Positions 1 through 24,999 of a stretch of 24,999 nucleotides of DNA are shown one piece after another. Under the pieces are notes generated by a model that ran no database searches, was not told the origin of the DNA, and saw nothing but the letters and a program-made list of their open reading frames with translations. The DNA is from Longimicrobiales bacterium (GTDB lineage Bacteria; Gemmatimonadota; Gemmatimonadetes; Longimicrobiales; RSA9), in contig JAWVYT010000001.1 in NCBI GenBank assembly GCA_033722595.1, positions 1 through 24,999 on the forward strand. The letters run 5' to 3'. The position numbers and the translations under genes were made by a program. Positions within the stretch are counted from its first letter, which is position 1. Each line of letters opens with the position of its first letter.

Positions 1-452
1 CCGAAGCAGTAGTCGGCCCCGCCGAACGACTCGATCAGCGATGTGGCGGCGCCGGGTTCGTTTGGGTCGGGGAACCGGACGTTGGCCGGGTCGGGCCGAA
101 GCTCCGGGTCCATGGGGTCCACCAGCGACGAGCGGACGAAACGGCGGAAGCTCAGCGGATGGTCCTCCGCGATGTACTCGTCGTTCTCGTCCAGGTACTC
201 ATCCATGCTGATGGTGACCAGCGGCGCGCACGAGACCCGCTCCTCGTTGCACAGGCGAGCCCAGTACCGGTAGTCCAGCGGGCCCACGGGGACGATCATC
301 AGGACCTGTCGGCCGGCTTCGCCGGCGGCCCGGATGGCGTCCACGGCCTCCCGGGCGACCCGGCGGTTCAGGGCGTCCAGATCATTGACCCGGTTGAACC
401 GGAAGGGCCGGAGCCGGCTGAAGTCTTCGAACTCGGTCTCGTAGATATCCAT
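1..452 (-). CDS. Glucosamine-6-phosphate deaminase/isomerase (NagB)-like protein, C-terminus truncated by window edge
   Basis: Not in the ORF track; translated manually from ATG at 452: MDIYETEFEDFSRLRPFRFNRVNDLDALNRRVAREAVDAIRAAGEAGRQVLMIVPVGPLDYRYWARLCNEERVSCAPLVTISMDEYLDENDEYIAEDHPLSFRRFVRSSLVDPMDPELRPDPANVRFPDPNEPGAATSLIESFGGADYCFG. MDEY, HPLSF and IESFGGAD match NagB-family MDEY, HPxSY and IxxxGGID segments. Open to position 1. Confidence 0.75.
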   Translation of the reverse strand, partial: MDIYETEFEDFSRLRPFRFNRVNDLDALNRRVAREAVDAIRAAGEAGRQVLMIVPVGPLDYRYWARLCNEERVSCAPLVTISMDEYLDENDEYIAEDHPLSFRRFVRSSLVDPMDPELRPDPANVRFPDPNEPGAATSLIESFGGADYCF

Positions 453-489
453 CACTGTCTCGGGTTCGGGTAGCTCGTGCAGGGGGCGG

Positions 490-1284
490 TCACAGCTTCA
501 GGAGTCTGGCTGCAGTCCCCCCGTAGATCCGGTCGACGACCGCGGTCGGGAGATCGAGGCGCCGGATGATATCGTCGTGGTACTCCTTGGCCGGGATCAG
601 CTCGTCCAGAGCCAGGATATCGGTGCCGAAGACGACCTTGTCCCAGGCGTTCTCCCAGAAGAAGTGGTACCGATAGAAGTCCAGGTCCTTGTTGGCCCGC
701 CAGCCGCCCCAGGCGGCTCCCGTGAGGTCCACGTAGTAGTTCGGGTGCATCCGGGCCATCATGGACGCCTCCTCGTGCCAGGGCGCGCCCAGGTGGGCGC
801 CCACCACGTTCAGGCCGGGGAACGACCGGAGCACGACGTCCAGGCGGATCGGGCGCATCCAGTCGGCGTTCACCAGCCGTCCCTCGGGCCGGGCCGTACG
901 CATCACGATCCCCGTGTGGGCCAGGAGCGGCAGCCCGGACGCCTCCATCCGGTCGTAAAGCGGGAAGTGGTCGGGGTCGTCGTAGGGACTGACGGGGTTG
1001 GTCACCTTGAAGCCCCGGAACCCCATCTCCACGAACCGGTCCACGTCTTCCGGCACGTCGCTGCCGAGGCGGACGAGGGCGAAGGCGAAGATGCGGTCCG
1101 GATGGGCCGTCGCCGCCTCCAGCACTCGCAGGTTGTCGGCGTGGCCGAACTCCGGACCCGCCGAGAAGAGGCAGATCCGGTCGATCCCGGCCCGGTCCAT
1201 GCGCCGGACAAGCCGCGCGGGGAAGTCCGGCTCGTCGGCCGGGTAGTGTGCGTGGAAATCGATGACCATTTTCGCGCGTTCCAT
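490..1284 (-). CDS. Amidohydrolase family protein (Amidohydro_2-type TIM barrel metalloenzyme)
   Basis: Motifs IDFHAH (HxH), GFRGFK, AHTG, GAHLG, VDLTG, VVFGTD. Start trimmed to ATG 1284, 5 nt after the SSS stop; ATG 1269 is an alternative. Confidence 0.85.
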   Translation of the reverse strand: MERAKMVIDFHAHYPADEPDFPARLVRRMDRAGIDRICLFSAGPEFGHADNLRVLEAATAHPDRIFAFALVRLGSDVPEDVDRFVEMGFRGFKVTNPVSPYDDPDHFPLYDRMEASGLPLLAHTGIVMRTARPEGRLVNADWMRPIRLDVVLRSFPGLNVVGAHLGAPWHEEASMMARMHPNYYVDLTGAAWGGWRANKDLDFYRYHFFWENAWDKVVFGTDILALDELIPAKEYHDDIIRRLDLPTAVVDRIYGGTAARLLKL

Positions 1285-1289
1285 CCTCG

Positions 1290-3116
1290 CTACTCCGCAT
1301 CCACCGGTGGCCGCCGAAGCTCTTCGAGCGCCGTCGGCGGGGCGAACTCCAGTCGCGGCCACAGCCGGGCCAGGACCAGGGCGGCGACGACGGCCAGCGT
1401 GGTCAGCGCCAGTGCCGGCCCCATACGGCCGTACAGCCAGTAGCCCACGGAGAACAGCGTGGAGTATACGGCGATGGCCCCGAGGCCGGCACACACCAGG
1501 CCTATGGGGACGTCCCAGCCGCCGCCCTCCGGCAGGGCGTCTCCCGCTTCCACGGCCCGGGCCCGGACCACGGTCCAGCCCGGTCCGCCCGGCCGGACCT
1601 TCTGGTAGAAGCGTCGGAGCACCCGGTCATCGGAGGGCCGCGTCAGCAGGGTCACCACGAGCCAGGTGGTGGTGGTGAGCACCACCGTGGTCAGCAGGAT
1701 CTGCCAGCTCCGGAGCGGGGCGAACCCCAGCGGCTCGTGGACGAAGTTGAAGTAGACCGCCGTGGTGAGGGCCGTGGCCATGGCAGCGATCTCGCTGAAA
1801 GCGTTGACCCGCCACCAGAACCAGCGAAGCAGGAAGACGAGCCCCGTCCCCGCCCCGATCTGCAGCAGGAGCCGGAAGACCTGGAGCGCGCTCTGCAGCT
1901 GGAGCGCAACGAACCCGGCGAGGAGGACGAAGAGCACCGTCGCGATCCGCCCCACCAGGACCCGCTCCCTTTCATCGGCCTCGGGCCGGTAGAAGCGTCC
2001 GTAGAGGTCGTTGACCACGTACGACGACATGAGGTTGAGCTGCGTGGAGATGGTCGACATGTACGCCGCTGCCAGCGAGGCCACGACGATGCCGAGTAGG
2101 CCCGGCGGCATGAACGTCAGCATGGCAGGGTAGCCGAGGTCGTGACCCGGCGGGGCGGTGGGGAACGCCGCCGCCAGCGACTCGAGGTCCGGGAAGACGA
2201 TGAGCGACGCGAGGGCCACGATGATCCACGGCCAGGGCCGGACGGCGTAATGGACCACCTGGAAGAACAGCGTGGCGCCCATGGCGTGCCGCTCGTCCTT
2301 CGCCGACAGGATCCGCTGGACGATGTAGGCGGCGCCGCCGGGTTCCGACCCGCCGTACCACATGCTCCACCAGAACACGGTGAGGGGGAGCACGAAGATG
2401 GACATGGCCAGGTCCATGTCGTCGAACGAGGGGACCAGGGCCGTCTTGGCCACGACGTTGGCGTGCCCGAGCAGCCCGTCGAGACCACCCACCTGGGGAT
2501 GAGTGAGGGCGACGTACGCCGCGGCCACCGACCCGAAGATGGCGATGCCGAACTGGAACAGGTCGGCCCAGACCACGCCCCGGAGCCCGCCGGACATGCT
2601 GTACAGGGCCGTAATGCCGCCGCCCACCAGGACCACCGTCAACGGCTGCACCCCGATCATGATCCCGGCGATCTTGATGGCCGCCAACGTGATGGCCGCC
2701 TGCGCCAGGATCCCGAACACCAGGACCATGTAGCCCGCTCGGAACGCCCGGAGGAAGGCCGCGGGCTTCCCGCTGTAGCGGAGCTCGTAGAAGGAAATGT
2801 CGGTGAGGAGCCCGCTCCGGCGCCACAGCTTGGCGTACACGAACACCGTCAGCATCCCCGTAAGGAGGAGGGCCCACCACTCCCAGTTCCCGGCCACGCC
2901 GTGCCGCCGAACGATGTCCGTGACCAGATTGGGCGTGTCCGTGGAGAAGGTGGTCGCCACCATGGACGTGCCCAGCAGCCACCACGGCATGTTGCGGCCC
3001 GAGAGGAAAAACTGGGCCGAGTCCTTCCCGGCCTTCCGGCTCGCCAGGATCCCGATGACCAGCGAAAGGGCCATCACGCTCAGGATGATGGCCAGGTCCA
3101 GCGTGGACAGGATCAT
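1290..3116 (-). CDS. Na+:solute symporter (SSS family)
   Basis: 608 aa with many hydrophobic helices; FFLSGRNMPWWLLGTSMVATTFS, GGLRGVVWADLFQF, IVQRILSAKDE and AAYMSTISTQLN are SSS-type segments. Confidence 0.92.
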   Translation of the reverse strand: MILSTLDLAIILSVMALSLVIGILASRKAGKDSAQFFLSGRNMPWWLLGTSMVATTFSTDTPNLVTDIVRRHGVAGNWEWWALLLTGMLTVFVYAKLWRRSGLLTDISFYELRYSGKPAAFLRAFRAGYMVLVFGILAQAAITLAAIKIAGIMIGVQPLTVVLVGGGITALYSMSGGLRGVVWADLFQFGIAIFGSVAAAYVALTHPQVGGLDGLLGHANVVAKTALVPSFDDMDLAMSIFVLPLTVFWWSMWYGGSEPGGAAYIVQRILSAKDERHAMGATLFFQVVHYAVRPWPWIIVALASLIVFPDLESLAAAFPTAPPGHDLGYPAMLTFMPPGLLGIVVASLAAAYMSTISTQLNLMSSYVVNDLYGRFYRPEADERERVLVGRIATVLFVLLAGFVALQLQSALQVFRLLLQIGAGTGLVFLLRWFWWRVNAFSEIAAMATALTTAVYFNFVHEPLGFAPLRSWQILLTTVVLTTTTWLVVTLLTRPSDDRVLRRFYQKVRPGGPGWTVVRARAVEAGDALPEGGGWDVPIGLVCAGLGAIAVYSTLFSVGYWLYGRMGPALALTTLAVVAALVLARLWPRLEFAPPTALEELRRPPVDAE

Positions 3117-3124
3117 CTATGCGG

Positions 3125-3790
3125 CTACGCGCCGGCGTGCGTCTTGTCCCACGCCTCCTGGAAGATCCGTTCTCCCATCGTGGAGTACGGGCTCCTGAAG
3201 CTGTCCTGGTAGACGGCGAAGCCGGCGGTGACGCAATCGGCGCCCGCCCGGGCGGCCTCCCCGATCTGCCATCCGTTCCGGATCGCCGACGCGATGATCT
3301 CGGCGTCGTAGCCGCCGGCGTCGAGCATCTCCCGGACGCCCCGAATCAGCGAGATGCCGGGGTCGCCGTGGGCCTCTCGCCAGCCCAGGAAGGGGCTGAC
3401 GTAGGCGGCGCCCGCCCGAGCAGCGTGCCACGCCTGGGCCACCGAGAAGATGAGCGTGGCGTTGACCCGGATGCCGTCGCCGCTCAGCGTCCGGATGGCC
3501 GCGCACCCGGGCTCGCTCATCCCGATCTTGATAACGAACTGCGGGGAGATGGCCGCCAGCTCCCGGGCCTGCTCCACGATCTGGTCGTGGTCGGTCAGGT
3601 GGGGATTCACCTCCACGCTGATCGGCTTGTCCGTATCCGACAGGATGTCGGCGATCTCACGGATCACCCCCTTGAAACTCTTGCCCGAAGTGAAGACGTG
3701 CTTGGGGTTCGTCGTGATCCCGTTGAGGTCCCACACCTTCAGGGCGTGCCGGATCTCTTCCGTGTTCGCGCTGTCCAGAAACAGTTTCAT
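3125..3790 (-). CDS. sqvA: Small transaldolase (TalC/FSA family), closest in motif pattern to 6-deoxy-6-sulfofructose transaldolase
   Basis: Start ATG 3790 (MKLFLDSA), 221 aa. Catalytic D6, E60 and Schiff-base K88. TTNPKH, ISVEVNPHL, SPFLGW, IRNGWQI and GFAVYQDSF match the SqvA/SftT pattern as recalled, not ordinary TalC (TTNPSL, SPFVGR). Symbol assigned by similarity only. Confidence 0.8.
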   Translation of the reverse strand: MKLFLDSANTEEIRHALKVWDLNGITTNPKHVFTSGKSFKGVIREIADILSDTDKPISVEVNPHLTDHDQIVEQARELAAISPQFVIKIGMSEPGCAAIRTLSGDGIRVNATLIFSVAQAWHAARAGAAYVSPFLGWREAHGDPGISLIRGVREMLDAGGYDAEIIASAIRNGWQIGEAARAGADCVTAGFAVYQDSFRSPYSTMGERIFQEAWDKTHAGA

Positions 3791-3803
3791 TCGTGATTCC
3801 TTG

Positions 3804-5255
3804 CTAGTCGATTCCGCCGAAGGACAGGTGCTTGGTCTCCAGGAAGGCGTCCAGCCCCTCGGCTCCCAGCTCCCGACCCATTCCACTCTGCTTCATCCCG
3901 CCGAACGGGCTCTGGCTCGTCGACGGGACCGCGTCGTTGATCCCCACGGTCCCCGCCTCGAGCGCCTCCCCGACCCGCCATGCCCGGGCCAGGTCCGTGG
4001 TGAAGACGTACGCGGCCAGGCCATACTCCGTGGCGTTGGCCCGCGCCACTACCTCGTCTTCGTCGTCGAAGACCAGGAGGGGCGCGATGGGGGCGAACGT
4101 CTCTTCCACCGTGCACGCATGATCATCGGCCACGCCCTCGAGGACGGTCGGCTCCAGGAAGTAGCCGTCCAGCTCGGCCCGCCCGCCACCGGTGAGGACC
4201 GTGGCGCCCGCAGACACGGCGGCCTCGATGCTGGCCTCAGCGGCCTCCAACGCCCTCTCGTCCACCATGGGTCCGATATCGACCCCCTCGGTGAGCCCGT
4301 TCCCGACCTCGAGGTCCCGGACGCCGGCAACGAAGGCCTCCCGGAACGCGTCGTAGATGCCGCGCTGCACATAGATCCGGTTCGCGGCGATGCACGACTG
4401 ACCCGTGTTCCGGAACTTCGTGATCAGCGTTCCCTCGACGGCCATCTCGAGATCCGCGTCATCGAACACCACGACGGGGGCGTTGCCGCCCAGCTCGAGG
4501 GACAGCTTTGTGATGTCGTCCGCGGCCAGTCGCATGAGCTGGCGACCCACGGATGTGGAGCCCGTGAAGCTCACCTTGCGGCACTCCCGGTGCCCGAACA
4601 TGGCCTCGGCCACCGCCCGTGCGTTCCCCAGGACCAGCTGGAAGACGCCGCGCGGCAGCCCGGCCTCGTGGATGGCTTCGGCCAGGAGTACGGACGACAG
4701 AGGCGTCGCGCTGGCCGGCTTCAGCACCACCGGACACCCGGCGGCCAGGGCGGGGGCCACCTTCCGGACGGCGAGCACCAGCGGGAAGTTCCAAGGCGCG
4801 ATCGCGCCCACCACGCCGACCGGCTGACGGATGATCACGTGCCGCTTCCCGTCGACCTGGTGGGGGATGACCCGGCCGTAGCCCCGTCGGGCCTCCTCGG
4901 CGAACCACTCCAGGTGATCCACCGTCATGCCCACCTCGCCCCGGCTCTGCGCCAGCGGCTTGCCGTTCTCCCGCGTCAGCGTTCGGGCGATCTCGTCGGT
5001 ACGGTCCTCGATCCCCCGGGCGATCCGCCGGAGGTAGCCGCCCCTCTCCTTGCCCGTGAGGCGCCGCCAGCCGGGCCACGCGGCCGCCGCATCATCCAGG
5101 GCGGCGCGCACGCCGCCGGCGTCCACGGTCGCCACCCGACCGATGGTCTCGCCGGTGGCCGGGTCCTGGACGGCCAGGGGGTCGCCGCCCCGGTACCACT
5201 CGCCGTTCAGGTACAGGGGACGGACGCTCTGCGTGGGTGCTGATGTAGCTGACAT
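3804..5255 (-). CDS. NAD-dependent aldehyde dehydrogenase, GabD/succinate-semialdehyde dehydrogenase-like; candidate sulfolactaldehyde dehydrogenase
   Basis: IAPWNFP, VVLKPAS, SFTGSTSVG, LELGGNAP (catalytic Glu), RNTGQSCIA (catalytic Cys), EETFAP, PFGGMKQSG. Family is certain; substrate is inferred from context. Confidence 0.9.
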   Translation of the reverse strand: MSATSAPTQSVRPLYLNGEWYRGGDPLAVQDPATGETIGRVATVDAGGVRAALDDAAAAWPGWRRLTGKERGGYLRRIARGIEDRTDEIARTLTRENGKPLAQSRGEVGMTVDHLEWFAEEARRGYGRVIPHQVDGKRHVIIRQPVGVVGAIAPWNFPLVLAVRKVAPALAAGCPVVLKPASATPLSSVLLAEAIHEAGLPRGVFQLVLGNARAVAEAMFGHRECRKVSFTGSTSVGRQLMRLAADDITKLSLELGGNAPVVVFDDADLEMAVEGTLITKFRNTGQSCIAANRIYVQRGIYDAFREAFVAGVRDLEVGNGLTEGVDIGPMVDERALEAAEASIEAAVSAGATVLTGGGRAELDGYFLEPTVLEGVADDHACTVEETFAPIAPLLVFDDEDEVVARANATEYGLAAYVFTTDLARAWRVGEALEAGTVGINDAVPSTSQSPFGGMKQSGMGRELGAEGLDAFLETKHLSFGGID

Positions 5256-5306
5256 CGGCCTTCGTTGTAAGAGATTGGTTGGCCCGCTGCGGCGGGCGCC
5301 ATCGAA

Positions 5307-6575
5307 TCAGGGGGCCCGGGCCGGGACGTCCAGGTCCTCGGCATGGGTGCCCGCCGAGCCGGAGCGGACCTGCGCCAGGATCGTCTCCTCGTCCTCCGGG
5401 AAGCTCCACGAGAACCCCATCCAGGCTGCCCCGAGCGCGCCCGCGATGCCGCCCAAGCGCCCGTCCTCGAGGTAGGTGGTCTTCAGGATCTGGGGCAGCA
5501 CGTGCTCCCGGAACGTCTCCTCCAGCGCCTGCCGGACCGTGGAGCAGCAGTTCGGGACCTCGCCGGATAGCACGATCTTCTCCGGGGCGAAGAGGTTGGC
5601 GAGGTTCGCCAGGATGGTGCCCAGACGCTCACCCAGCTCCTCGAGGCAGGCATCCAGAAGGTCGTCACCGGCCTGGGCCTCCTCCACCAGGTCGGAGAGC
5701 CGCAGATCTTCACCCTTGTCCAGCAGCCGCTGTCGACTGTCCGTCTTCTGCCACGAACGCAACATGGCCCGGGTCGACTCCACGAACCCCGTCGCCGATA
5801 CCAGGTCGGTGACCAGCTTGGGCCCCCCATCGGTCGGCAGCACCGTGTAGCCCACCTCGCCCGCCAGCGCGTTCGCGCCCCGGTAGACCCTGCCATCGAT
5901 GACGATCCCGAGACCCACGCCCGACCGGACCGCCAGACACAGGAAGTCGCTGTTGCCACGCCCCGCGCCCCGCAGCAGCTCCGCGTAGGCCACCGCACGG
6001 ATGTTGTCCTCCACGAAGACGGGGACGTCCGGACCGAGGGCGGCCTCCATACGCTCCCGGACCGGGACCTGGTCGAAGTCCGGCAGGAGCCGGTAGTGGA
6101 GGATGCGGCCGGAACGCACGTCCACCTGGCCCGGCGCCGCGACACCCACGGCAAAGACTGGCCCATCCGCTTGTTCGACCATTCTCCGGGCCAGCTCCGT
6201 TATCGTCTCGAGCGCTTCCTCCCGGGAAGGGGAGGCCGGCAGCGAGACCTCCTCCTCCTTCAACACACCCCCGCCGAAATCACACAGCACCGCACGGGCC
6301 CGGAGCGCCTCGAAGTCGAGACCCACGAACGTGCCGTAGTCCGGGTTGAGTTGCAGCGGCACCGGCGCACGACCGGGGCGCGACTGCACCGGCTCGCCCT
6401 CCAACAGTATCCCGACGTCGAGGAACTCGTTGACGTATCGGCCGACCATCGTCGCGTTGATGTTCAGGCGCTGCGCAAGCTCGAAGCGGGAGCAGCGCTC
6501 ACTCCTGAACACCTGGTTCAGGATGCCGCGCTTCTTGGCCACCAGCTTCGTTTCTCGAGGTCGAGGATACGCCAT
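5307..6575 (-). CDS. ROK family transcriptional regulator
   Basis: N-terminal HTH (SRFELAQRLNINATMVGRYVNEF), then ROK segments VGLDF, VGVAAPGQVD, GVGLGIVIDGRVYRG and AGEVG. Confidence 0.9.
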   Translation of the reverse strand: MAYPRPRETKLVAKKRGILNQVFRSERCSRFELAQRLNINATMVGRYVNEFLDVGILLEGEPVQSRPGRAPVPLQLNPDYGTFVGLDFEALRARAVLCDFGGGVLKEEEVSLPASPSREEALETITELARRMVEQADGPVFAVGVAAPGQVDVRSGRILHYRLLPDFDQVPVRERMEAALGPDVPVFVEDNIRAVAYAELLRGAGRGNSDFLCLAVRSGVGLGIVIDGRVYRGANALAGEVGYTVLPTDGGPKLVTDLVSATGFVESTRAMLRSWQKTDSRQRLLDKGEDLRLSDLVEEAQAGDDLLDACLEELGERLGTILANLANLFAPEKIVLSGEVPNCCSTVRQALEETFREHVLPQILKTTYLEDGRLGGIAGALGAAWMGFSWSFPEDEETILAQVRSGSAGTHAEDLDVPARAP

Positions 6576-6633
6576 GTCGAAGGGCCTCGCGTCCGGTCAG
6601 TCGTCCCGCCGCAGTCGATGCGGTCCGTGGAGT

Positions 6634-6651
6634 TATTATGAAGTCATAAAT
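6634..6651. promoter_or_regulatory. Candidate ROK operator (site 1)
   Basis: Perfect palindrome TTATGA-AG-TCATAA (6636-6649) overlapping the spacer and -10 of the promoter. Confidence 0.65.
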
Positions 6652-6663
6652 GGATCATGTCAA
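6635..6663 (-). promoter_or_regulatory. sigma70-type promoter for the ROK-ALDH-transaldolase operon
   Basis: Minus strand reads TTGACA (6663-6658), 17 nt spacer, CATAAT (6640-6635). An AT-rich patch in GC-rich DNA, 60 nt upstream of the ROK start. Confidence 0.8.
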
Positions 6664-6702
6664 TCGCGCGTGCGCCCGCGCGTGGAGGAACAGGAGACGG
6701 TA

Positions 6703-7326
6703 TCACTGCCCCCGGTTCCGCCATTCGACCTGGAGCTGTTTCACCTCGGCGACGCCGGGCAGCTCGTGCTTCATCGGAGCCCGGACGTGCTCCACGACCT
6801 CTGCGCCGGGGCGGAGGGTGGCCGGGGCGGGCTGGACGTGGCTGGCGATGCTGGCGGCCTCGACCGTGCCCGGGTCGTTCTCGATAAGGCGGTTGATGCG
6901 GTCGAGGTGCCGGTCGATGCCGGGCACGTGGGGCACCGCGTAGATGGCTGCGATGCGTGCGCCGTCGGCGTTCTCCGAGGTCGCGATCTTGAGGTCGAGG
7001 TACATCTCCCGGAAGTCCTGGCCGAAATAGCGATGGGCGCTGAGGTTGGCCACCACGGCGGTGCCCCAGCCGGTGCCGTGGGTGCTGATGGAGCCGAGTG
7101 ACTCCCATTCGCCGCCGAAATCGAGGTTGGTCCGGAGGAAGACCTCGTGCTCGCCGGCGTCGAGATCGGCTCCATAAATGAAGAGGTCGAATCTGAGGTC
7201 CTCGGGCGCGAAGGTCGGTTCGGGACGGGTGTCCTGGGCGGTGCCCGGGGTCCCGCAGCCGAGGGCCGTTGCGGTGACCAGCAGGAGCGTTGCGAACGTC
7301 CGTGCGAGAGGTTCCGGCGGATGCAT
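6703..7326 (-). CDS. Hypothetical lipoprotein; stand-alone copy of the C-terminal domain of the 10929-12581 protein
   Basis: ATG 7326 preceded by GAGGAAATC; hydrophobic stretch plus lipobox ALGC; 207 aa; visible similarity to the neighbouring protein (RFDLFIYG vs RFDLWIYG). Confidence 0.75.
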   Translation of the reverse strand: MHPPEPLARTFATLLLVTATALGCGTPGTAQDTRPEPTFAPEDLRFDLFIYGADLDAGEHEVFLRTNLDFGGEWESLGSISTHGTGWGTAVVANLSAHRYFGQDFREMYLDLKIATSENADGARIAAIYAVPHVPGIDRHLDRINRLIENDPGTVEAASIASHVQPAPATLRPGAEVVEHVRAPMKHELPGVAEVKQLQVEWRNRGQ

Positions 7327-7366
7327 GATTTCCTCGTTCCTTGGTATCGGTTTCAGGCTGGGGTTC

Positions 7367-8890
7367 TCACGAGGCTTCCAGCACGACGGTGACGGTGGCG
7401 ACGGCCACGTCGGCGGGCAGAGTGATGGAGCCCTCCTCGGGGTCGTAATCGGACCACGGGCGTCCGTCGATCTCCACCGCCGTGATCCGGATCTCCGGGT
7501 CCTCCAGCAGGGAGGGGTGGAGCGTCGCTCCATTCGGCTCCACGATGCGGTAGTGGAGCGTCGCGGGCTCCTCCTCGACCCAGAGAGTGAGGTAGAGATA
7601 GTTGAGGAGCGCGTACTCCATGGAGTGATACGACGTCTTCGTGCGGACGGCTTTATCACCCCTGTGGAGGGACCCATCGAGGTATACGCTGAGATACACG
7701 GCGCCGTGCTCGGGGTCCATGAAGGCCCGGTTCCAGAACTCTGCGCCCGAGCGGAACACCTCGAGGTGCCGACGGTCCCCGGTCAGCCGATACTGGTACA
7801 GCTGCACCATGTTCCCGTACGCCTGGACCCACCAGGGCGTGGTGTTCCTGTGCACCTCGCCGGTAGCCAGCCGCAGCTGATGGGCCCACGCGCCGGTCTC
7901 CGGCTGGTACGCGTGCTCCAGCATGGAGGTCGCGAGCCGAAGGCCCTGGTCGCGGTAGGCGTCGTCACCGGTGAGGAGGTGGAGCCGCATGAGCAGCCAC
8001 CCGGTCTCCAGGTCGTGGCCGACGTTCGTCCGACGATCCTCGGGGCCATCGTACCGCCAGCTCCGATCGAACCGGCCCAGGACCCAGCCGGTCTCCGGGT
8101 CCCGTGTGCGCTCCATCACCACGCCCAGGATCCGCTCCATCCGCTGGAGGAGCACGGGGTCCCGCAGGGCGGGGTAGAGGTACGCCAGGTAGCCGGAGAC
8201 GTGGGCGATCTGGGGAGAGAAGTCCTTTCGCCATTCCCGGACCGACAGGTCCCGGTTCAGGCTGCGCACGTAGCCGCCGAGCTCCTCGTCCCAGGCGTGC
8301 CGCTCGAGGATCTCCATGGACCGATCGAGGTACCGGCGCACCACCGGATCCCGCGTCACGACCCAGTACATGGCCAGTCCGGTCACGGCGTACGCCTGGT
8401 TGAACAGGTCCTTGGTGTCGGCGACGATGCTCCCGTCCCGGTCCAGTTCGTCGTACCAGCCCCCGTACGCCTCGTCCCACCCGTGGTCCACCAGGAAGCC
8501 GAAGACGTCACCGGCGACATCCAGATGAGCGGCATCGCCGGTCAGGAGGTAGGCCGCGGAATAGCTGAAGAGGTGACGGGCCACCATGCCGGGGTACTTG
8601 TGGAGGTCGCGACTCGGCCGCCACTCCCGGTCCATCTCGGCGAAGAACGCGCCCGCCTCGGTGTCCTGGCCGTTGCGGGTCCAGGCGGGGAGCACGTCCT
8701 CGAGCCCCTGTGCCCGCCAGTAGTCGCCGTCCAGGAGGGCATCGGCCGTGACACCCGCGGTCGGCTCGTCGGTCACGGACTCGGCCGACGCCGAAGCGCC
8801 TGCGCCGGTCGGGCCACAGGCCGCGCAGGAGAATGCGAGGGCGGGGAGCAGCAGCCGGGCCCCCGATCGGACCGTGTTCGGGGCCCTCAT
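7367..8890 (-). CDS. AGE-family (N-acylglucosamine/cellobiose 2-epimerase, YihS-like fold) epimerase/isomerase with probable lipoprotein signal
   Basis: ARHLFSYS, GWDEAYGGWY, KDLFNQAY, VGHDLETGWLL, WWVQA, SYH. ATG 8890 overlaps the upstream stop (ATGA). Signal LLLPALAFSCAAC; 507 aa. Confidence 0.85.
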   Translation of the reverse strand: MRAPNTVRSGARLLLPALAFSCAACGPTGAGASASAESVTDEPTAGVTADALLDGDYWRAQGLEDVLPAWTRNGQDTEAGAFFAEMDREWRPSRDLHKYPGMVARHLFSYSAAYLLTGDAAHLDVAGDVFGFLVDHGWDEAYGGWYDELDRDGSIVADTKDLFNQAYAVTGLAMYWVVTRDPVVRRYLDRSMEILERHAWDEELGGYVRSLNRDLSVREWRKDFSPQIAHVSGYLAYLYPALRDPVLLQRMERILGVVMERTRDPETGWVLGRFDRSWRYDGPEDRRTNVGHDLETGWLLMRLHLLTGDDAYRDQGLRLATSMLEHAYQPETGAWAHQLRLATGEVHRNTTPWWVQAYGNMVQLYQYRLTGDRRHLEVFRSGAEFWNRAFMDPEHGAVYLSVYLDGSLHRGDKAVRTKTSYHSMEYALLNYLYLTLWVEEEPATLHYRIVEPNGATLHPSLLEDPEIRITAVEIDGRPWSDYDPEEGSITLPADVAVATVTVVLEAS

Positions 8891-10932
8891 GGCCGCCTCG
8901 GCGGTGGCAGCACGCCGGGGACGGCGATGATCGGGCTGTCGGCCAGTCGGGACATGACATCGATCCGGCGCTCCACGAGGCCGTTCCGGTTCACGTCCAG
9001 GACCGCCGCGATCCGGTAGCGTCCCGGCGGGATGCTCTCGAAGCGGAAGGCGCCGTCGGGTCCCGCGGCGGTCTCGAGCACGGGCTGCGCCAGGTACGGC
9101 TCGATCTTCCGATACGGCAGGTCGGCCATGTAGAGGCCGACCCGGATCGTGGCGTCGCCGGGCTCGCCCTCGATGTCCAGCGCTCCCCGGAGCGTGCGAC
9201 CCTCGAGGACCAGGCTGGCGGCGCGCAGGTCCACGGCGGTCACGTCGGTGTCCAGGAGGTCCGGCGGAAGATCGAAATGAATGGCCGCGGTCTCCTCGCG
9301 GGCCCGAACCGTCACCGGGTGGCCGTAGATCAGGGTCCGGAGGTCCTCGTAAGCGCTTTTGTCGCTCGTCGGGCCGGGGTTCCGAGGGTCGGCCTCCGCC
9401 ACGTAGATGTAGAACGTGCCCGGCGCCAGCCGGTCGATCCTCCAGCGGCCGTCCTCGTCGGCTACCGTCCGCTGTCCCCAGAATCCGCCGGTGTAGTTGG
9501 GCCACGCCGGGATGCGCCGCACACCCACGGCGACGACGTTCTCGCCGTGGTAGTCCACGGTGCCCGCGATGCTGCCGAGGAGGGTGTCGGGGTCGAGGGG
9601 TGGGGTGGCCGGGTGATCGGGGTCCACCAGCCGTAGCGCCTCATCGATGATCCGGACGCCGTAATGGGGCTGGAACCGGACGCCCTTGGCCTGGTAGGTG
9701 ACGGCCTCGAGGGCCAGGTGCTCGGGCACGATGTAGCCGATGTAGTCATCGGCGTTCGTGATGAGCATGTTCTTCTCGAGGGGCGAGCCGGCCTCGTAGC
9801 GGTACCCCAGGTCCACGCCCAGCTCGCCGGGGATGGTGGCGAGGACCGCGTCGTTCAGGACCAGGGCCTGGAGGAGGGTCTCGTGGCTGTCCCCGTCCCG
9901 GCGCGGGATCTCCGCCGTGGTGGAGCGGAACGCGAGGTCGACCTGCCGTCGTGTCTCCGTCCGGTCGAGGAGGGCCACGACCTCTTCGCCCAGCTTCTCC
10001 ATGAAGACGAGCTTCGGCGGGGCCTCCTCACCCCGGATCCGGGTGTCGGCTCGCCGGGGCTGCTGGTCACCCGCCGCGCCGCCCGAAAACATGATGAACG
10101 GGTCGGTGGCGATGTCGTTCTTCCGCTGGTAGCGCTCGTACAGCAGGTCCAGCCGCTTCCTGGCCTCCACGTACTCCCGGACGAACCCGGGCCAGTCCGG
10201 CCCCGTCTGCCCGACATCGCTCCACTCGGTGAAGATGGTGGGATGGGACCCGTAGTTGAACATGGCGCCACGGAAGTTGCCGTCGGCGTCGTCGACGCGC
10301 AGTACGTAGAGGAGCGGGTTGGCCAGGCCCGACAGCTCGGCTCGGTTCAGGTTCAGATCCTCCTGCGCCCGGGTCTTCCCGACACCGATCCGGGCGTCGA
10401 ACCGGGTCGCCATGGCCTCCTCGGCGGCCCGGGTCGCCCGGTCCGCCAGGAAGCTCCGGACCTCCTGGCCGTGCGTCCGGGGGTACGAGTGGTTGTGGGT
10501 TGCTGCCACGATCATGTGACGGACGTCGAGCCCCGTGGCTTCGGCTACCCGGCGCTTGATCCACTCCCCGTCGCCCCGACGGATCCCGATGACGTCGAAC
10601 TCCAGGAGCAGGGTTTCGACACCGTCGACCTCGATGAGGAGAGCATGGACCAGCGCACTGTCGTAGTACCCCGTCGTCGGCTCCGGACGCCCGTACGAGA
10701 GGCGGACCGGGAACTCCGGCGTGATATCCGCCTCGCCGAACCCCACGCGGACGGCGCCCGACGCCCGGACCTCGTACACGGGCGCGGCGGTCCGGGCGTC
10801 CCGGCCAAGCGGAGGGATTCCGGGACCCGGCTCCGCCCCGGAGGCTCCCGGCAGCGCCAGGAACGCGGTCAGGCACACCACGACGGACGACCGGCACTCC
10901 CCGGCGCCGGCGAGCCCTCGCCTCCGGGTCAC
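8887..10932 (-). CDS. Exported neutral/alkaline ceramidase-like amidase domain plus C-terminal beta-sandwich (carboxypeptidase-regulatory-like) domains
   Basis: GFGEADITP, AATHNHSYP, NYGSHPT, GAAGDQQP, NADDYIGYIVP; C-terminal WRIDRLAPGTFYIYV and FRFESIPPGRYRIAAVLDVNRNG. GTG 10932 overlaps the upstream TGA; signal peptide-like N-terminus; 681 aa. Confidence 0.78.
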   Translation of the reverse strand: MTRRRGLAGAGECRSSVVVCLTAFLALPGASGAEPGPGIPPLGRDARTAAPVYEVRASGAVRVGFGEADITPEFPVRLSYGRPEPTTGYYDSALVHALLIEVDGVETLLLEFDVIGIRRGDGEWIKRRVAEATGLDVRHMIVAATHNHSYPRTHGQEVRSFLADRATRAAEEAMATRFDARIGVGKTRAQEDLNLNRAELSGLANPLLYVLRVDDADGNFRGAMFNYGSHPTIFTEWSDVGQTGPDWPGFVREYVEARKRLDLLYERYQRKNDIATDPFIMFSGGAAGDQQPRRADTRIRGEEAPPKLVFMEKLGEEVVALLDRTETRRQVDLAFRSTTAEIPRRDGDSHETLLQALVLNDAVLATIPGELGVDLGYRYEAGSPLEKNMLITNADDYIGYIVPEHLALEAVTYQAKGVRFQPHYGVRIIDEALRLVDPDHPATPPLDPDTLLGSIAGTVDYHGENVVAVGVRRIPAWPNYTGGFWGQRTVADEDGRWRIDRLAPGTFYIYVAEADPRNPGPTSDKSAYEDLRTLIYGHPVTVRAREETAAIHFDLPPDLLDTDVTAVDLRAASLVLEGRTLRGALDIEGEPGDATIRVGLYMADLPYRKIEPYLAQPVLETAAGPDGAFRFESIPPGRYRIAAVLDVNRNGLVERRIDVMSRLADSPIIAVPGVLPPPRRP

Positions 10933-12581
10933 CGGTCCGGGCCTCCCGTGAGTCCCAGCGCCTCGCGCCAGGCCGCCCGGGCCGCGTCGGGGCCCACCGG
11001 GCGCCGGGCCTGGACCGTGATCGTGACCGGTGCCGCGGCGTCGATGGCGAGGGGGCGGGGCCGGACCCAGGCGGCGAGGCTGTTGATGTCGGCCCATCGG
11101 GGGTGAACCTCGATGAACCGGGTGACCTCCGCCTCGGTCAGGAAGTTCCGGGTCTCCCGATACGGCATCGCGTAGACGGCCGAGACGGTGGAGCCGTCCC
11201 TGCCGTTCGGCGTCTCGAATCGGACCTGGAGCCGGCCGTCCACCAGGAATCGGTCCCGCTCCAGGGCGTGGAAGAGGACAGCGTGCGACCGGTCGGCGTA
11301 CGAGTACATGTGCGCCGTGTCCGCGTCCTCGACGTAACCCTCCCGGTCCTGCTGCGGGTTGATGGAGCCCAGGAACTCCCAATCCCCGTCCGCCGTTCGG
11401 AGGGAGACCCGGTGCTCCGAGTGATCGAAGTCGTGGCCGTAGATCCAGAGGTCGAACCGCTCTCGCGGCTCGATCGCGCCGCCGGCCTCGAGGAGTCGGA
11501 GGTAGCCGTACGTGAAACGGTCCCGGGAGGTCCCGATGACGGAGCCCGCGGGACCGATGGCGCCCTGGCTGTTGGGGACGAACGGGTCGAACGAGACGTC
11601 GTAGAGCCGGTCCTCGGAGACACCGGGGTCCCGGGAGATCAGCATGTGATTGGTGGCCGAGTAGTTCGGCCAGTACCAGCCGAGGCCGTCGGGCTCGCCG
11701 GCCATCATGGCGTCGACGTTGGTGTCGATCTCCCACCGGCTCGGCGTGTGGCCCAGCCGGATCGTGTGGATCTGCCCCAGCTGATAGGCGCCGACGCCGT
11801 AACGGTCCGCCACGGTCCGGATGTTCCGGACCACGTCGGTTATGTAGTCGTTTATCCCCTCGATCCCGAAGCCCCGGGCGAGCCAGCCTCGGTAGATGTC
11901 GGAGTAGATGAAGTCCGGCGTGGCCCCGTGCTCCGTCGCCCGGCGCATGAACTCGTCGATCAGCGAGTATTCACCGGCCATCGCCTCCGACGCGTTGTGC
12001 GGGTGGTGGAGGAAGACCCCGACCTCCACGGTGGGCATCTCCTCCTTTAGGGCCCGGGACATCATGGCGAATGCCTCCGGGGCGTGACGCCGGAACTGGT
12101 CGAAGTCGAGGAAGTAGTCCCGGTGTCCGTCCACGAGATCCCGGCCGAACCCGCCGAGGGGCGCCTCATCGAACAGGCTGATCCGCCCGCCGTCCGGGTA
12201 GTACTCGTTGAAGATCCGGGCGATGGCGCGGAACCGGGCCAGTGCGGGGGCCCGCTTCTCCGGATCCTCGACGAACTCGCGGGCTGTTGCCTCCCGGCCC
12301 GGTCCGATCTCCAGCCACACCTCCTCGATGCCCAGCTCGGTGGTCCATTCGAAGAAGTTGCGGAGCCCTAACGTGTCCCGGTTGCCGGACTGATAGGGAA
12401 CGATGTCGTGCCGCTTCGCGAAGGTGAGCATGGTCCGGAAGAGCTCCGGGTCACCCTCCATGAGGTTCTGCCCGCCGGTCCACATGTGAACCTCCAGCTC
12501 CTGCCCGTCGGCCAAGGACGCGCCGAGACCCGCGAAGGAAAGGAGGAGCAGGGCTTCCACGCACCGTCGTCTGAATGCCAT
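10929..12581 (-). CDS. Exported hypothetical protein (~550 aa); possible TIM-barrel glycoside-hydrolase-like domain plus C-terminal domain
   Basis: Signal peptide MAFRRRCVEALLLLSFAGLGASLA; protein-like composition; in line with the operon. Start 12581 (alternative 12611). No family recognised with confidence. Confidence 0.75.
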   Translation of the reverse strand: MAFRRRCVEALLLLSFAGLGASLADGQELEVHMWTGGQNLMEGDPELFRTMLTFAKRHDIVPYQSGNRDTLGLRNFFEWTTELGIEEVWLEIGPGREATAREFVEDPEKRAPALARFRAIARIFNEYYPDGGRISLFDEAPLGGFGRDLVDGHRDYFLDFDQFRRHAPEAFAMMSRALKEEMPTVEVGVFLHHPHNASEAMAGEYSLIDEFMRRATEHGATPDFIYSDIYRGWLARGFGIEGINDYITDVVRNIRTVADRYGVGAYQLGQIHTIRLGHTPSRWEIDTNVDAMMAGEPDGLGWYWPNYSATNHMLISRDPGVSEDRLYDVSFDPFVPNSQGAIGPAGSVIGTSRDRFTYGYLRLLEAGGAIEPRERFDLWIYGHDFDHSEHRVSLRTADGDWEFLGSINPQQDREGYVEDADTAHMYSYADRSHAVLFHALERDRFLVDGRLQVRFETPNGRDGSTVSAVYAMPYRETRNFLTEAEVTRFIEVHPRWADINSLAAWVRPRPLAIDAAAPVTITVQARRPVGPDAARAAWREALGLTGGPDR

Positions 12582-12672
12582 TGAGATCTCTCGGGAGAAA
12601 AACGTTGCCATCTGTGTGGTCTGTGCGTCGGTGGGCCCGCCGCATTTGCGGGTGTCGGGCATCGGATACGCA

Positions 12673-12708
12673 CCGGCGGCGCGGCCCGAACGCGGACCAC
12701 GCCGCCGG
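12673..12708 (-). other. Strong RNA hairpin between susD and downstream genes (stabiliser or attenuator)
   Basis: 16-bp stem with a 4-nt loop. The two plus-strand C/A mismatches become G-U pairs on the minus (coding) strand. Begins about 30 nt after the susD stop; no U-tract follows. Confidence 0.6.
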
Positions 12709-12739
12709 CCGGCTTCCCGAGCCGGGGTCTGGCCCGGCG

Positions 12740-14320
12740 CTACTGCACGCTGATGTCTGAGTCCGCGCTGTACTCGCCGCCCCCGCCAAAGCTGTACACC
12801 TGGAGCCCGAAGGACTCCAGCTCCTCGGCCGGGATCGGCAGCTGCTCGAACGTACCGGGCTGGAGCGTGCCGAAGCCCCGCCGGTCGAACCACGTGAGCC
12901 ATACGTCCAGGCCCATCCCCTCGATGAGCCGCTCGTGGTGGAGCGCGTCCATGAGAGTGCCACACGCGGTGCCATCCTGCGTCCTCGGGATGCACGACGA
13001 CAGGCCGCCAGGGACGCCCGCAGCCGTGACGGGCGGGAGCTGCCCGTTGGCTTCCCGGGTGATATTGATGAGGGTGGCAGCGCCGTCAGGGTCGCTGGTC
13101 CGGAGCAGGGCCTCGGCCTTCAGCAGGTTCATCTCGTCCACCGTGATGACCGGGTTCAGCGCCTCCGCCCAGGGAAACGTGGTCCCGGCGAACCGCTCCC
13201 ACTTGTACCGGCCGTGGAGGTACTCATCCGTGGAGCCCACGTTGATGGCCTCGTCGGTCCACCGGAAATAGAGCCCCGGCGTCTGGGGCCCGCCGGCCCC
13301 GGCGATGCGTCGGTCCGCCGTCTGGACGTCGAACGGCGCCATCTGGTCCTGACTGGCCGCCACCCAAGCGGCGAAGACACCGGTCGTATCCGCCGGCCCC
13401 AGGAGCCGGAAGTCGGCGCTCCAGCGCTGGGCCAGGATCTGCATCAGGTACTGGAAGTACGCCGAGTTGAGCCCGCCCGTGGTCATCTGGACCATGAAAT
13501 CGCTCTGGATCCCGGCGTCCACGTGCTGGATCACCTGGGTCCAGTCCACGGCCTGCCGCTCCGTCGGGTTCCGGGGTGTGTACACCAGGAGGCGGGCCAT
13601 GTAGCTGTGAGCCAGCTCCACCAGCTCGGCGTTGGTCAGAGGGTTGCCGCCGGCCCAGGAGGCCGGGGTTTCGAACGCCGGTGCCGCCGTGGCGATGTCG
13701 ATGGCGTTCTGGAGCGAGGTCATGGCGAACGCCTGGACCTCCGGGTACGGCCGGTAGGCCAGCTCGGCCTCGTTCTGGAAATCGGTGTCCACGTCGGCCA
13801 GCGTGGCCTGATCGAAGATCATGGCCAGGTACCCGTAGAGGATCCCGTGGTTGAGCCACGCGAAAGCCTCGGCCCGGGCGTTCGCGGCCGCTTCGGTGGC
13901 GGCGCCGGCATCCGGTGGGAACGAGATGTCGTTGTCGTAGAAGGCCCGCAGCCCGTCCATGGCGTTGGCCGCGCCGGCGTACGCCTCGTACCAGGGCGCC
14001 TCGACCAGCGGGCCCGTGTTGCCCACCTGGGAATTGGGGAAGAGCCCACGGGGCTCCGTGGCGAAGTCGATGAGGTTCCGGTGGTTGGCCGTCCCCTCGT
14101 CGGAGTAGCCGGGGATCCGGGCGGCCGAGCCCACCTGGTCCTGACCCACGGCCCACACCGAGTTCCAGGACGCCGCGATGAGGTTCTGCACCGCCACGGC
14201 ATCGGACAGCGCGGCCGTGCGGTCCGGGTCCGTGATGTTCTCGACTGCAAGGTCCTCGCACCCCGCGGTCAACCCGAGGAGCACGAACGCACTGAATAGA
14301 AGTGTCTTGTTCATTGGCAT
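12740..14320 (-). CDS. susD: SusD/RagB-like outer-membrane nutrient-binding lipoprotein
   Basis: Lipobox LTAGC; C-terminal EMNLLKAEALLR, LINITR, LHHERLIE, FDRRG, QLPIPAEE; directly downstream of the SusC-like gene. Start 14320 or 14314. Confidence 0.85.
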   Translation of the reverse strand: MPMNKTLLFSAFVLLGLTAGCEDLAVENITDPDRTAALSDAVAVQNLIAASWNSVWAVGQDQVGSAARIPGYSDEGTANHRNLIDFATEPRGLFPNSQVGNTGPLVEAPWYEAYAGAANAMDGLRAFYDNDISFPPDAGAATEAAANARAEAFAWLNHGILYGYLAMIFDQATLADVDTDFQNEAELAYRPYPEVQAFAMTSLQNAIDIATAAPAFETPASWAGGNPLTNAELVELAHSYMARLLVYTPRNPTERQAVDWTQVIQHVDAGIQSDFMVQMTTGGLNSAYFQYLMQILAQRWSADFRLLGPADTTGVFAAWVAASQDQMAPFDVQTADRRIAGAGGPQTPGLYFRWTDEAINVGSTDEYLHGRYKWERFAGTTFPWAEALNPVITVDEMNLLKAEALLRTSDPDGAATLINITREANGQLPPVTAAGVPGGLSSCIPRTQDGTACGTLMDALHHERLIEGMGLDVWLTWFDRRGFGTLQPGTFEQLPIPAEELESFGLQVYSFGGGGEYSADSDISVQ

Positions 14321-14339
14321 ACCGTGTGTTCTCGGGTAG

Positions 14340-17300
14340 TTAGAAGGTGATCTCGACCGTGGCCGTGAGCTGACGGAGGTTCGGGTAGCCAAAGGCGTCG
14401 TACCGGTTCAGCACCGTGCCCACGTCCGGGTCGTATCCGCTGTAGCCCGTGAGGGTGAACAGGTTCCGGCCCGTGATCCCCAACGTCAGGTTCTGTGGCG
14501 CCATGGAGCCCGGGAGCCACCCCAGCTGGCCCCGGTTGAACGTGTAGGCCAGCTGGATCGCCTGGAGCTTGAGGAACGTCGCGTCCTCGACAAACGGGTC
14601 GGTGAAGATGTTGTTGTTATAGAGCCCGCGCTGGTAGTAGCGGCGGCTCTTCTTCGTTTCCTCCGACTTGCCCCGCTGGTCCAGGTCGCCGTGCTGGCTG
14701 AGACGGTACATGCGCTGCCGCGTGTAGTTGTACACATCTCCACCGATCTGGCCGCGCAAGTGGGCGTGTACGGACAGCCCCTTCCACGTGACGTTCGAGA
14801 GGAAGCCGTAGCTGAAATCGGGCTTCATGCTCCCGATCTTGAACGTCAGCTGCTCCCCCGTCGCCGGGTCGAACATGGCCACCGGCCAGCCCCAGTCGTA
14901 GCGGACGCCGTCGATCGTGGTCCGCGTCTCCCAGTTCACCCTGCCGGTCCCGGAATCCTCGAGCCCGTCCCGCCACGTGTTCCCGGCTCCGACCCAGACG
15001 ACGTAGCCCTCGTCGTTCACGTCGAACTCATCCTCGAAGCCGGCCAGCCCGATATCGGCCAGCTGGTCGAGGCTCGTCAGGAACTGGCTCCCGTAGATGT
15101 CGTAGAGAGAGTTGCCCTCGTCGTAGATGCGGAGGCCGTCGCGGAGCGGCGCGATGGGCCATTCCGTGATCGTGCTGGTGGTTTGGTCCCCCACGAACGT
15201 CGCCGTCCACCGCAGGTTGTCGCTCTGGATCAGCGACGCCTCGAGGCTCATCTCGAGGGCCGTCCCCTCGATGGTCCCGATGTTGTCCCACTGGTACTGG
15301 TAGCCCGTCACCGCACGCTGCGGACGACGGAGGATCATGTCTTCGGTCCGCTGCGTCGCGTACGTCAGCTGCAGCAGGTAGCGATCGTACAGCGCCACGT
15401 CGAGCCCGACCTCCTGCTCCCGGGCGAACTCGGGCTTGAGCGCCCGGTTGCCCAGGGTCCCGCGGGTGAACGTCACCGTCTGCCCGTCGGCCGAGACATC
15501 CACGTCCCAGGTCTCGTACTGGAAGGCGAAGTCCGGGCGGTTCCCGGCCGTGCCCAGCGAGTACCGGGGCTTGAACTCCGTGATCACGTCGGCGAACGGC
15601 CACCAGGGCTCCTCGCTTACCCGGTACGCTAGCGCGGTCCGGAAGTACGTGTGCCACCGCTCTTCGGGACCGAACAGCGAGCTGCCGTCCTGTCGCACGA
15701 GGAAGCTGCCGATGTACTTGTCCGAATAGTCCAGTGCCAGGTCCGCGAAGTACCCGTTCGCACGGATCGTCTCGTTCGTCGAGCGGATCGTGCGGTCCCG
15801 GGCCAGGTTTACGTCGCTCGTGCCCAGCACGGCGAAGTCCTCACCCCGCGTCTGGACGTCCACCAGGTCCCGGCTCTCGAAGCTCCCCGCGAACGTGAGT
15901 CGCGAGTTCAGCAGTCCGAAGTTCTCCGTGAGGGTGGCCCTCAGGCTCCCGTTCTGCGTGTCCATCGTCCGCTCCCGCAGGTCCAGGAGGCCGGGCGACG
16001 GGAACGTCTCCGGGTTGCCCGAGAAGGGGTTGATCGGCGTGCCCGCCGGCAGGTGCCACTGGTTGTTCCGGTCGAGCCGGTCGTACGAGAACTGACCGCT
16101 GATCCGCAGCCACTGAGCGGGTGAGTAGTTCAGCGCGATGTTGCCCAGCGTCCGCGAGCGCTTCTCCCAGTTGTCCCGGGTCTGGGCGAGGAAGAGAGGG
16201 TTCTCCTGCCAGTACGACGAGTCGGGGAACTGGACATAGAGCCCCGTTTCGGGATCGATCTTCCCGATGTCGAACTCGTTCCGGTACCGCATGAGCTGGA
16301 AGAACGCTCCCTGTCCGGTGGCCCCGGACTCACCCTCGTCGATGGTCTCCCGGAACGACCGGTTGTGGTACCCGCTGAACGACAGCGAGAGGTTGTCCAT
16401 GATCCGGTGATCCAGGTTGAAGCGGAAGTTGTAGCGCTCGAAACCCTCGTGCCCCGGGATGGAGCCGGCCTCGTCGTAGAGGTTGAACGACGTCAGGAAG
16501 TTCGTCTTCTCCGAGTTCCGGCTCACGCCAAACGACTGCATGAGGAACCGGCCTGGCTTGTAGAACGTCCCGATGTGGTCGTAGAGCGGGTCGATATAGC
16601 TCTGGTCCGCGATCTGTCCCGGGTTGTTGGCGAAGCCCTCGCAGTTCGGATAGAAGCGCCGGCACCCAAGGTCGCCGTCCCGGTCGAGCATGTCGCCGGT
16701 ACGGACCAGGCGCCCGTGAGAATCCGTGTAGGGCTCGCCCTCGTTCACGACCCGCCAGTGCGCCTCCAAGGACGGGATCCGGCGCGGCAGGGCGCTCGCG
16801 CCCGCCTCCGAGCGGTACGTGAACCGTGTCTGGTCCAGGGCCACGCCCGAGCCCCGAGCCGTCCGGATCTGGATCACGCCCGCCGCCGCCCGGGACCCGT
16901 AGAGCGACGCCGCGGCCGCTCCCTTGATCACCTCGATGGACTCGATGTCCAGAGCCTCGAGATCGATGGTCCCGGCGCCCAGGATCACGCCGTCTACCAC
17001 GTACAGCGGCTCGTTCCCCGTGAAGACCGTGGTCGGGGTCCGGAGCTGAATGCTGACCTCCTCACCGGGCTGCCCGCTGGGTCGCGTGATGTTCACACCG
17101 GCGACCTTCCCCTGCAGCGACTGCAGCGCCGCCCCGGTGGCCGGAACCGTCGCAACGTTCTCGGCGCTGACACGCCCCACCGTGAAGGGGAGCTTCTTCC
17201 CCTGGACGGGATCCACCACGCCGGTCACGACGATCTCGTCGAGGGACAGCGCCGTCTGCCGGAGCACGAAGTCCACCACGTGCGTGCCCGACTCCAGCGT

Positions 17301-17582
17301 GACGTCCTCCTCTACCGTGGAATACCCGATGGACTGGGCCACCAGCGTTACGGTCTGGTCCCGAACCAGAGAAGCCGGAACCGCAATGCGGTACCGGCCC
17401 TGTTGATTCGTGAAGGTCCCGAGCCCCTGGTCCGCCAGCCCGTCGACGTAGACCTGTACGCCCGGCATCGGGTCCCCGGCCTCGTTGGCCACCGTGCCCA
17501 GGAGCGTCGCTTCCTGCGCCAGCGCCGGGCCGGATCCCAGGAGAAGGAGTGCGAAGATGAGTCCAATTGGCCTGGTCTTCAT
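14340..17582 (-). CDS. susC: SusC/RagA-like TonB-dependent transporter
   Basis: Signal peptide, N-terminal beta-sandwich, DEIVVTG TonB box, PLYVVDGV and IEVIKGAAAASLYGSRAAAGVIQIRT plug motifs, terminal Phe (VEITF). ATG 17582 with AGAGG RBS; 1080 aa. Confidence 0.93.
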   Translation of the reverse strand: MKTRPIGLIFALLLLGSGPALAQEATLLGTVANEAGDPMPGVQVYVDGLADQGLGTFTNQQGRYRIAVPASLVRDQTVTLVAQSIGYSTVEEDVTLESGTHVVDFVLRQTALSLDEIVVTGVVDPVQGKKLPFTVGRVSAENVATVPATGAALQSLQGKVAGVNITRPSGQPGEEVSIQLRTPTTVFTGNEPLYVVDGVILGAGTIDLEALDIESIEVIKGAAAASLYGSRAAAGVIQIRTARGSGVALDQTRFTYRSEAGASALPRRIPSLEAHWRVVNEGEPYTDSHGRLVRTGDMLDRDGDLGCRRFYPNCEGFANNPGQIADQSYIDPLYDHIGTFYKPGRFLMQSFGVSRNSEKTNFLTSFNLYDEAGSIPGHEGFERYNFRFNLDHRIMDNLSLSFSGYHNRSFRETIDEGESGATGQGAFFQLMRYRNEFDIGKIDPETGLYVQFPDSSYWQENPLFLAQTRDNWEKRSRTLGNIALNYSPAQWLRISGQFSYDRLDRNNQWHLPAGTPINPFSGNPETFPSPGLLDLRERTMDTQNGSLRATLTENFGLLNSRLTFAGSFESRDLVDVQTRGEDFAVLGTSDVNLARDRTIRSTNETIRANGYFADLALDYSDKYIGSFLVRQDGSSLFGPEERWHTYFRTALAYRVSEEPWWPFADVITEFKPRYSLGTAGNRPDFAFQYETWDVDVSADGQTVTFTRGTLGNRALKPEFAREQEVGLDVALYDRYLLQLTYATQRTEDMILRRPQRAVTGYQYQWDNIGTIEGTALEMSLEASLIQSDNLRWTATFVGDQTTSTITEWPIAPLRDGLRIYDEGNSLYDIYGSQFLTSLDQLADIGLAGFEDEFDVNDEGYVVWVGAGNTWRDGLEDSGTGRVNWETRTTIDGVRYDWGWPVAMFDPATGEQLTFKIGSMKPDFSYGFLSNVTWKGLSVHAHLRGQIGGDVYNYTRQRMYRLSQHGDLDQRGKSEETKKSRRYYQRGLYNNNIFTDPFVEDATFLKLQAIQLAYTFNRGQLGWLPGSMAPQNLTLGITGRNLFTLTGYSGYDPDVGTVLNRYDAFGYPNLRQLTATVEITF

Positions 17583-17803
17583 GCTACCTCTTGGATTGGG
17601 TTTGACGTGAGTCGGGCCCGTCCACTGCCAAGATGCGGGCCGAATCCGGGGTTCTGTGCTGCCCTGCGGCCCTCGCCGCCCGGCGGGACACCGGGCAGCA
17701 ATCGGCATGGATCGCGCGGCCTCTGTAGGCCTGTAGGATTCGCTGCCAATGGAACGATTCAGGGGTCGGGCCGGAGCCGTTGGGGTCGGGTTCGTTGGAC
17801 GGC

Positions 17804-17832
17804 ACGATACGGCGCCGGATCGGTCATGTCAA
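17804..17832 (-). promoter_or_regulatory. sigma70-type promoter for the susC operon with AT-rich upstream element
   Basis: Minus strand TTGACA (17832-17827), 17 nt, TATCGT (17809-17804); A/T tract at 17833-17860 upstream. Confidence 0.65.
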
Positions 17833-17838
17833 GCTTTT

Positions 17839-17935
17839 TATTGTGCAAACAGAAAGAAAAGCGCGCGGTGTGTGCCCCGGAGGGTGCCGGACGTCGGACG
17901 GGCCGGTTCAGGCGTATGTTATTACGAAAACAGAT
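17839..17935. promoter_or_regulatory. Pair of candidate ROK operators (sites 2 and 3)
   Basis: TATTGTGCAAACAGAA (17839-17854) and TATTACGAAAACAGAT (17920-17935), 81 bp apart. Confidence 0.55.
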
Positions 17936-17987
17936 CCCGGGCCGGGGGAGCCCGGATGGCCACGGGGGTCGTCGGGCGTGCGGCGGG

Positions 17988-19463
17988 TCAGGAGTCGGGG
18001 GTGCCCGTGTACGCGGGATTCGGCTCCGGCATCTGGGCGTCGATCTCGGTGAGCCAGCGGGTGAGGCGTGCCTGGAGGTCGTCGCGGAGCTCCGGGCGGG
18101 CGGCGCTCAGGTCACGGGACTCGGTGGGATCCTGGCGCAGGTCGTAGAGCTCGGTCCGGTCCTCGTGGTACCATCGGATGAGCTTGTGGTCGCCGAAGCG
18201 AATGGCGCTCGAAGGTCGGTGCCCGGAGCCGTGGTAGTGGGGGTAGTGCCAGTAGAGGGCGTCCCGCGAGAGCGCTCCGTCGCCGGTGAGGAGCGGGAGG
18301 AGGCTCAGGCCGTCATCCAGGGTGTCGCCGGGCTCGAGGCCGGCGATCTCCAGCAGGGTGGGGAAGAGGTCGTTGGTGATCACGGGCTCATCGATGACGG
18401 ACCCCGGGCCCACCACGCCGGGCCAGCGAACCATCATCGGTCCGCGGATCCCGCCCTCGTACAGCCACCCCTTGCCGGCGCGGAGCGGCAGGTTGGAGGT
18501 GGGCGGCTCGATGGGCCAGTCGCGCTCGAGGACGGCCAGTCCGCCGTTGTCGGACAGGAAGACCACCGCGGTGCGCCCCGCCAGATCGTTCTCATCGAGG
18601 CTGCGCAGAACCCGGCCCACGGCCGCGTCCAGGGTCTCGACCATGGCCGCGTACACGGGGTCGCTCTGGACCCTCCGGTGGACGTGGGGACCTTCCGGCC
18701 CGAAGACATCGAGGGTATCGAGCCCCATGCGCTCCGCTTTCTCCCGGTACGCGGCCACGAGCGCAGGTTTGCCTTCCAGCGGCGTGTGCGGTGCGTAGAA
18801 CGACAGGAAGAGGAAGAACGGGCGGTCCCGGTGCTCGCGTATGAAGGCGGCGGCTTCCTCACCCAGGCGATCGGTGAGGTTCTCGCCCTCGGCCCCCGTG
18901 GCGGTCAGCTGCGGCAGGTCGCGGCCATTGCCCACGTACGGCCAGAAGTAGGTCGGGGGCGAGCCGTAGTCGTTGGCCCCGATCACCCGATCGAACCCCT
19001 GGTCCGACGGCCGATGACCCTCCCGACCCAGGTGCCACTTGCCGATGTGCGCGGTGGCGTATCCGGCATCGCCGAGCGCCTCGGCCAGCGTGAGCTCGTC
19101 CAGGGGGAGCGCCGCGTGGTCCCGCACCTGGAGCAGACGCTGGTGCGAGGCGTCGCCCTGACCCGGGAGCCAGTCCGTGATCCGGAGCCGGGCGGGGTAG
19201 TGGCTCGTGAGGATGCTCGCCCGTGAAGGAGAGCAGACCGACCCGGCCGTGTACGCATGCGTGAACCGGGCGCCCGACGTCGCCAGGCGATCCAGGCTCG
19301 GCGTCTCGTGGAACCCGCTGCCGTAGACGCCGAGATCCGCCCAGCCTAGGTCGTCGGCCACGATGACCACCACGTTCGGCGGCGGGACCGGCGTCGGGTC
19401 GCCGCAGCCGAAGACCATGAAGAGAACGACGGGCAATGGGATGCGTCGGGACCAGGTGAGCAT
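17988..19463 (-). CDS. Cys-type formylglycine-dependent sulfatase (S1 family), probable lipoprotein
   Basis: PNVVVIVADDLG, CSPSRASILT (CxPxR), HIGKWHLG, FLSDNGG, KGWLYEGGIR, ELYDLRQDPTE; lipobox VFGC; ATG 19463; 491 aa. Confidence 0.93.
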   Translation of the reverse strand: MLTWSRRIPLPVVLFMVFGCGDPTPVPPPNVVVIVADDLGWADLGVYGSGFHETPSLDRLATSGARFTHAYTAGSVCSPSRASILTSHYPARLRITDWLPGQGDASHQRLLQVRDHAALPLDELTLAEALGDAGYATAHIGKWHLGREGHRPSDQGFDRVIGANDYGSPPTYFWPYVGNGRDLPQLTATGAEGENLTDRLGEEAAAFIREHRDRPFFLFLSFYAPHTPLEGKPALVAAYREKAERMGLDTLDVFGPEGPHVHRRVQSDPVYAAMVETLDAAVGRVLRSLDENDLAGRTAVVFLSDNGGLAVLERDWPIEPPTSNLPLRAGKGWLYEGGIRGPMMVRWPGVVGPGSVIDEPVITNDLFPTLLEIAGLEPGDTLDDGLSLLPLLTGDGALSRDALYWHYPHYHGSGHRPSSAIRFGDHKLIRWYHEDRTELYDLRQDPTESRDLSAARPELRDDLQARLTRWLTEIDAQMPEPNPAYTGTPDS

Positions 19464-19530
19464 GGGATCGCTGTGGCAGGTTCGTGGAGCCCCGTCCCCG
19501 GCGAAAGCCGGCGTCGCGGCCGTTGACCCC

Positions 19531-19559
19531 AGGGTAGAGGTCCGGGAGGGCCCCGTCAA
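19531..19559 (-). promoter_or_regulatory. Candidate sigma70 promoter for the sulfatase
   Basis: Minus strand TTGACG (19559-19554), 17 nt, TACCCT (19536-19531; TAnnnT). Confidence 0.5.
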
Positions 19560-19569
19560 ATCGGAGGGT

Positions 19570-19666
19570 TGTTCCGGAAACAGATTATCAGTAGGCCGGC
19601 CTTCTGCCCACCCGCCCCGGGCGCGACGGCGGGCGAACTTGACCCATTGATATTACGATAGCAGAA
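19570..19666. promoter_or_regulatory. Pair of candidate ROK operators (sites 4 and 5) in the divergent promoter region
   Basis: TGTTCCGGAAACAGAT (19570-19585) and TATTACGATAGCAGAA (19651-19666), 81 bp apart. Confidence 0.6.
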
Positions 19667-19667
19667 T
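19639..19667 (+). promoter_or_regulatory. sigma70-type promoter for the suy-like operon
   Basis: TTGACC (19639-19644), 17 nt, CAGAAT (19662-19667). Operator site 5 occupies the same register as site 1 in the ROK promoter. Confidence 0.65.
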
Positions 19668-19729
19668 AGACGGGCCGCGCCGCCGGCTCGGCATGGGCGC
19701 AACCGAGACACGAGGGGCAGAGAGACCGG

Positions 19730-20047
19730 ATGACACAGGAAACGCAGGCGCAGCTCCGGGGGCTGGTGGTGCACCCGGAGGACAACGTGGTGAACCTGGT
19801 GGGTCCGGGCGAGGCGGGCCGGACGGTCCACTGTGTGGTGGAGGGACGGGACGAGGCGGAGCAGATCGAGCTGCGGGATGACATTCCGTCGAACCACAAG
19901 CTGGCCCGCCGGGACATCGCGGTGGGGGAGGCGATCGTGAAGTACGGGCTGAGCATCGGGAAGGCGAGCGCGGCCATCGATCGCGGGGAGCATGTACACG
20001 TTCACAACATCGAGTCCAACCGGGGTCGGGGCGATCTCCAGGGCTAG
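19730..20047 (+). CDS. suyA: UxaA-family dehydratase/lyase small subunit (SAF domain), SuyA-like
   Basis: VHPEDNVVNL, DDIPSNHKLARRDIAVGEAIVKYGLSIG, GEHVHVHNIES; 105-aa stand-alone SAF domain. Symbol from architecture and context. Confidence 0.75.
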   Translation: MTQETQAQLRGLVVHPEDNVVNLVGPGEAGRTVHCVVEGRDEAEQIELRDDIPSNHKLARRDIAVGEAIVKYGLSIGKASAAIDRGEHVHVHNIESNRGRGDLQG

Positions 20048-20063
20048 GAAGGGCGAACCAGAT

Positions 20064-21233
20064 ATGGAACACCGATTCAACGGGTACGTGCGCGACGACG
20101 GGCAGGTGGGGATCCGGAACCACATCCTCCTGTTGAGCGCCACGCTGTACGCGAACTCCACGTGCGAGCGAGTGGCCCACACCGTCCAGAACACGATTCC
20201 CATCGTCCACCCGCTGGGCCGGTGCCAGATCGCCCCGGACCTGGAGCAGACCTTCCGGACGCTGGTCGGCCACGGGGTGAATCCGAACGCGGGTGCCGTC
20301 GTGGTGGTGGACCACTTCAAGGAGGCGGGGTGCGAGGCCGAGACCATCGCCCACGAGATCGCGAAGACGGGGAAGCCGGTGGAGGTCGTGAACATCCGGC
20401 GGTCCGGCGGCGCGATCCAGGCCACCATGGAGCTGACGAAGCACGCGGTAGCGCTGAACCGGGAGATCACGGGGCAGCGTCGGGAAGAGGTCGGACTCGA
20501 CGCCCTGGTCTATGGGATCAACTGCGGGACCAGTGATGTTACCAGCGGGCTCGCCCAGAACCGCGTGGTGGGCTGGGTTACGGACCGGGTGGTGGAGGCC
20601 GGCGGTCGAGTCATCGGCGCGGAGACCACGGAAATGATGGGCGGCGAGGACCAGATCCGGGCCCGGGCCACGTCGTCGGAGGTCGCAGAGCGGATCCTCG
20701 GCTATGTGCACCGGCGGGAGCAGGAGATCCTCGCCACGGGGGTGGATCTCCGGGGCAGCCAGCCCACGGGCGACAACATGGCCGGCGGTCTCTCGACCAT
20801 CGAGGAGAAGTCGCTGGGCGCGATGATGAAGTGGGGCTCGGCCCCGATCGTCGGAGCGCTGGACTACGCCCAGCGGGTCGGCACGGAGTCCGGCCTGTGG
20901 CTCATGGACACGCCGGGCCATGGCGGGGAGTCGATTACGGGGATCGCCGCCGGCGGGGCCCAGGTCATGAGTTTCGCCACGGGGGGCGGGCACACCATCA
21001 ACCATCCGCTGATGATCACCATGCGGCTCACGGGGAACCGGGAGTCGTGGCAGCACATGCAGGAGACCACCGAGCTCGATGTCAGCGGCATCTTCGATGA
21101 CGAGTCGTTGGAGGAGGCCGGGGAGCGACTCCTGGCCGAGGTGCTGGCGATCTGCGACGGCCGGATGACGAAGGCCGAGGCGCTCCGGGAGTGGAACGCC
21201 TTCGCCATCACACGCAACGGCCCCAGCGTTTGA
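20064..21233 (+). CDS. suyB: UxaA/GarD-family catalytic subunit, SuyB ((R)-sulfolactate sulfo-lyase beta)-like
   Basis: GYVRDDGQVGIRNH, HPLGRCQIAPDLEQTFRTLVGHGVNPN, IAKTGKPVE, CGTSDVTSG, GNMAGGLSTIEEKS-type segment (DNMAGGLSTIEEKSLGA), FATGGG; ATG 20064; 389 aa. Family is certain; orthology to SuyB is inferred. Confidence 0.78.
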   Translation: MEHRFNGYVRDDGQVGIRNHILLLSATLYANSTCERVAHTVQNTIPIVHPLGRCQIAPDLEQTFRTLVGHGVNPNAGAVVVVDHFKEAGCEAETIAHEIAKTGKPVEVVNIRRSGGAIQATMELTKHAVALNREITGQRREEVGLDALVYGINCGTSDVTSGLAQNRVVGWVTDRVVEAGGRVIGAETTEMMGGEDQIRARATSSEVAERILGYVHRREQEILATGVDLRGSQPTGDNMAGGLSTIEEKSLGAMMKWGSAPIVGALDYAQRVGTESGLWLMDTPGHGGESITGIAAGGAQVMSFATGGGHTINHPLMITMRLTGNRESWQHMQETTELDVSGIFDDESLEEAGERLLAEVLAICDGRMTKAEALREWNAFAITRNGPSV

Positions 21234-21838
21234 GCGCCGTCGCCACGCCCTCGCTCCCGGTGTTCCGGGACGTGTTGGCGGAGGTCGTCATCGCCGAGCG
21301 GGCGGAGGGATGGCTGGCTCGCTGTGCCGCGACCGGTACGTACCTGGTGGTGACACGGGAGCTGGTCCACGCGCTGGTGGGGGTCATCGAACGGCTCGGG
21401 GCCCCTCCGGTCCTGGAGGTCTGCGCGGGCGACGGCACGCTGGCGCGGGCCCTCGCCGAGCTCGGGGTGTCCGTCACGGCCACGGATGCCCATCCAGCCC
21501 GCGGGAGCCGCGTGACAGCGTGCCCCGCCGCCGCGTCGCTGCGACGGTATCCCCATCCGATGGTTCTCGGGAGCTTCGTCCCCTTCGATGCCGGGATCGA
21601 GGAGCGTATCCTGGCCGCCGGTCATGTCCGGCACTACCTGGCGCTGGGCGCTCGGATTGGCGTCCACGGCGGCGTCACGAACCGCTTGGGGGCCGTGCCG
21701 GGCTGGGATGCCGTTCCGCTGCCCGGCGTGGCCCGGTGGATGGTCACGCGCCACGACGCGTGGCTCGGCGACGGGTCGTCGATCCGCTGTCGCGGCGAAG
21801 CCTGGCTCCTGAGCCGCACGCAGGAGGTCGGACCGTGA
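21230..21838 (+). CDS. Hypothetical protein with class I SAM-dependent methyltransferase-like motif
   Basis: VLEVCAGDGTLARAL followed by VSVTATD (motif I and the beta2 Asp). TTG 21230 overlaps the suyB stop and its own stop overlaps the next start. Confidence 0.65.
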   Translation: MSAVATPSLPVFRDVLAEVVIAERAEGWLARCAATGTYLVVTRELVHALVGVIERLGAPPVLEVCAGDGTLARALAELGVSVTATDAHPARGSRVTACPAAASLRRYPHPMVLGSFVPFDAGIEERILAAGHVRHYLALGARIGVHGGVTNRLGAVPGWDAVPLPGVARWMVTRHDAWLGDGSSIRCRGEAWLLSRTQEVGP

Positions 21839-22923
21839 CGCGCTACGACCCCGTCGCGGTGCGGGCACTGGTCGGGGAGATCGGCGTGTCAGCGGGTCTC
21901 CCCGCCGGCGACGCCGCGCTCTTCGCCGACGCCCTGATAGACGCCGATCTCCATGGGCGGTCTACACATGGGCTCTCGCGTCTCGCAATCTACATGAAGC
22001 GCATGGATCACGGACTCATCGATCCCCGGGCGGAGCTCCGGGTCGAGCGGCATGCCCCGGGCGTCCTGTCGGTGGACGCCCGGAACGGGGTGGGCCAGGT
22101 CCAGGCGATCCGGACGCTGGAACGGCTGCGGCCGCTGGCCGTGGACCTGGGAGTGGCCGCGGCCACGATCCGGGGGTCCCAGCACTTCGGCGCCCTCGGC
22201 TACTACTGCGACTGGGCGGCCGAGCGGGACATGATCCTCCTGGCTACCACGGCGGCCGAGCCGGCGATGAGTCCGACCGGGGGATACGAGCCCTTCTTCG
22301 GCACGAACCCCATCGGCGCCGGCTTTCCTACGGGGAAGGGGTGGCCGGTGACCATCGACCTGGCCACGTCCATAGTGGCGCGGGGCAACATCATCGCGGC
22401 CGAGAAGGAAGGCCGGCCGATCCCGGAGGGGTGGGCGCTGGATGCGGACGGCCATCCCACCACCGACGCTGCGGCGGCCCTGGCCGGCACCGTTCTCACT
22501 ATGGCCGGCCACAAGGGGTACGCCCTGGCGCTGCTGGTCGAGCTGCTGTCGAGCGTGCTGAGCGGCGCGGCCGTCGGGCCGTCGATCGGCTCCATGTACA
22601 AGGATCTGGATCGGCCCCAGGACGTGGGCCATTTCTTCTGCCTGCTCCGGATCTCGGCGTTCATGGACCCCGAGGCCTTCCGGAGCCGGGTGGATGCCAC
22701 CATCGACCGGATCACCTCGCTGCAACCGCGGCCCGGCAGCGACGGGATCCGCGTTCCCGGTGAACATTCAGCCAGGAAGGCCCGGGAGAATCGCCGGTTG
22801 GGGATCGCGCTGGGAGCCGCGACCGTCCGCGAGGTCGACGCGCTGGCCGACCGGTACGGGATCTCGACGCGGCTGGAGCAGCTCCGGGTGCCGGCCGCTT
22901 CCTCGGGCGGGCCGAATGCCTGA
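21835..22923 (+). CDS. comC: Ldh_2-family (type 2 malate/L-lactate) dehydrogenase, ComC (R)-sulfolactate dehydrogenase-like
   Basis: DADLHGRSTHGLSRL, HFGALGYY, FGTNPI, IDLATS, GHKGYALALLVELL; GTG 21835 with AGGAGG RBS. Family is certain; substrate from context. Confidence 0.75.
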   Translation: MTRYDPVAVRALVGEIGVSAGLPAGDAALFADALIDADLHGRSTHGLSRLAIYMKRMDHGLIDPRAELRVERHAPGVLSVDARNGVGQVQAIRTLERLRPLAVDLGVAAATIRGSQHFGALGYYCDWAAERDMILLATTAAEPAMSPTGGYEPFFGTNPIGAGFPTGKGWPVTIDLATSIVARGNIIAAEKEGRPIPEGWALDADGHPTTDAAAALAGTVLTMAGHKGYALALLVELLSSVLSGAAVGPSIGSMYKDLDRPQDVGHFFCLLRISAFMDPEAFRSRVDATIDRITSLQPRPGSDGIRVPGEHSARKARENRRLGIALGAATVREVDALADRYGISTRLEQLRVPAASSGGPNA

Positions 22924-23884
22924 CATCCTGGTCAGTGAGGACGTGGGTGGCCCGGCCCTGTCGGCGCTCGGAGGCCGGTATGAAGTGGTCGTGGAACCGG
23001 AGCTCTGGCGTCGCCCCGACGCACTGGCCCGGCGGATCCGGGGCTGTCGGGCCCTCATCGTTCGGAACCAGACCCAGGTCACGAGTGGGCTCCTGGCCGC
23101 CGCGGAGGACCTCGAGGTCGTGGGACGAGCGGGCGCGGGGCTGGACAACGTCGACGTGGAGGCGGCGACCGCGGTGGACGTCCGCGTCTGCTACGCGCCG
23201 GAGCAGAACGCCCTCTCCGTAGCGGAGCTCGGGATGGGGATGCTGCTGGCGCTGGCCCGCAGGCTGGTACCGGCCGACCGCTCGACCCGGGCCGGGTACT
23301 GGGATCGGCAGGAACACACGGGGATCGAGCTGCACGGGCGGACGCTGGGCGTCATCGGGTTCGGCCGGATCGGGTTCCTGATGGCGATGCGCGCCCGTGC
23401 CTTCGGGATGACCGTGCTCGCCCACGACCCCTTCCTCGGGCCGGACCACGTCACCCTCGTGGCGGCCGGCGCCGAGCTGGTGGGTCTCGAGGAGCTGCTG
23501 GGCCGGGCGGACGCGGTGACCTGTCACCTGCCGAGCACCCCCGGGACCCGCGGCCTGCTGAACGCGGAGCGTTTCGGGCGGATGAAGTCCGGGGCCCTCT
23601 TCCTGAATCTGTCGCGCGGCGACGTGGTGGAGGAGGCCGCCCTGATCGAGGCGCTGGAGGCGGGCCAGATCGGCGGCGCAGGACTCGATGTCCGGGCCGC
23701 CGAGCCACCGGCAGCCTCGCCGCTGGACCGGCTTGACAACGTGATCCTGACCCCGCACATCGGCGCCTTCACCGAGGAGGCGCAGCACCGGGTCGTGGCG
23801 GCCGTGTGCCGCGACATCCGGCGGGTGCTCGAAGGCGAGCAGCCCATGTACGCGGCGAACCGCCCCCGCGGGAGCGCACGTTGA
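22916..23884 (+). CDS. slcC: D-isomer-specific 2-hydroxyacid dehydrogenase, SlcC (S)-sulfolactate dehydrogenase-like
   Basis: MPDILVSE, ALIVRNQTQV, GRAGAGLDNVD, GVIGFGRIG, AHDPF (NAD-type Asp), NLSRG, LDVRAAEP, TPHIG; no ACT domain; ATG 22916; 322 aa. Substrate from context. Confidence 0.72.
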   Translation: MPDILVSEDVGGPALSALGGRYEVVVEPELWRRPDALARRIRGCRALIVRNQTQVTSGLLAAAEDLEVVGRAGAGLDNVDVEAATAVDVRVCYAPEQNALSVAELGMGMLLALARRLVPADRSTRAGYWDRQEHTGIELHGRTLGVIGFGRIGFLMAMRARAFGMTVLAHDPFLGPDHVTLVAAGAELVGLEELLGRADAVTCHLPSTPGTRGLLNAERFGRMKSGALFLNLSRGDVVEEAALIEALEAGQIGGAGLDVRAAEPPAASPLDRLDNVILTPHIGAFTEEAQHRVVAAVCRDIRRVLEGEQPMYAANRPRGSAR

Positions 23885-24966
23885 CCCGGTCCGATCCCGG
23901 CCGGAGCCTGGCGGCTGCGCTGCCCGGGTTGGCGCTGGTGGCGGCCCTCGCGGTCGGCGCGACAGCGATGAGCGGGTGGGTCGGCGAGGGGCTCCTGGGG
24001 TACACCACGAGCCCGCTGAGCCCGATCCTGCTGGCGGTCTTGTCGGGCCTGCTGATCCGGAACACGGTAGGCCTCGACGGCGCGTTCGCACCGGGCATCG
24101 CGTGGACCGCCGGCCCGCTCCTCCGCGTCAGCATCGCGCTGCTCGGGATCCGGCTGAGTGTGGGCGCCCTGGCAACCCTGGGGGTGATCGCGCTGCCGAT
24201 CGTCGTCGGGTGCATCGTCGCCGCCCTGGGGGCCATCGGGGCCATTACGCGGCTCGTGAACGTACCGCCCCGGCTCGGGTCGCTGATCGCCGCCGGGACC
24301 AGCATCTGCGGGATCACGGCGGTGGTGGCGCTGGCCCCGGTCATCGAGGCCCGGGACGACGAGACCAGCTATGCGGTGGCCACCGTCGCCCTGTTCGGGA
24401 TGATCGCCCTGTTCTCCTACCCGTTCCTGGCACACGTCCTGTTCGACGACGCGACCCGGGCCGGCCTGTTCCTGGGCACCTCCATCCACGACACCTCCCA
24501 GGTGGTCGGGGCGGCCCTGGCGTACAGCCAGCAGTTCGGGGCCCCCGAGGCGGTGGAGACGGCCGTGGTGACCAAGCTCGTCCGAAACGTCGGCATCATC
24601 GCCGTGATCCCGCTGATCAGCTACCTGCACGCGTCCCGGTCCGATGACAGCTCTCGGCCCGCGCCCGCCGTGCCAGGCTTCATCCTCGCCTTCGTCGCCA
24701 TGGCGCTCCTCCGGACGGCGGGTGACCTGGCTGCGGCCGCCGGGCTCCTCCCGGTCGCGGGCTGGGACCGTGCCGTGGCGTGGACGCAGTGGGCGGCCGC
24801 CGGTGGGCTGCTCGTGGCCATGGCCGCCGTCGGGCTCGGCACCCGGGTCGATGGTCTGCTCGGCCTGGGCGCGCGCCCCCTGGCCGTCGGCCTCACCGCG
24901 GCTCTGACCGTGGGCGGCGTGAGCATCGTCCTCATCGAGCTCCTCGGTATCGTGCATGTACTCTGA
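23881..24966 (+). CDS. YeiH/UPF0324 family putative sulfate/sulfite exporter (SuyZ/TauZ-like)
   Basis: GLLIRN, IALLGIRLS, LIAAGTSICGITAVVALAPVIEA, GTSIHDTSQVVGA, VVTKLVRN; about 10 hydrophobic helices; TTG 23881 overlaps the upstream stop. Confidence 0.88.
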   Translation: MTRSDPGRSLAAALPGLALVAALAVGATAMSGWVGEGLLGYTTSPLSPILLAVLSGLLIRNTVGLDGAFAPGIAWTAGPLLRVSIALLGIRLSVGALATLGVIALPIVVGCIVAALGAIGAITRLVNVPPRLGSLIAAGTSICGITAVVALAPVIEARDDETSYAVATVALFGMIALFSYPFLAHVLFDDATRAGLFLGTSIHDTSQVVGAALAYSQQFGAPEAVETAVVTKLVRNVGIIAVIPLISYLHASRSDDSSRPAPAVPGFILAFVAMALLRTAGDLAAAAGLLPVAGWDRAVAWTQWAAAGGLLVAMAAVGLGTRVDGLLGLGARPLAVGLTAALTVGGVSIVLIELLGIVHVL

Positions 24967-24999
24967 CCGACTCGCCCTGAAGGAGGCCGCCCCCGACGC

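Follow-up and report, generated by a model that had tools for sequence, protein, structure and literature searches.

A rare Longimicrobiales gene island that may join sulfosugar cleavage by a transaldolase to a SuyAB-like lyase module in one regulon

The window analyzed here, a stretch of 24,999 nucleotides from a Longimicrobiales (Gemmatimonadota) MAG of tidal-flat habitat, raises the question of whether a single cell could obtain a sulfo sugar from a glycan, use all of its carbon, and release its sulfur. A sequence-only reading had proposed that sulfo-transaldolase glycolysis and sulfolactate desulfonation are combined here in one regulon of a probable Gemmatimonadota host, with sulfoquinovose (SQ), SQ-glycerol, or SQDG as substrate. 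Gene content was checked by GC3 framing, Pfam, and NCBIfam, and the gene calls match independent calls on a longer, 43-kb copy of the same scaffold (Table 1). All gene families named in that reading are present, the SusD-like one weakly, and the host phylum agrees with the MAG. Beyond its summary, the window also encodes a sulfatase, an AGE-family protein, orfX, and a NagB-like protein. We read the window as the core of a ~38-kb accessory catabolic island; the island is rare, and similar arrangements are common among uncultured Planctomycetota and Acidobacteriota.

Table 1. Genes and operator sites of the window
Feature	Position	Strand	Basis or remark
NagB-type deaminase/isomerase, paralogue 1	3..455	-	Cut at contig end; N-terminal 151 aa in window
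Amidohydro_2 metal hydrolase, cytoplasmic	490..1284	-	Pfam PF04909, E 3e-29
Sodium:solute symporter (SSF)	1290..3116	-	PF00474, E 1e-33; TIGR00813
SF-TAL-type transaldolase (TAL_FSA), 221 aa	3125..3790	-	Closest PDB match BmSF-TAL 8bc3
GabD-type aldehyde dehydrogenase (Aldedh)	3804..5255	-	PF00171, E 2e-166
ROK-family repressor, N-terminal winged helix (NagC/Mlc type)	5307..6575	-	PF00480 + HTH_24
Operator O1, ROK promoter	6633..6649	+	Pattern match
Small lipoprotein, 207 aa	6703..7326	-	Lipobox
AGE-fold (GlcNAc 2-epimerase family) exported lipoprotein	7367..8890	-	PF07221, E 4e-30
Ceramidase-fold amidase-like exported protein, 681 aa	8887..10932	-	Structure search
TIM-barrel glycosidase-like exported protein, 577 aa	10929..12662	-	AF2 model, pLDDT 86
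SusD-like lipoprotein, divergent	12740..14320	-	Lipobox; adjoins SusC; SusD_RagB E 0.08
SusC/RagA TonB-dependent transporter	14340..17582	-	TIGR04056 483 bits (cutoff 368)
Operator pair O2/O3, upstream of SusC	17838-17854, 17919-17935	+	81 bp apart
Formylglycine sulfatase, exported lipoprotein, S1_16-like	17988..19463	-	PF00884 + SGSH_C
Operator pair O4/O5, divergent sulfatase/suyA promoter	19569-19585, 19650-19666	+	81 bp apart
SuyA-like small subunit, SAF domain, 105 aa	19730..20047	+	PF08666
SuyB-like large subunit, UxaA C-terminal family (GD_AH), 389 aa	20064..21233	+	PF20629 + PF04295
orfX, 215 aa, class-I methyltransferase-like Rossmann motif	21191..21838	+	Called as gene
ComC-like (Ldh_2) dehydrogenase	21835..22923	+	PF02615, E 9e-110
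SlcC-like (D-2-hydroxyacid/PGDH-type) dehydrogenase, 2-Hacid_dh	22916..23884	+	PF00389 + PF02826
YeiH/PSE-family putative sulfate/sulfite exporter	23881..24966	+	PF03601, E 1e-56; TIGR00698

The window transaldolase (TAL), previously described as SqvA-like, scores 198 bits against BmSF-TAL and 159 bits against the best ordinary TAL in the PDB. Its pocket (Trp, Lys/Arg-His, Arg) agrees with the one in the Bacillus sulfofructose transaldolase structure: at the position of the phosphate-binding Arg it has W137, the same change as in BmSF-TAL, and both proteins have K30-H31 (the K/R-H motif), R171, and an NPHL insertion. W137, K/R30, H31, and R171 are invariant across 32 clade members. JGI labels some members of the clade as SF transaldolases. 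The GabD-type protein, as its sequence reads, is a candidate sulfolactaldehyde (SLA) dehydrogenase. It scores 495 bits against E. coli GabD and 468 bits against the SLA dehydrogenase RlGabD (8c54), and it keeps both anion-binding arginines (R164 and R282, equivalent to Arg171 and Arg289 of RlGabD), which are invariant.

The right arm corresponds to the published SuyA/SuyB/SlcC/ComC Pfam set, as the proposal of a suyA-suyB-comC-slcC-exporter-like operon implied, and the window adds a PSE-type (YeiH) exporter. Characterised ComC is a member of Ldh_2, and the top NCBIfam match of the ComC-like protein is L-sulfolactate dehydrogenase, at 242 bits against a cutoff of 500. The two Pfam families of the SlcC-like protein are those of characterised SlcC, and in one sister locus (L062) this protein is fused to YeiH. 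SuyA-like orthologues (54-70% identity) precede SuyB-like genes in L052-L054, L060, L068, and L069. Members of the SuyB-like family share 72-91% identity in Acidobacteriota and Planctomycetota, where orfX, Ldh_2, and 2-Hacid_dh genes always lie alongside. orfX is conserved in three phyla at 45-49% identity, invariably between the SuyB-like and Ldh_2 genes; its Atlas feature matches are clusters without a name and distant SAM methyltransferases. The SuyAB identity of the lyase pair rests on gene context, since SuyB-like identity is ≤47% to plasmid-borne homologues and <40% to proteobacterial ones, and a split UxaA pair of Priestia with 39% identity sits in a sugar-acid cluster. It is very unlikely that the pathway is free of sulfur altogether, with the exported sulfatase stripping the glycan, a neutral sugar entering, and the UxaA-type pair acting as a sugar-acid or glycerate dehydratase. 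The Priestia cluster would fit this, as would galactarate dehydratase as the pair's top NCBIfam match and the scores of all NCBIfam equivalog models, which fall below their cutoffs. Against it stand the invariant anion-binding residues of the TAL (K/R30, R171) and the dehydrogenase (R164, R282), the loss of the TAL phosphate-binding Arg as in SF-TAL, the Arg172 equivalent kept in the NagB-like protein, and the surroundings of the lyase, where Ldh_2, 2-Hacid_dh, and a PSE exporter are encoded instead of DHDPS, FAH, or KGSADH.

A common operator had been proposed to link the arms, and this holds: the motif TTATTAYGAWARCAGAW has five matches in the window at ≤3 mismatches versus 0.01 expected, a statistic that is partly circular because the pattern was derived from those same sites. 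All five lie within three promoter regions, and both pairs are spaced at exactly 81 bp. A matrix built from them gives one match each just ahead of the genes for ROK orthologues at loci of Acidobacteriota and Planctomycetota, which is independent support for the operator. ROK orthologues of 58-69% identity adjoin TAL genes in other phyla. The Luteitalea locus (L060) has an almost identical site 35 bp ahead of its ROK gene, and further sites occur at ROK promoters in L021, L027, L029, and L069. The repressor would bind at its own promoter, at that of SusC, and at the divergent sulfatase/suyA promoter, and we therefore propose that both arms form one regulon.

The synteny search suggested earlier found that TAL and lyase loci recur in Acidobacteriota and on metagenome contigs. 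The W137-type TAL shares a locus with the lyase in Luteitalea, in a single operon (L069), and in a super-locus (L059 and L062) with SusC/D, two sulfatases, and, adjoining the TAL, a sulfite oxidase/cytochrome c fusion; a sulfite oxidase stands beside the TAL in L059 only. Planctomycetota operons (L053, L054) have an Arg-type TAL wired to the same lyase module. This recurrence across phyla indicates that joining both halves is a conserved design. That the arms are unrelated neighboring operons, sharing only an AT-rich promoter sequence, seems extremely improbable. The self-derived operator pattern leaves room for such a coincidence, the Luteitalea lyase arm has a separate GntR regulator of its own, and five TAL-bearing Planctomycetota genomes have no lyase. 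Yet the combination recurs in several lineages, including as the co-linear operon L069, across ~250 kb of other loci the matrix finds sites at ROK promoters only, and the spacing of the two operator pairs is identical.

The exported proteins bear on the source of the sugar. The SusC/RagA protein has Plug and CarboxypepD_reg domains, and the weak SusD assignment of its neighbor may gain from a C-terminal helix that aligns with bona fide SusD. The sulfatase carries a CSPSR motif and, with its start at ATG 19463, a lipoprotein signal. In the PDB it comes closest to the kappa-carrageenan S1_16 sulfatase (419 bits) and to GalNAc sulfatases rather than to GlcNAc-6-sulfatases. An AF2 model of the 577-aa protein, a paralogue of the downstream-encoded p529, has its closest folds, none above 14% identity, in barrels of GH53, GH10, GH5, and GH14; the protein's family is rare, with 60 cluster representatives among 1.84 billion proteins. 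The 681-aa protein has no match in Pfam or by PDB sequence search, and a structure search of the ESM Atlas returned neutral/alkaline ceramidase N-domain clusters only (TM by target ≤0.76). One Atlas cluster fuses this domain to AGE, and the gene is translationally coupled to both neighbors; a ceramidase-fold amidase is a model-based lead, not proof. The AGE protein has a signal peptide with Cys followed by a low-complexity linker, and scores 72 bits against cellobiose/N-acylglucosamine epimerases versus 37 bits against YihS. The exported set of sulfatase, four GH-A-like glycosidases, and amidase-like protein, with resemblance to beta-retaining GH42, GH164, and GH53 folds, points to a sulfated beta-linked glycan.

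Inside the cell, the isomerase candidates of the locus are the two NagB-type proteins. The first is 286 aa when complete on the longer scaffold, has no signal peptide by signal prediction, and has a family profile whose PDB matches are all GlcN-6-P deaminases (E 1e-30). It retains MDEY, GHIAFNEP, and the Arg172 equivalent, while the phosphate loop PTGGTP is reduced to PVGP; altered loop and kept catalytic motifs together suggest a 2-amino-6-sulfo sugar as substrate. NagB-like proteins flank 21 of 39 W137-type TAL relatives and PIG-L de-N-acetylases 15 of 39. The NagB-like proteins could also be plain isomerases, since in sister loci a KduI-type (KduI/IolB) isomerase takes the place of the NagB-like protein.

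Sulfoquinovose itself is probably not the substrate, and the earlier proposal for it is not supported: the 43-kb scaffold has no GH31/GH188 sulfoquinovosidase and no SftI-, DUF4867-, or KduI-type isomerase. A route in which SQDG or SQ-glycerol supplies SQ, isomerized to sulfofructose by AGE or a NagB-like isomerase ahead of sulfo-TAL and SuyAB, we hold to be unlikely. It would draw on the identical pockets of BmSF-TAL and the window TAL, the JGI labels, a tidal-flat habitat where phototroph lipids are abundant, and sister loci with KduI/IolB-type isomerase and sulfite oxidase, a cytoplasmic GFO/IDH/MocA protein (80 bits against GH188 sulfoquinovosidase 8qc2), or glpK/F/D-like genes that fit SQ-glycerol. 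However, YihQ-type GH31, GH188-like, DUF4867, and KduI proteins were not found in the locus or the MAG, whose sole GH31 is alpha-xylosidase-like; AGE is exported and distant from YihS; and the entry enzymes are NagB-type, with PIG-L de-N-acetylases linked to NagB-like genes clade-wide. The exported enzymes resemble beta-retaining folds, whereas SQ-glycerol is alpha-linked, and a small sulfolipid headgroup would require neither SusC/D nor a sulfatase.

The group at C6 we judge about twice as likely to be a sulfonate as a sulfate ester. Exported sulfatases persistently accompany these loci (12 of 39 W137-type TAL loci, within the operon in L069, twice in L062, and in L054 together with a heparinase II/III gene), which is not expected for a pure sulfonate and counts against our main reading. 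They would suit a hexosamine-6-O-sulfate such as GlcNAc-6-sulfate, with sulfate standing in for phosphate: after deacylation, a NagB-like deamination would yield fructose-6-sulfate, the TAL glyceraldehyde-3-sulfate, the dehydrogenase 3-O-sulfoglycerate, and the UxaA-type lyase would beta-eliminate sulfate to leave pyruvate. Being like 4S/Gal-type S1_16 and S1_19 enzymes and unlike GlcNAc-6-sulfatases, the sulfatases would let a 6-sulfate survive. Deacetylase followed by NagB fits amino-sugar catabolism, and the TAL of the fused operons L053 and L054 is of the Arg type, the one to be expected if the anion is longer and O-linked. GlcNAc-6-sulfate is known and abundant, whereas no natural 2-amino-6-sulfonato sugar was found in the literature searched. 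Still, we consider the ester doubtful: the window TAL has the same Trp pocket as BmSF-TAL, which is sulfonate-specific, the L059 sulfite oxidase fusion adjoins the same TAL type, the lyase arm matches the sulfolactate module family by family, and no enzyme of this sort was found described in the literature searched.

From gene families, localisation signals, pocket residues, operator sites, and cross-phylum synteny we infer the catalytic activities and the sugar, and we give about an even chance to a single-cell route in which a 6-sulfo sugar from a sulfated glycan has all six carbons used and its sulfur released. SusC, the SusD-like protein, the S1_16-like sulfatase, four clan-GH-A-like glycosidase-like proteins, the BNR propeller, and the ceramidase-fold amidase coupled to the AGE-fold lipoprotein would capture and trim the glycan outside the cytoplasm, and the SSF symporter, the likely inner-membrane importer, would take up the sugar. 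The NagB-type paralogues would form a 6-sulfo-ketohexose, from which the TAL would transfer C1-C3 onto glyceraldehyde-3-phosphate, giving fructose-6-phosphate and 3-sulfolactaldehyde. The GabD-type enzyme would oxidize the latter to sulfolactate, the SlcC-like and ComC-like dehydrogenases would invert C2 via sulfopyruvate, the SuyAB-like lyase, possibly assisted by orfX, would yield pyruvate and sulfite, and YeiH would export the sulfur oxyanion.

The combination had been called undescribed, which no longer stands for one-organism sulfoglycolysis with SuyAB as such: GH188 clusters with SuyAB were reported in actinobacteria in 2024 (PMC11465081), and tandem sulfosugar cleavage with the SlcC/ComC/SuyAB pathway within one Paracoccus in 2025 (PMC12421959). 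For the TAL version no description was found in the literature searched. The sequence-only interpretation is partly supported: the SF-TAL-like transaldolase, the GabD-like dehydrogenase, the right arm, the operator common to both arms, and the host phylum agree with it, and its novelty, SQ substrate, and SuyAB identity are unsupported or weakened. Among the other genes, the Amidohydro_2 hydrolase has an orthologue (67% identity) in the Luteitalea cluster, which has no amino-sugar genes. The 207-aa lipoprotein, for which a Pfam search found no family, shares 29% identity with the C-terminal region of the p529 homologue encoded in L068, where the right arm occurs together with p529, NagB2, and two GH42-like genes.

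Reading frames in the window (69% GC) were chosen by third-position GC and families were then assigned with Pfam and NCBIfam; the resulting gene map matches the genes called independently on a longer version of this DNA. From left to right, the minus strand encodes a NagB-like protein cut by the contig end, an Amidohydro_2 protein, an SSF symporter, a transaldolase (TAL; TAL_FSA family), an aldehyde dehydrogenase (ALDH), a ROK regulator with a winged helix, a small lipoprotein, an AGE-family protein, 681-aa and 577-aa proteins without Pfam families, a SusC-adjacent lipoprotein, SusC/RagA (TIGR04056, 483 bits against a cutoff of 368) and a sulfatase. The divergent plus-strand run encodes a SAF protein (SuyA-like), a GD_AH protein (UxaA C-terminal; SuyB-like), a 215-aa protein termed orfX, Ldh_2 (ComC-like) and 2-Hacid_dh (SlcC-like) dehydrogenases and a PF03601/YeiH transporter. 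Every gene family listed by the sequence-only reading was found, and the sulfatase, the AGE protein, orfX and the NagB-like gene are added to its summary. Rfam and tRNA scans of the window found nothing.

The window is an entire contig (C1) of the host metagenome-assembled genome (MAG; 3.1 Mb, 74% complete), and its DNA also lies on a 43,141-bp metagenome scaffold from a tidal flat, which two further MAG contigs, C120 and C425, extend at 99.9% identity. To the left of the window are the complete NagB-like gene (286 aa) and a gene of the class-II ketose-bisphosphate aldolase family; the latter overlaps the NagB-like stop codon and is cut by the scaffold end, and no kinase is visible. To the right of YeiH follow a 529-aa lipoprotein paralogous to the 577-aa protein, the second of the NagB-like paralogues (277 aa), two exported proteins of 696 and 679 aa that are paralogues of each other, a BNR/sortilin propeller and a protein with a macro domain, after which the genes are unrelated. 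Signal peptides or lipoboxes are present on the sulfatase, SusC, the SusD-like protein, the 681-aa, 577-aa and AGE proteins, the small lipoprotein and the 529-, 696- and 679-aa proteins, and are missing from both NagB-like proteins, Amidohydro_2, TAL, ALDH and the entire lyase arm. Beyond the island, MAG contig C215 is only 92.8% identical to the corresponding sequence, compared with 99.9% for C1, C120 and C425, a difference that may reflect heterogeneous strains or a co-assembled relative within the bin.

Coordinates of features in the window and in related or adjoining loci (L numbers)
Feature	Locus	Position	Remark
Transaldolase	window	3125-3790	minus strand
Aldehyde dehydrogenase	window	3804-5255	minus strand
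ROK regulator	window	5307-6575	minus strand
Operator site	window	6633	ROK promoter
Start codons overlapping previous stops	window	8887-8890; 10929-10932	ATGA, GTGA; 577-aa, 681-aa and AGE genes
577-aa exported protein	window	10932-12662	minus strand
Inverted repeat	window	12673-12708	between SusD-like and 577-aa genes
Operator sites, pair	window	17838, 17919	upstream of SusC; pair spans 17838-17935
Sulfatase start codon	window	19463	ATG from which the export signal is read
Operator sites, pair	window	19569, 19650	divergent sulfatase/suyA region; pair spans 19569-19666
orfX	window	21191-21838	plus strand
orfX	L052	11179-11802	
orfX	L053	11260-11901	
orfX	L054	11386-12021	
Aldolase-family gene	L049	14196-14936	just left of window position 1
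529-aa lipoprotein	L047	14893-16479	right of window
696-aa exported protein	L047	17392-19479	right of window
679-aa exported protein	L051	12120-14156	right of window
Sequence compared with contig C215	L051	17137-21967	beyond the island
Split transketolase and 293-aa protein	L052	7655-9489	Luteitalea MAG
Arg-type transaldolase	L053	5662-6309	Rhodopirellula
Arg-type transaldolase	L054	5498-6166	Thermoguttaceae
GFO/IDH/MocA protein	L053	15773-16801	beside MFS transporter
GFO/IDH/MocA protein	L060	12106-13140	beside MFS transporter
GFO/IDH/MocA protein	L069	6670-7755	beside MFS transporter
SlcC-like/YeiH fusion protein	L062	12894-15110	738 aa

The AT-rich islands of three long intergenic regions have the sequence TTATTAYGAWARCAGAW in common, with five matches at ≤3 mismatches in the window against 0.01 expected, a statistic that is partly circular because the pattern was derived from the five sites themselves. 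When the five-site matrix was scanned over about 250 kb of related loci, it matched only directly upstream of orthologous ROK genes, which identifies the sequence as the predicted operator of the ROK protein. Such matches were found upstream of ROK genes in three Planctomycetota loci (L021, L027 and L029) and, as a near-identical sequence, 35 bp upstream of the ROK gene in a Luteitalea locus (L060); the same operator sequence was recognised by eye in L069. In the window the predicted operator covers both arms of the locus, and the earlier proposal that they are linked by one shared operator is borne out by the five sites in three promoter regions and by the matrix sites at orthologous ROK genes. 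Both operator pairs have an identical centre-to-centre spacing of 81 bp, an arrangement that recalls the cooperative or looping binding of ROK repressors, for example NagC, which represses via looping between two operators. We are confident that the two arms work together.

The 221-aa TAL scores 198 bits against the sulfofructose transaldolase of Bacillus megaterium (BmSF-TAL, 8bc3), 159 against the best ordinary enzyme, that of T. maritima, and about 130 against other TALs, and it is only 37% identical to the MAG's housekeeping TAL on contig C630. Unlike classical enzymes, it shares with BmSF-TAL a Trp in SPF(L/V)GW(R/K)E, where phosphate-specific transaldolases carry Arg, an NPHL insertion, and a basic residue with His next to it after TTNP (K30-H31 here, R-H in BmSF-TAL). 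The bit scores and these common pocket residues uphold the designation of an SqvA-like transaldolase. Across 32 members of the clade, W137, H31, R171 and the Schiff-base Lys (K88 in the window) do not vary, and position 30 is occupied only by K or R. The parts that W137, K30-H31 and R171 play in the pocket are presumed from alignment. K30 versus R30 was considered as a marker of front-end type or substrate and showed no correlation with either. The adjacent ALDH is GabD-like, with R164, R282, C288 and WNF155-157, and its two Arg correspond to Arg171 and Arg289, proposed as sulfonate binders in the Rhizobium sulfolactaldehyde (SLA) dehydrogenase. As a discriminator of substrate this pocket fits but is not diagnostic, because the same residues occur in succinate-semialdehyde dehydrogenases. 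The conservation of basic residues in both enzymes speaks against a neutral substrate.

The lyase arm combines the families of the published sulfolactate module, namely SuyB (PF20629 and PF04295), SlcC (PF00389 and PF02826), ComC (PF02615) and SuyA, for which no family is given (PMC12421959 supplement). The same set stands in one operon in the window, followed by the YeiH-family putative sulfate exporter, and SAF and GD_AH subunits with PF02615 and PF00389/PF02826 dehydrogenases are conserved in L052-L054, L060, L062 and L068. The SuyB-like protein belongs to a 389-aa family that is 72-91% identical across Acidobacteriota and Planctomycetota; its identity is ≤47% to UxaA-family proteins encoded on plasmids and <40% to those of proteobacteria. 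Priestia megaterium carries on a plasmid a split pair that is 39% identical to the window pair and has genes for DHDPS-family, fumarylacetoacetate-hydrolase-family and alpha-ketoglutarate-semialdehyde dehydrogenase proteins as neighbours, i.e. a sugar-acid pathway. Given this low identity and the Priestia pair, the assignment of the window pair as a candidate sulfo-lyase draws on its invariable neighbours (orfX, Ldh_2, 2-Hacid_dh and often YeiH) and not on homology alone. The sole indirect hint at sulfite release by the SuyAB-like pair is a sulfite oxidase adjoining the TAL arm in L059. Members of the orfX family (210-227 aa) have a methyltransferase-like Rossmann motif, VLEVCAGDG, and no Pfam family; within the lyase clade orfX always lies between SuyB-like and Ldh_2, with 45-49% identity over three phyla, is missing from the published Paracoccus suyAB-slcC-comC cluster, and may be an accessory subunit. 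In L062 the SlcC-like dehydrogenase and the YeiH/PF03601 transporter form a single fusion protein, a predicted Rosetta-stone link between the dehydrogenase step and export.

A search for synteny of the kind proposed in the sequence-only reading found TAL and lyase arms joined in further loci from Acidobacteriota, Planctomycetota and metagenome contigs. The Luteitalea locus L060 contains ROK, KduI-like, ALDH, TAL, MFS, GFO/IDH/MocA, Amidohydro_2, GntR, SuyA-like, SuyB-like, orfX, Ldh_2 and 2-Hacid_dh genes, with proteins 65-80% identical to those of the window. L069 is one co-linear operon of ROK, KduI, ALDH, TAL, MFS, GFO, an exported sulfatase, SuyA, SuyB and orfX. L059 and L062, contiguous on a 190-kb contig, together hold SusC/D, two sulfatases, the lyase arm with SlcC-like fused to YeiH, a ROK-KduI-ALDH-TAL arm, a sulfite-oxidase/cytochrome c fusion, a formylglycine-generating enzyme and glpK/F/D-like genes. 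The Rhodopirellula (L053) and Thermoguttaceae (L054) loci contain GntR, TAL, ALDH, NagB-like, PIG-L, SuyA, SuyB, orfX, (YeiH), Ldh_2, 2-Hacid_dh, MFS and GFO genes; their TALs have the phosphate-type Arg (SPFVGRLD), no NPHL insertion and T-H after TTNP, and by these residues may differ in anion specificity. L068 repeats the right arm of the window, including the 529-aa lipoprotein, the second NagB-like paralogue and both GH42-like genes. The co-occurrence of TAL and lyase in L060, L069, L059 with L062, L053 and L054 argues for a recurrent design with interchangeable front ends. A SuyB-like orthologue is absent from five TAL-bearing Planctomycetota genomes. Taken with the shared operator, gene content and synteny make a co-regulated single-cell route, in which a 6-sulfo sugar would pass through transaldolase and ALDH to the SuyAB-like lyase, a well-supported prediction.

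Among 40 relatives of the host in its genus, family or order, none has an orthologue of the TAL (the best matches being the 34-40%-identical housekeeping enzyme) or of the 681-aa protein, and this TAL type was found in none of 400 other sampled Gemmatimonadota genomes. Mis-binning was rejected as the cause: the scaffold encodes a P-type ATPase with 73-83% identity to that of genomes in the same genus, one MAG of which is labelled Longimicrobiales, and with about 47% in other genera, and C120 and C425 continue the scaffold. Absence from relatives, on a scaffold that belongs to the host genus, points to a rare accessory island, probably acquired horizontally. The closest TALs among species-representative genomes (53-68% identity) are all from Planctomycetota MAGs, and the clade grows to at least 818 members when a larger collection of proteins is considered, with Luteitalea, Vicinamibacteraceae, Gemmatimonadaceae and Hyphomicrobiales MAGs represented; some clade members carry the JGI label SF transaldolase. 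In 39 relatives the neighbours of the Trp-type (W137) TAL include NagB-like genes (21/39), PIG-L (CE14-type) de-N-acetylases (15/39), sulfatases (12/39) and KduI/IolB-type cupin isomerases (5/39). In six Planctomycetota loci a PLP enzyme adjoins the TAL; the idea that it might be a CuyA-type cysteate lyase was rejected, since it is a housekeeping threonine synthase (647 bits, above the cutoff).

The sequence-only reading had proposed growth tests on sulfoquinovose (SQ), SQ-glycerol or SQDG; for this locus, these are doubtful as the substrate. No SQ isomerase of the SftI/SqvD or YihS type and no sulfoquinovosidase of the GH31 YihQ type or GH188 is encoded on the 43-kb scaffold, and no known type of either was found in the 74%-complete MAG, where the one GH31 present resembles alpha-xylosidases (435 bits, compared with 153 for the YihQ-type model). 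DUF4867 has no match in the MAG, as is also true of the control genomes. The AGE protein carries a lipoprotein signal, which rules it out as a cytoplasmic SQ isomerase of the YihS type, and it scores only 37 bits against YihS/SQ isomerase compared with 72 against N-acylglucosamine/cellobiose epimerases. The sister loci L053, L060 and L069 encode a cytoplasmic GFO/IDH/MocA protein, 57-80% identical among them, that scores 80 bits against the GH188 NAD-dependent sulfoquinovosidase 8qc2, tied with its best PDB match; it is not in the island of the window, and the MAG's best matches to it are 23-27% identical.

What the island offers at the entry step is the NagB-like family, whose profile finds GlcN-6-P deaminases in 12 of 13 PDB matches (about E 1e-30), compared with only 8e-4 for 6-phosphogluconolactonase. 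MDEY, GHIAFNEP and the equivalent of Arg172 are kept, the positions of Asp141 and Lys208 are Asn and Arg, and the phosphate-binding loop PTGGTP of NagB is shortened to PVGP throughout the family. These features and the tight linkage to PIG-L in Planctomycetota follow the classical logic of deacetylase then deaminase, and by their sequences point to an N-acyl 2-amino sugar with a non-phosphate anion at C6 as the entry substrate. The NagB-like protein could instead be a plain aldose-ketose isomerase. In sister loci a KduI/IolB-type isomerase accompanies the same TAL type, and since the residue at position 30 does not track the front end, the NagB-like and KduI-type front ends probably deliver the same ketose.

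The exported proteins also point away from a sulfolipid. The SusC partner has a lipobox and only a weak SusD_RagB match (E 0.08). Neither the 681-aa nor the 577-aa protein has a Pfam or PDB sequence match. The model of the 577-aa protein (pLDDT 86) is a (beta/alpha)8 barrel with a beta-sandwich, resembling GH53, GH10, GH5 and GH14 barrels at ≤14% identity, and the 696-aa protein has the full three-domain architecture of GH42/GH164 enzymes (E about 1e-21, TM 0.54-0.59). These two glycosidase-like families are rare in public data, with 60 cluster representatives in 1.84 billion proteins for the 577-aa family and 13 proteins for the other. The sulfatase of the window is closest to S1_16 kappa-carrageenan/GalNAc sulfatases and the TAL-adjacent sulfatases of Planctomycetota to S1_19 exo-4S enzymes; neither group resembles GlcNAc-6-sulfatases. 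From sequence and models, the exported set is a predicted toolkit for a sulfated beta-linked glycan, not an alpha-linked sulfolipid headgroup. A search of the ESM Atlas with the 681-aa structure returned neutral/alkaline ceramidase N-domain clusters only, one of which is fused to an AGE domain, the coupled neighbour of the 681-aa protein here; a ceramidase role is a structure-based lead. Spirochaetota clusters in the Atlas join ceramidase and AGE domains in one protein. Overlapping start and stop codons suggest that the 577-aa, 681-aa and AGE genes are translationally coupled. The 529-aa and 577-aa proteins are a paralogous exported glycosidase-like pair with 32% identity, and the 696- and 679-aa proteins are a second such pair with 34-37%.

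The group at C6 is probably a sulfonate. The TAL has the pocket of the sulfonate-specific enzyme, the sulfolactate module is reproduced by the lyase arm, and a sulfite oxidase stands beside the TAL in one sister locus. A sulfate ester is less favoured and has its own points, in that exported sulfatases are persistent and lie inside the operon in L069, these sulfatases belong to types other than 6-O, a heparinase II/III gene is among the neighbours in L054 and the operons of L053 and L054 encode Arg-type TALs. GlcNAc-6-sulfate is moreover known and abundant, and a sulfonated amino sugar was not found in the literature searched; our searches on fructose-6-sulfate, sulfoquinovosamine and transaldolase with GlcNAc-6-sulfate found no relevant paper. 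Cytoplasmic sulfatases substituting for the lyase, which would favour the ester, were rejected, as all TAL-adjacent sulfatases examined have signal peptides. There is a substantial chance that a new substrate is hidden behind the locus, and we tentatively propose, at somewhat less than even confidence, that NagB-like/PIG-L enzymes with an SF-TAL-type transaldolase constitute an undescribed sulfo-sugar metabolism. With the favoured sulfonate, this could be catabolism of a natural 2-acetamido-6-sulfonato hexose (N-acetyl-sulfoquinovosamine) not yet found by chemists. With the ester, it could be a sulfatase-independent glycolysis of hexosamine-6-O-sulfate, in which the sulfate ester serves as a phosphate-like handle and a SuyAB-like beta-eliminating lyase acts last. 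The NagB-like/PIG-L-linked TAL clade comprises hundreds of proteins of uncultured Planctomycetota, Acidobacteriota and Gemmatimonadota.

The sulfo-TAL system of Bacillus aryabhattai/B. megaterium (SftT/SqvA, SftI/SqvD, SftD/SlaB, SftG and an exporter) shares with the window the sulfonate-type TAL pocket (Trp for Arg, K/R-H, NPHL) and an adjacent NAD(P)-dependent ALDH. Unlike it, the window has no GH31 sulfoquinovosidase, SftI-type isomerase, DUF4867 or TauE exporter; its host is Gram-negative with SusC/D, exported enzymes and a NagB-type front end, its regulator is ROK rather than GntR, and its sulfolactate is predicted to be degraded rather than excreted. The SuyAB-SlcC-ComC module of Chromohalobacter salexigens and Paracoccus pantotrophus has the same four families in one co-linear operon with a PSE/YeiH-type exporter, whereas the window lyase is a distinct UxaA-family clade known here from sequence, orfX lies between SuyB-like and ComC-like, and comC precedes slcC. 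Paracoccus wurundjeri couples a tandem sulfofucolytic Entner-Doudoroff (ED) route to SlcC/ComC/SuyAB (mBio 2025, PMC12421959), so that, as predicted for the window, one cluster in one bacterium takes a C6 sulfosugar through sulfolactaldehyde to complete desulfonation. Its route is of ED type (dehydrogenase, lactonase, dehydratase, aldolase) with an ABC importer in a proteobacterial host, whereas the window combines a transaldolase route with an SSF importer, SusC/D and a candidate SLA dehydrogenase of the classical GabD type. Actinobacterial GH188 clusters with SLA dehydrogenase, PGDH-like dehydrogenase and SuyAB, noted bioinformatically (micropublication 2024, PMC11465081), likewise fuse sulfoglycolysis genes and SuyA/B in one cluster, but follow a sulfo-EMP-like scheme (SF kinase, SFP aldolase, fucose isomerase) and lack transaldolase, SusC/D and NagB-like genes. 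The sequence-only reading had called the combination undescribed; one-organism coupling is already present in these two reports, and its transaldolase version stands as new in the literature searched, which held nothing on a TAL-plus-SuyAB fusion, these phyla, a NagB/PIG-L or KduI front end, SusC/D linkage or orfX.

The entry step recalls E. coli NagA/NagB under NagC, with de-N-acylation, NagB-type deamination/isomerisation and a ROK regulator with paired operators at a divergent promoter; the window differs in its remodelled NagB phosphate loop, in having no kinase or PTS, and in leading to TAL, ALDH and lyase rather than glycolysis. As in Bacteroidota polysaccharide utilization loci, SusC/RagA stands beside a lipoprotein partner, and an exported sulfatase and glycosidase-like proteins are co-regulated with cytoplasmic catabolism, but the host is a Gemmatimonadota bacterium, its SusD-like protein can hardly be recognised as such, a ROK protein takes the place of the hybrid two-component or ECF regulators, and most of the exported enzymes belong to no known CAZy family.

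Models of SQ and sulfonate cycling are largely two-tier, with primary degraders excreting C3 sulfonates and desulfonation carried out mainly by Alpha- and Betaproteobacteria (PMC13436972). The loci described here suggest that both tiers are present in one cell in abundant uncultured Gram-negative phyla of sediment and soil, namely Planctomycetota, Acidobacteriota and some Gemmatimonadota. These phyla would employ the sulfo-TAL route, which has so far been characterised in Firmicutes and inferred in Thermotogae and Chloroflexi. Because their front ends are KduI-like or NagB-like, such loci would be missed by screens that require known SQ isomerases (PMC13372026). That exported sulfatases, de-N-acetylases and NagB-type enzymes are found so consistently hints at a pool of sulfo-sugar substrates that has gone unrecognised. 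The locus also offers two rare glycosidase-like families, a ceramidase-fold/AGE pair, the conserved orfX and the ROK operator.

A 16-nt GC-rich inverted repeat, 88% complementary with a 4-nt loop, separates the SusD-like gene of the window from the 577-aa gene and may be an intra-operon attenuator or an RNA-processing site. In L052 a split transketolase (N and pyr/C parts) and a 293-aa unknown protein are encoded divergently to the lyase arm, with a TonB receptor and a LacI regulator close by; here the lyase module may be supplied by a front end of the transketolase type.

Follow-up and report, generated by a model that had tools for sequence, protein, structure and literature searches.

Which enzyme supplies sulfofructose (SF) to the transaldolase of a Longimicrobiales gene cluster in which a NagB-like gene appears to occupy the place of the sulfoquinovose (SQ) isomerase, at a locus whose predicted genes otherwise match a sulfo-transaldolase (sulfo-TAL) pathway with sulfolactate desulfonation? 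The window (the whole stretch of DNA analysed, 24,999 nucleotides) is G000:C1:1-24999, and its base 1 is therefore the contig end; the genome assembly is 74% complete. The operon runs in the order ROK, aldehyde dehydrogenase, transaldolase, SSF transporter, Amidohydro_2 and NagB-like gene, the last one visible. From the transaldolase onward all genes lie on the minus strand with gaps of 8–37 nt, and gene order and strand agree with the preliminary description of a NagB-fold gene co-oriented with, and three genes downstream of, the transaldolase. The features are:

3–452 (−), NagB-like protein, N-terminal 150 codons, clade I; cut by the contig end
493–1269 (−), Amidohydro_2 (PF04909) metal hydrolase; conserved partner of the NagB-like gene
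1290–3116 (−), sodium:solute symporter (SSF); probable sulfosugar importer
3125–3790 (−), sulfofructose-transaldolase-like enzyme
3804–5255 (−), GabD/SSADH-type aldehyde dehydrogenase; candidate sulfolactaldehyde dehydrogenase
5307–6575 (−), ROK-family protein with N-terminal winged helix; probable regulator
6703–7350 (−), lipoprotein of about 210 aa, with a domain in common with the C-terminus of the 10929–12650 protein
7367–8860 (−), exported AGE-fold protein with lipoprotein signal
8887–10860 (−), exported neutral-ceramidase-like protein with C-terminal beta-sandwich domains; relatives have PF04734
10929–12650 (−), exported protein with no family match
12740–14392 (−), SusD-like lipoprotein, named from position and lipoprotein signal; no Pfam match
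14340–17708 (−), SusC-like TonB-dependent receptor
17988–19559 (−), exported sulfatase with SGSH_C domain
19670–21233 (+), split UxaA-type pair (SAF, then GD_AH), SuyAB-like
21310–22923 (+), Ldh_2 dehydrogenase
22694–23884 (+), D-2-hydroxyacid dehydrogenase (2-Hacid_dh)
23806–24966 (+), YeiH-family putative sulfate/sulfite exporter

Gene cluster and predicted pathway

The window's transaldolase is most closely related to the sulfofructose transaldolase solved from Bacillus. Its best PDB match is BmSF-TAL 8bc3 (E 1.5e-57; 52% identical), with which it has in common the motifs GW(R/K)E and RNG.QI where ordinary TAL has GR..D and RHP.H; the Trp of its GWRE stands where ordinary TAL/FSA has the phosphate-binding Arg, and its FSA model score of 180 lies under the cut-off of 246. 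RlGabD 8c54 is among the top matches of the aldehyde dehydrogenase (ALDH), orthologues of which (60–66% identical) occur in loci L051, L054, L106 and L117, while SSF orthologues (66–73% identical) hold the same position in L016 and L057. The window also carries a putative SuyAB/ComC-like sulfolactate module: the split SAF and GD_AH architecture is that of SuyAB, and among NCBIfam models Ldh_2 best matches L-sulfolactate dehydrogenase (242 bits, where the cut-off is 500), its true start being probably later because the domain covers residues 184–509 of the open frame.

The reference system is the sulfo-TAL pathway of Bacillus aryabhattai and B. megaterium (SftT/SqvA, SftI/SqvD, SftD, SftG and an exporter). 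The window likewise has an SF-TAL orthologue-like enzyme, a GabD-type ALDH, an importer and an exporter, but it holds no SftI, DUF4867, or GH31 or GH188 sulfoquinovosidase, and it has in addition Amidohydro_2 and NagB-like genes, a SusC/D capture system, ceramidase-like and AGE-fold proteins that are exported and, within the locus itself, a SuyAB/ComC-like module for complete desulfonation. The ceramidase-like and AGE-fold proteins had been taken to fit an N-acyl amino-sugar substrate; both are indeed present, but they carry export or lipoprotein signals and therefore act outside the cytoplasm, and the AGE-fold protein resembles GlcNAc and cellobiose 2-epimerases more closely than YihS.

The earlier observation that no SqvD/SftI isomerase lies in the window extends genome-wide, as PF02952 has no match in the whole 74%-complete genome. 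In that same incomplete genome no YihS-type isomerase was found, the sole other PF07221 gene being cellobiose-2-epimerase-like, and no known sulfoquinovosidase was found either. The missing SftI- or YihS-type isomerase speaks for a rival reading, already offered in outline by the preliminary description as a new-fold isomerase, in which the NagB-like protein is a third kind of SQ isomerase that replaces SftI/SqvD or YihS and uses the NagB Asp/His machinery to turn imported SQ into SF via an enediol, not an enamine. Amidohydro_2 would then be an accessory (ring opening or mutarotation like SqvB/YihR, or an esterase). The fold of the NagB-like protein is unrelated to those of SftI/SqvD (PF02952, NF048012) and YihS (PF07221) and lacks the FucI-type metal site; the protein resembles these enzymes in its position in sulfo-TAL-like and sulfo-EMP2-like clusters and in SF as its expected product.

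The NagB-like protein

The NagB-like open frame (3–455, minus strand, ATG at 452) has a GC3 of 0.89 and the coding GC pattern of this genome, and its translation reads ...LMIVPVGPLDY...ISMDEYL...HPLSFRRF...GGADYCF before it runs off the contig. The fragment is 79% identical to the full-length relative P0003; full-length relatives have 282–308 aa, and the family about 286 aa. The likeness to NagB far exceeds what chance would give: a profile built from 30 family members matched B. subtilis NagB 2bkv at E 2e-24, and the AlphaFold model of P0003 (pLDDT 93) matched NagB structures in Foldseek at E 1e-21 with TM 0.74–0.87, 6-phosphogluconolactonases (6PGL) being weaker matches. With NagB (EC 3.5.99.6; TIGR00502, PF01182) the family has in common the fold, the catalytic Asp (MDEY), the G-H-x-A-F-N His and the following acidic residue, which are invariant or nearly so among relatives, and in relatives the gene also forms a pair with a hydrolase gene upstream of it, like that of NagA and NagB. 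It differs in its identity of only about 23%, about 17 extra N-terminal residues, a PPEPGEP insertion, a PVGP(L)D in place of the TGGTP phosphate loop and a His, in a conserved R-x-W-H motif, at the position of Lys208. TIGR00502 gives the protein 76 bits against a cut-off of 237, and a Pfam search gave no match; the protein is of NagB fold, yet not a standard NagB, and its full-length relatives also fall well short of the NagB family cut-offs and have a rebuilt anion site.

The catalytic GH(F/L)AFNDP His segment lies past the window edge, as had been stated: it is absent from the window and from every other contig of the assembly and nearly invariant in relatives, from which it is inferred for this protein, the gene being truncated here. 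The loop was also correctly read as VPVGP, with PVGP in place of the (L/A)TG(G/S)TP of NagB, but its use as a sign of a changed substrate is weakened: the rebuilt loop is family-wide and NagA-linked members have it too, and it is therefore not diagnostic of sulfonate binding.

The fold is common to 6PGLs, genome completeness is only 74%, and nothing follows the gene on its contig, all of which would suit an accessory protein (a ring-opening/mutarotase helper or a 6-sulfogluconolactonase) with the real isomerase past the contig end or unassembled. Clade IIa paralogues, which are always found together with a clade I gene, suggest a division of labour that would also suit it. We consider such an accessory role improbable, as the motifs are of NagB type (MDEY, GH.AFN) and not of 6PGL type, and compact operons such as L051 hold no other candidate isomerase.

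Neighbourhoods across the family

Neighbourhoods were surveyed at 88 NagB-like loci from many phyla, among which related loci are non-independent samples and many contigs are cut. The family splits in two, the window's clade I and a sister clade. Clade I genes neighbour a class II aldolase with PFK, a Cgl0159-like protein with PFK, or a transaldolase; of the 45 clade I loci, 27 have a class II aldolase, a Cgl0159-like gene with PFK, or a TAL no more than 5 kb away, and 22 have one within 300 bp. SqiA and SqiK belong to PF01116 and PF00365, respectively (PMC9594981). The same isomerase replacement recurs in many unrelated genomes, beside transaldolase or SqiA/SqiK-type genes, and exporters (EamA, TauE, YeiH) accompany the operons. 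L051, for example, holds ROK, NagB-like, FBA, PFK, an ALDH 66% identical to the window's and an EamA exporter; L106 holds, on one strand, TauE, TAL, an ALDH 60% identical to the window's, SftI-like, NagB-like and PIG-L genes; and L096 has MFS, NagB-like and PIG-L genes beside ALDH, TAL, a SAF and GD_AH pair and a LarA-type racemase.

Hydrolases form the second recurrent association. Amidohydro_2 is the immediate neighbour of the NagB-like gene at 9 of the 45 clade I loci and lies no more than 5 kb from it at 13, and in the closest relatives (78–79% identical) Amidohydro_2, NagB-like and class II aldolase genes follow one another with overlapping stop and start codons. Of the 38 loci of sister clade IIb, 18 have a gene for the N-deacetylase PIG-L or NagA within 5 kb and 15 have one within 300 bp; clostridial members adjoin genuine NagA genes. 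The window's pair resembles NagA-NagB and PIG-L-type pairs in that the hydrolase gene lies directly upstream of or beside the deaminase-like gene on the same strand with few-base gaps; it differs in that the hydrolase of this clade is PF04909, in which we know of no N-deacetylase. The HxH, Lys, His, His and Asp of Amidohydro_2 are all invariant, and in fold its model comes nearest to decarboxylases, sugar lactonases and uncharacterised proteins. Of the 88 loci, 12 contain ceramidase-like genes, which lie within 5 kb at 3 of the 45 clade I loci; DegT aminotransferase genes occur at 5 of those 45.

These neighbourhoods bear on both sides of the isomerase reading. In 41 of 45 clade I loci no SftI-like gene lies within 5 kb, while the downstream aldolase or TAL is there in 27, and the compact operons L051 and L034 leave the NagB-like protein as the sole possible entry enzyme. 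In L035 the adjoining GFO protein has as best PDB matches the NAD-dependent sulfoquinovosidases SqgA 8qc2/8qc3 (E 1e-31, sulfonate Arg aligned); SQ, moreover, is abundant, and its amino analogue is not on record. However, the catalytic residues are identical to those of the deacetylase-coupled sister clade, we know of no NagB-family enzyme that isomerises a 2-hydroxy sugar, and the reading offers no account of Amidohydro_2, the ceramidase-like genes or DegT. GH31 genes were found in none of the 88 loci. SftI-family relatives are enriched, not excluded, beside NagB-like genes (11 of 88 loci), which indicates a linked but non-redundant role and roles that may not be identical; the L106 operon has both, and PIG-L. 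A new isomerase stays a strong rival, though on balance we think it rather unlikely.

A divergent but ordinary amino-sugar-phosphate deaminase, converting GlcN6P (or GalN6P/ManN6P) to ketose phosphate and ammonia, would make Amidohydro_2 a deacetylase, ROK a kinase or regulator and the PFK/aldolase neighbours glycolysis genes. It agrees with the JGI label of family members (GlcN6P deaminase), the clostridial NagA genes, the recurrent ROK genes, and the scores of the L051 PFK and L106 TAL, which exceed the PPi-PFK subfamily and FSA cut-offs, respectively. We give it a low probability: a canonical NagB is already encoded elsewhere in the genome (C160/C317; 244.5 bits, cut-off 236.9), as is another paralogue, which adjoins a GlmA-like glycosidase on C120, import is by SSF/MFS/ABC, and the gene never adjoins a PTS or clear sugar kinase, its neighbours being sulfoglycolysis-type aldolases or transaldolase. 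The SF-TAL-type partner with its Trp, the sulfolactate module, the exporters, and the replacement of both Lys208 and the TGGTP loop also stand against it.

Another 6-anionic hexosamine, such as GlcN-6-O-sulfate from sulfated glycans, could be the substrate of a deaminase or isomerase, with downstream enzymes acting on O-sulfated analogues and the SuyAB-like lyase eliminating sulfate. A 6-O-sulfate and a 6-phosphate are isosteric, YeiH is named as a sulfate exporter, 15 of the 88 loci have a sulfatase gene within 10 kb, and sulfated-glycan specialists such as Planctomycetota, Verrucomicrobiota, Kiritimatiellia and Lentisphaerae commonly carry the family. Nevertheless, the sulfatases are mostly exported and not orthologous (mostly 21–37% identical), the transaldolase has 52% identity with an enzyme whose use of the C-sulfonate SF has been demonstrated, and we know of no pathway via fructose-6-sulfate, which makes this reading very improbable.

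Proposed route to sulfofructose

That the NagB-like enzyme produces sulfofructose, by deamination or isomerisation, has in our estimate a probability of roughly 0.7. Between the two we tentatively prefer deamination of 6-sulfo-glucosamine after deacylation. SSF would import N-acyl-2-amino-2,6-dideoxy-6-sulfo-glucose, or a small glycoside trimmed extracellularly by the exported enzymes of the locus, and Amidohydro_2 would remove the N-acyl group. The NagB-like protein would be the cytoplasmic entry enzyme that delivers 6-deoxy-6-sulfofructose to the SF-transaldolase: in NagB style, the GH(F/L)AFNDP His would open the ring and the MDEY Asp abstract H-2, and the enamine/imine would be hydrolysed to SF and ammonia. 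The transaldolase would convert SF to sulfolactaldehyde and a transferred C3 unit, the GabD-type dehydrogenase would yield sulfolactate, the Ldh_2/2-hydroxyacid dehydrogenase pair would invert it, and the SuyAB-like lyase would release pyruvate and sulfite. What is observed is the fold, the homology, the relatives' conserved catalytic residues, the gene order and the recurrent neighbourhoods; from these we infer every substrate, what Amidohydro_2 does and that the amino sulfosugar exists.

The sulfoquinovosamine route proposed at the outset is thus upheld in part. In its favour are the tight coupling of the sister clade to PIG-L or NagA, the occurrence of SftI-like and NagB-like/PIG-L genes in one sulfo-TAL-like operon (L106), catalytic residues that are the same in both clades, and the coupling of clade I to the metal hydrolase Amidohydro_2 with its invariant ligands. 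The L096 gene set and the recurrent ceramidase-like and DegT genes also count for it. Against it, a literature search did not find "sulfoquinovosamine" or a link between NagB and SQ catabolism, and we know of no 2-amino-6-sulfo sugar. PF04909 is, as noted, without a known deacetylase, and about two thirds of clade I loci, L051 and L034 among them, have no candidate deacylase within 5 kb, many of the contigs being cut. By either chemistry, this uncharacterised and widespread NagB-like family probably supplies sulfofructose through an enzyme type that is undescribed for a sulfosugar pathway.

Genomic context of the NagB-like gene

The source is a metagenome-assembled genome of 642 contigs, estimated as 74% complete, and the window covers the first 24,999 bases of its contig C1, with a G+C content of about 69%. 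A compact minus-strand operon with intergenic gaps of 8-51 nt heads for the contig end:

5307-6575, minus strand: ROK protein with a winged helix
3804-5255, minus strand: GabD-type aldehyde dehydrogenase (ALDH)
3125-3790, minus strand: transaldolase (TAL)
1290-3116, minus strand: SSF transporter
493-1269, minus strand: Amidohydro_2 protein
452 down to base 3, minus strand: NagB-like ORF, running off the contig end, with 150 residues seen

Re-reading the window ORFs bore out the coordinates, gene order and loop sequence of the preliminary description. The NagB-like fragment (motifs MIVPVGPLDY, ISMDEYL, HPLSFRRF and GGADYCF) stops before the GH(F/L)AFN segment, whose catalytic His lies, as had been said, outside the window, the gene running off the contig. 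A whole-assembly search found the remainder of the gene on no other contig, and an assembly search for its C-terminal half and for the class II aldolase gene that comes after it in its nearest relatives recovered only a paralogue on contig C120, a housekeeping aldolase of 35% identity and, on C160, a canonical NagB. A paralogous SSF transporter, with 72% DNA identity to that of the window, is found on contig C33 of the same genome (locus L048, 4023-9545), together with genes for a TAT-exported GH109-type enzyme, an SGL/NHL protein and a rhodanese.

A divergent member of the NagB superfamily

A database search with the fragment led to a family of 282-308-residue proteins, the closest of which, the full-length P0003, is 79% identical and stands in for the truncated window gene. 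None of the members carries a precomputed Pfam domain, some bear a JGI label of GlcN6P deaminase, and Pfam gave zero matches at E<=0.01 (PF01182 included) for both the window fragment and P0003. A 30-member family profile nevertheless matches Bacillus subtilis NagB at E 2e-24, and the AlphaFold model of P0003 (pLDDT 93), of predicted NagB/RpiA-type alpha/beta fold, matches NagB structures with Foldseek E 1e-21 and TM 0.74-0.87. 6-Phosphogluconolactonase (6PGL) was ruled out as the nearest kin, since its structures match the model with E values of 1e-11 or higher, compared with 1e-21 for NagB, and the family profile at E 0.07.

The catalytic residues of NagB, Asp72, His143 and Glu148 in E. coli numbering, appear to be retained: the Asp of MDEY is present in the window fragment, and the GH(F/L)AFN His and the Asp/Glu that follows, both past the contig end for the window gene, show little or no variation among 30 relatives. 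The 6-phosphate ligands of NagB are the TGGTP/TGSTP loop and Lys208. In an alignment with the genome's own canonical NagB, the TG(G/S)TP loop is replaced by PVGP(L)D, and the Lys208 position by a His within a conserved R-x-W-H motif in clade I, the part of the family that contains the window protein. The PVGP loop was dropped as a sign of sulfonate binding, because it is family-wide and also present in NagA-linked members. Three NagB superfamily members occur in the genome, namely the canonical NagB (C160/C317, 244.5 bits), the C120 paralogue (37% identical, beside a GlmA-like glycosidase) and the window gene. The TIGR00502 score of 76.2 bits is below the NagB family threshold (cut-off 236.9). 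Sequence and model together thus place the window protein in the NagB fold, yet outside standard NagB, and a plain GlcN6P deaminase, as the JGI label would suggest, is improbable beside these altered phosphate positions.

Sulfonate character of the locus

The best PDB match of the window transaldolase is the B. megaterium sulfofructose transaldolase (8bc3, E 1.5e-57), followed by an ordinary transaldolase at 1.5e-45. It has GW(R/K)E and RNG.QI in common with 8bc3, where ordinary enzymes have GR..D and RHP.H; Trp replaces the phosphate-binding Arg, and the score falls under the FSA/TalC cut-off. In the B. megaterium enzyme, a W/A/R set orients the sulfonate (PMC11659671). By its sequence, the window enzyme is therefore a putative transaldolase specific for 6-deoxy-6-sulfofructose (SF), as in the sulfo-TAL pathway. 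Across the compared loci, transaldolases beside NagB-like genes are of two types: SF-TAL-like with Trp (GW[RK]E) in the window and L110, and canonical FSA/TalC with Arg (GRLD) in L033, L054, L096 and L106, the L106 copy scoring above the FSA cut-off.

The window ALDH is of the GabD/SSADH type, and its top matches include RlGabD (8c54), an SLA dehydrogenase of solved structure, with a score no better than that of E. coli GabD. The plus strand carries a split SAF and GD_AH pair, an Ldh_2 protein with L-sulfolactate dehydrogenase as its best NCBIfam match, a D-2-hydroxyacid dehydrogenase and a YeiH-family exporter, a set that we take to correspond to SuyAB, ComC and the exporter of sulfolactate degraders. 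Judged from these similarities, the locus serves sulfonate metabolism. The stretch between the minus-strand operon and the plus-strand block encodes a SusC/D-like pair and a sulfatase, along with exported proteins of AGE-fold, ceramidase-like and unknown type. A 6-O-sulfate variant, with which the sulfatase would be compatible, is very unlikely beside a transaldolase of the sulfonate type. A conserved sulfatase was also rejected as part of the system, since the sulfatases encoded close to family members mostly share 21-37% identity.

The AGE-fold protein (7367-8860) bears a lipoprotein signal peptide and is extended at its C-terminus by about 70 residues; its family, the GlcNAc 2-epimerases, is otherwise cytoplasmic, and export is unusual. 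A small lipoprotein (6703-7350) and the C-terminus of an exported protein of about 570 residues (10929-12650) have a common domain, DLxIYG.D.D..EH.V.LRT...EW..LGSI, and a family match was found for neither.

Searches for known entry enzymes

The preliminary description had noted no SqvD/SftI isomerase in the window, and this extends to the whole 74%-complete genome, in which PF02952, the Pfam family of this type (FucI-like fold, NF048012), has no match. The NagB-like protein itself can be ruled out as SftI/SqvD, having the NagB rather than the FucI-like fold, and as the other known sulfoquinovose (SQ) isomerase, YihS, whose AGE (alpha/alpha)6 fold (PF07221) differs. The window's PF07221 protein was likewise rejected as YihS, which is cytoplasmic, on account of its lipoprotein signal and closer similarity to epimerases; the second PF07221 gene of the genome, on C609, is cellobiose-2-epimerase-like. 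The window also holds no GH31/GH188 sulfoquinovosidase; the sole GH31 gene in the 74%-complete genome is alpha-xylosidase-like, and none of its GFO proteins exceeds 37% identity to an SqgA-like query. Among all 88 loci compared, a GH31 sulfoquinovosidase was found in none and AGE-fold genes in just three.

Distribution and neighbourhoods of the family

One scan of species-representative genomes yielded at least 564 relatives, in Verrucomicrobiota, Planctomycetota, Acidobacteriota, Chloroflexota, Spirochaetota, Armatimonadota and a haloarchaeon. For 88 loci (80 from genomes and eight from metagenomes or the window), all ORFs were clustered, common clusters were named via Pfam and NCBIfam, and the family tree was overlaid; ORF calls on high-GC loci passed a codon-position GC filter against antisense shadow ORFs. 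The 88-locus counts characterise this sample only and carry no statistical meaning, as the genomes are inter-related and many contigs are cut.

Clade I comprises 45 loci from Opitutaceae, Planctomycetota, Kiritimatiellia, Acidobacteriota, Chloroflexota, Spirochaetaceae, Armatimonadota, Bacteroidales and a Haloarcula plasmid. An aldolase-type neighbour lies within 5 kb in 27 of them and within 300 bp in 22; the 27 divide into class II aldolases (14), Cgl0159-like TIM-barrel proteins, nearly always accompanied by a phosphofructokinase (PFK) (10), and transaldolases (3). The sole match of the Cgl0159-like neighbour is an uncharacterised structure, 3fok, and its pairing with PFK suggests that it is the aldolase. 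A transketolase cluster, sought in the 88 loci, was not enriched. Amidohydro_2 proteins occur within 5 kb in 13/45 clade I loci. Of the 38 clade IIb loci, 18 have a deacetylase (PIG-L or NagA) no more than 5 kb away, and only four have an aldolase.

Sulfo-EMP2 employs SqvD (PF02952), SqiK (PF00365) and SqiA (PF01116) (PMC9594981). Locus L051 combines ROK, NagB-like, class II aldolase, PFK, an ALDH 66% identical to that of the window and an EamA exporter, and operons of this type look like sulfo-EMP2 with a NagB-like gene in the isomerase slot. In the window gene's two closest relatives, Amidohydro_2, NagB-like and class II aldolase genes follow one another with overlapping stop and start codons; from this gene order, a class II aldolase may lie just past the end of C1.

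All 16 clade IIa genes share a locus with a clade I gene. These paralogues have an HGH motif (L035:11015-11857, L053:7498-8340, L065:11889-12749, L084:151-1008, L074:9000-9860 and others), and the two proteins may form a heteromer or catalyse two consecutive steps. In L074, on a plasmid of the cultivated haloarchaeon Haloarcula montana GH36, the pair adjoins a GFO gene and an ABC transporter, and this strain could serve as an experimental system. Four clade I loci (L035:12490-14388, L052, L077 and L086) encode a DUF4838 protein whose N-terminal part has weak GH20b/GH67N-like matches and which is a candidate for the glycosidase acting on the pathway's substrate.

Deamination or isomerization

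We put at about 0.7 the probability that the NagB-like enzyme makes sulfofructose, by deamination or isomerization. The earlier observation of a NagB-fold gene near the transaldolase is confirmed, and the interpretation given with it is supported in part. For deamination, which we favour tentatively, bacteria of many phyla might catabolize an undescribed N-acyl-2-amino-2,6-dideoxy-6-sulfoglucose ('sulfoquinovosamine'), a scheme that we regard as possible. An Amidohydro_2, PIG-L or ceramidase-like protein would deacylate this compound, the NagB-like deaminase would convert the product into sulfofructose and ammonia, and sulfofructose would enter sulfoglycolysis by one of its known routes, through aldolase, transaldolase or transketolase.

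Several observations argue for a deaminase. The sister clade is coupled to N-deacetylases, with catalytic residues alike in both clades; clade I is paired with an Amidohydro_2 hydrolase that has invariant HxH, Lys, His, His and Asp ligands; and ceramidase-like and DegT genes recur. Two loci join NagB-like and PIG-L genes with TAL and ALDH: L106 (Opitutales) encodes on a single strand ROK, a TauE exporter, TAL, an ALDH 60% identical to that of the window, an SftI-like protein, NagB-like and PIG-L, while in L096 MFS, NagB-like and PIG-L genes face ALDH and TAL, followed by a SAF and GD_AH pair and a LarA-family racemase. FucI-like proteins, all of one cluster, are encoded beside NagB-like genes in 11/88 loci, and the SftI sulfoquinovose isomerase model is the best NCBIfam match of all seven scanned and the sole match of six (86-283 bits, cut-off 700). 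SftI-like genes are therefore attracted rather than excluded, which argues that the NagB-like role is not isofunctional with SftI and favours a deaminase. An accessory role seems quite unlikely for a gene that occupies the apparent isomerase slot in L051-type operons.

The L096 racemase scores above the cut-off for 'malate racemase LarAH5' and might racemize sulfolactate as a single enzyme. The same verrucomicrobial locus (1-2641 and 9288-11984) encodes a 3-keto-disaccharide hydrolase, two xylose-isomerase-like TIM proteins and a GFO dehydrogenase, of the kind used in oxidative glycoside cleavage.

Against a deaminase, sulfoquinovosamine has no record in the literature searched, 2026 reviews included, and we know of no PF04909 member with N-deacetylase activity. 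A search with the Amidohydro_2 model for a characterised near relative gave as nearest folds only decarboxylases, lactonases and uncharacterised proteins, and many clade I operons are missing a deacylase. The GFO protein of L035 (7093-8253), moreover, is most like SqgA sulfoquinovosidases, as would suit a new isomerase converting SQ to SF. This second route to sulfofructose we consider a strong rival, somewhat less likely than deamination. In the L035 protein, a Phe aligns with the Tyr through which SqgA hydrogen-bonds to the 2-OH of SQ; the Arg that binds the sulfonate in ArSqgA is kept, and there is an 8-residue loop insertion.

Implications

What is new here is a putative sulfoglycolysis variant with an undescribed entry enzyme family; no paper in the literature searched, 2026 reviews included, connects the breakdown of sulfoquinovose with a protein of the NagB type. 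Sulfoquinovose turnover is a major flux in the global sulfur cycle, and surveys detect SQ degraders through known isomerases and sulfoquinovosidases, so that a widespread NagB-like entry enzyme would escape them. As an isomerase, the enzyme would be a third, unrelated solution for the conversion of SQ to SF; as a deaminase, it would imply an unknown natural sulfonated amino sugar and a new nitrogen-releasing branch of sulfoglycolysis.

Follow-up and report, generated by a model that had tools for sequence, protein, structure and literature searches.

A Trp-type transaldolase with Lys30 in the predicted sulfonate pocket, putatively acting on 6-deoxy-6-sulfofructose, in a Longimicrobiales genome

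Introduction

The locus studied here raises the question of whether its TalC/FSA-class transaldolase acts on phosphorylated sugars, as the canonical members of the family do, or on 6-deoxy-6-sulfofructose (SF), and whether the Lys at position 30 sets it apart as a new type of enzyme. An earlier note, made from the letters of the DNA, had claimed a variant sulfonate-recognition triad, Lys30-Trp137-Arg171. The window, i.e., the whole stretch of DNA that was analyzed (24,999 bp, contig JAWVYT010000001.1, assembly GCA_033722595.1), belongs to a 74%-complete MAG of Gemmatimonadota (Longimicrobiales). To our knowledge, the sulfo-transaldolase route has been characterized only in Firmicutes. According to the analysis presented below, the gene probably encodes a class-5 TalC/FSA-type Schiff-base transaldolase specialized for SF, and its Lys30 is most likely a common natural variant present in hundreds of environmental bacteria rather than a new enzyme type.

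Identification of the transaldolase gene and its neighbors

The transaldolase gene was located on the minus strand (3790..3125) and encoded a product of 221 aa (Table 1). Its ATG at 3790 was found 13 nt beyond the TAG stop of the upstream aldehyde dehydrogenase (ALDH) gene, with AAGGA 8 nt upstream of the ATG, and the enzyme of Bacillus megaterium and the homologues aligned with the product from residue 1 (phmmer). A longer variant of 253 aa beginning with the GTG at 3886 was discarded, since it overlapped the ALDH gene and the homologues begin at the ATG; the plus-strand reading of 3125-3790 gave a low-complexity Arg/Pro/Gly-rich product and was considered an artifact. The product matched Pfam TAL_FSA (1.9e-39), and its best NCBIfam model was fsa_talC_mipB (TIGR00875), with 181 bits, which is below the equivalog cut-off of 246 bits. 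The AlphaFold model had a pLDDT of 96.7. The residues counted in the translation were D6, N28, K30-H31, E60-V-N-P-H64, K88-I89-G90, N110, S132, W137, A169-I-R171, and A213, including all six (D6, K30, E60, K88, W137, and R171) that the earlier note had listed.

Table 1. Features of the transaldolase locus and of the candidate sulfolactate operon in the window.
Feature	Position	Strand	Evidence
NagB-like (glucosamine-6-phosphate deaminase-like) gene, 286 aa, 5' part, runs off the window	1..452	-	PDB NagB, E 2e-10; NCBIfam NagB-like, 1e-18
Amidohydro_2 protein, 264 aa	490..1284	-	Pfam PF04909, 8.5e-30; homologue in the Luteitalea locus
Sodium:solute symporter, 608 aa, directly downstream of the transaldolase	1290..3116	-	Pfam SSF, 1.3e-33; contig gene call
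TalC/FSA-class sulfonate-type transaldolase, putative SftT/SqvA	3125..3790	-	Translation, Pfam, best PDB match, signature conservation
GabD/SSADH-like aldehyde dehydrogenase, 483 aa, candidate sulfolactaldehyde dehydrogenase	3804..5255	-	Pfam Aldedh, 1.6e-166
ROK-family regulator, 422 aa, winged helix at the N terminus; located upstream of the ALDH and transaldolase genes	5307..6575	-	Pfam ROK, 2.6e-37; HTH_24
SuyA-like SAF-domain small subunit	19730-20047	+	Pfam SAF, 5e-5
SuyB-like UxaA/GD_AH large subunit	19992-21233	+	Pfam GD_AH_C, 5.5e-68; GD_AH_second
Ldh_2-family, ComC-like, candidate sulfolactate dehydrogenase; start approximate	21859..22923	+	Pfam Ldh_2, 1.2e-109
D-isomer-specific 2-hydroxyacid dehydrogenase; true start probably ~22920	22694..23884	+	Pfam 2-Hacid_dh_C, 3.1e-58
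YeiH/PF03601 membrane protein, "putative sulfate exporter", SuyZ-like	23806..24966	+	Pfam Cons_hypoth698, 1.2e-56; NCBIfam TIGR00698

The PDB matches of the ALDH included 8c54, the sulfolactaldehyde (SLA) dehydrogenase GabD of R. leguminosarum (468 bits). An ALDH gene was found within 10 kb of the clade transaldolase in 19 of the 51 long loci and directly upstream of it in three of the loci (L001, L003, and L005). The ALDH fold alone does not separate SLADH from SSADH, and the "sulfonate" Arg pair of SLADH was discarded as evidence because the two enzymes are not separable by it. The symporter is a candidate sulfosugar importer or product exporter, and the NagB-like protein is a candidate supplier of the ketose substrate; homologues of the latter, 33-34% identical, adjoin the transaldolase in loci L003 and L004. 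A ROK gene was present nearby in 22 of the 51 long loci. The SuyA/SuyB-like pair is, from established family knowledge, presumably a candidate (R)-sulfolactate sulfo-lyase. The best NCBIfam model of the ComC-like protein was L-sulfolactate dehydrogenase (243 bits, below the 500-bit cut-off), and the 2-hydroxyacid dehydrogenase, which follows it in the same order in Luteitalea, is a candidate for the second enzyme of a sulfolactate-racemizing pair. The window also encodes a sulfatase of the formylglycine type and a system for TonB-dependent uptake.

Residues of the active site and anion pocket

The closest solved protein by sequence was the SF transaldolase of B. megaterium, BmSF-TAL (PDB 8bc3/8bc4/8bc2; E 1.5e-57, 198 bits, phmmer), whereas the best-scoring TalC, that of Thermotoga, reached 159 bits. 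The same protein was the closest by fold when the AlphaFold model was compared (TM 0.94-0.96, rmsd 1.1-1.5 Å, identity 46%), with 8c4i/8bc3/8bc2 occupying the top Foldseek ranks. In the full-length phmmer alignment, K30 was aligned to R30 of BmSF-TAL, and a one-residue insertion in the latter after residue 54 shifted the subsequent numbering by one, with E60, K88, W137, A169, and R171 corresponding to E61, K89, W138, A170, and R172, respectively. This insertion accounts for the offset of one proposed in the earlier note, all three residues of whose triad fall on R30, W138, and R172 of the solved enzyme. As the alignment covers the full length of the protein (E 1e-57) and the model superposes on BmSF-TAL, the residue matches are not due to chance.

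According to a published description of BmSF-TAL (PMC11659671), its catalytic residues are Asp6-Lys89-Glu61 and its sugar-orienting residues are Asn111/Ser133, while a sulfonate "WAR motif" is referred to, with W138 named. In the protein studied here, the catalytic D6/K88/E60 and sugar-orienting N110/S132 matched these positions, and W137/A169/R171 were the counterpart of the "WAR" motif in the alignment. An Arg-Trp-Arg sulfonate triad has reportedly been described in BmSF-TAL by Snow et al. 2023; by elimination and from covariation between sequences, we infer that its first Arg is R30.

The TalC proteins of Thermotoga and Thermoplasma had T30-L31, F-V-G-R at position 137, S-I-R at positions 169-171, and K-I-P in the same alignment, which bears out the claim that the phosphate-type enzyme carries Arg where Trp stands here. 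Two of the three phosphate ligands of TalC were replaced (Trp137 for Arg and Ala169 for Ser), while Arg171 was kept. In a set of 124 representatives (50% identity), the residues covaried along the same division: proteins with R137 carried S/T30, L31, S169, P90, and D213, whereas proteins with W137 and an intact active site carried R/K30, H31, A169, A213, and the E-x-N-P-H insert. W137, H31, and R171 were invariant, and A169 nearly so, in the nearest 120 homologues and in the 80 genome loci. The sulfonate chemistry suggested in the earlier note is in agreement with both the Trp-type enzyme, as opposed to the phosphate Arg type, and the sulfonate genes surrounding it.

Distribution of the clade and copies in related genomes

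In species-representative genomes, 349 relatives were confirmed. The nearest homologue was 84% identical to the gene studied here, and identity across the 80 genome loci was 54-71%. Members of this environmental clade were found in Luteitalea sp., Vicinamibacteraceae, Pirellulaceae, Gimesia, Kolteria novifilia Pan216, and Opitutales, where they are annotated as "transaldolase" or, by JGI, as "6-deoxy-6-sulfo-D-fructose transaldolase"; the Luteitalea orthologue was 71% identical and also had K30. No assayed member of this clade was found in the literature search. Among the 41 genomes of the order Longimicrobiales that were searched, the copy in the window was the only one: the 40 related genomes yielded no orthologue, only canonical TalC with 34-40% identity, and the gene should therefore be regarded as accessory. 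A fragment of canonical TalC (F-I-G-R, A-S-I-R-H, K-C-P) was detected on another contig (C630) of the same MAG, and thus the gene in the window represents an extra, specialized copy.

Proposed reaction and origin of the substrate

The sequence, the fold, the mapped residues and their covariation, and the surrounding genes were observed directly; SF as the substrate, the products, and a part of residue 30 in binding the sulfonate are inferred from them. In the proposed mechanism, Lys88, aided by Asp6 and Glu60, would condense with the carbonyl group at C2 of SF to give an imine, SLA would be released upon cleavage between C3 and C4, and the bound dihydroxyacetone unit would be transferred to glyceraldehyde-3-phosphate or erythrose-4-phosphate, giving fructose-6-phosphate or sedoheptulose-7-phosphate, respectively. 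The anion pocket would be composed of Arg171, i.e., the retained second phosphate-binding Arg of TalC, Trp137 in place of the first phosphate-binding Arg, Ala169 in place of the phosphate-binding Ser, and a cationic residue 30 (Lys here, Arg in B. megaterium) with His31 in place of T/S30-L31 of TalC. The GabD-like dehydrogenase would then convert SLA to sulfolactate, and the operon encoding SuyAB, the ComC-like and 2-hydroxyacid dehydrogenases, and YeiH would convert sulfolactate to pyruvate and sulfite.

For the supply of SF, the window and the 74%-complete MAG were searched for YihS orthologues, DUF4867 isomerases, and GH31 sulfoquinovosidases of the YihQ type, and none was found. KduI and DUF4867 were not found in the MAG, although the DUF4867 search gave no match in control genomes either. 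An AGE-family gene was rejected as a YihS orthologue: its product had a signal peptide and was nearer to cellobiose/GlcNAc 2-epimerases than to YihS (cellobiose 2-epimerase, E 1e-21, vs. YihS, E 2e-8). The sole GH31 of the MAG was YicI-like and was likewise rejected as a sulfoquinovosidase. Among the families searched, no canonical enzyme was thus identified that would supply SF, neither an isomerase nor a sulfoquinovosidase. The conserved NagB-like and PIG-L neighbors hint at an amino-sugar precursor: a NagB-like gene was present in 22 of the 51 long loci and a PIG-L deacetylase gene in 19 of the 51, the two usually together.

Such neighbors, including the NagB-like gene three genes downstream of the transaldolase, would also fit a transaldolase of unchanged mechanism whose substrate is a different anionic ketose without phosphate, such as fructose 6-O-sulfate derived from GlcNAc-6-sulfate via a deacetylase and the NagB-like deaminase; the locus would then serve a sulfated amino-sugar route and not a sulfoquinovose route. 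The sulfatase and TonB-dependent uptake genes of the window and the outcome of the isomerase and sulfoquinovosidase search favor this alternative as well. However, the full pocket signature (R/K30-H31, W137, A169, R171, and the N-P-H insert) is common to the proven SF enzyme and to homologues in canonical sft operons, SuyAB and the ComC-like dehydrogenase indicate sulfolactate, which is a C-S compound, and "sulfoquinovosamine" was not mentioned in the literature searched. We know of no sulfate-ester pathway of this kind, and we consider the alternative improbable. It is conceivable, if doubtful, that sulfosugar catabolism has a so far undescribed branch for amino sugars that ends with this clade and in which a deacetylase (PIG-L in Planctomycetota, perhaps Amidohydro_2 here) and a NagB-like deaminase/isomerase would turn an N-acetyl-6-sulfo-hexosamine or GlcNAc-6-sulfate into sulfofructose or fructose 6-sulfate, which would then be split by the Trp-type transaldolase. 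Such a branch, if it exists, would explain the half of the clade loci that have no known SQ isomerase or sulfoquinovosidase.

Lysine and arginine at position 30

Within the SF transaldolase assignment, the two replacements pointed out in the earlier note, Lys for Arg at position 30 and K-I-G for K-I-P, were evident from the alignment to BmSF-TAL and TalC, and they had been taken there as the possible mark of a new subclade. Lys was found at position 30 in 48 of the nearest 120 homologues (Arg in 72) and in 24 of the 80 genome loci (Arg in 56), whereas G90 (K-x-G) was present in 118 of the 120 homologues and 72 of the 80 loci, in both K30 and R30 forms. That the Lys30 forms make up a subclade of their own function, with a different specificity for the donor or the acceptor, might be expected from the local group of the tree around the studied transaldolase, where 27 of 28 sequences had K30, and from general chemistry, the bidentate contacts of Arg being impossible for Lys. 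Nevertheless, approximately 15 R/K switches were reconstructed by parsimony, at least three of which were forced by well-supported branches; K30 occurred in Planctomycetota, Acidobacteriota, and a Firmicutes-type sft operon; and the kinds and frequencies of neighboring genes were similar for both forms. In the sft operon, a K30 homologue (48% identical) was found within the canonical order GH31-TAL-SLA reductase-DUF4867-TauE. A separate specificity of the Lys30/K-I-G form is thus highly improbable, and K30 was dropped as a subclade marker on the grounds of the tree switches and the context table. As judged from the sequences, the replacement of Arg by Lys appears conservative and near-neutral, with the charge kept and the two residues interchangeable, while K-x-G is a marker of a very large clade that spans Planctomycetota, Verrucomicrobiota, Acidobacteriota, and Gemmatimonadota. 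Therefore, of the suggested novelty, the part that stands is that K-x-G marks a clade; this clade is huge and in part already labeled by JGI, and Lys30 switches repeatedly with Arg without any link to context.

An ordinary pentose-phosphate transaldolase or fructose-6-phosphate aldolase merely located beside sulfonate genes, as the TAL_FSA and fsa_talC_mipB matches and the 42% identity to Thermotoga TalC might suggest, is extremely improbable in view of the replacement of the phosphate-binding Arg and Ser by Trp and Ala, the score below the equivalog cut-off, the canonical TalC elsewhere in the genome, and the lack of an orthologue in the 40 related genomes.

The signature enzyme of the sulfo-transaldolase route is hereby placed in Gemmatimonadota, Acidobacteriota, Planctomycetota, and Verrucomicrobiota. 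Given the prominence of these phyla in soils and in the sea, the share of the global sulfoquinovose flux that passes through this route may be larger than has been assumed. The interchange of R and K at position 30 provides a broader and safer annotation signature (R/K30-H31, N-P-H insert, W137, A169-x-R171, and A213), and the Lys30 form is accessible to bench work in the cultured K. novifilia Pan216.

Comparison with known systems

BmSF-TAL (SftT/SqvA of Bacillus (Priestia) megaterium DSM 1804; PDB 8bc2, 8bc3, 8bc4, and 8c4i; EC 2.2.1.14) has the same fold and length as the protein studied here and shares with it the Asp-Lys-Glu catalytic set, the Asn/Ser sugar contacts, the Trp-Ala-Arg anion motif, His31, and the E-x-N-P-H insert; the next metabolic step is likewise assigned to an SLA dehydrogenase, as in aerobic Bacillus. 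The protein studied here departs from BmSF-TAL in having Lys for Arg at position 30, K-I-G for K-I-P following the Schiff-base Lys, a loop after residue 54 that is one residue shorter, and a Gemmatimonadota MAG as its host. Moreover, its gene has neither DUF4867/SqvD nor an isomerase of the YihS type nor a sulfoquinovosidase of the YihQ type nearby, and the cell probably desulfonates its sulfolactate itself instead of excreting it.

The TalC proteins of Thermotoga maritima (1vpx), Thermoplasma acidophilum (3s0c), and B. subtilis (3r8r) and the E. coli FSA (1l6w) belong to the same decamer-forming class-5 TIM-barrel family, with the same Schiff-base Lys, Asp, and Glu and an identity of 38-42%. 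These enzymes are characterized by T/S30-L31, Arg137, Ser169, Pro90, Asp213, and a sequence without the N-P-H insert, whereas the protein studied here differs at all of these positions. Within the environmental clade, the Luteitalea locus (L001) contains the same set of ROK, ALDH, transaldolase, transporter, Amidohydro_2, SuyAB, ComC, and 2-hydroxyacid dehydrogenase genes, while what distinguishes the window from the clade is that the NagB-like and ALDH/Suy modules occur together with a TonB-dependent uptake locus.

Gene Start, Family Placement and Fold

The transaldolase P0002 belongs to the Pfam family TAL_FSA and scored 181 bits against the NCBIfam TalC/FSA equivalog (cut-off 246). Its ATG at 3790 lies 13 nt past the TAG that ends the preceding aldehyde dehydrogenase gene, with AAGGA 8 nt upstream, and the alignment with its homologues and the solved Bacillus (Priestia) megaterium enzyme begins at residue 1; a longer GTG start at 3886 was therefore rejected. 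The open frame on the plus strand at 3125–3790 is an artefact, produced by a G+C content of 67%.

Among all PDB sequences, the top matches were those of the B. megaterium sulfofructose (SF) transaldolase, BmSF-TAL (8bc3, 8bc4 and 8bc2; E = 1.5e-57, 198 bits), with Thermotoga TalC (1vpx) well behind at 159 bits and the enzymes of Thermoplasma and B. subtilis at about 130 bits. AlphaFold2, given an alignment of 40 sequences, produced a very confident model (mean pLDDT 96.7), and in the Foldseek search the BmSF-TAL chains came first (TM 0.94–0.96, rmsd 1.1–1.5 Å, 45–46% identity) and TalC structures next (TM about 0.90).

Features of the P0002 locus and of the loci compared with it
Feature	Coordinates	Strand	Remarks
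TonB-dependent receptor		minus	order 1 from 17708
Protein without Pfam match		minus	order 2
Two exported proteins	10929-12530 (~533 aa); 8887-10839 (~650 aa)	minus	order 3; no Pfam or NCBIfam family
Exported AGE-superfamily protein	7367-8770	minus	order 4
Small lipoprotein	6703-7284	minus	order 5
ROK regulator, GabD-like ALDH		minus	order 6-7
Transaldolase P0002	3125-3790	minus (read 3790 -> 3125)	order 8; 221 residues by translation
SSS transporter, Amidohydro_2 protein		minus	order 9-10
NagB-like protein (glucosamine-6-P deaminase-like)	1-452, on into contig; L006 (source contig):13339-14199	minus	order 11; 286 aa; three genes downstream of P0002
Class II ketose-bisphosphate aldolase	L006:14196-14936, just past position 1		after NagB-like gene; cut by contig end
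Formylglycine-type sulfatase, SGSH_C domain	17988-19559	minus	
Suy operon	19730-24966	plus	gene order as in the next five rows
SuyA-like, SuyB-like pair	start of operon	plus	SAF-domain small subunit, UxaA-type large subunit
Conserved 215-aa protein	21191-21838	plus	between SuyB-like and ComC-like genes
ComC-like Ldh_2 dehydrogenase		plus	best NCBIfam model: L-sulfolactate dehydrogenase
D-2-hydroxyacid dehydrogenase		plus	
YeiH-family putative sulfate exporter (SuyZ-like)	end of operon	plus	
Luteitalea 210-aa gene	L001 (Luteitalea locus):17492-18124		
Textbook reductive operon with P0123	L098 (metagenomic contig):6060-12139		GH31 glycosidase, transaldolase, NAD_binding_2 (sulfolactaldehyde) reductase, 442aa, DUF4867, TauE
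Canonical TalC fragment, same MAG	C630:5-457		

Active-Site Residues and Position 30

By count on the translation, P0002 carries D6, N28, K30, H31, E60, K88-I-G90, N110, S132, W137, A169 and R171, and the positions given in the earlier note for D6, K30, E60, K88, K-I-G, W137 and R171 were right. In the phmmer alignment, K30 stands opposite R30 of BmSF-TAL, which has a one-residue insertion after residue 54; downstream of it the numbering is offset by one, so that E60, K88, N110, S132, W137, A169 and R171 correspond to E61, K89, N111, S133, W138, A170 and R172, respectively. The statements quoted from Snow et al. 2023 in Borusak et al. 2024 (PMC11659671) give D6/K89/E61 as the catalytic triad of BmSF-TAL, N111 and S133 as sugar-orienting residues and a 'WAR motif', including W138, as orienting the sulfonate; the Lys89 Schiff base is confirmed in a 2026 review. 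TalC differs at these columns, with T30-L31, F-V-G-R, S-I-R and K-I-P. Therefore, both the proposed mapping onto the SF transaldolase, with its offset of one, and the contrast between the Trp of the sulfonate site and the Arg of phosphate-specific TalC hold.

Covariation was assessed in a set of 124 full-length proteins, each representing one cluster at 50% identity. Proteins with Arg137 had S/T30, Leu31, Pro90, Ser169 and Asp213, whereas those with Trp137 and an intact active site had R/K30, His31, Ala169 and Ala213, as well as an E-(I/V)-N-P-H insert behind the catalytic Glu. This covariation with Trp137 suggests that position 30 is part of the sulfonate-type signature and that its conserved feature is a cationic side chain.

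The sulfonate site of BmSF-TAL was reportedly termed an 'Arg-Trp-Arg triad' by Snow et al. in 2023. An indirect case, combining the covariation with arginine elimination and PDB titles, points to R30 as the first Arg: the aligned chain contains only five arginines (14, 30, 126, 172 and 212), among which only R30 and R172 lie at barrel strand ends beside catalytic residues, and the titles of 6yrt and 6yre show that T30 of the Thermoplasma enzyme belongs to the active-site lid and has been studied as a pair with D211.

Distribution of Lys30 and K-x-G

Of the 1,692 proteins that the word-indexed search with P0002 yielded at E <= 1e-20, the 120 best, 64–84% identical to P0002, came from Luteitalea, Vicinamibacteraceae, Gemmatimonadaceae, Pirellulales, Planctomycetaceae and others, and two of them already bear the JGI name '6-deoxy-6-sulfo-D-fructose transaldolase'. 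In these 120 homologues, H31, W137 and R171 were invariant, A169 was invariant or nearly so and G90 occurred in 118, whereas position 30 was Arg in 72 and Lys in 48. The FastTree phylogeny required 15 R/K changes at this position by parsimony, at least three of them forced by well-supported branches; the group containing P0002 had K30 in 27 of its 28 members.

The scan of species-representative genomes confirmed 349 relatives, and the best 80 belonged to Planctomycetota (55), Verrucomicrobiota (19), Acidobacteriota (2), Chloroflexota (2) and Gemmatimonadota (1), with one unplaced. Trp137 was found in all 80, G90 in 72, Arg30 in 56 and Lys30 in 24, and the neighbour genes of the two forms were similar; the Lys form is present in the cultured planctomycete Kolteria novifilia Pan216. 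The Lys variant is also found in textbook sulfo-SFT clusters: the transaldolase P0123 (48% identical to P0002) combines K30-H31 with W, A, R and K-I-S, and an Arg30 relative occupies an operon of the same type. The idea that the variant triad marks a new subclade was thus not supported, since Arg and Lys are mixed among homologues, switch repeatedly on the tree and share a similar context. Lys30 is a recurrent conservative substitute for Arg30 rather than a special residue, and K-x-G marks a very large clade, not a new one.

Genomic Context and Source of the Ketose

The minus strand carries every gene from 17708 to the start of the window. The two exported proteins occupy the stretch from the TonB-dependent receptor to the catabolic genes, the expected site of hydrolases that release the substrate; in its C-terminal part, the 533-aa protein is similar to the small lipoprotein. 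The sulfatase gene has the TonB-dependent uptake locus on one side and the Suy operon on the other.

One feature does not fit the sulfonate reading: the usual entry enzymes of the route were not found among the genes and families searched. The AGE-superfamily protein is unlikely to be a cytoplasmic SQ isomerase: it carries an apparent signal or lipoprotein peptide, is extended by some 80 aa at its C-terminus and is much closer to GlcNAc/cellobiose 2-epimerases (E = 1e-21 to 1e-22 against PDB) than to the SQ isomerase YihS (E = 2e-8). The sulfoquinovosidase search covered GH31, and no YihQ-type member was found in the 74%-complete MAG, whose sole GH31 is YicI-like. Neither KduI nor DUF4867 was found there, which is weak evidence given the incomplete MAG and a DUF4867 search that matched nothing in any control genome. 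The NagB-like gene, 33–34% identical to those at two other loci of the clade (L003 and L004), flanks the transaldolase in 22 of the 51 long loci; its usual companion, a PIG-L deacetylase, occurs in 19. A KduI-like cupin is carried instead by other loci (13 of 51). The NagB-like protein, or the cupin elsewhere, could be the missing, non-orthologous sulfoquinovose isomerase. Alternatively, the NagB-like gene could be a sign of an amino-sugar precursor, the ketose being derived from an amino sugar in 6-sulfo or 6-sulfated form. Whichever the source, the step of P0002 would most simply be SF cleavage, because its pocket is shared with BmSF-TAL.

Origin of the Locus and Comparison with Known Systems

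The host genome is a 3.09-Mb MAG, placed in Longimicrobiales (Gemmatimonadota) by an RpoB match of 91%. It also contains a canonical TalC fragment with an Arg/Ser/Arg phosphate site (F-I-G-R, A-S-I-R-H and K-C-P), which argues for P0002 as an additional specialised paralogue. Among 40 genomes sharing its genus, family or order, none had a Trp-type orthologue and only TalC genes at 34–40% identity occurred; the nearest relatives belong to Acidobacteriota and Planctomycetota; this suggests horizontal acquisition of the locus in the Longimicrobiales lineage.

Known sulfolactate degradation involves SuyAB, ComC and SuyZ. By these roles, we take the plus-strand set to convert sulfolactate to pyruvate and sulfite; it is a probable sulfolactate desulfonation module, and the organism may thus fully mineralise the sulfosugar rather than excrete sulfolactate. 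The 215-aa protein, with only faint, methyltransferase-like Pfam matches, is a conserved member of this module, because a 46% identical counterpart holds the same position in Luteitalea. The Luteitalea MAG carries a P0002 orthologue (71% identical, K30) in the order ROK-KduI-ALDH-TAL-MFS-GFO-...-Amidohydro_2-GntR-SuyA-SuyB-210aa-Ldh_2-2HADH; thus, the transaldolase and Suy modules are conserved jointly across phyla.

The sulfonate-type interpretation advanced in the earlier note is well supported by sequence, predicted fold, covariation and context. P0002 belongs to an environmental clade that is large, uncharacterised and already partly auto-annotated, and is a new member, from a new phylum, of a known kind of enzyme.

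Follow-up and report, generated by a model that had tools for sequence, protein, structure and literature searches.

Introduction

The AGE superfamily includes the GlcNAc 2-epimerases, the cellobiose, mannobiose and mannose 2-epimerases, mannose isomerase and the sulfoquinovose (SQ) isomerase. To our knowledge, all characterized members that can be placed in a tree of the superfamily fall into one "short" branch, and all of them are cytoplasmic. We know of no precedent for a sugar 2-epimerase or isomerase outside the cytoplasm, and a search of the literature, covering open-access papers, found none on an exported enzyme of the AGE family. In the cellobiose 2-epimerase (CE) RmCE, His259 and Glu262 are the general acid/base and its partner, and Trp385 stacks on the non-reducing sugar of the substrate. 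The glutamate of the WWPQAE motif (Glu308 in RaCE) is said to be required in CEs, and a third histidine has been reported as required as well (PMC5726027). For the E. coli SQ isomerase YihS, a sulfonate pocket made up of Arg55, Gln362 and Gln379 has been described (PMC8006165).

Here, we analyze an AGE-superfamily protein from a Longimicrobiales bacterium (the AGE protein), together with its relatives and their gene neighborhoods. It is encoded in a stretch of 24,999 nucleotides of DNA, which we call the window.

Results

Gene, start codon and export

The AGE protein has 507 residues and is the product of ORF 7367-8890 on the reverse strand. Its parts are the following:

8816..8890, reverse strand: signal peptide, residues 1-25 (from the translation, the ATGA overlap and the lipobox alignment with the closest homologues)
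8744..8815, reverse strand: low-complexity Gly/Ala/Ser/Thr linker between anchor and barrel, residues 26-49 (low pLDDT; not conserved in alignment A1)
7571..8743, reverse strand: (alpha/alpha)6 barrel of the AGE superfamily, residues 50-440 (PF07221, AF2, VIA, Foldseek)
7367..7570, reverse strand: C-terminal beta domain, residues 441-507, and stop codon (AF2 strands)

The start of the gene is fixed by its ATG at 8890, which shares bases with the TGA stop codon of the preceding gene (ATGA); a GAGG lies 7 nt upstream. The protein begins with MRAPNTVRSGARLLLPALAFSCAAC, a charged n-region followed by a hydrophobic core. The strict lipobox pattern [LVI][ASTVI][GAS]C is missed at both Cys22 (AFSC) and Cys25 (CAAC). 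Since the AACGP of the AGE protein aligns with the canonical AGCGP lipoboxes of its closest homologues (P0005-P0007, P0011), its predicted export is well supported and its lipidation is probable, with Cys25 as the likely lipidated residue. Signal-like amino termini, as scored by a crude hydrophobicity and lipobox rule and not by SignalP, are present in about 79 of the 83 homologues, and export is predicted to be a trait of the whole family.

A first-pass annotation of the window had described the protein as an exported epimerase with a changed active site. The ORF, its start and all motifs quoted there are present in the sequence at the coordinates that we checked, and the export claim is borne out by the amino-terminal signal, the coupled start and the signal-like ends of the homologues. 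The circumstance that had been named against it, a later start codon leading to a cytoplasmic form, is possible in principle (GTG at codon 39), but was rejected, given that the ATG start is coupled through ATGA and preceded by GAGG and that signal peptides are conserved. Initiation at the next methionine (residue 86) would delete the invariant Trp58, Gln61 and Trp70.

Fold and carboxyterminal domain

Residues 82-424 match Pfam family PF07221 (E 2e-30, 106.7 bits against a gathering cut-off of 23.4). The AF2 model has a mean pLDDT of 92.4 and contains twelve helices; values exceed 95 over the barrel stretch and are about 50-60 across residues 1-50. In comparisons with solved structures, Foldseek gives E values of about 1e-24 for the barrel, and VIA gives a Z score of 48.6 against RmCE (3wkf/9l8i; 388 residues, rmsd 2.6). 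All solved members of the AGE superfamily, which are epimerases or isomerases, are matched with VIA Z scores of 39-49, and the GH76, GH88 and GH47 hydrolases, which share the fold, with Z scores of 25-31. The top structural matches by Foldseek and VIA include no polysaccharide lyase.

An extension of about 70 residues at the carboxyterminal end had already been noticed in the first pass. As the modeled barrel reaches to about residue 440 and is followed by beta strands (443-450, 467-474, 488-490 and 497-506), this extension is a folded domain of 67 residues. The entire "long" branch of the superfamily has this domain. Its Leu445 and Pro459 are conserved across the branch, and structure matches in the Atlas, to long AGE proteins from other phyla, extend over residues 38-507.

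Position in the superfamily

The AGE protein belongs to the "long" branch (superclade II), which accounts for 72 of the 115 representatives sampled. E. coli YihS sits in the other main branch, and the split between the two has 99% local support (FastTree). For the "long" branch, we found neither a solved structure nor a characterized member. Signal-like amino termini occur in 52 of 62 assessable superclade II representatives, versus 7 of 26 in superclade I. Several "long"-branch members carry T9SS tails, and Ig/fn3, beta-helix or esterase domains are found as well. Some also match PF06662, the carboxyterminal domain of glucuronyl C5-epimerase, but weakly, and this family is in the same Pfam clan.

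At 59-71% identity, the closest homologues are encoded on short Logan contigs. Among cultured organisms, the family is carried by Cyclobacterium spp., Pontibacter ummariensis, Flavihumibacter profundi, Fodinibius sediminis, Catalinimonas and Rhodohalobacter. The genome that encodes the AGE protein also encodes a canonical cytoplasmic AGE paralogue.

Active site

Column statistics and profile alignments to RmCE (3wkf) and E. coli YihS locate the active-site segments as follows:

8576..8578, reverse strand: Arg105, equivalent to RmCE Arg66 and YihS Arg55, invariant (column statistics, profile alignments)
8201..8218, reverse strand: SPQIAH on inner helix 3, in place of CE NTHLH (profile alignments to 3wkf and E. 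coli YihS)
8006..8020, reverse strand: GHDLE, with His292 and Glu295 equivalent to RmCE His259 and Glu262, both invariant (columns, profiles)
7817..7834, reverse strand: WWVQAY, with Trp353 and Trp354 kept and the invariant Tyr358 in place of the glutamate of CE WWPQAE (columns, profiles)
7616..7633, reverse strand: SYHSME, with His422 equivalent to RmCE His390 and the invariant Glu425 in place of Arg393 (columns, profiles)

Eight residues (R105, H292, E295, W298, W353, W354, H422 and E425) are invariant among 83 sequences with 41-69% identity. By profile alignment, the invariant set of the AGE protein matches RmCE R66, H259, E262, W322 and H390. The catalytic histidines of GHDLE and SYH, which the first pass had listed as kept, do not vary among these 83 sequences. 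The alteration of the active site is larger than it had first seemed: it comprises Ala229, Tyr358 and Glu425, and it is conserved family-wide. The replacement of NTHLH by SPQIAH was also read correctly, but the histidine of SPQIAH (His230) is not the third histidine. According to the RmCE and YihS profiles, it is Ala229 that aligns with this residue (RmCE His200), with Ser225 corresponding to Asn196 and Gln227 to His198. Position 229 is Ala in 98% of the family, but His in 100% of the CE/YihS-like representatives; position 230 is Pro in most of the family. Just upstream of SYHSME, Thr417 stands in place of RmCE Trp385, next to the clade-specific Arg416.

Glu or Asp occupies position 425 in 55 of the 56 representatives that have no acid at position 358, and a carboxylate next to His422 is retained in 114 of 115. 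Together with the invariance of Arg105, His292, Glu295 and His422, this argues for retained catalysis, which we predict. Further invariant aromatic residues are specific to the clade (W58, W90, Y237, W269, W335 and W386) and would fit an oligosaccharide-binding surface. In a sister clade (P0126, P0128, P0134), Tyr358, His422 and Glu425 are retained but His292 and Glu295 have been lost, so the conserved core may serve other chemistry.

Operon and gene neighborhood

The AGE gene is the fifth of six genes in an operon with the order susC, susD, GH-like, ceramidase-like, AGE and small lipoprotein. Its companions are:

14340-17708, reverse strand: susC-like TonB-dependent receptor at the operon head (Pfam CarbopepD_reg_2 and Plug)
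12740 to about 14320, reverse strand: lipoprotein gene in susD position (position, TAGC lipobox, SusD-like matches on the genes of relatives)
10929..12581, reverse strand: exported 550-aa GH-like protein with X domain, a recurrent partner of the AGE clade
8887..10932, reverse strand: exported protein, weakly ceramidase-like, translationally coupled to AGE (ATGA overlap)
6703..7326, reverse strand: downstream small lipoprotein ("X domain") of the same operon (40-nt gap with an AGGA-type ribosome-binding site)

Promoter-like sites were found only before susC (17832-17804) and before the ROK gene that follows the operon (6663-6635). The ORF in susD position has no Pfam match of its own, no Pfam family passes for the ceramidase-like protein, and NCBIfam gave nothing specific for the neighbor genes. 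The ceramidase-like homologue in L062 does match Ceramidase_alk (E 3e-14), and in 10 loci, the AGE gene has such a homologue nearby. In 19 of 80 related loci, the GH-like gene is directly upstream of AGE. The X domain, for which the predicted model of the small lipoprotein is weakly PLAT-like, is present in 23 of the 80 and is fused to the AGE carboxyterminus in P0037, P0064 and P0051. L036 combines GH-like, X, AGE and X in one ORF (8087-11923, 1278 aa), P0121 and P0122 show the same arrangement, and GH-like and AGE parts are also fused in L048.

Partners vary by lineage. They are GH-like in halophiles and GHL10/DUF4434 in Bacteroidales, and in Cyclobacterium the AGE gene has sulfatases and a PQQ dehydrogenase as neighbors. 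The idea of a single universal partner family was dropped, as the GH-like family (A2) and the GHL10 proteins encoded before AGE in Bacteroidales (A3) show no detectable homology (hhalign probability 15%).

Discussion

Our best explanation, which we favor tentatively and with slightly less than even confidence, is that the AGE protein is an exported, probably lipid-anchored reducing-end epimerase or isomerase of the distinct "long" branch, and not an SQ isomerase of the YihS type. As the predicted product of the fifth gene in a susC-susD operon, exported and probably anchored, it would act in the periplasm or at the cell surface. It would retain the chemistry of the superfamily, removing the C2 proton of an open-chain reducing-end sugar and returning it via an enediol, and the outcome would be C2 epimerization or aldose-ketose isomerization. 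Judging from sequence, support for His422 would now come from a carboxylate on helix 6 (Glu425) instead of the one on helix 5 (the glutamate of WWPQAE). Rather than on a free sugar in the cytoplasm, the enzyme would act on the reducing end of oligosaccharides that are set free by the GH-like protein, whether fused to it or encoded next to it.

Several observations sit uneasily with this explanation. Two residues reported to be required in CEs, the third histidine and the glutamate of WWPQAE, are gone. There is a sister clade without His292 and Glu295, and the neighbors of the gene differ among lineages. Moreover, epimerization or isomerization outside the cytoplasm has no obvious benefit.

A cleavage reaction is the alternative that survives best, and we regard it as unlikely. 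The AGE fold could serve as a hydrolase or lyase through Tyr358, His422, Glu425 and Arg416, or C2 deprotonation could bring about the beta-elimination of a 3-O substituent from the reducing end. The latter would amount to enzymatic "peeling" or an etherase-type reaction, and in either case the protein would work together with its GH-like partner. The branch is secreted, and its T9SS tails and its Ig/fn3, beta-helix and esterase domains are typical of secreted carbohydrate-active enzymes. The residues that the sister clade keeps are Tyr358, His422 and Glu425, the fold is common to GH76, GH88 and GH47, a Tyr/His pair with a nearby Arg resembles what is generally known of (alpha/alpha)n polysaccharide lyases, and several loci contain sulfatases. 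However, the nearest structures are epimerases and isomerases, with Z scores well above the 31 that hydrolases reach at most, lyases are absent from the top structural matches, and both catalytic histidines, the Arg and the Glu of the epimerases are invariant in the clade.

The first-pass annotation had proposed a periplasmic step in sulfosugar metabolism. Its export part holds, and its sulfosugar part has a local basis. The six-gene operon ends 130 nt from the start of a same-strand row of ROK, ALDH, transaldolase and SSF genes, so that the AGE protein could be a periplasmic isomerase or epimerase of sulfoquinovose or another sulfosugar, followed by import through SSF, cleavage of the product by the transaldolase and oxidation by the ALDH. 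A sulfatase gene lies upstream, the window contains no YihS-type isomerase, and the clade-specific Arg416 places a positive charge near His422. An operator-like motif precedes ROK, susC and the sulfatase region, with 7 matches versus 0.18 expected for a pattern that was derived from the same sites and then counted. Yet no homologue of the transaldolase or the ALDH of the window occurs in the 80 related loci (flanks of up to 10 kb), and a search of 40 relatives at E<=1e-40, among them the two that carry this AGE family, did not reveal the transaldolase. The link to sulfosugar breakdown is thus local to this genome and no property of the family. The AGE protein itself also argues against the sulfosugar reading. 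The comparison with YihS that the first pass had called for does confirm the fold (Z 42.8), but two of the three pocket residues are missing: the universal Arg is kept, Gln362 corresponds to Leu400, and Gln379 corresponds by spacing to Lys418, a position at which CEs also have Lys. The third histidine is missing, too. With profile E values of 2e-35 for cellobiose/mannose 2-epimerases versus 3e-17 for YihS, and with the higher Z score for CE, the AGE protein is much nearer to the cellobiose and mannose 2-epimerases than to YihS. The cytoplasmic AGE paralogue in the same genome is a further point against the sulfosugar reading. The case for sulfoquinovose is weak, and a sulfosugar role in general appears very unlikely.

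Two other possibilities are more improbable still. Epimerization within a polymer, as by the heparosan and alginate C5-epimerases, could make a glycan cleavable by the partner enzyme; the extracellular location, the invariant tyrosines and the PF06662 matches on some branch members would agree with this, but these matches are weak and within the same Pfam clan, the conserved residues are the reducing-end epimerase set, and no uronate-specific neighbors were seen, which makes it a far-fetched option. Least probable of all is a role as a SusE/F-like lipoprotein that binds glycans at the surface and uses the AGE fold without catalysis. The place in a susC/susD operon, the lipoprotein signal and the many invariant tryptophans could speak for it, but Arg105, His292, Glu295 and His422 do not vary in the 83 sequences and the carboxylate beside His422 is almost universal.

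The AGE protein represents a separate exported branch of the superfamily, with an extra domain of its own and with half of the active site rebuilt. Members of the branch are integrated into SusC/D loci in Bacteroidota, Rhodothermota, Balneolota and Gemmatimonadota, and there are even fusions with unassigned GH-like proteins. The labels "AGE family epimerase/isomerase" and "mannobiose 2-epimerase" that annotation pipelines assign to the "long" branch are probably misleading. It is conceivable, if rather doubtful, that the "long" half of the superfamily (carboxyterminal beta domain, Glu425, signal peptide or T9SS tail) is a large unrecognized class of extracytoplasmic glycan-active enzymes. The clade of the AGE protein would then be a reducing-end enzyme physically joined to a PLAT-like module and a new hydrolase of the GH-like type, and either the first extracytoplasmic sugar 2-epimerase or isomerase or a "peeling" or eliminating enzyme, with an amino-, sulfo- or lipid-linked glycan as substrate. 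Once known, the reaction would extend models of glycan harvesting at the outer membrane by a new step and help to assign the partner families.

Among the characterized enzymes, N-acyl-D-glucosamine 2-epimerase (Anabaena 2gz6, pig 1fp3) shares the fold and the histidine pair with the AGE protein and, judged from the AGE-like short group, also lacks the third histidine. It is cytoplasmic, and its group has Asp229, Lys295 and Glu358 where the AGE protein has Ala, Glu and Tyr; the equivalog NF052547 scores 81.8 bits on the AGE protein, versus a cut-off of 600. YihS (E. coli b3880, 2rgk; Salmonella 7ag4) has the same fold (hhalign probability 98.4%) and likewise combines the Arg, the His-x-x-Glu and the carboxyterminal His, but it is cytoplasmic, lacks the carboxyterminal domain, falls on the opposite side of the main split in the tree and differs at His176 (Ala229) and Gln362 (Leu400); the AGE family is not associated with sulfoglycolysis genes. 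The mannose/glucose 2-epimerase Runsl_4512 of Runella slithyformis (8h1k-8h1n) is the best single-sequence match in the PDB (E 3e-22; Foldseek E 7e-25; 22% identity) and has the same catalytic histidine pair, Arg and Glu. In contrast to the AGE protein, it has the third histidine (DVHMHL) and the glutamate (FWQQAE), and its chain of 421-423 residues is without the carboxyterminal domain. CE (RmCE 3wkf/9l8i; RaCE 3vw5) has the same (alpha/alpha)6 barrel, with an RmCE profile E of 9e-33, about 22% identity to RmCE, and 93.8 bits for the equivalog NF041848 versus a cut-off of 800. The AGE protein is exported and has the extra beta domain of 67 residues, whereas CE is cytoplasmic. Relative to RmCE, it has exchanged His200 (RaCE His184) for Ala229, Asn196 for Ser, His198 for Gln, the glutamate of WWPQAE for Tyr358, Trp385 for Thr417 and Arg393 for Glu425, and it has kept counterparts of all five of Arg66, His259, Glu262, Trp322 and His390.

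Gene, export signal and fold

The AGE gene occupies 8890 to 7367 on the minus strand of the window (69% G+C), and its open reading frame translates to a protein of 507 residues, P0001. Its ATG and the TGA that ends the upstream gene share bases (ccATGAgg), and a GAGG stands 7 nt before the ATG. The longer, 712-residue reading frame listed here is just an open in-frame stretch upstream that overlaps the upstream gene. Residues 82-424 match PF07221 (GlcNAc_2-epim) in Pfam (E 2e-30, 106.7 bits), while every NCBIfam equivalog scores far under its cut-off (cellobiose 2-epimerase 93.8 against 800, AGE 81.8 against 600, mannose isomerase 34 against 600). The AlphaFold2 model, built on an alignment of 83 homologues, has a pLDDT of 92.4 and three parts.

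Parts of the P0001 model
residues 1-50, disordered N-terminus
residues 55-438, twelve-helix (alpha/alpha)6 barrel
strands between 443 and 506, small beta domain

The N-terminus has a charged n-region, a hydrophobic core and two cysteines (AFSC and CAAC), neither of which fits the strict lipobox rule. The closest homologues (59-71% identity) have ...AGCGP, ...LGACAG or ...SGCAAG at the place where AACGP of P0001 aligns. By a simple hydrophobicity-plus-lipobox rule, 30 N-termini in the family alignment are lipoprotein-like and 49 signal-peptidase-I-like; the remaining four members are truncated gene calls or carry no signal-like segment. Signal-like N-termini across the alignment thus predict that export is a conserved property of the family.

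A remodelled active site

Residues were mapped by profile alignments to the cellobiose 2-epimerase (CE) of Rhodothermus marinus (RmCE, 3wkf, the enzyme's own numbering) and to Escherichia coli YihS, the sulfoquinovose isomerase, and invariance was judged over 83 sequences.

Active-site residues of P0001 and their RmCE counterparts
Arg105, RmCE Arg66, invariant
His292, RmCE His259, invariant
Glu295, RmCE Glu262, invariant
Trp298, invariant
Trp353 and Trp354, the latter RmCE Trp322, invariant
Tyr421, invariant
His422, RmCE His390, invariant
Ser225, RmCE Asn196, changed
Gln227, RmCE His198, changed
Ala229, RmCE His200 (the "third His"), changed
Ser232, a Glu in RmCE that is 100% conserved among CE/YihS-like sequences, changed
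Tyr358, the Glu of RmCE WWPQAE, changed
Thr417, RmCE Trp385, changed
Glu425, RmCE Arg393, changed

In addition, Phe163 stands at the position of RmCE Tyr124 (an RmCE number counted by hand). The first-pass annotation had described an exported AGE protein with an altered active site; all the motifs it quoted are found in P0001, their coordinates now computed, and the description stands with one correction. The His of SPQIAH (His230), possibly taken there as the third His, is Pro in most family members, and the third-His position is Ala229. The third His is described as conserved in CEs and YihS and as required in CEs (PMC5726027).

Among 115 representatives, Glu or Asp is present at 425 in 55 of the 56 that have no acid at 358, so that a single representative has an acid at neither position, a pattern that mostly tracks one deep tree split and counts as few independent events. 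We read it as a carboxylate beside His422 that would have moved from helix 5 to helix 6. Residues invariant in the P0001 clade and rare elsewhere are W58, Q61, W90, A229, S232, G233, Y237, W269, N289, W335, Y358, N360, W386, R416, T419 and S420. With its extra aromatics the clade may have a larger surface for binding sugar, and Arg416 is a candidate for contact with an anionic group.

A secreted branch of the AGE superfamily

When 1.84 billion cluster representatives were searched exhaustively with HMMER, 2,328 matched at E<=1e-3, and 100 of these reached E<=1e-30. In a FastTree phylogeny of barrel columns (115 full-length representatives, E. coli YihS and a second AGE gene of the source genome), the superfamily splits in two with 99% local support. 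Superclade I (43 rows) is without the C-terminal extension and shows either a CE/YihS-like signature (His 229, Glu 295, Glu 358, Arg 425) or an AGE-like one (Asp, Lys and Glu at 229, 295 and 358). Superclade II (72 rows) has the C-terminal domain and Glu425, and holds P0001 within a 15-row "Tyr358" clade (96% support). Judged by their motifs, the solved and characterised AGE enzymes belong to superclade I, YihS alone having been placed on the tree.

The N-terminus is signal-like in 52 of 62 assessable superclade II representatives versus 7 of 26 in superclade I, where 17 further representatives have no room for a signal peptide. Among the superclade II members sampled are proteins with T9SS sorting domains, with fn3/Ig domains, with a beta-helix and with an alpha/beta-hydrolase domain. 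Such additions are found on many long AGE-fold proteins (P0147, P0153, P0161, P0174, P0228 and P0192 have T9SS C-terminal sorting, fn3/Ig or right-handed beta-helix domains), and a large part of the superfamily therefore appears to consist of secreted multi-domain proteins. A structure search of the ESM Atlas also matched barrel and C-terminal domain together in long AGE proteins from Actinomycetota and Cyanobacteriota.

The sister group (P0126, P0128 and P0134) has lost His292 and Glu295 (to Ala and Thr), has kept Tyr358, His422 and Glu425, and has gained two His on helix 3. These too are exported AGE-fold proteins, P0134 being fused to an esterase-like alpha/beta-hydrolase domain. The finding of a clade of exported AGE-fold proteins whose active site is remodelled, inside a large secreted branch of the superfamily, is real and conserved and, as far as we found, undescribed.

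Operon and comparative neighbourhoods

Genes in the predicted operon of the AGE gene
14340-17708, minus, susC-like receptor
12740 to about 14320, minus, lipoprotein gene in the susD position (assigned by position; no Pfam match)
10929-12581, minus, unassigned 550-residue exported GH-like protein
8887-10932, minus, 681-residue exported protein, weakly ceramidase-like
6703-7326, minus, 207-residue lipoprotein (X domain), directly after the AGE gene

Promoter-like sites were found only before susC and before the ROK regulator, the next gene after the small lipoprotein. Past ROK follow genes for ALDH, a transaldolase/FSA-family protein, an SSF transporter and an amidohydrolase; upstream of susC there is a sulfatase gene. 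The model of the small lipoprotein (pLDDT 84.8) is a beta sandwich followed by helices. Both aligners used give as top matches PLAT/LH2 domains without exception, from lipoxygenases, lipases and clostridial alpha-toxin, but at weak similarity (VIA Z 5.4-6.8, Foldseek E ~0.01). The module may therefore bind membranes or lipids, and the substrate may possibly be a glycolipid.

A scan of species-representative genomes gave 80 loci carrying the family, in Salinibacter/Salinivenus, Balneolaceae, Cyclobacterium, Catalinimonas, Pontibacter, Flavihumibacter, Prolixibacteraceae, Rikenellaceae, other Bacteroidales, Longimicrobiales, Gemmatimonadaceae and one Aminicenantes.

Window proteins found by tblastn at the 80 loci
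small lipoprotein domain, 23
susC, 21
GH-like protein, 19
sulfatase, 7
ceramidase-like protein, 6 (10 by blastp clustering)
SSF transporter, 5
ROK, 1
transaldolase, ALDH and amidohydrolase, 0

Three gene orders recur. Halophiles and Gemmatimonadota have GH-like+X, sometimes the ceramidase-like gene, AGE and X. Bacteroidales have susC, susD, a MORN lipoprotein, GHL10, a GATase1-like gene and AGE, then DUF4434/GH42M or GH31, a T9SS protein and a second AGE, followed by GFO/IDH/MocA plus DegT aminotransferase, Ceramidase_alk-like, SSF and aldo-keto reductase genes. Cyclobacterium has susC, susD, two to three sulfatases, AGE, a PQQ dehydrogenase-cytochrome c and a 3-keto-disaccharide-hydrolase/DUF6807 protein, a set that hints at an oxidative glycoside-cleavage route. 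At six Cyclobacterium loci (L018, L019, L024, L027, L029, L031) the AGE gene is flanked by repeated Uma2-family endonuclease genes.

In a Longimicrobiales locus of the same genus (L036, 8087-11923, plus strand), one uninterrupted 1278-residue reading frame joins GH-like, X, AGE and X, parts that are three or four separate genes in the window, where the ceramidase-like gene interrupts them. L048, P0121 and P0122 show this fusion too, and AGE+X fusions of 658-673 residues are common. The strongest argument that the AGE and GH-like proteins would share one target molecule comes from these fusions. The family is patchy in the order, being found in 2 of 40 relatives, both with the fused form, and the neighbouring operon's transaldolase was found in none of the 40. 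With both so rare, islands gained by horizontal transfer seem to lie side by side in this part of the window.

Proposed activity and alternatives

Because Arg, His, Glu and His are invariant and a carboxylate is maintained beside His422, we favour a model in which P0001 retains enediol chemistry, acting at C2 of a reducing-end sugar in its open-chain form. The reaction would be an epimerisation or aldose-ketose isomerisation, in the periplasm or at the cell surface, on an oligosaccharide released by the GH-like partner. Amino-sugar-type neighbours (GHL10, DegT, the ceramidase-like amidase), sulfatases at AGE loci and the weakly PLAT-like fold of the X lipoprotein may serve as leads to the substrate, and as leads only.

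A protein that cleaves or eliminates is a less likely alternative to retained enediol chemistry. It would suit the absence of both the third His and the WWPQAE Glu, the sister clade without His292, and the secreted multi-domain relatives.

The periplasmic sulfosugar isomerisation or epimerisation proposed in the first-pass annotation is more doubtful still. Its genomic setting stands: the AGE operon adjoins the ROK-ALDH-transaldolase-SSF row, a sulfatase gene is nearby, and an operator-like motif, TTNYGNNNNCAKAW, lies before ROK (6636-6649), susC and the sulfatase region (17841-17854, 17922-17935, 19572-19585, 19653-19666), with one extra match inside susC at 14746. The motif has seven matches against 0.18 expected, a statistic biased by a pattern derived from the same sites; the site before ROK is a perfect palindrome overlapping the spacer and -10 box of a TTGACA-17-CATAAT promoter. 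However, homologues of the window's transaldolase and ALDH were found at none of the 80 loci, and the transaldolase was not found in the 40 relatives, even in the two that carry the AGE family. The YihS sulfonate pocket (Arg55-Gln362-Gln379; PMC8006165) is not reproduced, Gln362 aligning to Leu400, and YihS falls in superclade I. Moreover, the source genome has a second AGE gene (L002, 378-1532, minus strand, on the 1.7-kb contig C609), 31% identical to P0001, with the canonical CE signature (His, His, Glu, Glu, Arg) and neither signal peptide nor C-terminal domain. Action as a polymer-level epimerase or as a pure binding protein is less likely than cleavage or elimination.

Comparison with known enzymes

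The C-terminal domain of P0001 is covered by no solved relative (372-423 residues modelled in each). The apramycin transaldolase AprG (PDB 9lfy, 9c95 and related entries), a binder of GlcNAc and GalNAc, has a barrel in common with P0001 (Z ~25) and shows that C-C bond chemistry on open-chain N-acetylhexosamines is also within reach of this fold. GH76, GH88 and GH47 hydrolases reach VIA Z <=31 against the P0001 model, AGEs proper 39-42, and YihS ~42-43. All lie below the closest solved structures, the CEs (R. marinus, S. thermophila and others) and the Runella glucose/mannose 2-epimerase Runsl_4512, which superpose at VIA Z 47-49 (rmsd 2.3-2.6 over 374-391 residues, Foldseek E ~1e-24) with 22% identity.

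Follow-up and report, generated by a model that had tools for sequence, protein, structure and literature searches.

A candidate periplasmic amidase of the neutral-ceramidase fold for a sulfated or sulfonated glycan in a Longimicrobiales bacterium

The DNA analyzed here, referred to as the window, is a stretch of 24,999 nucleotides from a Longimicrobiales bacterium. It encodes an exported protein with ceramidase-like motifs close to genes that resemble those of sulfonate catabolism, which raises the question of which bond such an enzyme would cleave at this locus. The original prediction proposed an amidase that de-N-acylates either an N-acyl sulfo-amino sugar or a sulfonolipid. The target gene and the parts of its product are as follows.

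8887 to 10932, minus strand: target gene with GTG start and TGA stop, coding for an exported three-domain protein of 681 residues
10834 to 10932, minus strand: signal peptide (residues 1 to about 33) with RRR, a hydrophobic core and PGASGA, of the Sec type and without a canonical lipobox
9598 to 10785, minus strand: catalytic domain of the neutral-ceramidase fold (residues about 50-445), assigned by Foldseek, VIA-align and superfamily-invariant residues
9268 to 9582, minus strand: first C-terminal beta-sandwich (residues about 451-555), fn3_3/transthyretin-like
8911 to 9255, minus strand: second C-terminal beta-sandwich (residues about 560-674), CarboxypepD_reg-like

Translation of the minus strand from 8887 to 10932 gave a stop-free reading frame of 681 residues. 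Chance was dismissed as its origin because several phyla have homologues that are 45-71% identical over >90% of the length; members of Salinivenus and Balneolaceae are among the relatives. The original prediction had named four short motifs, an export signal and translational coupling at both ends, and all of these were recovered. THNHS is found at residues 145-149 of the translation, HPT at 230-232, GAAGD at 285-289 and DYIGY at 396-400, and the key residues of the motifs are invariant in an alignment of 25 members of the target family. The RRR n-region, hydrophobic core and PGASGA make up the leader, and a hydrophobic N-terminal leader is kept in 25/25 aligned members as well as in four other homologues that were inspected. 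The GTG start (10932-10930) overlaps the TGA of the upstream gene (10931-10929) in a GTGA junction, and the TGA stop (8889-8887) overlaps the downstream ATG (8890-8888) in an ATGA junction.

The fold was assessed on an AF2 model with a mean pLDDT of 80.5, in which residues 1-49 score below 50. Foldseek matched the model to the neutral ceramidase structures 2zws, 2zxc and 4wgk with E ~1e-23 (3e-23). Alignment to 2zws with VIA-align gave Z 30.6 and an rmsd of 3.2 Å over 358 residues, spanning model residues 58-441. At the level of the model the ceramidase fold expected by the original prediction thus holds, with zinc-binding and catalytic residues retained. No match to the catalytic domain was obtained in Pfam, NCBIfam and PDB sequence searches even at permissive E-values, and the PF04734 model did not hit the target at E up to 1, so that its gathering score was not reached. 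The connection to PF04734 was made through relatives. One target-family member (P0017) has a precomputed PF04734 match, PF04734 proteins match the target query at E 1e-7, and the nearest ESM Atlas clusters are 55-97% PF04734. The target-family profile retrieved 8132 representatives, and 10/10 of the multidomain ones scanned carry PF04734 above the cut-off. Because a direct sequence match is lacking, the label "ceramidase-type" rests on the fold, the conserved residues and this profile link. Within the neutral-ceramidase (PF04734) superfamily, the target belongs to a small branch of three-domain proteins that is uncharacterised.

The catalytic domain contains D289 together with H146, H148, N196, R197, H230, E370, Y400 and Y413, the latter set being invariant across the target family and the 430-residue PF04734 proteins. 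With the homologue P0037 as alignment intermediate, H146, H148, R197, H230 and E370 correspond to H194, H196, R257, H303 and E540 of human neutral ceramidase. H194, H303 and E540 are the zinc ligands of the human enzyme. Y400 and Y413 were placed by motif and spacing and would be the equivalents of human Y579 and Y591. His196, Arg257, Tyr579 and Tyr591 are critical for hydrolysis in human neutral ceramidase (PMC6952831). The ceramidase motif GDVSPN, whose Ser354 stabilises Arg257, reads GDQQP at target residues 288-292, with Gln at the Ser position. GDQQP is also the consensus of the target family, where G288, D289 and Q290 are invariant. The invariant, family-specific residues near the site (Q290, R293, Q414, K416, N205 and N226) are mostly polar or basic.

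The two additional beta-sandwich domains anticipated by the original prediction are present as all-beta domains at residues ~451-555 and 560-674. For the first, the all-beta assignment was made by DSSP; it aligns to domain II of rhamnogalacturonan lyase 1nkg with Z 10.7 and has sub-threshold matches to PF14686 and PF17210. The second matches PF13620 at E 6.5e-7, under the curated cut-off, and reaches Z 7-9 with FN3/Ig-like domains. Taken together, the pair has sub-threshold CarboxypepD_reg and fn3_3 Pfam matches and Z values of 8-11 to beta-sandwich domains, and resembles polysaccharide-lyase and CarboxypepD_reg domains. No match to PF17048, the Ig-like C-terminal domain of ceramidases, was found in the target, and the structural alignments to ceramidases end near residue 441. 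The two transthyretin-like domains would take the place of this Ig-like domain, with carbohydrate or partner proteins as possible ligands.

The surrounding uptake operon and the sulfatase gene comprise the following features.

10929 to 12581, minus strand: g09, the upstream coupled gene, coding for an exported glycosidase-like (beta/alpha)8-barrel protein of 550 residues with a C-terminal beta domain
7367 to 8890, minus strand: the downstream coupled gene, coding for an exported AGE-family (alpha/alpha)6 protein of 507 residues with a C-terminal extension of ~80 residues
6703 to 7326, minus strand: g06, coding for a small exported protein akin to the C-terminal domain of g09
12740 to 17708, minus strand: SusC/RagA-type TonB-dependent transporter (14340-17708), with the next gene (~12740-14392) occupying the SusD position
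17988 to 19559, minus strand: formylglycine-type carbohydrate sulfatase, S1_16-like (PF00884 + PF16347)

No Pfam family was assigned to g09. Its model (pLDDT 85.9) has its best Foldseek matches, with E ~1e-8, in GH14, GH157, GH5, GH53, Cwp19 and the C-terminal part of PgaB (PgaB-C). Residues 374-525 of g09 match positions 6778-7197, within g06, at E 5e-10 in a search of its own genome. The AGE-family protein matches PF07221 at E 2e-30. Among solved structures it is nearest to 8h1m/8h1k and cellobiose 2-epimerases (E ~1e-22), whereas the sulfoquinovose (SQ) isomerase 7ag4 reached only 3.5e-8; the leader is of the lipoprotein type, and leaders are kept in homologues. SusC scored 483.1 bits with TIGR04056, above the cut-off of 368.25. 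For the gene that follows susC directly, only a sub-threshold PF07980 match (E 0.088) and no PDB sequence match were obtained; it is 72% identical to a contig-end open reading frame of the closest related locus. Among PDB entries the sulfatase is closest to 9fo1, "k-carrageenan sulfatase S1_16" (E 4.5e-124), and it also matches chains named GalNAc-6-sulfatase (E 4e-108).

The sulfonate-type genes lie on both sides of these genes, in a cytoplasmic arm and a divergent sulfolactate-type arm.

1290 to 6575, minus strand: cytoplasmic arm
5307 to 6575, minus strand: ROK regulator
3804 to 5255, minus strand: SSADH-like aldehyde dehydrogenase
3125 to 3886, minus strand: FSA/TalC-type transaldolase
1290 to 3116, minus strand: SSF symporter
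19730 to 24966, plus strand: divergent sulfolactate-type arm
19730 to 20047 and 19992 to 21233, plus strand: split UxaA-type dehydratase in a SuyAB-like layout
21310 to 22923, plus strand: Ldh_2 protein, best match L-sulfolactate dehydrogenase
22694 to 23884, plus strand: 2-hydroxyacid dehydrogenase
23806 to 24966, plus strand: YeiH-family exporter

The functions of the sulfolactate arm are putative, because every NCBIfam match lies under its equivalog cut-off (sulfolactate dehydrogenase 242 versus 500); in the cytoplasmic arm, too, the matches stay under theirs (FSA 180 versus 246, SSADH 550 versus 646). Neither a sulfoquinovosidase, GH31-type included, nor a lipase was found within the window; a GH31 gene sits elsewhere in the genome on a short contig. 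An operator-like motif is common to three promoter regions, including those of the uptake operon and the sulfonate-type catabolic set. Judged by this motif, the promoters of the locus appear to have one operator in common; the enrichment of the motif is circular, since the sites that it matches also served to define the pattern.

The association with sulfonate genes was then followed through the family in a survey of about 20 other target-family loci from six phyla, with partner counts taken over 12 well-covered loci. Transaldolase, SuyAB-like and sulfolactate-dehydrogenase-like genes were not found as neighbours at any of the ~20 loci. The assignment of the window to a sulfonate locus agrees with its transaldolase, aldehyde dehydrogenase, SuyAB-like and sulfolactate-dehydrogenase-like genes, but such genes are absent from the surveyed loci outside this lineage, and the clade-wide association that the original prediction implied failed there (0 of ~20). 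An exported AGE-family gene adjoins the target homologue in 9/12 loci, a barrel of the g09 or GHL10 type is present in 7/12, SusC/SusD in 6/12 and sulfatases in 3/12, one locus (L023) having seven sulfatase copies. Clear SusD genes are present at other loci of the family. In some loci (L024, L025) glycan genes are missing from the vicinity. The closest relative, L040, has the same gene order as the window, and its cytoplasmic-arm orthologues are 71-78% identical in preserved order. Together with the operator-like motif, this synteny speaks for a link to sulfonate genes in this lineage.

Homologues of g09 adjoin the target family in three loci (L020, L028, L040), and those of g06 come after the AGE gene in L037-L040. 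A genome of the same genus encodes g09, AGE and g06 as a single exported open reading frame of 1236 residues; in that genome no ceramidase-like gene and no SuyB-like gene were found, and the transaldolase is only 39% identical. In Fodinibius and other organisms, g09, AGE and g06 also occur as a cassette on their own. The fusion of the flanking genes in a genome that lacks the ceramidase-like gene suggests that this gene is an optional addition to a cassette for glycan processing.

From these observations we propose, with a probability of roughly one half, that the target is a Sec-exported, zinc-dependent periplasmic amidase whose substrate is a glycan, sulfated or sulfonated, with a residue that is N-acylated or linked to an amino acid. 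Because the family occurs in clusters for the uptake of sugar polymers, the amide is probably on such a glycan and not on a membrane lipid. The SusC-headed operon would yield the target together with g09, the exported AGE-family protein and g06, and the target would hydrolyze an amide bond in the periplasm, on material that SusC has brought in. The likeliest bond would be the N-acetyl or other N-acyl linkage of an amino-sugar residue, and less likely a glycan-amino acid amide; its cleavage would open the glycan to the two partner enzymes. In a ceramidase-like chemistry, zinc would be bound by H146, H230, E370 and Y400, and H148, R197 and Y413 would assist the metal-activated water. In this lineage a single regulator would control the cassette along with the S1_16-type sulfatase gene and the sulfofructose-transaldolase and sulfolactate genes that have been added to it, so that the cargo is probably a glycan with sulfate esters, a sulfoquinovose-type sulfonate or both. 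Points against the proposal are the replaced Ser of GDVSPN, the fusions to lipid-binding SCP2 in other branches of the superfamily, the family loci that lack glycan genes, the sub-threshold match of the SusD-position gene and the circular enrichment of the operator pattern. The substrate reading of the original prediction thus keeps its exported, intact ceramidase-fold protein in a sulfonate-type locus but loses the association of the family with sulfonate genes elsewhere.

A doubtful alternative is a lipid N-deacylase, either a ceramidase, a glycosphingolipid deacylase or a lipid A amidase, that frees an amide-linked fatty acid and leaves the sugar head to g09 and the AGE-family protein. A sulfatase, a TIM-barrel glycosidase and a ceramidase together parallel the lysosomal breakdown of sulfatide, and fusions to lipid-binding SCP2 occur in other branches of the superfamily. 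Ceramide hydrolysis is the only activity that has been characterised for the fold (PMC6952831). However, ~130 residues of the PaCD range (358/487 aligned) and ~165 of the human one (351/517) remain unaligned, and a helical insert of ~60 residues in the 430-residue homologues has no counterpart in the target. The mostly polar or basic character of the near-site invariants and the SusC/SusD proteins, which are typically glycan importers, also speak against a lipid.

De-N-acetylation of a 6-deoxy-6-sulfo amino sugar (N-acetyl-sulfoquinovosamine, free or as a glycoside), with the amine deaminated and isomerised to sulfofructose for the transaldolase, is improbable. It would explain the export of the sole AGE/YihS-type gene of the locus and the presence of an amidase in a sulfo-sugar locus, and the fusion of a ceramidase-like domain to a class-III aminotransferase elsewhere in the superfamily suits amine-releasing chemistry. 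On the other hand, sulfoquinovosamine was not mentioned in the literature searched, a NagB-like gene was not confirmed by Pfam or PDB sequence search, most of the target family is without sulfonate genes, and the target would be periplasmic while the proposed partner is cytoplasmic.

We assign a similarly low probability to an amidase that cuts the amide between a glycan and Asn or another amino acid, in the manner of PNGase or glycosylasparaginase, or a uronic-acid amino-acid amide, in an envelope glycoprotein or heteropolysaccharide. At one locus a gene of the glycosylasparaginase family (Asparaginase_2) directly follows the target homologue, with a PLP enzyme, and peptidases are near two Sphingobacteriales copies; this neighbor evidence comes from single loci, and the window has no peptidase or peptide transporter. 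We know of no precedent for such chemistry in the ceramidase fold. N-glycans with GlcNAc and methyl-sulfoquinovose are documented for haloarchaeal S-layers (PMC8241124), which favors this alternative.

A sulfonolipid substrate, the other half of the original prediction, is unlikely, and the full route has a very slight chance: the N-acyl chain would be removed from an N-acyl-capnine or sulfobacin of the Bacteroidota type, and the sulfonated head would feed the sulfolactate arm. The intact ceramidase-fold site in a locus with sulfonate-type catabolic genes fits it, as do the Salinivenus and Balneolaceae members of the family, since relatives of these groups make sulfonolipids. The arm after uptake, however, has a transaldolase and an aldehyde dehydrogenase, the chemistry of a sulfo-sugar and not of capnine, no capnine-breakdown enzyme was found among the window genes, and the family lacks nearby sulfonate genes outside this lineage. 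Its constant partners (AGE, a GH-like barrel, SusC/SusD and carbohydrate sulfatases) argue for a glycan as substrate instead. Equally remote is an esterase or lipase that strips the acyl chains of sulfoquinovosyl diacylglycerol (SQDG), the chief natural source of sulfoquinovose, before g09 frees the sugar: metal amidases often hydrolyze esters and the window lacks both GH31-type sulfoquinovosidase and lipase, but the family is unlinked to sulfonate genes elsewhere, sulfatases as common neighbors have no role on SQDG, and the g09-AGE fusion genome has neither a SuyB-like gene nor a close transaldolase.

Compared with the neutral ceramidases PaCD (2zws, 2zxc) and human ASAH2 (4wgk), which consist of PF04734 and PF17048, the target has the same catalytic fold (Z ~30, 350-358 residues aligned), aligns to the human enzyme at the His-x-His, Arg, His and Glu positions and is exported too. 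It differs in its sequence, with 17-19% identity, and in its setting, a SusC uptake operon with glycan enzymes and not sphingolipid metabolism. Invariant catalytic residues and the core fold are common to the target and the uncharacterised, single-domain PF04734 proteins of ~430 residues ("neutral/alkaline ceramidase N-terminal domain-containing"). The target-family profile retrieves thousands of these at E down to 1e-40 and 22-28% identity, whereas the target family has its own inserts (FTEW; helix 258-275) and two C-terminal domains. Systems that pair a de-N-acetylase with a glycoside hydrolase for amino-sugar polymers, such as E. coli PgaB, a CE4 deacetylase with a GH153 domain, follow the same logic of an exported amidase beside a TIM-barrel glycosidase-like enzyme; the target fold is unrelated to CE4, and the likeness is one of analogy only and does not imply poly-GlcNAc as substrate. 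The window resembles the sulfo-TAL and SuyAB pathway in its candidate genes for the transaldolase (FSA/TalC-type), the aldehyde dehydrogenase (SSADH-like), the lyase (split, UxaA-type) and the sulfolactate dehydrogenase (Ldh_2). To our knowledge, the known sulfo-TAL pathway includes no amidase, SusC or sulfatase, and the sole AGE-family gene of the window differs from that pathway in that its product is exported and resembles cellobiose/mannose 2-epimerases more closely than it does the SQ isomerase YihS.

The ceramidase-fold gene at 8887-10932 on the minus strand translates into 681 residues with zero internal stops. A longer reading of 949 residues in the same frame was rejected as an artefact, as it extends across coding sequence of the neighbour upstream; the frame stays open over this length because of the G+C content of 69%. 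The start codon, GTG at 10932, shares bases with the upstream gene's stop (GTGA), and the stop codon at 8887-8889 does so with the downstream gene's ATG (ATGA), which bears out the translational coupling predicted on both sides. The export signal of the original prediction is present as a Sec-type leader at the N terminus, with comparable leaders in 25 of 25 aligned members of the family (the three-domain homologues) and in all 4 further homologues read. The four predicted ceramidase-type motifs were all found, and their key residues were invariant in the 25-sequence family alignment. Both predicted extra beta-sandwich domains, which are transthyretin-like, were located at about residues 451-555 and 560-674.

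For the catalytic domain, zero ceramidase matches were obtained in Pfam, NCBIfam and PDB sequence searches, using either the single sequence or the family profile. With the AF2 model (mean pLDDT 80.5), the neutral ceramidases of P. aeruginosa and human took the top Foldseek ranks with E values of about 1e-23, and the runners-up were ~16 orders of magnitude weaker. VIA-align superposition of model residues 58-441 on the P. aeruginosa enzyme (2zws) gave a Z score of 30.6 and an rmsd of 3.2 Å over 358 aligned residues. The family profile retrieved 8132 representatives at E ≤ 0.001, mostly of ~430 aa, and PF04734 scored above its cut-off in 10/10 of the multidomain representatives scanned among these matches. 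A PF04734 search of the genome carrying the window gave zero matches, but control genomes were likewise silent, which makes this negative uninformative. In a joint alignment of the family with the ~430-aa homologues, H146, H148, N196, R197, H230, E370, Y400 and Y413 were invariant. Via the intermediate sequence P0037, five of these residues align with human H194, H196, R257, H303 and E540. In the human neutral ceramidase His196, Arg257, Tyr579 and Tyr591 are critical for hydrolysis (PMC6952831).

The genes around the ceramidase-fold gene are listed below.

Genes of the locus, minus strand in transcription order, then the divergent plus-strand genes
17988-19559, minus: S1_16-like carbohydrate sulfatase, first in transcription order
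minus, after the sulfatase: SusC (TIGR04056, 483 bits)
minus, after SusC: gene in SusD position, sub-threshold SusD match only
10929-12581, minus: g09, exported, 550 aa, no family; modelled as a (beta/alpha)8 glycosidase-like barrel plus a beta domain
8887-10932, minus: ceramidase-fold protein
minus, after the ceramidase-fold gene: exported AGE-family protein, with cellobiose/mannose 2-epimerases as its nearer relatives and the sulfoquinovose isomerase YihS further off
minus, after the AGE-family gene: g06, small and exported, related to the C-terminal domain of g09
minus, after g06: ROK regulator, SSADH-like aldehyde dehydrogenase, FSA/TalC-type transaldolase, SSF symporter
plus, divergent: split UxaA-type dehydratase in a SuyAB-like layout
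plus, divergent: Ldh_2 enzyme, top NCBIfam match L-sulfolactate dehydrogenase
plus, divergent: 2-hydroxyacid dehydrogenase
plus, divergent: YeiH-family exporter

The set of sulfonate-type genes makes the earlier label of a sulfonate locus reasonable, with the qualification that every equivalog match among them lies under its cut-off. The sulfatase is closest to the S1_16 kappa-carrageenan sulfatase of PDB entry 9fo1 (E 4.5e-124), followed by chains named GalNAc-6-sulfatase, and this similarity points to a cargo that may carry a sulfated Gal or GalNAc residue alongside any sulfonate. Elsewhere in the same genome, a short contig (C281) holds a single GH31-family gene at 87-998, which could be a sulfoquinovosidase candidate. 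A NagB-like gene at the left end of the window found no support in Pfam or PDB sequence searches. A salt-in halophile signature was also rejected, as the window proteins are mildly acidic (pI about 5), a value that is not diagnostic. Two minus-strand ORFs, 452-1300 and 19556-20470, have a pI of 11-12, are virtually lysine-free and gave zero family matches; they are probably wrong-frame ORFs of high-GC DNA and not genes.

Promoter-like sites were located in three places, ahead of susC, ahead of the ROK gene and between the divergent arms, and all three have a 14-bp operator-like motif. The 14-mer TTNYGNNNNCAKAW occurs in these three intergenic regions at 6636, 17841, 17922, 19572 and 19653, and also at 14746 within susC. 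The 6636 site is a perfect palindrome and overlaps a promoter-like TTGACA-17-CATAAT. The enrichment (7 matches against 0.18 expected) is circular because the pattern was defined on the very sites it matches. The motif common to the promoters suggests a single regulon.

The flanking genes form a unit of their own. Together, g09, the exported AGE-family gene and g06 (about 190 aa) make up a three-gene cassette, found in the window (g09 at 10929-12581) and in two of the compared loci (L038, 10001-13720; L039, 10001-13536). With >90 clusters it is far commoner than the ceramidase-fold gene, and its carriers include Balneolaceae/Fodinibius, Salinibacter, Bacteroidales MAGs and Gemmatimonadota; all of its genes lack annotation. 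It often lies amid housekeeping genes, for example in a cultured Fodinibius genome. A distant copy was seen in the haloarchaeon Halomarina, and a distant g09 paralogue (36% identical) in the window's own genome (contig C120, 5149-6498).

In a same-genus genome (G167, contig C80, locus L037, 9179-12889, minus strand), g09-like barrel, AGE-like and g06-like domains were found in one exported ORF of 1236 aa, with low-complexity linkers between the domains and a linker in place of the AGE signal peptide. This ORF unites, as a Rosetta-stone fusion, the two genes on either side of the ceramidase-fold gene. The same genome has no ceramidase-like gene and no SuyB-like gene, and its FSA is only 39% identical. 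The fusion and these absences suggest that the two flanking enzymes work jointly and without dependence on the sulfonate pathway, and that the ceramidase-fold protein is an optional add-on to the cassette. In situ insertion of its gene between g09 and the AGE-family gene is unproven: the fused copy is only 53-54% identical and therefore not a strict orthologue.

The family itself is small: it comprises 35 clusters at 90% identity, 45-71% identical to the query, and at a 50% threshold the full-length clusters number about 15. Its carriers are Balneolaceae, Salinivenus, Prolixibacteraceae, Sphingobacteriales, Latescibacterota and Bathyarchaeota-type MAGs; within the window's own phylum, 0 of 400 other genomes had a homologue at E ≤ 1e-40. 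All taxon-named records of the family are MAGs, and no cultured carrier with a name was found. Neighbours were counted in the 12 loci with sufficient flanking sequence. An exported AGE-family gene adjoins the homologue in 9/12, while 7/12 have a g09-type or GHL10 barrel and 6/12 have SusC/SusD; SGSH_C-type sulfatases occur in three loci and a glycosylasparaginase-family gene in one. One of the sulfatase-bearing loci (L023, 182-14730) has a homologue (53% identical) amid seven tandem SGSH_C-type genes, of which two encode type IX secretion tails, followed by GH63-like and enolase-superfamily genes. In two further loci (L021, 10001-13535; L022, 2423-5957) the gene directly after the homologue encodes a second ceramidase-like protein (437 aa, PF04734-positive), and an SSF symporter follows; the SusC/SusD locus around them also contains MORN, GHL10 and GATase1_like genes.

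The closest relative, L040, keeps the order SusD-g09-ceramidase-fold gene-AGE-g06-ROK-ALDH-TAL at 45% (g06) to 78% identity. When every protein of the window was searched by tblastn against 18 genome loci plus the further loci fetched, L040 was also the only place besides the window where sulfonate-arm genes lie near the family, so in the loci searched the expected association of the clade with sulfonate genes did not extend beyond these two. Loci of Latescibacterota, Bathyarchaeota and Salinivenus have heterogeneous sugar and ABC-transport neighbours (Pfam tallies, 42 neighbours); of the 58 Pfam families tallied, the 25 that were listed do not contain a transaldolase, SuyAB-type dehydratase, Ldh_2 or sulfatase.

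The best-supported account, drawn from fold and gene context, is that of a putative periplasmic Zn amidohydrolase that would cleave off a group attached through an amide bond to a glycan or glycoconjugate, to the aid of its GH-like and AGE-like partners. In the window's lineage, the cassette would have been recruited to a SusC locus, where it is joined by a carbohydrate sulfatase and a sulfo-sugar pathway. The fusion partners seen in other superfamily branches are class-III aminotransferase, Ntn-type acylase, S9 peptidase, SCP2, DUF4861 and xylose-isomerase-like barrel domains. Such variety is consistent with an amidase scaffold of general use that releases amines from many substrates, and ceramide specificity should therefore not be assumed for the present branch.

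A candidate cargo class, and no more, is provided by the S-layer N-glycan of Haloferax volcanii, a polymer with methyl-sulfoquinovose-hexose repeats in which GlcNAc, an Asn amide and sulfoquinovose come together (PMC8241124). An extended version of the glycan reading, which we consider improbable, is a dedicated system for eating sulfoquinovose-bearing and sulfated envelope glycans such as this haloarchaeal one, with the protein founding a new carbohydrate-active amidase family of the carbohydrate-esterase type. It would first have to strip off an N-acyl group or cleave the amide between glycan and amino acid; only then could the exported AGE-family enzyme and the new GH-like barrel free the sulfo-sugar for the transaldolase pathway. 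An N-acetyl-sulfo-amino sugar as substrate stays a hypothetical special case, since no paper naming sulfoquinovosamine was found in the literature searched. The weakest option is the sulfonolipid substrate of the original prediction, as no other gene in the locus or the family neighbourhoods handles lipid.

To our knowledge, and in the literature searched, ceramide hydrolysis is the sole demonstrated activity of the neutral-ceramidase fold. No characterised member of the family was found there, and searches on PF04734, on ceramidase-like enzymes with glycoside hydrolases and sulfatases and on neutral ceramidase in polysaccharide utilisation returned nothing relevant. The family and its thousands of prokaryotic relatives in glycan-uptake and sugar-processing contexts suggest an unrecognised amide-cleaving class in glycan breakdown. 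Wired through SusC to a sulfo-sugar/sulfolactate pathway in the window's lineage, such an enzyme would let complex sulfonated or sulfated glycans enter the organosulfur cycle, a route beyond free sulfoquinovose or its glyceride. Once identified, the substrate would reveal what cargo the locus takes up and assign functions to two unannotated partner families, and it could add a new carbohydrate-active enzyme family.

Compared with the neutral ceramidases, the catalytic domain is compact, with aligned counterparts for 358 of 487 P. aeruginosa and 351 of 517 human residues over the matched ranges. It also lacks the helical insert of ~60 residues found in the ~430-aa homologues. In the human enzyme Ser354 stabilises Arg257 (PMC6952831), whereas the family has Gln at this position (GDQQP). 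The Ig-like C-terminal domain of the neutral ceramidases is missing and the two transthyretin-like sandwiches are present instead. The fold and the putative chemistry of the protein are known ones; its architecture and context are new, and its class of substrate is probably new as well.
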